Shown here piece after piece: positions 1 to 64,000 of a stretch of DNA of 64,000 nt; within the stretch, counting starts at the first letter, position 1, and each line of letters begins with the position of its first letter. The notes beneath the pieces are model-generated. The model saw only the letters and a program-made list of their open reading frames with translations, had not been told where the DNA came from and searched no databases. A program made the translations under genes and the position numbers. This DNA comes from Podarcis muralis (Eukaryota): positions 46,376,001-46,440,000 of the forward strand of contig NC_135673.1 of the NCBI RefSeq assembly GCF_964188315.1, in the 5' to 3' direction.

Positions 1-12600: not shown

Positions 12601-14850
12601 ATATAAAATCAAAATAAGAACAATGACCCAATAACACCCCCCCAAAAAGAGCCACATTTTAAAAGGTTACAGGATGTTGGATGTCAATCCACTCAACCAA
12701 AGGTTAAAAAGGAACATTTTTGCCTGGCACCTAAAGCTGTATAATGAAAGTGCCAGGCGACCTTCCCTGGGGAAAGCATTCCACAGACAGGGAGTCACTG
12801 CAGAAAAGGCCCCGTTCTCCTGCTTCCACCCTCCAGTCCTCTCAAGGAGGAGGCACACAAAGGAGGGCCTCAGAAGATGATCTGAGAGTCCGGGTAGGTT
12901 CATATGGAAGAGGCGGTCCTTGAGGTATTGTGGTCCTGAACTGTTTAAAGCGTTATAGGTCAAAACCAGCACTTTGAATTGGGCCTGGAAACTAATTGGT
13001 AGCCAGTGCAGTCGGACCAGGATCGGTGTAATATGCTCAAACCGTCTTGCTCTGAGCAACCTGGCTGCTGAATTCTGCACTAGCTGAAGTTTCTGAGGCA
13101 GCCCTACATATAACACATTGCAATAATCTAACCTTGAAGTTACCAGAGCATAGACAACAGCTGAAGCTGATGGAAGGCACTGCAGACCACTGAGGCCACC
13201 TGAGCCTCCAGCAACATCAAAGGGTGAAAGAGTACCCCCAAGCTGCGAACCTGCTCCTTGAGAGGAAGTGTAACCCCATCAATAGCAGGCGATGTCCCAG
13301 TCATCTGGTCTGGGGAACCACCCACTAACAGTGCCTTAGTCTTATCTGGATTGAGCTTTAGTTTGTTGGGTCTCATCCAATCCATTACCAAGGCAAGACA
13401 CTGGTCCAGCACTTCCACTGCCTCACCTGCAGATGTAAAGGAGAAATAGAGCTAAGTGTCATCAGCATACTGCTGACAAAATAATACTCCAAACCTCTGG
13501 ATAACCCCACCCAGTGGTTTCATGCAGATGTTAAACAACATGGAGGATAGGATTGAGCCCTGTGGAACCCCACACTGAAGGTTCCACAGGGTTGAAAAGC
13601 ATTCCCTAAGTAGCACCCTCTGGGAACGGCCATCCAAGTAGGATTGGAACCACCGCAAAGTGTTGCCACACACCCCTAGTTTGGAGAATCGCTCTAGAAG
13701 GATACCATGGTCAATGGTATCGAAAGCCGCTGAGAGGTCGAGAACAATTAACAGGGGCATATATCCCTTCTCTCTCTCTTGACAGAAATCATACAGGGTG
13801 ACCAAAGCAGTTTCTGTGCCAAAACCAGGCCTAAACCCCGATTGAAATTGATCCAGAAAAATCAGTTTCTTCCAAAAGCGCCTAGATCTGGTCCATGACT
13901 ACTCACTCTAGAACCTTGCCCAGGAAAGGAAGATTAGCAACTGGCCAGTAGTTAGTTAGGTTTTCTGAATTCAGGGGAGGTTTCTTAAGGAGTGGTTTTA
14001 CCACTGCTTCTTTCAAACAGGCAGGGACCACCCCCTCTCTTAAAGAGGCATTGATCACCTCCCTGGCCCAGCTATTCCCTCCCTGCTGGTTTTTATCAGC
14101 CAAGAGGGGCAAGGGTCTAGACTCCAGAGTGCAAGTTGTTGCCCTGACTGATCAGCGCACCTTGTCCACATCCTCAAGCCTTACCAACTGACACTCATCC
14201 AACAACAACAGGACTAGACTGTGCTCTGGACACCCCATGAGATACATCTGCTGTAACAGCAGAGTCAAAGTCTTGGTGGATGCAAGCAATTTTATGCTCA
14301 AAGTGTTTTGCAAACAAGTCACAGCGAGCTACCATTGGTTCCATCACCTCCTTTGGGCCAGCCTGTAAAAGGCCCCATACAAGCCCGGGGCCACCAATAT
14401 TACTATTATTATAACCATGATCATTATTAACCTGCACTCAGAACATTCTGGCCACTGTATAAATAGCAGCAATAAACGAGAGCAAGGCTACGCCATACTT
14501 TGCTCTGATTCTTGCTTTTATATTATTTTATATTATGTATTTTGTGTTTTTGTGCTGTGAACCGCCTTGAGATCTTTGGCTGAAAGTCGGCATACAAACG
14601 TAATGAAATTAGAAGCAAAGAAACAGCGGCGGCGTCTTTCCCTGTCGGTACCATGACGCGCACAGGCCCCGCCCCTCACCTTCGGGAACCAGGCCCTCTT
14701 GTCGCGATCCCACTCGTACTGCGTCCCGTCCGCCGGGTCCGTGTACGTGAAAGGGTCCTCGCCGCCTTCCTCGTCCTTCTTGCCGTACAGCTCCTGCAGC
14801 CGCAGCTGCTGGTAGAACTCCTCGTTCCGATCCGAGCCGCCGATACTCAT
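1827..14850 (-). CDS. HTATSF1: HIV Tat-specific factor 1 homologue (17S U2 snRNP factor, RRM+UHM); 9 coding exons, about 451 aa
   Basis: Nine exons with compatible splice phases encode recognisable Tat-SF1 motifs (YEWDxDKxAWFPK, TEDFLATYHANYGF, NTNVYVTGLPPDIT, KGDGLCCYLK, RHERVIIIRNMFHP, LNGRWFGGRQL); exon lengths sum to 1356 nt. Confidence 0.97.
3425..3604 (+). mobile_element. L2 3' terminal fragment with long (TTG)n tail
   Basis: Same 3' UTR as 1-441; about 22 TTG units. Confidence 0.82.
3615..3752 (-). CDS. HTATSF1: HTATSF1 coding exon 8 (UHM)
   Basis: RHPDGVASVSFKEAEEGDVCKQALNGRWFGGRQLSVETWDGVTDYQ. Confidence 0.96.
4445..4534 (-). CDS. HTATSF1: HTATSF1 coding exon 7 (UHM)
   Basis: EDPLVLNEIREDLRTECEKFGQVKKVILFD; ttttgcag / gtagg. 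Confidence 0.95.
5041..5503 (+). mobile_element. L2 3' end, same subfamily as 58564-60900
   Basis: Closely matches the reverse complement of about 58590-59030 (ggcctaggaccctcgtacctac...gggtataaataaaa). Confidence 0.87.
5621..5720 (-). CDS. HTATSF1: HTATSF1 coding exon 6
   Basis: LLDWRPEKKDGSVRMRHERVIIIRNMFHPSDFE; AG/GT flanks. Confidence 0.95.
6535..6698 (-). CDS. HTATSF1: HTATSF1 coding exon 5
   Basis: RESVELALKLLDENEIRGYKLHVEVAQFQPKGEYDASKKKKKCKDYKKKLSQQQK. Confidence 0.95.
6947..7101 (-). CDS. HTATSF1: HTATSF1 coding exon 4 (RRM1)
   Basis: LPPDITKDEFVQVMSKCGIVMRDPQTEEPKIKLYKDKEGNLKGDGLCCYLK; AG/GT flanks. Confidence 0.96.
7855..8020 (+). mobile_element. tRNA-derived Squam2-like SINE (representative copy)
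   Basis: ttgtatgcagaaggtcccagattcaacccctggcatc...; further copies at about 23300-23450, 27520-27680, 58390-58560, 61075-61250 (+) and 41400-41550, 52960-53110 (-). Confidence 0.72.
8572..8619 (-). CDS. HTATSF1: HTATSF1 coding exon 3
   Basis: (G)WFHVEEQRNTNVYVT(G), 48 nt, AG/GT flanks. Confidence 0.93.
9024..9228 (-). CDS. HTATSF1: HTATSF1 coding exon 2
   Basis: VTEDFLATYHANYGFP...GEKRKPDA; acceptor ctcttttag, GC donor CAG|gcaagg. Confidence 0.9.
9281..9668 (-). mobile_element. Sauria (Squam1) SINE
   Basis: (ACCTTT)n tail, tRNA-like head, 9-bp TSD GAGCTACTA (9272-9280 / 9669-9677). Confidence 0.9.
10686..11046 (+). mobile_element. Sauria (Squam1) SINE, full length, young
   Basis: GGGACGCAGGTGGCGCTGTGG head, CpG-rich body, ACCTTTACCTTTACC tail, 14-bp TSD TATAAAACTTATAA (10672-10685 / 11047-11060). 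Confidence 0.93.
11440..11795 (+). mobile_element. CR1-type LINE 3' end
   Basis: ...aaactatggaactcact...ggcctgatgcagcaggctcttcttat; the same family recurs at 20810-21210 (-) and 33200-33915 (+). Confidence 0.7.
12515..14390 (-). mobile_element. L2-clade LINE fragment in HTATSF1 intron 1
   Basis: Degenerate RT: [51 protein letters not shown]. Confidence 0.92.
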
Positions 14851-15500
14851 GTTGTTGCCGGAGCCCAGGCTGACGAGGTAGAAAACGCGCCTCACAAGCT
14901 AGGCCGCGCCTCAGATGCCGCCGCCGCCGCCTCCTACTCGGGAGCCGCCGGACTGCACGAAGCCGTTCAGGGCGCCTGCGCGCGGGCTCGCACCACGGCT
15001 GCTCTTGCGCAGGCGCGGCCCCGCCCCGCTCCACATGCGACGCAAGTCCTGTCACATCTCCACACACGCCCCGCCTCACAACTGCCGGTTACGGAAGAAG
15101 CGAACGGCGCGTGCGCGGGAAATGACCGTTACCCCCTCCACCCCCCGCACACACCTCATTCTCCGTCTGTACACGCACAGAAATATTATTCACCTCAGCC
15201 CTTTTATTTATTTGTTTATTGGATTCGGTTGATGGTTTTATGATTTTCTACAAAAGGCTGAGGATGAATTCCTCGCGCGCACACTGCGCAAGAGCGGAAG
15301 TACGCGGGGAGAGGGGGCAAAGGCGTAGCCACGTGATGTGTATTTTTTAAAGCACCCAATTGAAAAGCAAGATCTGGGAGCCAATGAGAGACACGCCTCA
15401 TAATCTGGAGGGTGGGGGGACGAATGAGGGAGACACACACACCCCAGCCCAGCCCCCCTTTTCATGAGAGCAAGGCGCACGTGCTCTGGTACCTGATAGT
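14600..15500 (-). promoter_or_regulatory. CpG island / HTATSF1 promoter
   Basis: Sharp rise in GC and CpG relative to the CpG-depleted flanks. GC boxes (ggccccgccccgc about 15017), ETS-type CGGAAGT 15295-15301, E-box CACGTG 15330-15335, CCAAT 15381-15385. Confidence 0.85.
14680..14850 (-). CDS. HTATSF1: HTATSF1 coding exon 1
   Basis: MSIGGSDRNEEFYQQLRLQELYG...YEWDRDKRAWFPK; donor AAG|gtgag. An upstream acceptor (ttttctacctcgtcag at 14870) suggests a non-coding first exon. Confidence 0.93.
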
Positions 15501-15765
15501 CCCATCAAGGGATCTCTCCTTTGAAGCTCTTTTTCTAAACCATTGGCTGATGTCAAAACAAAATAAAATTATTCCTTCCGTTGGCTGATGGTTGGCTCCG
15601 AGTCCCAGTCTCAATCTTGATTGCCAGTCTCTGCTTATTTGCACCTGGAAGCCCCACTGAACTCACTGGTGGTTGCTTCCAAGGCAACGTCCTCGGGCTC
15701 ATGCCGCGAACAGATTTTTATTTCTCTTGGGACAAAGCAGCATTTTTGCTGTGCCTCCCAAAGTA

Positions 15766-16541
15766 TGGTTACCAGATGTCCCCGTTTCCCGGGGGCAGTC
15801 CCCAGATTTATGAGTCTGTCCCTGGACAAAATCCGTCCCCAGAATGTCCCCGGATTTCATTTAATGTCCCCGGATTTCATTTAATGTCCCCAGATTTATA
15901 TTTTAAGTATTGTATATTTATTAGTGACTGTTGCATGATTGGTTCAATGGCACAAGACACATTATATGGGGACTTCTGGTGAGGCAAAATGGTGGGCACC
16001 ATGGCAGCGAGCAGCTCTTGAAGCCAGCCAGAACCAACTGCACTACCAGGCTGGCTTTGGGCTGCTGAGACTGCCACTGCTGAGGGGGAACCGGGGATAC
16101 CTGGCATGTCAAGTGGGGGAACTGCAGACCCCCCCCCAAACCCAAATTGAGCTGGGAGCGACAGTGCCCGGCCACCCTGCCGACTGCCCAGCGGCACTCC
16201 GGGGCCAAGAAAACCCCGGAGCTGATGCAGGGATAAGGAGAAGGAAGAGAGAAAGAGGAAGGAGAAAAAAGAGGGGAGCCCCAACCTGCCACTGCCACCA
16301 CTGAGGAGGAGGTAGGAGAGCACCAGGAGGGCAAGGACACATGGCCGAGCCCAGGCCTGACCTGAGCCTACTCCACGGCAGCTAGCCGGGGCCCAGAGAG
16401 CAGGCCATGAGACAGAGACCACAGAAGAAAAGATAGTACTTCTTAATTTTTTTAAAAAAATAACCTTTTTTAAGAACTTTTTTTTTCTCTTTTCAAAAAA
16501 AAAGTGTCCCCGGATTCTTTGGAAAAAAAATCTGGTGACCA
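15766..16541. mobile_element. Non-autonomous DNA transposon (hAT-like) with GTCCC subterminal repeats
   Basis: Inverted termini TGGTTACCAGAT (15766) / ATCTGGTGACCA (16530-16541); repeated TGTCCCC(G)GATTT motifs including about 2.7 copies of a 20-bp tandem at 15843-15897. Confidence 0.7.
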
Positions 16542-16776
16542 GGGGTCAGCAAACTTTTTCAGCAGGCAGCCGGTCCACTTTTTCTCAGGCTATATTTTGG
16601 GGGGAAAGAAGAAAAGAATAAATTCCTTTGCCCCACAAATAACCCAGAGATGCATTTTAAATAAAAGGACACATTCTACTCATGTAAAATATGCTCATTC
16701 CCAGACCATCTGCAGGCCAGATTTAGAAAGCGATTGGGCCGGATCTGGCACCCGGGCGTTAGGTTGCCTACCCATG
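16540..16776. mobile_element. hAT-type MITE
   Basis: Imperfect TIRs CAGGGGTCAGCAAAC / GTTGCCTACCCATG; right flank TTCTAGAC. Confidence 0.65.
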
Positions 16777-17414
16777 TTCTAGACCCTCCACCCAAAGCAC
16801 AATTCCCTGTATACACCAGTGGCAGAACATATGCCCACACTGCCCAGGGCGCACACGCCACATTTCAGGGTAGGAAAGGCACGGGGAACCTGCCACCCAC
16901 TCTCCTCTTGCTCTCCTCCCCCAGGTCAGCCCTGACCCAGGGGCAGAACTGTGCCAGGCACAAGCCGTGCAGCTCCTTGCGCAGAGCCAGGCTCTGATAA
17001 AGGAGTCTGCTGTGGGGGAGCCTGTTTGCGCCCCTTCGCAAAATTGTGCTCGGGGCCACGGACACCCACCCCCCGCCCACGCTACGTCTCTGGCATGCAC
17101 CCATTCACCCTCTCGTGGTAACAGCTTTCAAAGTGGTTTGGGGTCCGCAACTGTTAAACTCTGCGCTTTATTCAAACTGAAACCACACACCAGACTTTAC
17201 AGATACAGGGTTATTCAGAGTTTGGTTAAATGTTCCTCAGGTATGATCAAAGCCTGTGAGTGATAACTTGCTTGCTTGGAAGCAAAAGGGTATTTAGAGA
17301 CAAGTATATGTGACCCAGGGATGTGGATGCAAGTCATCCATTTAAGCTTCTAAATTGGCAATGCTCTTCAAAAACGCCAGGGATGGACAAATTAACACAA
17401 ACTGTACCACAAAT

Positions 17415-17462
17415 ATACATACATACATACATACATACATACATACATACATACATACATAC
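17415..17462 (+). repeat. (ATAC)n microsatellite
   Basis: Direct reading. Confidence 0.95.
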
Positions 17463-17489
17463 AGCAATTGCATTGGTTGGCAAAATTGG

Positions 17490-18490
17490 ACTTTTATTAT
17501 TATTTTTTATTCCAAATTATAGCAAGACATATTATCCAAAAACATATCATCCTTATTCCCCCCCCCCATTTTTCCTCCCTCCCCCCTCCCAAACAGAACC
17601 CACCCCACCCCCCGACTTCCCTCAGTTCCAGTCTTTGGTTTCTCTAATAATGCTGCATGTTACAAAGTTGCATAGATCCTCAAACTGTTTAGCTGATTAT
17701 TATCAATAAAAAAATTGTGAATGTTTATTCAAAACCTGCCAAGCTGTCCAGTTCACTTTGTTGGGTCTTCAGATACTTTGTAAAAGGTTCCCATTCATCC
17801 TTAAAGTCACAGTTATCCTTGTCCCATAGCTTATATGTCAGTTTTGCCAGTTCTGCATAGTCCATCAATTTTTCTTACCATGATTCTTTAGTTGGGGTTT
17901 CTTCAGTCTTCCATCCTTGTGCTACCAGAACTCTCGTGGCCATTGTCACATACATGAAAATGTTTTTCAACTTTTTTGGCAGGTCTTTCCCTACAATCCC
18001 CAACAAAAATGCCTCGGGTTTTTTAACAAATGTTAAATGGAGCATTTTCTTCAATTCGTTGTATATCATTTCCCAATTTTTTTTAATTGCCTTACAATCC
18101 CACCACATATGATAAAATGTTCCCTCCTTTCCCTTACACTTCCAACATATATTTCAACTAGTTTTGTACATTTTCCTTAACTGCACTGGTGTTGTGTACC
18201 ATCTGTACATCATCTTCATGTAATTTTCCTTCAATAGGGAACAATCTGTAAATTTTAAGTCAGTTTTCCATAATTTAACCCAATCTTCCATCATAATGTT
18301 GTGACCTACATCTTGTGCCCATTTAACCATAACTGATTTTACCTCTTCATCTTTTGTCTCCCATTCTAATAGTATGCTGTAAGCGGCCTTCAGTAGTTTC
18401 ACTTTCCCTTCAATCACTTCTGTTTGAAACCTAGATCTAGTATAGCTAAATCCTTTCTTGCTGCCTTCTTTATGTGTTTCATATAGTTGT
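17490..18490 (-). mobile_element. L1-clade LINE 3' fragment
   Basis: ORF2 C-terminus: KENYMKMMYRWY...CWKCKGKEGTFYHMWWDC...KKPEAFLLG. Confidence 0.87.
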
Positions 18491-18998
18491 TGATAATAAT
18501 AATAATAAGAATTTATTATTTATACCCCGCCCATCTGGCTGGGCTTCTCAGCCACTCTGGGTGGCTTCCAAAAATATATATTAAAATACTCTAATACGTA
18601 ATGCAACCAACTCTGAAAGTGGTCTTTGATCTCATCATAATCTCTTAATTTTCATTTTCCATCATGTTCCTTTAATAAATCAGCATATGTGAGCCATTTT
18701 CCTTTCTTTCCAAGTGATTTGAGCAGTAATGCTTCATGTGGTGAGAGCCACATTGGACTTTTAAAAGGCCAAATTGGACTTTTAGAAGGAGTGCTTGTAT
18801 GAACAAAAAACAACTCTCATGCAGTTAAGGGTAATTTTTAATTTACCTTTATATACATCCTAAACACAGTATTGATTGATAAAAGAATGAATCAACAACA
18901 AGTGTCTTAGTTTAGCAGCAGCGTTTCATTGGATAACAATGAAAAATCTATACACTGAGACCATGATGCAATCTTATCATGATCCCCAATAAAGTGTT

Positions 18999-19074
18999 TT
19001 ATTCATCTGAATCCAGATCACTATCTCCTGCAATGGAAGGGAGGTCGTCACTTTCTTCCTCGTCCTCGTGGCTA
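18999..19074 (-). CDS. TAF1: TAF1-like terminal exon (shortened exon 38 homologue)
   Basis: tttctttcttttccag|T AGC CAC...: [24 protein letters not shown], matching the TAF1 C-terminus. Confidence 0.9.
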
Positions 19075-22000
19075 CTGGAAAAGAAAGAAATCTCATGATG
19101 CTGTTGTTATTTATCATGTGTACTGAGCGTGGGACAAACTTAGAAAGATGATAGACCGATGCTAGCTGTTGTTGATATACAAACTTTACAGCAACACAAG
19201 TGTGAGATGCAGCTGGGCATGTCATCTTCCTAATCCAATTCTAACAGCTAAGGGAGTCAAACAAGGTTGCATATTGGCCCCCTTTTTGTTTAACATTTAT
19301 TCCCTTAGTAAACATCTTCGAGGGACAGATATACATGGCCCAAAAGGCAGATAAAATGTTGCCTCTCCTGCTTTATGCAGATAATGCTGTCATCCTGTTT
19401 CAGACACAAATTGGCCTTAAGATGGCTCTTAAGAAACTAGTCCAACACTGTATGGAGGATCAATTAGCAGTAAACTACCAAAAAACAAAAGTCATGGTTT
19501 TCTCCAATAGAAGGAAAACCTACAGATGGTGCATAGATAACCAAGACATTGAACAAGTCACCTGTTTCAAATATCTAGGGGTTGTATTTCAAGCTTCCAG
19601 AAAGAAAACTGCCCATATTAATCACACTTCCTCTATGGCCCAAAAAAGTACTGCAGCAATCTTAACATTCCATTGAGCAAAGGGAAGAAATTTTTATTCC
19701 AGCTGCTATCAAACTATTTGCTGCAAAATCCATAGCGTGCACAACTAGTCCCCCTCTCTAATCTGGACCCCTATGAAAAACTAAAACCAGGATTCCCAAG
19801 GTCAATTCTCCAAATCCCTAAATGTGTCCCCAATGCAGCCCTGTAGACTGGAGATGGGCCTAAATAGGACTGAAGCCGAAGTGTGGCTAGTTACTCTGTA
19901 CACATGGCTAAGACTTAATAAGACCTCAACTGGGCTGCTCTCTTTGACATTGATTGATAATTATCAAATAAAATGGTGGAAGGGCATCACAAGAAAACTG
20001 GCTTTATATGGCCTTTCTCCTGAATATATTTTAGGTCTGGAAATGGGAAGAAGTATAATTAAAGAACGAATCTGGGACAGAGAATTCCAAAATTTGTAAA
20101 TTTTTACCCAAACTTCAAAGATCCTATCCAGCAAATTATTTAAGTGCACTGGACAACTCTAAACACTGTTGGGCATTCTCCAGAACCTGCTTTAATGTTC
20201 TCCTTTCAGCATTATTAGCGGGCAGATATCATGACATCCCAGTCCAACAGAGATTATACCCATGCAATTCTGACGAGATTGAATCCACTGGGCCCATTCT
20301 TCTATATTGTCCACTGTATCATGATACCCAAAGAGAGCTAATTCAACGGTTACTAAGGAAATTACCTGGCTGCTCAGAGGAAACCTATGTTAAATATCTT
20401 CTTGCTGACAAAAGATCCGAATATCACCAGGCCTGTCGTGAAATTCTGTTTTATGGCAACAAGGACAAGACAGGCTGCAGTGACAGTGATAGTCGATGAA
20501 TGAGTACTGATTTTAAACTCTGGAACATAGGTTTTGGCTGAAGGAGTGCTATTTTAAATGCAAATAAGCTTATAGGGAATTTTCAAGGGGCAGACACAGT
20601 AGACAAAATTGTTCCTGTTGTTAATTCTGCTGTCTGGACTTTGACCTCAATAAAGAAAATAAGTTCATGTGTACTGAGCACTGTACAGAAGAGAAACAAT
20701 ATAGTGAAGGAAAACACGAAAGTGTGACACATTGCAAATGCAGAGGAGCATTCACTTGGTCCTTCTCTGAACATTTTTATCACCACAAGAGCATGGTTTC
20801 TGATTTGTTAGGAATGTAAGAAGAGCCTGGCTGCCAGATCTAGTCCAGCATCCTGTTCGCACAGTGGCCAAACAGATGCCTATGGGAAGCCCGCAAGCAG
20901 AACATGAGCACAACAGCAATGCTCTTCCCAACTCCAATTCCCAGCAACTGGCATTCGGTAATGCCTCTTACCCTTGTGGCAAGTAGCCATGGATAGACTT
21001 TTCCCCCATGAATCTGTCTGATCTTTGAACACCATCCAAGTCATCTCATTTGCGCAGTCATCCTTCAAGGTGTGCATCTGGTGCAGCAATACCACCGCAA
21101 CCCTGCCACTCAAGACTGCTTCCATCAGAGGCAAGATTGCTGTGTGGAAGGTGGTTATGGAAGCATTGCAGGCAGAATCAGATGCAAATGGTGTTAAGAG
21201 ACTGGACATTTTAGCATCAGAATGAACCTTTCATGAGCAGTGCTCCAAGGCAACTGCATAGGTTTAATCCTGCATGGCAACATCATAGAATCATGGAGCT
21301 GCATTGTTGGAAGGGACCCCAAGGCTCATCTAGTCCAAACCCTTGCAATGCAGGAATAATATTATTACTCCCCTCATGAGATGAATGTGTGCTGCCGCAC
21401 TTTCTATTTTTCTGTATGTTCAAGAACTAATCCACGTAAATGTTTAAAGAATAGGGAAGACTAATCCTGCTCATGACTGCTTATGAATCACATCTACAAA
21501 GAAGCCAGGATTGGCTCATGGGGGTTACTACTAAAGTTGTGATAGCATGTTTTTGTTTGGTGACTGATGGCATTGCAGCAATTGAGAAATGAATTGTTTA
21601 AATTGTTTTAGTTGCTGTGCTTTATGTTAATTTTAGATGTTTGTTGTTGTTTTCTGCTGGGCTTTTTCTTGCTGTGTGAGTTCCCTCCCCAACCCCCACT
21701 TTGGATTTAGAGTTTAATGGTGTACTGCATTTCACATTTTCTTGTATGAGCATACTGCCCAGAGAACTTGGTTGGATGGGTGGTATGAAAGTGTAACCAG
21801 TTAACAGAAGAGCAGTAAAGAACAGGGAGGCCCACAACTCAAAGGCAACTCATAAGAGTCATCTGAACTGAGCGCAGCCAACCTGCTTTTGAGACAACCA
21901 AACACTCCTTAATGGCTCCAACAGCACACTTGTCTATGGTTACCTGGCACTGCTATACTCCATGGCATGTGAAATCTTCCCTGCTGCCTCATACGACATC

Positions 22001-25000
22001 ATGCTGTCTTTGTTGTCTTTGTCTATTTGCACATTCTCTTGAAGAACACAAGGCTGTCTCGGTCCCACTGCAGAGGATCCTGCACCTGAATCTCTGCTAC
22101 TTTCACTTTGCTGGATTGCTGCACAACAGGACAGAAAATGGGTAGCCATAATAAAGTTACCCAAGCCTGTTTTATCCCCCAGGTCACCTGCAAATGGCTC
22201 CAAGGATATTGCTCTCCTTTGAGTAGTTTTGTCATCCTTCAGAAGGTGGCTAAATTGCAGTTCAAATAAGAACCTCAAAAGCATTTTGCATTTGAACAAA
22301 GTCAGCCACTGGAAAAGTTAGTGCCATATGATAAACTAGACTAGAGGAAGCTTTTGCAGTCTGGGGTCCCCCATTCTCACATGGAATCTTCCATTCATGT
22401 GTACTATATTTCCGCCATCCTCAGCTTTCCTTTCTCAGCATTTAACAGCTAGGCATCTCCGATAATCATTTGCTCTACTGCAGAGGCAGTAAACTTTTAA
22501 GTCAAAAGTTTGATTCCCCCGAGAGAAACTGGTGGGGAAGAGTCTACTGACAATGGGGAGGAGCCAAAGCTGAAATCGGAAGAGTCTTCATCTGCATGCT
22601 CTCCCCTGCTTCCAATCATTCACACATCCCTATGGCCCCTTGAATACTTATTCTCCCCATCCACACATAGTCATTTCAGTCACCATTCATCTTATCTCTA
22701 CCCTCCCCATCCCCACTGCATGACAATTGGTCTTAGAAAAGAAATGTCACAAATGGGACCCTTTTTTAAGCCAAGTTGTCATGCAGGGAGCACAATTTTA
22801 AGGCTCTGCAGCATGTGGAGATGGGAGCATTACTCCACCCCTCCTTACATTCTAGCCCCCACCCCAAAGAAGCCCCCCCCCATGTGTTCTAGAGTGGTTT
22901 TCCCCTAATCCTGCATTAGGACGAGAGGGCTGCTACCCCCTACTGCCAAAGAAAAAAACCTCTACCCCATCAGCATAGCAATTAGGCTTAGAGGGGGAGA
23001 GGTTAATAACCACACAGGGGTACAGAAGAGGAGATGGGGAGTGGGCAGATCCAAAAGGCTCTGTGGATTGGCTAGGAACATCTTGCCCCTGGTTTAAGCA
23101 AGCTAGGAAGAGAAAAGAAGTGAGGAGTCTTGGCTTAAGATGCTTCCTCACTAACCACAAACTTCAACCAAGGACAAACTCTGGCAACAGCTTGTGGTCA
23201 GTTTGCATGGTCCTGGTAAGCCACAGCAACTGAAAGGAATGTACATTTGCCTGAATTCACAAGCGTTTGCTTCTTGCTAATAGCCAAAGGACCACAGCAC
23301 AATGGCAGAGCACCTGCTTTGCACGCAGAAGGTCCCAGGTCCAATCCCTGGCTGATCTGGAGCCCTTGAAACCACTGCCAGCCAGTGTAGGCAACCATGA
23401 GTTAGATGGAGCAATGGTTTAACTCAGCGCAAGGCAGTTTGCTATGTAAAGAGTGAAAACTTACGTGTGAAAGTGTCATCGTCTTCCTTGCCACTGCTGT
23501 CACTCTCCTCGTTATCTGACAGGGTCACGTCTTCATAATGCATGCTGGCCTGAGGCTGCTGCACTGAACCTTCTTCCTTTTCACCCAGGTCTCTGTTTTC
23601 ACCTTCCACTTTCTGTCACGATGGAACAACCAATGGTAGAAAGGAGGTTGCAGAGAATTTCCTGGCACATGCAGAAGGTAGCTAGCTAGCTGCTCTCTAA
23701 AAATGGCCCTGGCAAACTGAAGTGGTTTCAGAAATAAACCCAAGTGCCTGCATCACCAGCCGCACTAGTACTTGCTTCTGCAGTATTTTGCAGCAAGCAG
23801 ATGATTTGCAACCACCTTGCACACAAGGTTGCTCTACTCATCTATACTCACAACAACCTTGCAGAGTGAGTGAGGCAGAGTCAATGATTTGCCCAAAGTC
23901 AGTGGGAATCTGAGCCTCCAGCAGTGAATAAAATAATGAAACATCACATGATGTTAAAAGCTGTGGAACAGAACACTTCTGTTATGGGCAAGACGGAGGG
24001 CAAGAATCAGAGTAGGCAATGCTGCCTGCTAAAGTAGCCAGGAAGGGCCTAGCTGACCAATGGGCTCTTTCCCAGCCAGATGGTCTCCCAGTGCTACTAG
24101 GCCCAGCATGGAGGTGTGGCTCAGAAATCTAATAAAGCAGAACAACATAGGCAGGGTTGAGTCAGAAAGAAGCACATACATTATCCCTGCTGCAGCCACC
24201 ACCCCAAACTGCAGCCACAGGCCTTGATGCCAGAAGAGGGTCCCTGAAAAGAGAGCTTTGGCAAGAAGCCTCACCTGGGGCATACAGGGCTGAGAGATGG
24301 TTGGGCCAAAGCTCTCCAGGTCTGCCTCCTCTAAGACTGCTTTGTTAACAGCAGAGATATCCTTCTCAAGCTGGGTCAAGTGCTCATCATACTGAAGAAG
24401 CAGAAAGACAGAGAAAGCAAGTGTTTGCTGAAGAATTGAAAATGGTCCTTGGCAGCATTGGCTTGCTGGGCCACCTACCTCTCCTAGTGCCTTGTAACAG
24501 ATGTCCACCATCTCTTCAGCTGTTTTTGTGTTCTGGCTGTCAGGACCTGAATTGGAAATACAAACAAACAAACCACATCTCCTTAATGCTGCTCCTTAAG
24601 ACCTGAGCACACAAGAAAGCCACAGGAATAAGCAACCCACTTCCAAGTGGTCATCTTCAGGGCCAAGTTCCATGCTTCCTTGTGATATGCACCCAGAGCT
24701 TTCCAAAGCTTTGCCAAGTTCACTGGTGGCAACCAAATGTGGTATTCTTCAAAGGCTCTCGTCCCTGCAGAACTCCTTAAGGTTTCCCTTAAGCTCTGAC
24801 CATGTAAGACTCCTGAACCTCCCCTCCCCCAAGCACATTTTAAGAGGCCCTGAGATTTTAATCAAAACCAATACTCTAGTCCATGAGCAGGTAATCTTTC
24901 AAGGCCTGTCTACCAATTCCCGCTCCCCAGGGCCATATGCCTGCAGTGGAAGTGAGCATTGCACACTCTCAACATGCACACCAGACATTCAGTCCCTCCT

Positions 25001-28000
25001 CAGCTAATCAACACAAACCAGCTAGCTTGAGGAGAGGACCCCCCCCCCTTTCCACCCAATCAAATGATCTATCTGATAATGTGGGAAAGAGTAGGTTGCA
25101 TGTCCACCAGGGAGCTAGACTCAGTGGAGAGAATTAAAAGCTCTCTGGCTTTCTCAGCGCGGTGACTGCCCCTTTGCTACCAAAATTGGTGGGATCTTGG
25201 GGGACAGAAAAAATTGCTGGGTGGGGAGGACAGATTAGAAGCCCCAGACTGGGGATTAACCAGCCCTCCTCTATTCTGTTCATGCCTGCTCACAAAGCAG
25301 TATTGGACCCCAAGAGCTGAAGAAGCTTAACAGAAAAGTCCCCAGAAGAAGCAATTTTCATCAAGGGAACTAGCCACATTTTGGAAAAGCATACATTAAT
25401 GTCTTAATGAGTAGATGTGAAGTCACATTCAGGTCTTGTCCTTATTGCTGGCATCTGTCTGTCTCAAGAGACGATGGGGTATGCCTCCGGGGATAAAGAC
25501 AAACTGCTTCATTAGCAGCATCAAAGTGACCTCCCTGGAGAGCAAGCCTGGGCAGTGTGTCTGGAGGTCCTGGGCTACCCAGTTGGCAAGACCTCTCTCT
25601 CAGCCTCGCTGATGTGGTCCAAAGGAAAGCAGAGCAAGATGTTTGGCACCAGCTGGGCTGCAGGAGTTGCCAGAAGGAGGCTTACAAGATGCCATCTAAC
25701 TGCCATCCAGATTTGTGTAGGGTTTACTCCTTAGCCTTTTCTTCTTGCAAAGGTGCCCCACAAAGCCCTGATAACTCTCTGTAAATGTGAGTCAAAGGGC
25801 TGCAGACATGGCAAGGAGCCAAGAGGGTCTCTTACCATTGTATTTAATGCTGTTGGCAAGGATCAGTTTCACGTCATCCATAAAGACTTCTCGGTTCTGG
25901 TATTTATGTCTGGAGATGTTCTAGAATGAATGAATAGGAGACAAGATGGGAATGTGAAGCCTTAAATATGAATTCTTGATTCTGGCATACAAAAAGTCTG
26001 AAGTGGATCCTTTACGAGGACCCTTTCTTCCTTACACTTCACTAATATTTTGGAGTGTCCTGGTGATTCCTTTCACATATAGAACTGCTTCTCCCCATCA
26101 CAACCTCCCTGGTTGCTCAACATGACCCAAGCCAGAGTTACAAAATACAGCACATGTCTTTGAGTTATTTATTTTCCCCATGACTTTTTGGCCTCCAAGT
26201 CAACAGCTGGTGGCTGAGATTAGGCAAGCAGAATTTCTTCACCCTCAGCCCACATTTCCATATTCCAATTCTATTCCTGGTATTTTATCTGGGATTTAAC
26301 ATGCTGCCATCAACCTTGGGCCTTTTCTGCCAAGGCTTCTTCTATTTCATTTAACTAAATGTATACATTGCCTGATTGTAAGAAAACCTTGAAGCAGTTT
26401 ACAAAAGACAGTTCTGAGAAGCTGCAACATAAACCAACAACAGCTGCACCCTTCAAAGTTTGCACCTTGCTGATAGTCCTCAGGTCCATCGGGCTGACAA
26501 TGACTTTGTAATATTTTGGCACGCGTCTCCTGTTTACAGGACGGAAAAAGAGCCTGGCCTGCAAGCAAAAAGAGGGTAAAAAGATAATGAGCAAGCAAGT
26601 CTTGCACGGTGAATTGCATGCTGGATCCAGTATCTGCATAAGACACTGAAAAGCTTTTGTACAACATCAAGCTGAATCTAGAGGGAACATCCCATTATCT
26701 GCCAACAAATCCTAAGTCCTCTGGAGGTGCCTGGATTCTACTATAGCATTTTCGTCAAACCCAAAGTAAGGTACTCCAGAGCCAGATAATTTTGGAGCTG
26801 TGCAGCATCAGCATTTGTTAAATGCAGTGCTGCTCAAATACAGCTCAGGAAGCATATACAGTGGTACCTTGGGTTACAGGCGCTTCAGGTTACAGACTCC
26901 GCTAACCTGGAAGTAGTACCTCGGGTTAAGAACTTTGCTTCAGGATGAGAACAGAAATCGCACAGCGGCAGGCCCCATTAGCTACAGTGGTACCTCAGGT
27001 TAAGAACGGTTTCAGGTTAAGAACGGACCTCCAGAACTAATTAAGTTCTTAACCCGAGGTACCACTGTAGTCCCACCATCCTGCTTGCACAGCAGCCAAG
27101 TGGAGGCCAGTGGAAGGCCCCAAAGGAAGACATGAGTGTAACAGAAACGATCCCCACTTGTGATTCCCAGCAACTGGTATTTAGAAGTGGAGGTAGAACA
27201 TAGTCATCGTGGCTAGAAGTCACTGGTAGCTTTGTCCTCCAAGCACAAGGCTACTGTGACGGTCCCCTTTTCCACAAGCTCTTTTCCATCGCCACCAATT
27301 GCTAAGGGCAGACATACATGAGGAACAGCCTTTATCTTCTGGGATACAATCTTGTCCAGAATATAGGAGAAGGTCGCTTGATGAACATCATCCAGAAGGC
27401 GATTAATTGCCTTTTCCAAACGAGCCAGTTTATCTTCCTTCTGAAAGGACACCGAGGTACAGAAACACACTCAGCTCCAGAGCAACTCCTTTATAGCAAC
27501 CCACTTTTTGCTGAACACTGCTCAATGGCAGAGCACCTGCTTTGCATGCAGAAGGCCCTGGGTTCAATCCTTGGCATTTCCAGGTAGAGCTGTGAATGCT
27601 TCCTACCCGATACCCTGGAGAGCTAAATGAGTTAAGATGGAACAATGGCCTGCCTCAGTATGGGGTGGTTTTCTATGTGCCTACTGTATTTTTATTGCTT
27701 ATGTAATTTCAAGAATATATTTCAACATCTTCTGTTCCTATCCAATTACCGGTAGTTCAGGTTTTAAAACAGAAGGCATTCACACATATCCCATCTTTAT
27801 TCATAAGGAAAGTCAGCTACAACTCAAAATCTCCAGCAATTTGGGCTGGTTTTGTCACATGCAACATGGCCCATAAAAGAAGCTTATTGTTCACATTCTC
27901 TCAGTTACCTGGAACTGTCTTTTTTCATTTTCACTAATACCACTATTATTAAAAAGCACTACATTCCAGTTTTAAAAATTTTTATAGTTAAAATAAGCTG

Positions 28001-29863
28001 TAGACAAACAAGATCATGTTTTACCATTAAATAAATTGGTGTCCTTTTTGGAGAAATGTTTTTTTTCAACAACCAAAAGTTTTGTTGTTTGTGTTCATAT
28101 TTTGTGTGTGATTCTGATTCTGATTCTGTCCTTCCAGCAATAAGTTTTGTTTAATTAGATAATGACCATGGAATCTTTCTCACCCACAGCTAATACAACA
28201 TTCACAATCTGTTTGGAAATCTATGCTGCACTTTCAAATTCAGTAACTTTCAGTTAAAATCCAGAAACCAAAATTAGTATTGGATAGTAAAGTCACCATT
28301 CGAACTCTACCACTAAAAACTATTAAATCAAGAGAGCAGGTCCTATGCTCAGCTCCTAATGCAAGCATCCAACAAACCACTCTGGCTGCCTTTAGTCCTT
28401 TCAAGAGAGATCTCCCTTCAGTCCAGAATCACCAAACTGTTTATGCAAACAGCTCAGCCCTAAAAGTACCCTAAGTGGCTAAGCAACGCCCTTACCTCCA
28501 AGCCACAAGCAACCCCTCCCTCCACAATCTGACTTGCCTCTTTCAATTTTTGATCACCGAAGTCCAGCATTGACTGAGCAATCTGAGTCAACTTGTGCTC
28601 TGGCCCTGCAAACACAACAGCAGAAACCTTTATTGTGGGATGGTGTTGTTGTGAGCTGTCTTGACAAAAGGCAAGTTACACATTTAAGATTACATGTGGT
28701 TAAGTTGGTCCCGTTCCCCAGTGGTATGGAGAGCTAACTTGGAGACTCATCAGAAGTCTCAGAGAGCACACACTTGATTTTACATCCAACTGGTGTCCTC
28801 CAGATGTTTTAGACAGAAATTCCCATCAGCCCAAGTCAACAAAGTCACACTGAAGTTGCAGTCCAAAACATCTGATGGGCATCAGATTGGCAAAGGCTGC
28901 TCCACGGTGTGACGGCAATTGAGAAGCAGCCAGCAAAGCAATGCTTTTATTTTGCTCCATTCCCACTGTCCCCAAGCTGCTGGGAGATCATGGCCCCAGA
29001 GGAAAGGAGCAGGTATCACAACTCTTCCTTGGTAGTCCAGAAGGACTAGTTCTAACTGAAATCACTCAAGATAGATGAGGTTTTTTCTTAGCAGGTCCAG
29101 TTGAGAAATCAGACAAGGGAAAGAGAAGCAGTCACACTGAGAGCAAAAGAAACCAGGAAATTACAAAGGGGAGCATGCAGGCAACTTACAAATATATAAG
29201 GCCATCCGTCAGAGAAATAACTGGACACCTAGTGAAGACAGGACGATCACCAGAAGGTTTAAAGAAGAAAGTAGGCCACAGTGTAAAGTAGGTGAGCATC
29301 AGAAGGAAATTCCCCAGCACAAGGTAGCCTTACAGAGCTATGCAGAGATGGCGAAATTTACTGGAAGAATAAAAGATCAAGATGAGAGACCTTTTTTTTA
29401 ACAGAATGGGGGTAGATTGTTGAATATATGAAGACAAATTGTAAACAATTAAAAACTTCAGCAGGGTTGATGTAAACACGAGCAGTAAAAAATAACTTAT
29501 AGAGAGGAAAAAGATAAAATTTATAAATAGGCTGGAATTGGTTATGCAGTAAGTCTGTGACATGAAATAAGGAGCAGTAGAGAGGAGGGGAGGGAAGTCG
29601 AAGAAAACGTTGATTTTTGTTTATGTTTAACTTTTTTTGTTAGAAACATTGTAAAATGAAAAATTGGAAAAATAAAATATTGGAGGTTTTGTTTTTTTAA
29701 AAAGATCAATACTTAAAAGCCGCCCTTTGCCTAGCCCATTCCTCCTCTTCCCTTAACATCCTCAGAAAGAGCACCAGGTCACTGCCCCAGTTGCCGTAAC
29801 CTGTTTTTTGAGGCTGGGACACTTTGCACAAGGAGGGAAGAAAGAGCAGAAGAGAAACAGTTC

Positions 29864-29910
<47 letters not shown>

Positions 29911-30836
29911 GAAAATAAACTCTCACCATTGAATGTGGCACTGTTCTTCACAATCAGCTCCAGGTGCTCTCGGAATTCTTTGCTTGATTTGTAAGAGAGC
30001 TTATGGACATTCTGGCGCAGGGTGTACAGGTCCATTGGTCGGCTGATGATCTTGCGATAATTTCTGACACCCCTCCTGCTAACAGGCTTGTGGAAGTAAC
30101 ATGTCTGGCAGAGGTAAACCGGGAAAGAATGTGAGCATCCCTTTTATTTCTTAATATACCACCCTCCCTTAAGTTACCAGGGATGGATACAACAACATGA
30201 AAAAAAACATTTTTTTAAGACAAACAAACAAACCCAGATAAAGCCATTTCTTTGTTCACCTGCCAAGGAGAGAGGGCAGATAATGAAACCCGTCTCCCTC
30301 AAAAGGGCCACTGGAGCCATTTCAAGGAAGGGGAGTCCACAACCTCTCGAGGGAGTCTGTTCCACTGTCAAGTAGCTCTTGACTGTCAGAAAGTCTTCCG
30401 GTATATTTAGTCAGAATCTCCTTTCCTGCAACTTGAAGCCATTGGTTCAAGCCTTGCCTTCCAGAGCAAGAGAAAACAAGCTTGCACCCTCCTCCATGTG
30501 ACAGCCCTTCAGATATCTCCTCTCAGTCTCCTCTTTTCCAGGCTAAACATGCCCAACTCCTGTTAGTATTTCATTCAGCCGATGCTGCAAAACGTGACTG
30601 GTGTAAATCACATGCCTGTCTGAGAAGACTGTGGAAACGGAAGACAGCCTGACCTCTCTTCCGTTGTATGTACTTTGTAATGTACTTTCACAATTAATAT
30701 TTTAATGTTTCAATATTTTAATGTTGTATTTTAATTTTGTTTTTAAGTTGTAATCATTCAACTTGTTTTTATTATTGCTTGTAAGCCGCTCTGAGCCTGG
30801 CTTTGGCTGGGGAGGGCGGGCAGGGTATAAATAAAA

Positions 30837-30881
<45 letters not shown>

Positions 30882-33800
30882 TTGGTTGTTCTCTCGGAGC
30901 TGTAGAGAATGGTCACCATTATATTGTAGTCTGTATATAGTATGTAAATAAATAGTAGCTTAGATCTACAATGTCTCACTCTTCTTGTTGTGCTATGCCA
31001 GAAGATTAGTGTGCATATATCAAGCTGATATATGTCACTGAGCGCCCTGGAGAGGAAGGGAGATGCCTTTTCCAGTGCTGCACACACTGGAGGATGTTCG
31101 GAGTTCCGGGGGTTAGCAGGTGACCCCAGCCGCACTGGACCAGGCCCATCTTTTTAGGCAACTGTGGTGTGCTTGCTGCAGGAAGGCAGGATATAAAGCA
31201 TTATGTTTCCCCCTATGCTCAGCCAGGAAGGCAACTGACGTCCAGAGGTAGACTTAACCACCTCTTCTTTAATTATTATTGCATTTATACACCACCTTTT
31301 TGCCAAGGCATCCAAGGCGGCCCAGGGTTTAAAATATGAACGCAGTTAACACCAACAAATGGCACAAAATCTTATCAGGCCAATTTCAGGGGCTGATGGC
31401 ACTAGCTCCCTGGCCTGGGCTTCTCCTCTTCTGGCCTGATTTGCAGCCACTGGTTGACCTCTCTCCCTTTTCCTCCATGAGAATTTTTCTGATCCCCTTT
31501 GAAAGCTGCTGACACCAATAATACATTTCAATGTATGATTCTGATACACAGCACTTTTCATACACCCCACTAAACAGAATGTGAGCTGTCGAAGACTGAG
31601 CCCACAACTCACGGAGTAGAGCTTGGCAGGAGGTGGAGAGGCAACATCCTCGAAATAGCAGAAAGATTGCCCTCAAATGCTCAATGCTGATATGAGACAA
31701 GAATTTCTCAAGGAACTAGCTCTCCTGATATATGGATAGGATAATGCCCCCTTGTCTTTGCGCATGACATAGAGCCAGAAGAGGCAAAATCAAACCTCAC
31801 AGGTGAAAAGGTCTTACATTTGGAAGTTCTTGCATTTCGTTGATAATGCCTTCCAGGATATAAGACAGTATCTCTATGGGGGGTGTGCTCCCCTGGTGGC
31901 TGGACTTCTGAGGCTGCTGAAAGAGAGAGAAGTGGGACGTTAAAGGCACTTCCAAAGTTTATGTATGATGGACTTTTGGGGATCTTGACAAAGGGCACCT
32001 CAAAGCATCTAATTGGTCTCTACTTTTTTGGGGAGGAGTTGCCCTTTGGCTGTTCCTGGTCTATAGTGAACCAGCCCTGGCTGAGGCTTAGAATAAGCAC
32101 TTGCTGTTGCCACCATTTCCAAGATGGATAGTGGGCAAGGGCAAGGGGTGGGGTGGGGGCAATGAAAGCAACACAAGGACTCACGTTTAAGGAGCTACAA
32201 GCAGCCGTGGTTCCAGAGCCCTGTTCCTTCTTTTGCAGAAACTGTTCTTTTCTGAACTTCAGGACTAAAGACTTCTTGCGAACTTCATTCGCGCTGCAAG
32301 GAGAGAGAGGGAGGAGAAACACGCTGCAGTTTCCACCACCTCTCCCTCCAGTGGGCCCAGCTGCCCCTCTGGGAGGGACTGATTAAACCATAAAGAGCAC
32401 AATATGAAGCCCATTTGCTCTTTTATTGGGTCTAGTCTGGGGTAACTGGAGCTGTAAGTTGAAGAACTTTAACCCCCATCAGCCCACACAGCAGCCTGCT
32501 GCTTCATTTAGATTCAGTGGTACTACCTGTCCTACACTGTACACCAGACAGTTGCTGCTCCTGTGGATAATAGTAAATGGTATTTAGCAACTTGTTATGA
32601 ACTGTTGTGTTCTTATTTTTTAAGGCTTGTGTGATTTTACGGTGTTATGGGTTTATTTGATCTTCCTGTAAAATTCATTGTGGCTTGTGCAATGGCTGGT
32701 ATATAAACCAATGACCCCAATGACTTGAAACCGTCTTGGTTGCGGGACCTCTTTTTGGGAACAGCCTCACCAAGCACATCAAAGAGGCATATTTGCTGAT
32801 GTAAGCACTTTAGGTAAAAATGTTTCTTTTCTGCAAGGTTTTTGGCTGATGGGGCCATGCAATTGTGTCGTTCTTTATCTCCTTGACATCTGTTGGGAGG
32901 GCATTCCACAGGGTGGGCACCACTGTCAAGAATGGTTCCCTTCTTGTAGTGAGGGAACCAGCAGAAGACCCTCAAAGCTGGACCTCAGTGTCAGAGCTGA
33001 CGATGGGGATAGAGACGCCCCTTCAGGTATACTGGACCGAGGCCTGTATACCTTTAGGGCTTTAAAGGTCAGCACCAACACTTTGAATTGTGCTCAGAAA
33101 TGCACTGGGAGCCAGTATAGATTGTTTAGGACTGGTGTTACATGGTCCCGGCAGCCACTCCCAGTCACCAATCTACTGCTGCATTCTGATTAGTTGTGGT
33201 TTCTGAGTCACCTTCAAAGGTAGTCCTGCACAGACCTATGCCAGTCTGTGAGAAAGACTGGAGTATTGGGCACTTACTACCAGATATGTGTGGGAGTCAT
33301 CCAGAAGACAATCAGTTAATACAGGTGCTGGATTTTCTCTCCGTTTTGGAATACGTGGCCCTGTCTGGCCCGGGCAATGACAAGGTGTTCACCCACTGCC
33401 ACATGTGGATGACTTCCACACGTCCACAGGAAGGGATTTCAACTCTTCCACCTTGTTCTGGACTTCTTAATTTAGAGGAAAGTGAGCAAGAGATCACATG
33501 ATGTAAGTTTATAGCATTATGCATTGAATGGGGAAAGTGGATGGGGAAAGTTTCTCTCTCTCTCATAACGCTAGAACTTGTGGTCGTCCAATGACATTTG
33601 AATGTTTGGAGATCCAAGACGGATTAAAAATAAGTACTTCTTCATGAAACACATGGTTAAACTGTGGAACTCACTCCCACAGGAGGATGGCCACCATCCT
33701 GGATGGCTTTAAAAGTGGACAAATGCAGGAAAGGCAATACTGTCAATGGCAGCAACGTTTCTGAATACCAGTTGCTGGACACCACCGGAGGAAGAGTGCT

Positions 33801-36072
33801 TTTGTGCTCAGGTCCTTATTGAAGGTTTCCCACAGTCATCTGGGTGCCCACTGTGAGAACAGGATTCTGGACTAGACTGCGATGGGCGTCAACCAGTAGG
33901 CTCTTATGATGTTCATAGCCCAGGCAGGACCCCTGCACCTCTATCTGTGAGATGGTGCCAAACACGGCCCTTACCTCTCAACGAGTTGCTTCCCTAAGAC
34001 AATCTTGGTTCCCTCCACTTTGATCAGCTCACTGTCATCGGTGGGGATGATGGTCTTCTCCAGCTCCTCCTCCTGCTCCACCGTCATGGCGACAGGCTTG
34101 GAGGGCAGTTTGGCTGGGCAGATTTTGTTGTTCTTCATGTGCCCACTGGACCCGCAAGCACCACACTTAATCTGCAAGCAAAAGCAAAGGAATGAATGGT
34201 TGCAGGCTACTTCAGAAGCACAAAAGCAGAGTTATCGAGGGATAGGCAGTGCTCCCATCAACTGTAACACCAGCACTAGCTGAAGGCAGCAACAAAACCA
34301 AGGTGGGGTGGGGTGGGGTGGAGTGGGAGCTTGTGAAAAAGCGCTGGACTTGTTCCCAAGCGCTCCCCTGCTGTGTGTACCTTTAAGCAGAAAGGCTGTT
34401 TGCACATTTTGAAAATAAAGTCTCAACCCATGCACATACCCACCCAGTGTGCACCGATGAATCCAATTTCTTTTTTTTTAATGGAATTACAAACTTGGTG
34501 GATCAGGGAAATGCTGTGGACATGGTGTATCTTGATTTCAGTAAGGCTTTTGACAAAGCCCCCCCAAGATACAGTGGTACCTCGGGTTACAGACGCTTCA
34601 GGTTACAGACTCCGCTAACCCAGAAATAGTACCTCAGGTTAAGAACTTTACTTCAGGATGAGAACAGGAATCATGCGGTGGTGGCGCAGTGGCAGTGGGA
34701 GACCCCATTAGCTAAAGTGGTACCTCAGGTTAAGAATAGTTTCAGGTTAAGAATGGACCTCCAGAAGTTCTTAACCCGAGGTACCACTGTATTCTCACAA
34801 GGAAGCTGGTAAAATGTGGGCTGAATGAGATATCTGAAATGTTAAAAGTTAAGGTTTCCTCTCCATGCCAAAAATTAGTCAGTGGTAATTGGAGCTGAAG
34901 CATATGTTAAATTTTCTTCTTTGTACATCATCTAACTTTCGCTTCATGCATCTGACAAGGGGGGCTTGAGTCCAGGAAATCTTATCCCTTAGTAAATTGT
35001 GTTAGCCTTTAAGGTGCCATGGGACTCTTTAAGTATTTCCATTGCATGGCTACCCCTCTGGGTTTTGTTTTGCTTTTTCTGGATTTTGCTACAATGCAAT
35101 CTGGATTCATCAAAATCTGTTTCAAAAAAGAAAGCTCCATTAGCTGGGCTGCATGACTCCTTCCACTAGACTTGGGGGAAGAGCAAGTAAAGCCCTCTGC
35201 TTTGGTTTCTGTGGTGCTGCGCAGCACACTGGCATATGTCTCTTCACAGATACAAGACCATTACTTCTTTATTTATAGTAACACTGCAAGAAAAGGAGCC
35301 AGAAGCAGCTGAAGCTGTCAAGAAAGCCTGCTTACCTTCTCCAACCTGAGCTTCTTCTTGGGAGGAGCCTTCTGCTGCTCCTTCTCTTTCTTTCGTTTAA
35401 GCCGCATCAACTTCAACTGGATCTGGCGCTTTTCACACCGCAGCTTCTGACGCTGCTTTTCTGAGATGGCAAACCTCCGGCTGGAAACACAAAGGCCTTC
35501 AGTTAAGGCAGTGGTGAGAAACACAATGTTGCAGGACTCCAACTCCCATCAACCCAGACCACTGACTATGCTGTCCAGCACTGATGGGAGCTGTAGTCCA
35601 ACAACACTCAGAGGACCATATATTTTTCCCATCCCTGGCCTATTGGTACGGCCAGCCAGTAAATATTCAGGCACTGAGATAAACATAAACCACACTGGGG
35701 GTCACAGTGGCTCTCTAGATGTTCTAAACTACATCTATCATCATCCCTGACCACTGGCTACACTGACTGGAGCTGATGGGAGCTGAAGTCCAACAACATC
35801 TGGAGGGCCACAGGTTCCTCATCCCTGCACTGCAGCATTGGCTGCTTCCTGATTTGATTTACTCTGCCTGACTCCATATGCTGGCTGTGTGTTTTATTTC
35901 CTGCTGCATCCTGCTCATATGTTTGTTAGCCTGCTTGCTTTAAATTTCATATAGAAAGAGGCAGAAAGGCAGGGTGTAATTTAAAAAACACACACAATAA
36001 AAATATAAACATACTGTGCATTTGCAGCCTTCTGCACCTCTCCTTTCACAAGGAGATTCCCACTCTACCCAA

Positions 36073-36126
<54 letters not shown>

Positions 36127-37419
36127 TTGTATACTGTTAATAATAATAATAATACCATTTGTATAGCACCCTTCATCCATAGATCTCGGGGTGGTTCGCA
36201 GCAAAAAAATACATGCTAAAAACACAAAATGCATAATAAAAACAAGAAAAGAAAAGAAAACAAGCCAATAACACCCCCTAAGGGAAAGCAGCCTCCCTGC
36301 GATGCCCTTACATCAGAGCTTTCCAAATTTTTCCTGCTGGTGACATACATTTTAGACATGCATCATTTCGTGACAAGTCCTGTTTTACTAGCAAACCAGA
36401 GGTTAAACTAACCCCTTTCCAGCCCCGGGATGAGCATGGAGAGTGTTCGTGCAACACACCTACACGCTACAGCCGACCCCTAACGTGTCATGACAGACAG
36501 TTTGGAAAGCTCTGCCTTACATGAACTCATCATCCTTGGTTTTCCTTATCTTCATGTAGGCGTTGATGACCAATGGATTGCGGACCGTCTCGCATCTCTC
36601 GTACTCCTTCCCGTCCTCATCACGGAAAGTGCGGAAGATTTTCAAGCAGTGGGGGGCGAAAGTGGTGGCAGGACCAGGGCTGGTCGCAGAAGCCATGCCA
36701 CTGCTATCGCTTGGCTCTCCTGGGTTGCCAGGGGTGGAGGCTGCAGGGGAAAGCATGGCTGTGTTGTCAAAGGCAGTGAGCTCCCTGGGCAAGAAACAAA
36801 ATGCCTAGTCTCCAAGATCCTATGGCAAGCTGCAAAGGCAGGCGTTCAGGAGCCTTGGGAGAGGGCGCACACAAAGGAACAGTCATCCACCACTGTACCA
36901 AGCAGAATTTTAGGCAATGTGCACCCCAGGCAGCCTCTTCACCAGCTTCTCATGCACATTTCTGTTCTACTCTCCAGCTTCTCTTTCTCTGTAATTACCA
37001 AGGCCTAAATGGTCAAGGACCATCACAAGGCCGGCCACCATCTGAATAAGCCCTGCTGACTATCCGATGCTTATCTTTGTTTCATTTCTCTGCAAAACAA
37101 GGCTCTTCTCCTAGTAGTGCTTGCAATTTGGAACGTTGTTCCTCCTGAAATCACACAGGCACACCTACAACCCTGATATTTTGCTGCATGTGAATACCCA
37201 TGTTCTGGGCAAGGGTTTGAACAGCATTAATGTGGTTCATTGTTGATCATTTTTTCTTTATTTTATTATTGTTTTACTATGGTGTATTTTTTAATGAGTT
37301 GGCAACTTATAAACATTCTTATAAATGAAAATGAACACATTTTGTGAAATGTTTCATCCTTCTCCTGACCTGTCTGCTAGTTATGCCACTTGTCAATGGC
37401 TACTGTTATTATTAATTGT

Positions 37420-37462
<43 letters not shown>

Positions 37463-38494
37463 CTCTCTCTTTCTCTCTTTCCCTCTTTCTTTTTCTCTCT
37501 CTCTTTGTCACTTTACCACCACAAGGGTCTCCAGGCAACTTGCAGAAAATACAAAGAAATTTGAAAAATTAGGTGCACTAAACACAATAAAATTATGATT
37601 CTACACAGATGCTCAACAATTAAATCATCACCTCCTTCCCCAAGTACATGAGTTATACAAAAACCACCATGCACTAAAAGAGAAAGTTAATAATAAAATG
37701 CCTGGGAAATAGAGAGAAGGAGATACTCTTCAGGCACCAGGCCCATTGCAGACCACCTCTGTGCAGCAAGGGGGAGAAATAAAAGAAAGCCATGAAAAAC
37801 GGGGAGGGAAGTCGACAAAACAAGAGAAAAATTTATTATGTATTGGAGTGTATATGTGAAATTTTTGAAAATTTAATAAAATATATGTTATAAGAAAAAA
37901 AAACCTGCTCCTTTTCCCTAACAGGGTACCCAAGAGCCCATGTAGAGAAATTAAATTAAAACCACAGTCCTGCTTAAAGATAAATAATAAATTATGTTTA
38001 TGTCTATATCTGTATACACACAGACACACACACCAGGACTACAGCTCCCATCATCCCTCACCATAGTCCATGCTGGCTGAGCCTGATGGAAGCTGAAGTT
38101 CAACACCACCAGGAGTGCGACGGGTGCCCCCCCCCCTTGCATTAAGACCATAACTGGGTGCTCTGTCTGGGGGCCTCCCTGCCCCTGCCAGGCACTCACA
38201 CAGCTCTTTTCCGTCCTTCTGGTTCTTCACACTCCTCTCCTTGTGGTTGATACTTGTCTTGTTGTCCTGTACCATGCTCTCAGTCTCCTTCCCCATCTCC
38301 TTAACATCACTGTCCTCAGCAGAGCTACTGTCAGTGTCTGTAGATAAGATGTCAGTGGACGCCAGAACTCTGCAGCAGAAAACCACCACAAGGGTCAATC
38401 TCTGAGGTCTGCACCATGGAAGCATTTGGGCCACAAACAGGATGATGGAAACACAAATACCACAGAGCCCTAGTGACTCTGCTACATCCAATTC

Positions 38495-38540
<46 letters not shown>

Positions 38541-41500
38541 CAAGCGCTGCCTTATCTAGAGTTGGACCACTGCGTCCATCTAGCTTAGTATGGACTACAC
38601 CAACTACCCGTAGCATTGGCAGAAGAACTCACTTGTTCTGCAAGTCAAAGATGCGTTGGCAGTTCTCCTTGTACCTCTCCTTCTGCTCTGCTGCAGAGAA
38701 GCGAGAACCACGGGCAAATTTGTTTGTCGATTCTTCATCAAAGCGAGCCTGCTTTGTGGATATCGCACGCACGACATCAACAATCTCCCAGCGGGAAAGC
38801 TTGCTGATCTGCAGAACGAGAGATTGGGTGACTGCAGGAGGCTGCCGAGGGAGGCCCAGGGCATGAAGGCATGCTCCTGCAACAGCCCCTACCCCGTGCT
38901 TACCTCCTCTTCAGGAATTCCAAACTGTCGCAGCATCTGCTTGCCACTTTTGAGTGGCAGACGCCGGAGATCTGCATCCGACCCAGTCACTGTCTTCTTC
39001 TGGAGCGGCTTGTCGTCCTGCTTGGAGGAGGAAGAGCAGGTTTCTTCCTTCTGATATCCTGCCCATTTGTCTCCCTCCCCACACTTCCTAGGCCTGGGCC
39101 TTGGGGAGAAACTCTTCAGCTCCAGTAGCCTCCCTAACCCTATGCAAGCCCCTCAGAGGTAATCAGGGGGTCTAGCAGGAAACTGTTCTGTCCCTTTCCT
39201 TGCCAATGAGTAAGAATGAAGGAGGAGGAGCAGGAGGAGTGGGGAGGAGGAGGAGGAGGCAGCCCCCTAAGAGGCTGGCCTACAACAATGGCTGGGCTGG
39301 CCCATTTTCCTAACTTTCCTAACCTGGGTCATCCACTTACTTTCCGCTGAGATGACTTGTGTGGGATCTTCACATAGGAGAATCCTTCTCCACATCCTGT
39401 AGGGTCTGCCACTCCAGTCACGTCCAAGAGACATTTCCCGTTCATTGCTGCAATAAAGGCCTGCGTAGTGTTCCAGGGGGCACAGCGTATCTAAGGGGTG
39501 GATGGGAGAAAGCCGTCACAAACTGGGTCTGTTTGGCAGGTGAAGGAAGAGGTTATCCGGAAGGAGCATCTCCACCCCCACTGTTTAGCCCGGACACTGA
39601 GGTCCAGCTCCAAGGGCCTTCTGGCCATTCCCCTACCGTGAGAAGCAAAGTTTCAGGAAACCAGGCAGAGGGCCTTCTCGGTAGTGGCGCCCACCCTGTG
39701 GAACAGCCTCCTGACAGATGTCAAACAGATAAACAACTACACAACTTTCCGAAGACATCTTAAGGCAGCCATGTATCAGGAAGTTTTTAATGTTTGATGT
39801 TTTGCTGTGCTTTTATTATGCTGGAGGCCACCCAGAGTGGCTGGTGAAACCCACTCAGGGTACAAACAATACATTCTTACAATTGTTATTATTATTATTA
39901 TTACTACCCCATCTAAGGTTATGGTTGAGAATATCTGGCACTTCCCTGGTGAGCCACTGTGCAGTGCTGGTTCTACCTCATCATCTATCTTCAGATTGCT
40001 TTCTTCTTCCTTTTCTCCTCCTTGCTGCTCTCCCTCCTCTTCTTTTTCTTCTTGGGCAATGAAGGATTTCATCCCATAACCTGCATCCTGAGGAAAGAGT
40101 TGGGAAGCAATTTCCTGAGTCACGTGGGACATGCCCATGCAAACAGGGGCACACAGAGGGGCCTTGGGCCACCCTGTTAGCACAGGACCTGTGATAACAG
40201 AAAGCAAGCTTTGTATTCAAGAGACCACATACTCAAGGAAAGAATCTCCCCATCACAGGCTACTGCCTTCCCGTTGTCCCTGTTCCCACTGGATGGCAAG
40301 TCTGCCCAAGGTTTTTAGCAGCCAAAGAATCAGCAGCCAAAGAATCCCAAAGACCTGCCTTCTCTTGAGTGGATGCCTCAGCTGGGGCAAGGGAGTCATC
40401 TTAGAGCAATAGGTAAGGTAAGACATCTGACAAGAGTCACCTGAAATGGTGTGTTACACTCAGATCCTGATACAAAGGTTACCTTATTTTTGTGTAACCA
40501 AAAGCATCGCTTTGAAGCAAAACTTTACAGAACAATTAATTTCTACTTTGCGCCCAGCACAGTGAAGCAACTTCTCATAAACCCATCTTTAGAAGTATTA
40601 AAAATTATATTACATTGAGTACAGGCAACTCCCTATTTGCATGTGATCTACATGTGTGCAGCCACACACAAGCCAGTCTTCCCACTTCTGGGGTCTGCCC
40701 AGGAGAGTCCTAGTGGCTTGCAAGGAGACCCTCCCCAGAGTCTGAAGGGGACATCTTTTTCTGCTCTGGGGAGAGTCTCCTCGTGAGCCAGAGGGGCAGT
40801 GGGGCTTTGTTGATACTCCTCAGATGATGTTCTAAAACTTGGGTCCCCAGCCGTTGTTGGACTACATCTCCCATCATTCCTTTTTTTTTTTTTTTTTTTA
40901 TAGAAGAAGAGTTTGGATTTGAAATCCCACCTTTCACTCCCTTTAAGGAGTCTCAAAGCGGCTAACATTCTCCTTTCCCTTCCTCCCCCACAACAAACAC
41001 TCTGTGAGGTGAGCGGGGCTGAGAGACTTCAGAGAAGTGTGACTGGCCCAAGGTCACCCAGCAGCTGCATGTGGAGGAGCGGAGACGCGAAATCTCCCAT
41101 CATTCCTGACCACTGGTCCCACTAGAAAGGGATAGTGTGCATCATAGTCAAACAAGAGCTGGAGACCCAAGTTTGAGAAACACTGCTCTAAGCAGTGTCT
41201 AGAAATATCCAACAGGACCTTACAAGACTGCTATTCAAAGTGCTATTCCACAGCTATGATGAAAGTCAAGTGCTAGCCATGTAAAAAACTGCCAGCCTAA
41301 CAAGGAGATGGATGAGGCTCCAGTCTCCTCAATCATAGCGAATGCACACTGCCTTTCTGCTTCCTTGAAGTGCACACACTGGATCTGGCTAGAATACAGT
41401 CAGCCTGGCCACTTCTCTCTTACATAGAAAGCTAGTCCATCTGGCTCACTGGTATCTACACTGCTTGGCAGCGGCTCTCCAGGAGATGCTGGAAATTGAA

Positions 41501-44500
41501 CCTGGGATATTCTGTATGCAAAGCAGATGCTTCTTCCACTGAACTAAGGCCTCTCCACAAAATTAATGTTAACTTTGAATGCCTAGGCCAGAACAACAGC
41601 TCTGCCTAAGCAGAAAACTCACTGTCAGCATATTTTTAACATTCTAAGCATTCCAATGAAAGCACCATATCCTATGAAGAACTGTTTTTGAGGCTCCTGG
41701 TGCATTGGAGGAGTTTGGGGGGGGGGGGAGGGCAGACATTCCTACTGCATCACCAAAAAGGGCAATTTCACAAAGGAAGGGACCATTTCTACCTGATGTT
41801 TAAGAGAATCTTATTATGGTACTACTGAAAGGGGAAATGCAGCTAGAAACACCGCTGGATGCACAACGCAAGACACAGGCTCATCTATTTCTTTGATTGA
41901 TAGCAAAAGATTGATTTATCTTTATGATGTATTTATTTATTAAATTTATATACAGTGGTACCTCTACTTACGAACGTGATCCGTTTCGGGGTGCCGTTCG
42001 CACCCCAAAAAGTCCATAAGTAAAGTGTTGCTACTGCGCGGGCGTGAAGCGCGATAAGAGTGCTTCTGCACATGCATGAAGTGCCCAGATCGCTTCTGTG
42101 CATGTGCGAAGCGCATAGATCGCTTCTGCACGTGCGGCGAACCCAGAACTAAACCCTAACAAGTTTGCCGCATTCGTAACCTGAAAAGCCACAACGTGAA
42201 GCAAACATAACACGAGGTATGACTGTATATTTATTTCCATTTAAACTTATTGCGTTCATATCACACTTTCTCCTCCCTCCCAAAAAAGGAGCTCAAGGTT
42301 TTCCCTTTCCTCATTTAATTCTCCCAACAACCCTGTTAGGTAGATGGGCCAGCCAAAATATTTCAGCCTCAAGGTCACCCAGTGAACTTCATGGCTGAGT
42401 GGGGACTTGAACCCTGGCCTCCCAGGTCCTGGTCTAATATTCTAACCACTACGCCACAGTGGCTGGCCATGTTTTGCAACCTACACTCTGCCTTTATAAT
42501 TCTCCCGCTGGTGGAGATTGGCAGAAGCAAGATGTCCTTGCAGTTCTCAAGTATCTTGCAGAGTGTGAAGGCAACCAACAAGGACTGAGGATATTCACAA
42601 AAGACACAGGCTCACCTTCAAATGCTGTTCGGCAGAGATCATGCTGTAATAGCCGCAGCACTGCTCTGGAGACACCATTGCTCTTATCTCCTCTTCGGTG
42701 GGCAGCCTGAAACCTGGCTTTAGTTTCCACCAGTTTGAGTACATCTCTGAAAGAAGCAGAGGTCCCTGCTGAGTCATACCAGGAATGATACCTGATTTGT
42801 AAGAACTCTGCTCTTTTAGTGTGGCAGGTCCTATACTTTGGAACTCCCTGTTTCTTGACGCCAGGCACTGCACTGCTAAAACTGTTTTTGTTTAGATAAG
42901 CCTACGCAGGTGCTTAGAATGTTGATGTGAGTTTTAATCCGTCTCTGGCCTACTGTCCCTTCCCCTTATAGTCTGAGCAACAGGAGAAGCAGGTAGACAA
43001 CATGCCAGAACCCACAGCCAAGGTGGAAAACCAAATATATACATATCGGGAACAAATAAAATATCAATAAATGCAGATTCAGTACCCCAAAACACATTCT
43101 ACCCAGACTTTTGCAATCACAGGGTGGTGAAATATGTTTCTCTATCAAGGTTTGAGATTCTTCACTGCATTATATATTTTATCTGATCTCAATGTTTTTT
43201 CAGATCTGTCTCCTAATACTTAAAACGGGGGGGGGGGGGTGTTACAGTTTTCAACAGCTTCCAAAAGCTTTTCTCCCTTGCTGGTCAGCCATTTTAAAAA
43301 ATGTTGCTTTGACCCTGGAAACAGATACAGTGGTGCCCCGCAAGACGAATGCCTCGCAAGACGAAAAACTCGCTAGACGAAAAGGTTTTCCGTTTTTTGA
43401 GTCGTTCCGCAAGACGAATTTCCCTATGGGCTTGTTTCGCAAGACGAAACGTCTTGCAAGTTCTTGCGAGTTTGTTTCCTTTTTCTTAAAGCCGCTAAGC
43501 TGTTAATAGCCGCTAAGCTGCTAATAGCCATTAATAGCCGCTAAGCCGCTAATAGCCGTGCTTCGCAAGACGAAAAAACCGCAAGACAAAGAGACTCGCG
43601 TAACGGATTAATTTCGTCTTGCGAGGCACCACTGTACACAGAGCACCCCACTCATGATTGTAAAGCCAGTAAGGGGATATCGGAGAAGAATGTGTGCAGG
43701 TGTGGGGAAGCGCTATGCTATAGACAATTAGGCATGGATACAGGGAGGCAAGCCTTGGGAATAAAAGCAGAGAAGAGTTCTTGTGATGAAAAAGGCATTT
43801 CCACGTCCTAAGGGTCCCAACCAGTCAGTCTGTAAGGCCAGAAGCCCACCTAGGGCTCTGAGGATCCTAGGAACCTGAAGGAGGAGGTGACAAACTGGTA
43901 GCAGCTCCCCAAGGTCTCAGCCGCAACAGAGACATTCCTGTTACTTGTTGCTTGGTCCTTTTAAGCAGAGATGGCAAAGGCGAAACGTGGGAGCTTCTGG
44001 AGGCAGAAGCAGTGGCCCTCCCCAGGAAAACAAGGCTATGCTCAGTGACCACCTCAGCAAAGTGGGGCTTCCCAGGAAGGCTGGTGCCTGGTATTGCAAG
44101 GGAGCACAAGCTTACGTGTGCGCTCATAGACTGCACAGGGCGTCAGCTGCCTCCGGACTCTGGTGTCTGAGACCAAAGGAAATGCGTTCCTGATATCCTC
44201 CATGCGGATCCTCTGGGGTTCGTCTCTCTTACTGAACAGGCGGTATATGAAGGCCTAACAAGAAAGCCAAAGGAACAGCTTGAGATGCCAGTGGGCAAGA
44301 AGGGAACCTGTGCATAGCCAAGCCCATTGACCTCTAAATGGGGGCCGTTCAGTCCTCTAAGGCAGTGTTTCCCAACCTTGGGCCTCCAGCTGTTTTTGAA
44401 CTACAATTCCCATCATCCCTGACCACTGGTCTTGCTAGCTAGGGATGATGGGAGTTGTAGTCCAAAAACAGCTAGAGGCCCAAGGTTGGGAAACACTGCT

Positions 44501-47500
44501 CTAAGGAGGGATCTAAATGATTCAGGCCTCAAATATCTGAAAGACCACCTCCTTCCCACAGAAGGCCTCTTGGTTGTTCCACTGCCTTCAGAAGCTGGGG
44601 GGTGGGGGCGTTTCCAGGATAGGGCCTTCTCTGTGTTAGCCCCTAAGTTGTCCACAGAGGGGCATCTGGCACAGTTTGGTGAACGCTCGATTCACCTCTC
44701 TTTGACACTTGTATATTTTTAGGACTCACCTTATTTCTGAAATTTTGTTTCAAACTGTTTTTAACATTGGGTTTTGATTGCTGTAACCTGCCCTGGGACC
44801 CTGGGGTAAAGGGCAAGTAAGAAATTGTAATCATCAGCAAGCCTTGGGAGGAGCATACAAAACTTTCCGGGAGACATTTGGGGTTTCAGGCAGCCCCCTG
44901 GGACAGCAACAAAGCTAATGGATATTCAGAGCCTGGAAAAAAGCACCAATGGGGCTCAAATGAAAACGGGAGCCGTTATGAGAGCCCTTTTGTCTCTCAT
45001 CCTCAGGCAACAGCGGAGGTGGCTCAATCTGCTTCTGCCATCCCCCTCGTTGCACATAGCTGAGTCTGTGCCTTCAGTACGGATCCACTTGGCAAGAAAT
45101 GGGGGCACTTGAGTATCATGAAGACTTGAAGCTCGAGCTGTGCAATATCACCAAACCCAACAATGAGAAGCTGGTGGTGATCACTGGGCAGCAAGAGCCC
45201 CAGTGAACAAATGCCTAAGTTCTGTGTGTCACATCCATATAAGGTTGCCTTGTCCAGAGTGCTTTTTCTGTCCTATTTTATTTGCCTGTGATTCTGGGAA
45301 GGGGAAATGAACAATAAGGCTGCATACTTGATAGGCAGCACTGCCCTAGCCCAAACCTAGGGAAGAACTGTTCAGAACACCAGATAACACATCCGCCTCA
45401 TGTGAATCCGCATCCGAGATATTGAACAAATATTTTTTCCTCTTGAAGGCAAGTAGCTAATCCTGATGCATTTGACTCTCCTTGGTTTCCATTTGTTTCT
45501 TTTGTAAACATGAACATGCAGAGCATTTGGCCTTCTAGAGGGCAAGGGGTTATTTTGGAAGGACACTTGTGTTTCTGTGATAATGAAAATTTGTCAGTGC
45601 CTTCAGCTAAGCTTCTTGAAGGAGGAAAACAACCTTGCAATGTGAATTGGGGAGGGAAGAGTGTCTTAGTTGTGCATGACCTTGTTTCATTTTGCAACGG
45701 TAAGTTTTATTGTATGCTATTTTGGAAAATACTAAAGAACAATTTAAAAAAAAAATCAATAGTCTCAAGCAAGTGAACCAAACTACAAAAGAGGGCAATT
45801 ACTTTGAAGTTACTAGTGAACGTGAACCAATCCATTTTTGAGCTCAAATATGAACACAAAACTTTTTAACAGTCTGCCCTCTTGCACAAGCCCATATGTC
45901 ACAGCTGCAACAACACTCCATTTTCCCTGAGCTTACTGCAGAGCTAATAACTTGCATAACCCACAGAAGACAAACCTGGAGAAAGTCTCGAATGTGAGCC
46001 TTGGCACGTTTGGAGTTGGGTTGAGGAACTTCAAAGAGAGGACATTGCTGTCCAACCACAAAGATATCCTGCAAATCCCGGATGTAGTAACCATTCTGAT
46101 CCTGGATAACTAAGAAGTCTGTTTCCGGCATCTTGTGACGATAAATCGGAGCCCGGAAGAGATTGTTTTCAAATGCCTGTCAAAAGGAAAGGGGCTACCT
46201 TGGTCAACTGCAACAGGAGTTAGGGAAAGAAAAAGAATCCAACATGACCTTACAGACCAGCTTTAGTCCTTGAGACATACAGTCAAACCTCGTTTTGCGG
46301 ATGGGATCTGTTCTGGAGGATCTGCACGTCGAAATGCCGCATCTGCACATGGGGCGATTTAGCGCTTCTGCGCGAGTGGCGACCCTGGAAGTAACCCATT
46401 CCGGTACTTCCAGGTTTGCCACAGACATTCGCCAAAGCGGAAGCAAGCGGAGGCGGATGCAGGATGAGGATGGGATTCTCCATCAAACCCAAGAGACAGT
46501 TGATACACAGCAAGATCAAAGGCGTACAAGCAGTGCAAGCTCACTACCCACACGCCAAGTCACCTTCCATTTTCCAAAGGTGACCAAAGTGCAAAACATT
46601 AGAAACAGCAAATGTACTGGCTGCTTGCCTTCACACAGTTCACTGTGGCACTCTCTGAAGTCATGGGCCAGAGGGAATACTGGATGCTGTCCATGGGTGG
46701 GACTGCCATGAACAAGTTGTTCGCCCCCCACCTTCCCAGGTATCTGGCCTCTGCTGGTACCTTGGGGAGAAGCACTCACACCCAGAGGACAGACTCCCTA
46801 GCCATGGAAGAATTCTCCACCGCAACTCTAATGACCAAGTCCAAGCTTTTATTGCAAGTGTCTGAGAGTTTTGGCAGAAAGCATTCCTGCCTTCTTTTAG
46901 ACATCTTCAGAAAGCCATACAGGTGACTCACATCTTATGCTTATTTTACTTACGAGGTTGTGGCTTTGGAGAGGTACGGGGAGCAAAATGAAAAAATGGA
47001 AAGTGGAGGAAACCCACTCTCCGTTTATTTATTTCCCCCCTGCACAGCTGGGGCCGCAGGGAAGGCATCACAAGGACTCTGGCAGTGCCCAAGAGCCCCT
47101 GTGCCTTCTTGTCACGAGCCAGGAGTCAGTTTCGCCTGCTGAACAGCAGCCTGGAGAAGGAGAAGGTGGAATGTCTGCACCTGTAGCTGATCAGCCTTCA
47201 AGGACACAGAGAAGGCACTGATGAGAATCAGCTGGCTTCAGCCTTTTTAAATAGAGCTCCCAGTATCAGTAGATGCTGGAAACAATGCCTGTGGTGCCTG
47301 GCCTTACCTTGCTGCTTCCTGCTCTCCACCTGGGCTCTGTAATCATCTGCTTTCCCTGATCTCTGGACTGTCTGACTTCATATGTGGATTCTCCTTTCTG
47401 GTAAGTATTCCTCAGAGACTCCTAGTCCTTGCTTGGCTCAGCAACAGGACTCATACGGGCTATGACATGCCTCCGCAAAGCCCAGCACCTTGGCTTACCG

Positions 47501-61309: not shown

Positions 61310-62042
61310 TTATTTATATCCCGCCCTTCCCAGCCAAAGCTGGGCTCAGAGCGGCTAACAACAGTAAAAATAGCAGAGTTTACATAAAATCACAGTCAAT
61401 TAATTGAAATACATTCTAAAATCAATTCAGTCATGGTAAGTAGCCACTGATTGCCTCATCTTCCATGGTCTGGCCGTGTGAAAGAAGGTTGTCCTTTGGC
61501 TAGCCAAGCCTGAGACATATTTGCAAGTGATGACTTCAGACAGAAAAATATGAAAGAATCCAAGGGAACTAGCCACTTTCTCTTTTTAAAAAACCTTTTC
61601 CCTATTCCCCACAGCTGAGACACCTGCTATGGGAATGGAAAGGCCTAGGGCTAAAACATCCAATTAATGCAATCTTCATTACCATCAGCTCCTGTAACAG
61701 GGGCCAAGGTGGGCAGAGCAATGGAAAAGCTTACTATGCAAGACTGACTCCGTTGATAAAATGTTTACCAGGAGCAGAAACCAGGGTTGCAATTATTAAA
61801 GGTATAGGACTCTAAAGAAGAAGAGCAAGAGAGAACCAGCACGGACATCAGGGCAGCAGGAACCAGCTTGATTAGAAAAAGATCAGTTATGCCAAAGGCG
61901 ACAGAGGAAACCATCTGCCACCGCTTACCTGCCCTCACAACTAGCTGAGGGCTGCATACCGCCTGCCCACTGTGGACATCATCTTCAACCAGCTCGGTAA
62001 TGTCAGAATAATCAACAGCATTGTCATTACTCTTAACCCAGC
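18999..62042 (-). CDS. TAF1: Divergent TAF1-like (TFIID subunit 1 family) gene, 5'-incomplete; homologues of exons 3-34 and 36-38, about 1,660 codons
   Basis: 35 exons in the same order and intron phases as vertebrate TAF1. They cover the DUF3591/TAF7-binding core, winged helix, RAPiD region, zinc knuckle, two bromodomains and the terminal [12 protein letters not shown]. Exon lengths sum to 4979 nt with no frameshift or internal stop found. Confidence 0.95.
19150..20480 (+). mobile_element. RTE/RTEX-like LINE fragment, degenerate
   Basis: [44 protein letters not shown] and a degenerate C-terminal Cys motif. Confidence 0.8.
20810..21210 (-). mobile_element. CR1-type LINE 3' fragment
   Basis: Reverse complement of the family at 11440-11795 / 33700-33915. 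Confidence 0.65.
21944..22118 (-). CDS. TAF1: TAF1-like exon 37 homologue
   Basis: [43 protein letters not shown]...; donor AG|gtaacc. Confidence 0.9.
23465..23612 (-). CDS. TAF1: TAF1-like exon 36 homologue
   Basis: [49 protein letters not shown] (cf. [24 protein letters not shown]). Confidence 0.88.
24275..24391 (-). CDS. TAF1: TAF1-like exon 34 homologue
   Basis: [39 protein letters not shown]. Confidence 0.94.
24479..24546 (-). CDS. TAF1: TAF1-like exon 33 homologue
   Basis: [23 protein letters not shown]. Confidence 0.94.
25836..25920 (-). CDS. TAF1: TAF1-like exon 32 homologue
   Basis: [28 protein letters not shown]. Confidence 0.95.
26466..26558 (-). CDS. TAF1: TAF1-like exon 31 homologue (bromodomain 2 ZA loop)
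   Basis: [31 protein letters not shown]. Confidence 0.94.
26859..27067. mobile_element. pogo/Tigger-type (Tc1/mariner superfamily) MITE
   Basis: TA|CAGTGGTACCT...AGGTACCACTG|TA; near-identical sibling at 34572-34789. Confidence 0.9.
27318..27440 (-). CDS. TAF1: TAF1-like exon 30 homologue
   Basis: [41 protein letters not shown]. Confidence 0.95.
28538..28605 (-). CDS. TAF1: TAF1-like exon 29 homologue
   Basis: [23 protein letters not shown]; GC donor GAG|gcaagt. Confidence 0.92.
29080..29705 (+). mobile_element. Adjacent CR1 fragment (about 29080-29325) and L1 3' end (about 29325-29705)
   Basis: CR1-like cactgagagcaaaaga...caaatatataagg; L1 ORF2 end [13 protein letters not shown] and an A-rich tail. 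Confidence 0.65.
29862..29912 (+). repeat. (GAAA)n microsatellite just downstream of the exon 28 donor
   Basis: Direct reading. Confidence 0.95.
29927..30104 (-). CDS. TAF1: TAF1-like exon 28 homologue (bromodomain 1)
   Basis: [59 protein letters not shown]. Confidence 0.95.
30170..30570 (-). mobile_element. CR1 LINE fragment
   Basis: Reverse strand encodes [27 protein letters not shown]; sibling at 55255-55612. Confidence 0.8.
31818..31916 (-). CDS. TAF1: TAF1-like exon 27 homologue
   Basis: [33 protein letters not shown] (cf. [33 protein letters not shown]). Confidence 0.9.
32185..32293 (-). CDS. TAF1: TAF1-like exon 26 homologue
   Basis: [36 protein letters not shown]. Confidence 0.92.
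32780..33915. mobile_element. L2 fragment (-, about 32780-33200) abutting a CR1 3' fragment (+, about 33200-33915)
   Basis: L2 [16 protein letters not shown] on the minus strand; CR1 fragment with gttaaactgtggaactcactcccacagg. Confidence 0.75.
33975..34171 (-). CDS. TAF1: TAF1-like exon 25 homologue (zinc knuckle)
   Basis: [19 protein letters not shown]...[14 protein letters not shown]...[17 protein letters not shown]. Confidence 0.96.
34572..34789. mobile_element. pogo/Tigger-type MITE nested in a CR1 fragment
   Basis: TA TSD, TIR CAGTGGTACCTCGGGTTA; interrupts the CR1 RT sequence [21 protein letters not shown]...[11 protein letters not shown] (about 34455-34830). Confidence 0.9.
35336..35480 (-). 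CDS. TAF1: TAF1-like exon 24 homologue
   Basis: [48 protein letters not shown]. Confidence 0.9.
35545..35830. repeat. Tandem palindromic MITE remnants (gggagctgtagtcc family)
   Basis: Internal arms of the 44363-44498 type (caactcccatc...gatgggagctgtagtccaac) repeated; related piece at 38040-38110. Confidence 0.6.
36073..36125 (+). repeat. (ATT)n microsatellite
   Basis: Direct reading; other (ATT/AAT)n tracts at about 30838-30882 and 61258-61308. Confidence 0.95.
36521..36740 (-). CDS. TAF1: TAF1-like exon 23 homologue
   Basis: ...[43 protein letters not shown]; phase-compatible acceptor tttcccctgcag at 36741. Confidence 0.9.
37421..37505 (+). repeat. (CTTT)n/(CT)n polypyrimidine microsatellite
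   Basis: Direct reading. Confidence 0.9.
38200..38369 (-). CDS. TAF1: TAF1-like exon 22 homologue
   Basis: [27 protein letters not shown]...; donor T|gtgagt. Confidence 0.9.
38498..38537 (+). repeat. (CA)n microsatellite
   Basis: Direct reading. Confidence 0.95.
38633..38808 (-). CDS. TAF1: TAF1-like exon 21 homologue
   Basis: [18 protein letters not shown]...[31 protein letters not shown]. Confidence 0.96.
38904..39017 (-). CDS. TAF1: TAF1-like exon 20 homologue
   Basis: [38 protein letters not shown]; tandem AAG-CAG acceptor, so the start could be 39020. Confidence 0.93.
39341..39490 (-). CDS. TAF1: TAF1-like exon 19 homologue
   Basis: [50 protein letters not shown]. Confidence 0.96.
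39555..39905 (+). mobile_element. L2 3' fragment
   Basis: Same family as 1-441; further copies at about 30690-30882, 44505-44835, 50425-50785 (+) and 61258-61430 (-). Confidence 0.8.
39977..40087 (-). CDS. TAF1: TAF1-like exon 18 homologue (extended acidic insert)
   Basis: [37 protein letters not shown]. Confidence 0.93.
40882..41091 (-). mobile_element. 5'-truncated Squam3-like (MIR/CORE-type) SINE inserted in a hAT MITE (about 40825-41185)
   Basis: (CTT)n plus poly(A) tail; 16-bp TSD ATCTCCCATCATTCCT (40866-40881 / 41092-41107). Confidence 0.8.
41953..42225. mobile_element. pogo/Tigger-type MITE, second family
   Basis: TA|CAGTGGTACCTC...GAGGTATGACTG|TA; related partial copy at about 46279-46460. 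Confidence 0.82.
42255..42465 (-). mobile_element. MIR/Squam3-like SINE, old
   Basis: caacaaccctgttaggtag...aaggtcacccagtgaacttcatggctgagtggggacttgaacc; similar copies at about 4075-4290 (+) and 23800-23915 (-). Confidence 0.7.
42616..42746 (-). CDS. TAF1: TAF1-like exon 17 homologue
   Basis: [43 protein letters not shown]. Confidence 0.95.
43328..43634. mobile_element. pogo/Tigger-type MITE, third family
   Basis: TA|CAGTGGTGCCCCGCAAGACG...CGTCTTGCGAGGCACCACTG|TA; internal GCAAGACGAA and AATAGCCGCTAAGC repeats. Confidence 0.9.
44116..44254 (-). CDS. TAF1: TAF1-like exon 16 homologue (winged helix)
   Basis: [46 protein letters not shown]. Confidence 0.93.
44363..44498. mobile_element. Palindromic hAT MITE
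   Basis: 136-bp near-perfect inverted repeat CAGTGTTTCCCAACCTTGGG...CAAGGTTGGGAAACACTG; 8-bp TSD CTCTAAGG on both sides. Confidence 0.93.
45976..46176 (-). CDS. TAF1: TAF1-like exon 15 homologue
   Basis: [24 protein letters not shown]...[28 protein letters not shown]. Confidence 0.96.
47665..47769 (-). CDS. TAF1: TAF1-like exon 14 homologue
   Basis: [35 protein letters not shown]. Confidence 0.95.
47858..48031 (-). CDS. TAF1: TAF1-like exon 13 homologue
   Basis: [58 protein letters not shown]. Confidence 0.96.
48165..48730 (+). mobile_element. L1-clade LINE 3' fragment
   Basis: [11 protein letters not shown]...[13 protein letters not shown]; homologous to 17490-18490. Confidence 0.75.
48848..49021 (-). 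CDS. TAF1: TAF1-like exon 12 homologue (DUF3591)
   Basis: [33 protein letters not shown]...HIEKKAK. Confidence 0.95.
49428..49535 (-). CDS. TAF1: TAF1-like exon 11 homologue
   Basis: [36 protein letters not shown]. Confidence 0.95.
49632..49756 (-). CDS. TAF1: TAF1-like exon 10 homologue
   Basis: [42 protein letters not shown]. Confidence 0.92.
50182..50259. repeat. Inverted compound microsatellite (TG)n-(CA)n
   Basis: About 38 nt of TG repeat, a GCGCGTGCAC centre, then about 34 nt of CA repeat. Confidence 0.95.
50924..51091 (-). CDS. TAF1: TAF1-like exon 9 homologue
   Basis: [26 protein letters not shown]...[11 protein letters not shown]. Confidence 0.93.
52427..52533. mobile_element. 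hAT MITE (107 bp)
   Basis: TIR CAGGGACGTCCA / TGGACATCCCTG; 8-bp TSD CTCTAAGC (52419-52426 / 52534-52541). Confidence 0.9.
53158..53350 (-). CDS. TAF1: TAF1-like exon 8 homologue
   Basis: ...[22 protein letters not shown]...AWLPSSMKT...QQ. Confidence 0.93.
53464..53658 (-). CDS. TAF1: TAF1-like exon 7 homologue
   Basis: ITMMAPVK...[30 protein letters not shown]; donor GAG|gtggg inferred from phase. Confidence 0.9.
53715..54820 (+). mobile_element. L1-clade LINE 3' fragment (about 1.1 kb)
   Basis: [12 protein letters not shown]...[15 protein letters not shown]...PESFLLG, followed by an AT-rich 3' UTR. Confidence 0.85.
55255..55612 (-). mobile_element. CR1 LINE 3' fragment
   Basis: [23 protein letters not shown] and a CR1 3' UTR (tagaatcttagagttggaagggacc). 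Confidence 0.85.
55740..55967 (-). CDS. TAF1: TAF1-like exon 6 homologue
   Basis: [19 protein letters not shown]...[14 protein letters not shown]. Confidence 0.93.
57458..57648 (-). CDS. TAF1: TAF1-like exon 5 homologue
   Basis: ...[32 protein letters not shown]; an alternative in-frame acceptor would start the exon at 57630. Confidence 0.88.
58089..58199 (-). CDS. TAF1: TAF1-like exon 4 homologue (strongly diverged)
   Basis: [37 protein letters not shown] (cf. ...[21 protein letters not shown]); phase 1-1. Confidence 0.75.
58564..60900 (-). mobile_element. L2-clade LINE, 5'-truncated, relatively young, interrupted by the U6 fragment
   Basis: ORF2 segments: endonuclease end (PWSDHYAL), [76 protein letters not shown]; (TTA)n tail at 58564-58590. 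Confidence 0.92.
60013..60053 (+). pseudogene. RNU6: 3'-truncated U6 snRNA retro-fragment (nt 1-41) with target-site duplication
   Basis: Exact match to the U6 5' end GTGCTCGCTTCGGCAGCACATATACTAAAATTGGAACGATA. Flanked by AAAGCCGATGTTTC (59998-60011) and AAAGCTGATGTTTC (60053-60066); no PSE/TATA context. Confidence 0.95.
61929..62042 (-). CDS. TAF1: TAF1-like exon 3 homologue
   Basis: [22 protein letters not shown]... (cf. [22 protein letters not shown]); ctccctag / gtaag. Confidence 0.9.
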
Positions 62043-63490
62043 CTAGGGAGAAACAGAAAACACAGCAAAATTACAGATCCAGCAGGCGACACCTTTTTCC
62101 TATCACAGCTTCTGCACCCACATCCATGAAGGACGTGGGAAAAAGGAGTATGGCTTTTGCAGGAGTATCCTAAGCCTCATTCCCACCAGCAACTAGACAT
62201 GATGATAAAAGCAAAAGTGTAATATGTCCTGCTAAGGAACAGATGATTGTTATTATGTCTTCATATGTAAAACCACAGAATTCAAAGAGGGCGCACTTTC
62301 TTTTTCCCATGACTGTAAGGGAAACACCAAGGCAAGGAATGGGTGGGAAGGAGGGAGGAATACAATATTTAATTCACAGAATATGAACAAACCAGGTGCA
62401 GATAACAAATCACATAGAAGCTGTTGGCATAGGGCTTGTGCTAAGCATGTGCAGCTCCCCAAGCATGTAGGTTCATGGCAGTGCAGTTTGTGCTGGAAGA
62501 AATTCAGTCAGGCTCCAAATTTTCAGTCAGTTCAGTACTTACTGACAGGTCCAAAGCATTAAGACAGTTTCACTGTATATAGGCTTCCACTAGATCCCTG
62601 GTAGAAGGTGCAGGCTTTAAATGCAAAGCAAGTACAACTCACAGCATACATACAACACAAAGCTCAGTATCAATCTGGCAGAGCTTCCTCAAAGCAAACC
62701 GAACAGACAATGTACAAACCCTCTCTTAATATACTCAAGAATGACCATAACCTTGGCTGGTTGCCAGGTCACAGTGACCTTCAAACACCAATCACAAGAT
62801 CTGCAGGTGCAAGATAAGGGAAGCCATGCACCAAATTAAAGGAACCACAACACATAGGAACCATCACATATAAACCCCTTCAATCCCAGTGCAGAATATC
62901 AGCTCCCCTGATGGAATCCAGTTTAGCACTAACTTTTGTTCCACTGGCATAAGGATTTATGCTTAGACATCTGATTTCTGCCTATTACATGTGGCTACTT
63001 ACTACCAGACAAGCGTTTACAAGATTATAGTCTGTAATCTTCAGCTCTCAGTGTTTTCCTTTTGCTTTCCTGGATCTAGCACTACATCCAGGACTGTAAA
63101 CAAAGAAGATCTGAGAGGGAGTCCTGGCAAAACTTAAGCTCTGCCTAGGCATCTAACAAAACACTAAAATTAACAGAAGAGTAGCATCTTTATCTGTCCC
63201 TTGCATCATCAATCTATGAGAAGATCAAACCCAGAGGAGAGCATGACCTTAACAAAACTGATCGACAAAGAAAAAGGTTTTAAGCTCTTCTAAAAGAAAT
63301 CTGGGAGGGAACCAAATACATCTCTGGGGAAGGGGAGAGTTGGAGCCACAAACAAAAAGAAAGTCCTATCACATGTGGCTACTTCCTCCCAGGTAAGAGT
63401 TTACAAGATTGCAACCTGAGGTATATAATTTCATCCATTTCTTCCTGAAGCATCTGTGCTAATTGTATATAACGTTGTGCTATTGTATTG

Positions 63491-63834
63491 GGGGCTGGCA
63501 GGTGGCGCTGTGGGTTAAACCACAGAGCCTAGGACTTGCCCATTAGAAGGTCGGAGGTTCAAATCCCCACGACAGGGTGAGCTCCCACTGCTCGGTCCCT
63601 GCTCCTGCCAACCTAGCAGTTTGAAAGCACATCAAAAGTGCAAGTACCGCTCCAGCGGGAAGGTAAACGGCGTTTCCATGCACTGCTCTGGTTCGCCAGA
63701 AGCAACTTAGTCATGCCGGCCACATGACCCGGAAGCTGTACGCCGGCTCCCTCAGCCAATAAAGCAAGATGAGCGCCGCAACCCCAGAGTCGGTCACGAC
63801 TGGACCTAAGGTCAGGGGTCCCTTTACCTTTACC
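63491..63834 (+). mobile_element. Sauria (Squam1) SINE
   Basis: Homologous to 10686-11046; CCTTTACCTTTACC tail. Confidence 0.9.
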
Positions 63835-64000
63835 TAGCAGAAGCTGCCACTTTGCTACTAAGTCTAGCCATTGCTTGCAGATGCTGAGCAAGCATCACTA
63901 AAGCATCAACCAGCTGGACCTCTTTTTAATACACAAACAGGAGTCATCCCAGATCCTGAGACCAAAGCCCTTCTTCTACTCTAGACTTCCCCAACCTGGT

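What the first reader, a model, noticed from the sequence alone, without database searches (positions are those of the whole stretch)
18999..62042. Intact, intron-containing but fast-evolving TAF1 paralogue: candidate for a squamate variant TFIID scaffold
Seen: 35 TAF1-homologous exons keep ancestral order and phases and an open frame over about 1,660 codons. Known: vertebrate TAF1 is essential, single-copy and highly conserved; the known second copy, primate TAF1L, is an intronless retrogene; paralogous TAFs (TAF4B, TAF7L) build germ-cell-specific TFIID. Seen: divergence is very uneven. Exons 11-15, 17, 19 and 21 are close to canonical, while exons 4, 23-24, 26-28, 31 and the tail are heavily changed (e.g. 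[34 protein letters not shown] vs [33 protein letters not shown]). Inference: a DNA-level duplicate still under selection to assemble with TAF7/TFIID but with altered chromatin and DNA reading, possibly tissue-restricted (e.g. testis). I am not aware of a description, but cannot check.
Basis: partly seen in the sequence, partly recalled or inferred. Interest (0 to 1): 0.88.

Follow-up and report, generated by a model that had tools for sequence, protein, structure and literature searches.

The report
Second, fast-evolving TAF1 gene in wall lizards
Wall lizards carry, besides the normal gene for the largest subunit of the basic transcription factor TFIID (TAF1), a second full-length, intron-containing copy that is transcribed, has changed about fifteen times faster than the normal gene yet has been kept intact for tens of millions of years, so it is a natural candidate for a variant TFIID.

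Summary
On the minus strand, window 18999-62042 carries exons 3-37 of a 37-exon TAF1-type gene: 1,653 codons, one terminal stop. Exons 1-2 lie just beyond the window end. My model equals RefSeq XP_028570735.2 of Podarcis muralis.

- A canonical TAF1 (87-90% identical to other sauropsids) exists on another chromosome record of the same assembly.
- Other squamates' TAF1 is not divergent. The odd copy was seen only in the lacertids sampled (three Podarcis species and Lacerta agilis).
- dN/dS is 0.3-0.6 against 0.036 for canonical TAF1.
- All coding indels are multiples of 3, and about 19 premature stops expected under neutrality are absent.
- Spliced RNA contigs match my exon borders.

Exon order, phases and a rare GC donor are shared with canonical TAF1, so this is a DNA-level duplicate.

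The copy keeps TAF1's ancestral upstream neighbours (ITGB1BP2, RhoG-like) but is joined to HTATSF1 instead of OGT. It probably lies on the Z chromosome. It appears in at least 22 RNA libraries, so testis restriction is unsupported.

Function as a variant TFIID scaffold with rewired bromodomains is inferred, not shown. I found no paper describing it. The only earlier scan notes on this gene are from this same window.

The parts
61929..62042 (-). exon 3 (aa 86-124; TAND2-like [10 protein letters not shown])
   Evidence: acceptor AG at 62043-62044, phase 1
58089..58199 (-). exon 4
   Evidence: only 32% identical to canonical
57458..57630 (-). exon 5
55740..55967 (-). exon 6
53464..53658 (-). exon 7
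53158..53350 (-). exon 8
52197..52286 (-). relic of canonical alternative exon 9 inside intron 8; not part of the annotated mRNAs
   Evidence: tblastn of the Elgaria exon-9 peptide, 43% identity over 30 aa, E=6e-4, in the homologous intron
50924..51091 (-). exon 9
49632..49756 (-). exon 10
49428..49535 (-). exon 11 (start of DUF3591, aa 532-1002)
48848..49021 (-). exon 12 (DUF3591)
47858..48031 (-). exon 13 (DUF3591; best conserved, 88%)
47665..47769 (-). exon 14 (DUF3591)
45976..46176 (-). exon 15 (DUF3591)
44116..44254 (-). exon 16 (DUF3591)
42616..42746 (-). exon 17 (DUF3591)
39977..40087 (-). exon 18 (DUF3591)
   Evidence: RNA joint 39490->39977
39341..39490 (-). exon 19 (DUF3591)
   Evidence: RNA joints
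38904..39020 (-). exon 20 (DUF3591)
   Evidence: RNA joints
38633..38808 (-). exon 21 (end of DUF3591)
   Evidence: RNA joints
38200..38369 (-). exon 22, with a P. muralis-specific in-frame 72-nt deletion
   Evidence: RNA joints
36521..36740 (-). exon 23
   Evidence: RNA joints; held by many RNA runs
   Evidence: RNA joint 35480->36521
33975..34171 (-). exon 25 (CCHC zinc knuckle, aa 1228-1264)
32185..32293 (-). exon 26
31818..31913 (-). exon 27 (bromodomain 1 begins)
29927..30104 (-). exon 28 (bromodomain 1: CYF shelf, NYR, FN)
28538..28605 (-). exon 29, 68 nt, with a GC donor
   Evidence: The same GC donor occurs in all four lacertid copies and in the homologous canonical exon 30 of Elgaria and Anolis
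27318..27440 (-). exon 30 (linker and bromodomain 2)
26466..26558 (-). exon 31 (bromodomain 2: RLF in place of WPF, PKYY)
25836..25920 (-). exon 32 (bromodomain 2)
24479..24546 (-). exon 33 (bromodomain 2: KYNG Asn kept, gatekeeper Y->N)
24275..24391 (-). exon 34
23465..23612 (-). exon 35 (canonical exons 36-37 are missing before it)
21944..22118 (-). exon 36
18999..19074 (-). exon 37 with stop codon (18999-19001); acidic tail ...DSDLDSDE
1830..14850 (-). downstream neighbour HTATSF1 (ATG at 14850), in the place where other squamates have OGT

Best explanation
The window comes from Podarcis muralis, assembly GCA_964188315.1, record OZ076968.1, most likely the Z chromosome. It holds exons 3-37 of an intact, transcribed second TAF1 gene.

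Origin. The gene arose by a DNA-level duplication of TAF1 on the lacertid lineage. This happened after that lineage split from the other squamates sampled and before Lacerta and Podarcis split. The slow-evolving canonical TAF1 sits on a different chromosome. The divergent copy still lies behind TAF1's ancestral upstream neighbours (ITGB1BP2, RhoG-like), but its downstream neighbour is HTATSF1 instead of OGT. This fits a chromosome rearrangement whose breakpoint duplicated TAF1.

Evolution since then. The copy has evolved about 15 times faster than canonical TAF1. Selection has nevertheless kept its 5.2-kb reading frame, all 36 introns' splice sites and all four TAF1 domains.

Inferred mechanism. 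The protein still docks TBP through its TAND region, and still docks TAF7 and promoter DNA through the DUF3591 / winged-helix core, which is the most constrained part. It would therefore be able to enter TFIID. Its two bromodomain pockets carry substitutions fixed across lacertids, while the acetyl-lysine-anchoring Asn is kept. It would therefore read chromatin differently or more weakly, giving a variant TFIID.

Shown: gene structure, paralogy, selective constraint, transcription and splicing. Inferred: Z linkage, the mode of origin, TFIID incorporation and altered reading.
For: Identity and structure:
- The reverse complement of the window is 100% identical to L001 of P. muralis.
- My model equals XP_028570735.2.
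- There are 37 exons against 40 canonical exons, in the same order and phases, with a shared rare GC donor and a relic of canonical exon 9 in the homologous intron.

Paralogy:
- Canonical P. muralis TAF1 (P0327) lies on a 59.6-Mb record; this gene lies on a 51.0-Mb record.
- This copy is 60% identical to the canonical one, which is itself 87-90% identical to other sauropsid TAF1.
- Orthologues occur in P. raffonei, P. lilfordi and L. agilis with the same flanking genes.
- In the tree, the divergent clade sits inside Squamata (100/100). Its maximum-likelihood position is sister to canonical P. muralis (50/77). Its stem is 0.46 substitutions per site against 0.039 for the canonical branch.

Constraint:
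- dN/dS is 0.32-0.64, with p(w<1) of 1e-4 to 3.5e-5, against 0.036 for canonical TAF1. DUF3591 has w of 0.44.
- There are 6 coding indels per species comparison, all multiples of 3. The gene's own introns show 3.3-8.7 indels per kb, of which only 23-32% are multiples of 3.
- Neutral simulation expects 8-19 premature stops. Observed: none in Podarcis and one in L. agilis, 20 codons from the end.

Domains:
- All four Pfam domains score above their gathering thresholds.
- The protein aligns end to end with human TAF1 in TFIID structures, and with the TAF1-TAF7 complex 4RGW.
- The CCHC zinc ligands and both bromodomain Asn residues are kept.
- Of 1,382 columns invariant among five canonical TAF1 proteins, 233 are changed to a residue that is fixed in all four lacertid copies.

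Expression:
- RNA contigs from three studies, plus raw junction reads, join exactly my exon borders with 0-3 mismatches per exon.
- At least 22 RNA runs hold its exons.

Synteny and Z linkage:
- The lacertid Z corresponds to chicken 4p (human X) plus chicken 17 (PMC6534595).
- The P. lilfordi Z is a 50.7-Mb scaffold (PMC10214862). This gene's P. lilfordi record is 51.1 Mb.
Against: - No protein-level evidence exists for TFIID incorporation.
- Constraint is weak. In the Podarcis-Lacerta comparison, w is about 0.9-1.05 in the bromodomains and zinc knuckle.
- dN is 70-80% of the gene's own intron divergence.
- There are lineage-specific lesions. P. muralis has a 24-codon deletion. L. agilis has a truncated C-terminal tail. 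Zootoca may have lost exon 1.
- Canonical exons 9, 36 and 37 are missing.
- Z linkage rests on record sizes, gene content and the literature, not on male/female coverage.
- The canonical gene's own locus could not be fetched. I therefore cannot tell whether RhoG-like and ITGB1BP2 are also duplicated there.
- Sister placement to canonical P. muralis is only weakly supported.
Confidence: 0.72

Rival explanations
1. The copy is redundant and slowly decaying. After the canonical copy took over, this one lost most constraint. It is still transcribed from an inherited housekeeping promoter, has no function of its own and is on its way to becoming a pseudogene.
For: - w is near 1 in the bromodomains, zinc knuckle, N-terminus and linker for Podarcis-Lacerta.
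- dN is close to intron divergence.
- P. muralis has a 72-nt deletion, L. agilis has a premature stop 20 codons from the end, and NCBI splits the L. agilis model.
- Exon 1 seems to be deleted in Zootoca.
- Two P. muralis assemblies differ at 16 residues plus one deleted residue out of 1,738.
Against: - The 5.2-kb ORF and 36 introns' splice sites are intact in four species separated by an intron divergence of 0.088.
- 8-19 premature stops and about 17-45 mostly frame-shifting indels are expected under neutrality. Observed: no frameshift and one near-terminal stop.
- Overall w is significantly below 1, and is 0.27-0.5 in the pre-DUF and DUF3591 core.
- 77% of the sites that changed on the stem are then invariant among the four species.
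Confidence: 0.15
2. The fast evolution is driven mainly by positive selection, for example sexual antagonism or germline conflict on the Z chromosome, rather than by relaxed constraint.
For: - Several exons have w above 1: exons 26, 30 and 34 at 1.5-2.0.
- There are 233 fixed replacements at sites invariant from lizard to bat. They include coordinated changes of both bromodomain pockets shared by all four species.
- The gene is probably Z-linked.
Against: - Per-exon counts are tiny (1-15 differences), and no region has w significantly above 1.
- No site or branch-site test could be run.
- Expression looks broad rather than germline-limited.
Confidence: 0.1
3. This is the translocated, fast-evolving single orthologue of TAF1, with no second gene in the genome.
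For: It keeps TAF1's ancestral upstream neighbours, and RefSeq names it plainly 'TFIID subunit 1'.
Against: A canonical TAF1 of the same species and the same annotation lies on a different 59.6-Mb record, and there are also five Ensembl models.
Confidence: 0.01
4. It is the W-linked gametologue of a Z-linked TAF1, or an assembly artefact or haplotig.
For: Lacertid sex chromosomes carry X-orthologous genes, and W copies evolve fast.
Against: - It is present in PodMur1.0, which was made from a male, ZZ (P0001).
- It lies on 47-51-Mb records, whereas the assembled W is 12.3 Mb in P. lilfordi.
- It is found at the same locus in four independent assemblies and in RNA.
Confidence: 0.01

Closest known systems
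Canonical vertebrate TAF1 (TFIID subunit 1; e.g. human TAF1 in PDB 6MZL, 4RGW and 1EQF)
   Same: - Same domain order: TAND, DUF3591 / TAF7-binding core with winged helix, CCHC knuckle, tandem bromodomains, acidic tail.
- Same exon order and phases, and the same GC donor.
- It aligns end to end with human TAF1.
   Different: - About 60% identity, where canonical TAF1 keeps 87-90% across sauropsids.
- w of 0.3-0.6 against 0.036.
- It lacks canonical exons 9, 36 and 37 and the poly-Asp stretch after TAND2.
- Both bromodomain pockets are rewired: WPF->RLF, gatekeeper Y->N, YPF->CYF, DYY->NYR.
- A different downstream neighbour.
Primate TAF1L (Wang and Page 2002; Antonova et al. 2019, PMC6672047)
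   Same: A lineage-specific second TAF1 that keeps the full domain set and evolves faster than its parent.
   Different: - TAF1L is an intronless retrogene on an autosome, derived from an X-linked parent, and protein expression is seen only in testis.
- This copy keeps 36 introns and sits at the parental upstream neighbourhood, probably on the Z.
- It is found in many RNA libraries and is far more diverged.
- It is an independent origin in lizards.
Other TFIID paralogues that build variant TFIID (TAF4B, TAF7L, TAF9B; Drosophila testis TAFs)
   Same: A duplicate of a core TFIID subunit that is retained long-term. It is plausibly a route to a specialised TFIID.
   Different: Those have demonstrated tissue-specific roles and TFIID incorporation. 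Neither is shown here. None of them duplicates the TAF1 scaffold at the DNA level in vertebrates (my knowledge).

Membership tests
TAF1 / TFIID subunit 1 family | N-terminal TBP-binding TAND domain (PF09247) | tested here: met
   46.6 bits against a cut-off of 25, at aa 20-69. These exons (1-2) lie outside the window. The TAND2-like [10 protein letters not shown] motif in exon 3 is inside the window.
TAF1 / TFIID subunit 1 family | Central DUF3591 core (TAF7-binding and winged helix; PF12157) | tested here: met
   490 bits over profile positions 1-443 of 444; aligns to the TAF1-TAF7 structure 4RGW at E=1e-300.
TAF1 / TFIID subunit 1 family | CCHC zinc knuckle (PF15288) with its four ligands | tested here: met
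   30.1 bits against a cut-off of 22; the C..C..H..C ligands are kept in all four lacertid copies.
TAF1 / TFIID subunit 1 family | Tandem bromodomains with the acetyl-lysine-anchoring Asn | tested here: met
   two bromodomain stretches totalling 137.8 bits, and E=5e-114 to 1EQF. Asn is kept in both (FNG, YNG). The shelf and gatekeeper residues are changed.
TAF1 / TFIID subunit 1 family | Physical incorporation into TFIID with TBP and TAF7 | not testable with these tools
   Needs IP-MS or co-expression.
TAF1L-type retrogene | Intronless, processed copy | tested here: not met
   36 introns at ancestral positions.
TAF1L-type retrogene | Testis-restricted expression | tested here: inconclusive
   Its exons are present in at least 22 RNA runs from 3 studies, which argues against restriction. 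Tissue labels are coded, so no tissue could be assigned.
Unprocessed pseudogene | Frameshifts, premature stops or broken splice sites | tested here: not met
   None in three Podarcis species. L. agilis has one stop, 20 codons before the end. All indels are multiples of 3.
Z/W gametologue pair | The divergent copy is confined to the W (female-limited) | tested here: not met
   It is present in the male-derived PodMur1.0 annotation. It lies on a 51-Mb record, whereas the W is 12.3 Mb in P. lilfordi.

The most novel reading that the evidence does not exclude
When the lacertid sex chromosomes formed, a rearrangement whose breakpoint fell at TAF1 duplicated the gene. The copy that travelled with OGT (and GCNA) to an autosome kept the dosage-sensitive housekeeping role in both sexes. 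The copy left at the ancestral site on the Z, behind ITGB1BP2 and RhoG-like, was freed from that role. It was then re-tooled into a variant TFIID scaffold with rewired bromodomains. This would be an 'escape from the sex chromosome' of an essential general transcription factor, with neofunctionalisation of the parental locus.
Probability: 0.25. Interest if true: 0.8.

Novelty: new member of a known kind. Interest (0 to 1): 0.62.

Why it matters
TAF1 is the scaffold of TFIID and among the most conserved large proteins in vertebrates. The only described vertebrate paralogue is the primate retrogene TAF1L.

Here a natural experiment has kept a full-length, intron-containing TAF1 open and transcribed for tens of millions of years. 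Over that time about a third of its residues changed, including 233 positions that are invariant from lizard to bat and both acetyl-lysine pockets.

This gives three things:
- A map of which TAF1 surfaces tolerate change. The DUF3591 core does not. The bromodomain shelves do.
- A testable candidate for a variant TFIID outside mammals and flies.
- If Z linkage and the breakpoint origin hold, a clean case of how an essential dosage-sensitive gene is handled when its chromosome becomes a sex chromosome.

It also flags an annotation problem. RefSeq gives both lacertid genes the same name.

Tried and rejected
- The plus-strand reading was rejected. There are no TAF1 pieces there, and the peptide search put the gene on the minus strand.
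- Fetching the canonical P. muralis locus failed. P0327 is not the gene's longest product, and the longest isoform was not among the cluster members listed.
- I therefore could not see whether OGT, RhoG-like or ITGB1BP2 flank the canonical gene. I also could not compute dS between the two P. muralis copies to date the duplication.
- The second read-laying run was meant to detect canonical TAF1 mRNA at 80% likeness on the conserved exons and to compare depths across four runs of one sample.
- There are therefore no relative expression data. Tissue and sex labels of the runs are coded.
- A first intron-alignment script timed out. It was redone with faster settings.
- Rovatsos et al. 2016 (Heredity) is not held. 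Supplements of the P. lilfordi paper do not list record sizes.
- Searches for Podarcis+TAF1, lacertid+Z-linked+TAF1 and lizard+TAF1+duplication+sex chromosome each found no paper.
- The first tree included a platypus TAF1 model that landed inside squamates, which is a long-branch and composition artefact. I rebuilt the tree without it.
- P0006, the divergent hit in the representative search, turned out to be that platypus model and not a second reptile paralogue.
- The W-gametologue idea was considered and rejected.
Full report
WHAT IS THERE

The window has no Ns.

A phmmer search of one exon (window:45976-46173:-) against 1.8 billion representatives returned one near-identical full-length protein. 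This is P0001 (1,737 aa), which the sources call TFIID subunit 1 isoform X2 of Podarcis muralis. Using it as a guide I built a gene model by tblastn plus an exhaustive donor/acceptor search.

The model has these properties:
- 35 exons in the window, totalling 4,962 nt and 1,653 codons, with a single stop at 18999-19001.
- Every intron is GT-AG, except a GC donor after the 68-nt exon at 28538-28605.
- The first in-window exon begins at 62042 in phase 1.

The reverse complement of the window is 100% identical over 55,024 bases to locus L001. L001 comes from P. muralis assembly GCA_964188315.1, record OZ076968.1 (51,022,798 bp), at about 46.4 Mb.

L001 shows two more 5' exons just beyond the window end, carrying the ATG and the TAND region. 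The complete 37-exon model translates to exactly XP_028570735.2 (P0282, 1,738 aa). NCBI lists twelve isoforms for the gene.

IT IS A DNA-LEVEL COPY OF TAF1

I threaded the canonical TAF1 proteins of Elgaria (P0323 on L005) and Anolis sagrei (P0248 on L006) through their loci. Each gave 40 exons. Thirty-seven of these have a counterpart in the lizard copy, in the same order and with sizes equal or differing by multiples of three. Canonical exons 9, 36 and 37 are missing.

Two further details point the same way:
- The one non-GT donor of the canonical gene (GC, after the 68-nt exon 30) is also the one non-GT donor of this gene.
- A weak relic of canonical exon 9 sits in the homologous intron, at window 52197-52286.

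This excludes a retrocopy.

THERE IS A SECOND, CANONICAL TAF1 IN THE SAME SPECIES

A search with P0001 found a tight group of relatives: P. muralis, P. raffonei (P0151), P. lilfordi (P0152) and Lacerta agilis (P0154, named 'subunit 1-like'). Identity then jumps down to about 60-63% for every other sauropsid TAF1. That lower group includes five Ensembl-derived P. muralis proteins.

Those P. muralis proteins are 87-92% identical to gecko, snake, turtle, crocodile and bird TAF1. An NCBI canonical isoform of P. muralis (P0327, XP_077773619.1) lies on a 59,601,746-bp record, not the 51.0-Mb record of this gene.

P0282 and P0327 share 1,166 of 1,946 aligned positions. The 'only orthologue' reading is therefore refuted.

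AGE AND RATE

Two maximum-likelihood trees (LG+C20 PMSF) were built, with these results:
- The divergent clade sits inside Squamata, with support of 99/100 and 100/100.
- The best position is sister to canonical P. muralis, but support is weak (63/78 and 50/77).
- The stem measures 0.46-0.48 substitutions per site, against 0.039-0.046 for the canonical P. muralis branch from the same node.
- From that node to the P. muralis tip the divergent copy accumulated about 0.59. This is roughly fifteen times the canonical amount.
- The high rate continues inside the clade: the Lacerta-Podarcis path is 0.19-0.22.

The first tree also contained a platypus model that landed inside squamates. This was a composition and long-branch artefact, so I removed it and rebuilt the tree.

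IS IT UNDER SELECTION?

I mapped every P. muralis exon onto the orthologous loci of P. raffonei (L002), P. lilfordi (L003) and L. agilis (L004). The findings were:
- All exons are present. L. agilis exon 1 is not in L004 but is present in L007, the locus that reaches further upstream.
- All splice sites are kept, including the GC donor.
- Every coding length difference is a multiple of three. Against P. muralis the differences are -6, -9, +6, -3, +72, -3 in P. raffonei; -12, -9, +3, -6, +3, +72 in P. lilfordi; and +27, -9, -3, +45, +72, +12 in L. agilis.
- The +72 is a P. muralis-specific 24-codon deletion in exon 22.
- The ORFs are open in all three Podarcis species.
- L. agilis has one stop, 20 codons before the ancestral end.

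Nei-Gojobori dN/dS is 0.32-0.64 in all six pairs. The hypothesis w<1 is supported at p=1e-4 (P. muralis vs L. agilis) and 3.5e-5 (P. muralis vs P. raffonei). Canonical TAF1, Elgaria against Anolis, gives 0.036.

By region, the pre-DUF and DUF3591 core is the most constrained (w of 0.27-0.51, significant). The N-terminus, linker, zinc knuckle, bromodomains and tail give 0.7-1.05 for Podarcis-Lacerta, which is not distinguishable from 1 on these counts.

The gene's own introns serve as a neutral control:

| Comparison | Intron divergence (JC) | Intron indels per kb | Share that are multiples of 3 |
|---|---|---|---|
| P. muralis vs L. agilis | 0.088 | 8.7 | 32% |
| P. muralis vs P. raffonei | 0.030 | 3.3 | 23% |

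Simulated neutral evolution of the CDS expects 19 premature stops for the L. agilis comparison and 8 for the P. raffonei comparison. P(at most 1 stop) is below 0.003 in both.

Amino-acid constraint is therefore weak, but the reading frame has clearly been protected for the whole Lacerta-Podarcis period.

WHAT HAS CHANGED

All four Pfam domains still pass their gathering thresholds, though with lower scores than the canonical protein:

| Domain | This copy (bits) | Canonical (bits) |
|---|---|---|
| TBP-binding | 46.6 | 73.1 |
| DUF3591 | 490 | 519 |
| zf-CCHC_6 | 30.1 | 63.2 |
| Bromodomain | 138 | 148 |

The protein aligns end to end with human TAF1 in TFIID cryo-EM entries. It also aligns with the TAF1-TAF7 complex 4RGW and with the tandem bromodomain 1EQF.

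Of 1,382 columns invariant in five canonical TAF1 proteins from lizard to bat:
- 910 are kept in all four lacertid copies.
- 233 are replaced by a residue fixed in all four.
- 69 are replaced and variable.

Among the fixed replacements are the pocket-lining residues of both bromodomains:
- BD1: YPF->CYF, DYY->NY(R/H), YN->FN.
- BD2: WPF->RLF, PDYY->P(K/N)YY, gatekeeper Y->N.

The acetyl-lysine-anchoring Asn, the first Tyr of the DYY motif and the CCHC zinc ligands are retained. This confirms the scan's separate note on BD2 (s1-189866). The poly-Asp stretch after TAND2 is replaced, and the acidic tail is shortened.

EXPRESSION

Contigs from three RNA studies (X1, X5, X6) join 35480->36521, 36740->38200, 38369->38633, 38808->38904, 39020->39341 and 39490->39977. 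These are exactly my exon borders. The ends read CT..AC on the plus strand, which is GT..AG on the minus strand.

The pieces carry 0-3 mismatches per exon. They therefore come from this copy and not from the canonical gene, whose Elgaria orthologue is only 70-88% identical to these exons at the nucleotide level.

Raw reads of X23 show the same junctions, with the strand bias expected of a minus-strand RNA. In total at least 22 RNA runs from three studies and more than a dozen samples hold its exons.

Tissue labels are hidden, so I can only say that restriction to a single tissue looks unlikely.

NEIGHBOURHOOD AND CHROMOSOME

In all four lacertids the order around the divergent copy is:

- (mitochondrial-carrier gene) - ITGB1BP2 - RhoG-like - divergent TAF1 - HTATSF1.

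This confirms the scan's note s1-189890 for the TAF1-HTATSF1 adjacency. The full upstream order (mitochondrial-carrier gene, ITGB1BP2) was read in Podarcis only; in L. agilis I saw RhoG-like, the divergent TAF1 and HTATSF1.

In Elgaria and Anolis sagrei, canonical TAF1 lies between the same RhoG-like gene and OGT. The RhoG-like protein next to the divergent copy is 99% identical to the Anolis one. About 2.6 kb downstream of that gene aligns with Elgaria as well as Elgaria aligns with Anolis.

The divergent copy therefore sits at TAF1's ancestral upstream address. Homology to the canonical 3' side ends within the 3'UTR.

Several lines point to the Z chromosome:
- The lacertid Z corresponds to chicken 4p (human X) plus chicken 17 (human 9q), according to PMC6534595.
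- The P. lilfordi Z is a 50.7-Mb scaffold and its W is 12.3 Mb (PMC10214862).
- The records that carry this gene measure 51.0, 51.5, 51.1 and 47.4 Mb.
- The Darevskia Z is 45.3 Mb.

Two untested scan notes fit this picture:
- PPP6C and ARPC5L, which are human 9q33 genes, lie 33.7 Mb away on the same record (s1-152817).
- GCNA, which is OGT's neighbour, lies on another piece at a synteny break (s1-175928).

The first P. muralis reference was made from a male, and it already contained this gene. A W gametologue is therefore excluded.

I rate Z linkage at about 0.75. I rate the breakpoint-duplication origin at about 0.4. Neither was tested directly.

VERDICT

This is an intact, expressed, lacertid-lineage DNA-level paralogue of TAF1. 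It has very fast but constrained evolution and shared, fixed changes in both bromodomain pockets.

That it acts as a variant TFIID scaffold is the most economical reading of what is conserved (TAND, the DUF3591 core, the zinc ligands, the Asn anchors) and of what is changed. It remains inference.

The main rival is a long, slow decay of a redundant copy. This rival has support from three things: w near 1 outside the core, the lineage-specific lesions, and the possible loss of exon 1 in Zootoca. It cannot explain the absence of frameshifts and stops.

The gene models exist in RefSeq and Ensembl under the ordinary TAF1 name. Antonova et al. 2019 list only primate TAF1L as a TAF1 paralogue, and I found no paper on a lizard TAF1 duplicate.

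Noticed in passing
window 1830-14850 (-): A complete HTATSF1 gene (451 aa by NCBI) lies 4.15 kb downstream of the TAF1-like stop, on the same strand. A GC-rich stretch around 14000-16500 probably holds its promoter CpG island.
   Followed up: partly
window 38200-38369 (exon 22): P. muralis has an in-frame 72-nt (24-codon) deletion that P. raffonei, P. lilfordi and L. agilis lack. Their exon is 242 nt, the same size as the canonical exon.
   Followed up: yes
L004:47215-47290 (Lacerta agilis): The L. agilis copy has a premature stop 20 codons before the ancestral C-terminus. NCBI splits the gene there into a 309-aa and a 1,446-aa model, although exons 2-8 map in frame.
   Followed up: partly
L009:17700-20576 (Zootoca vivipara, OY735920.1, 9.3-Mb record): Downstream of the Zootoca RhoG-like gene, the sequence orthologous to the P. 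muralis promoter and intron 1 is present. The roughly 490 bp that hold exon 1 (the ATG and TAND1) are replaced by about 54 bp, and exon 2 was not found in the 10 kb available. This may be a loss of the copy in Zootoca.
   Followed up: partly
L001:10139-10300 (just beyond the window end): The last codons of exon 1 and the start of intron 1 (…GEELFDEVGSSR…) are repeated once inside intron 1.
   Followed up: no
P0001 versus P0282: The two P. muralis assemblies (PodMur1.0 and GCA_964188315.1) differ at 16 residues plus one deleted residue out of 1,738 in this protein. This is high within-species protein polymorphism, or reflects deep lineages within the species.
   Followed up: no
window 58726-60789 (-) and 12670-14151 (-): Long reverse-transcriptase-like open frames of LINE type lie inside intron 3 of the TAF1-like gene and inside the first HTATSF1 intron.
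   Followed up: no
P0006 / P0272 (platypus TAF1 models): The platypus TAF1 models are only about 65% identical to canonical TAF1, have odd composition and show a 1.75 substitutions-per-site branch. They are probably poor gene models, but might be worth a look.
   Followed up: no
L010:1-6502 (P. muralis, upstream of ITGB1BP2): The gene upstream of ITGB1BP2 is a 309-aa mitochondrial-carrier gene, not NONO as in human. NCBI also predicts read-through ITGB1BP2-RhoG-like products (P0375, and the 606-aa model in P. lilfordi).
   Followed up: no
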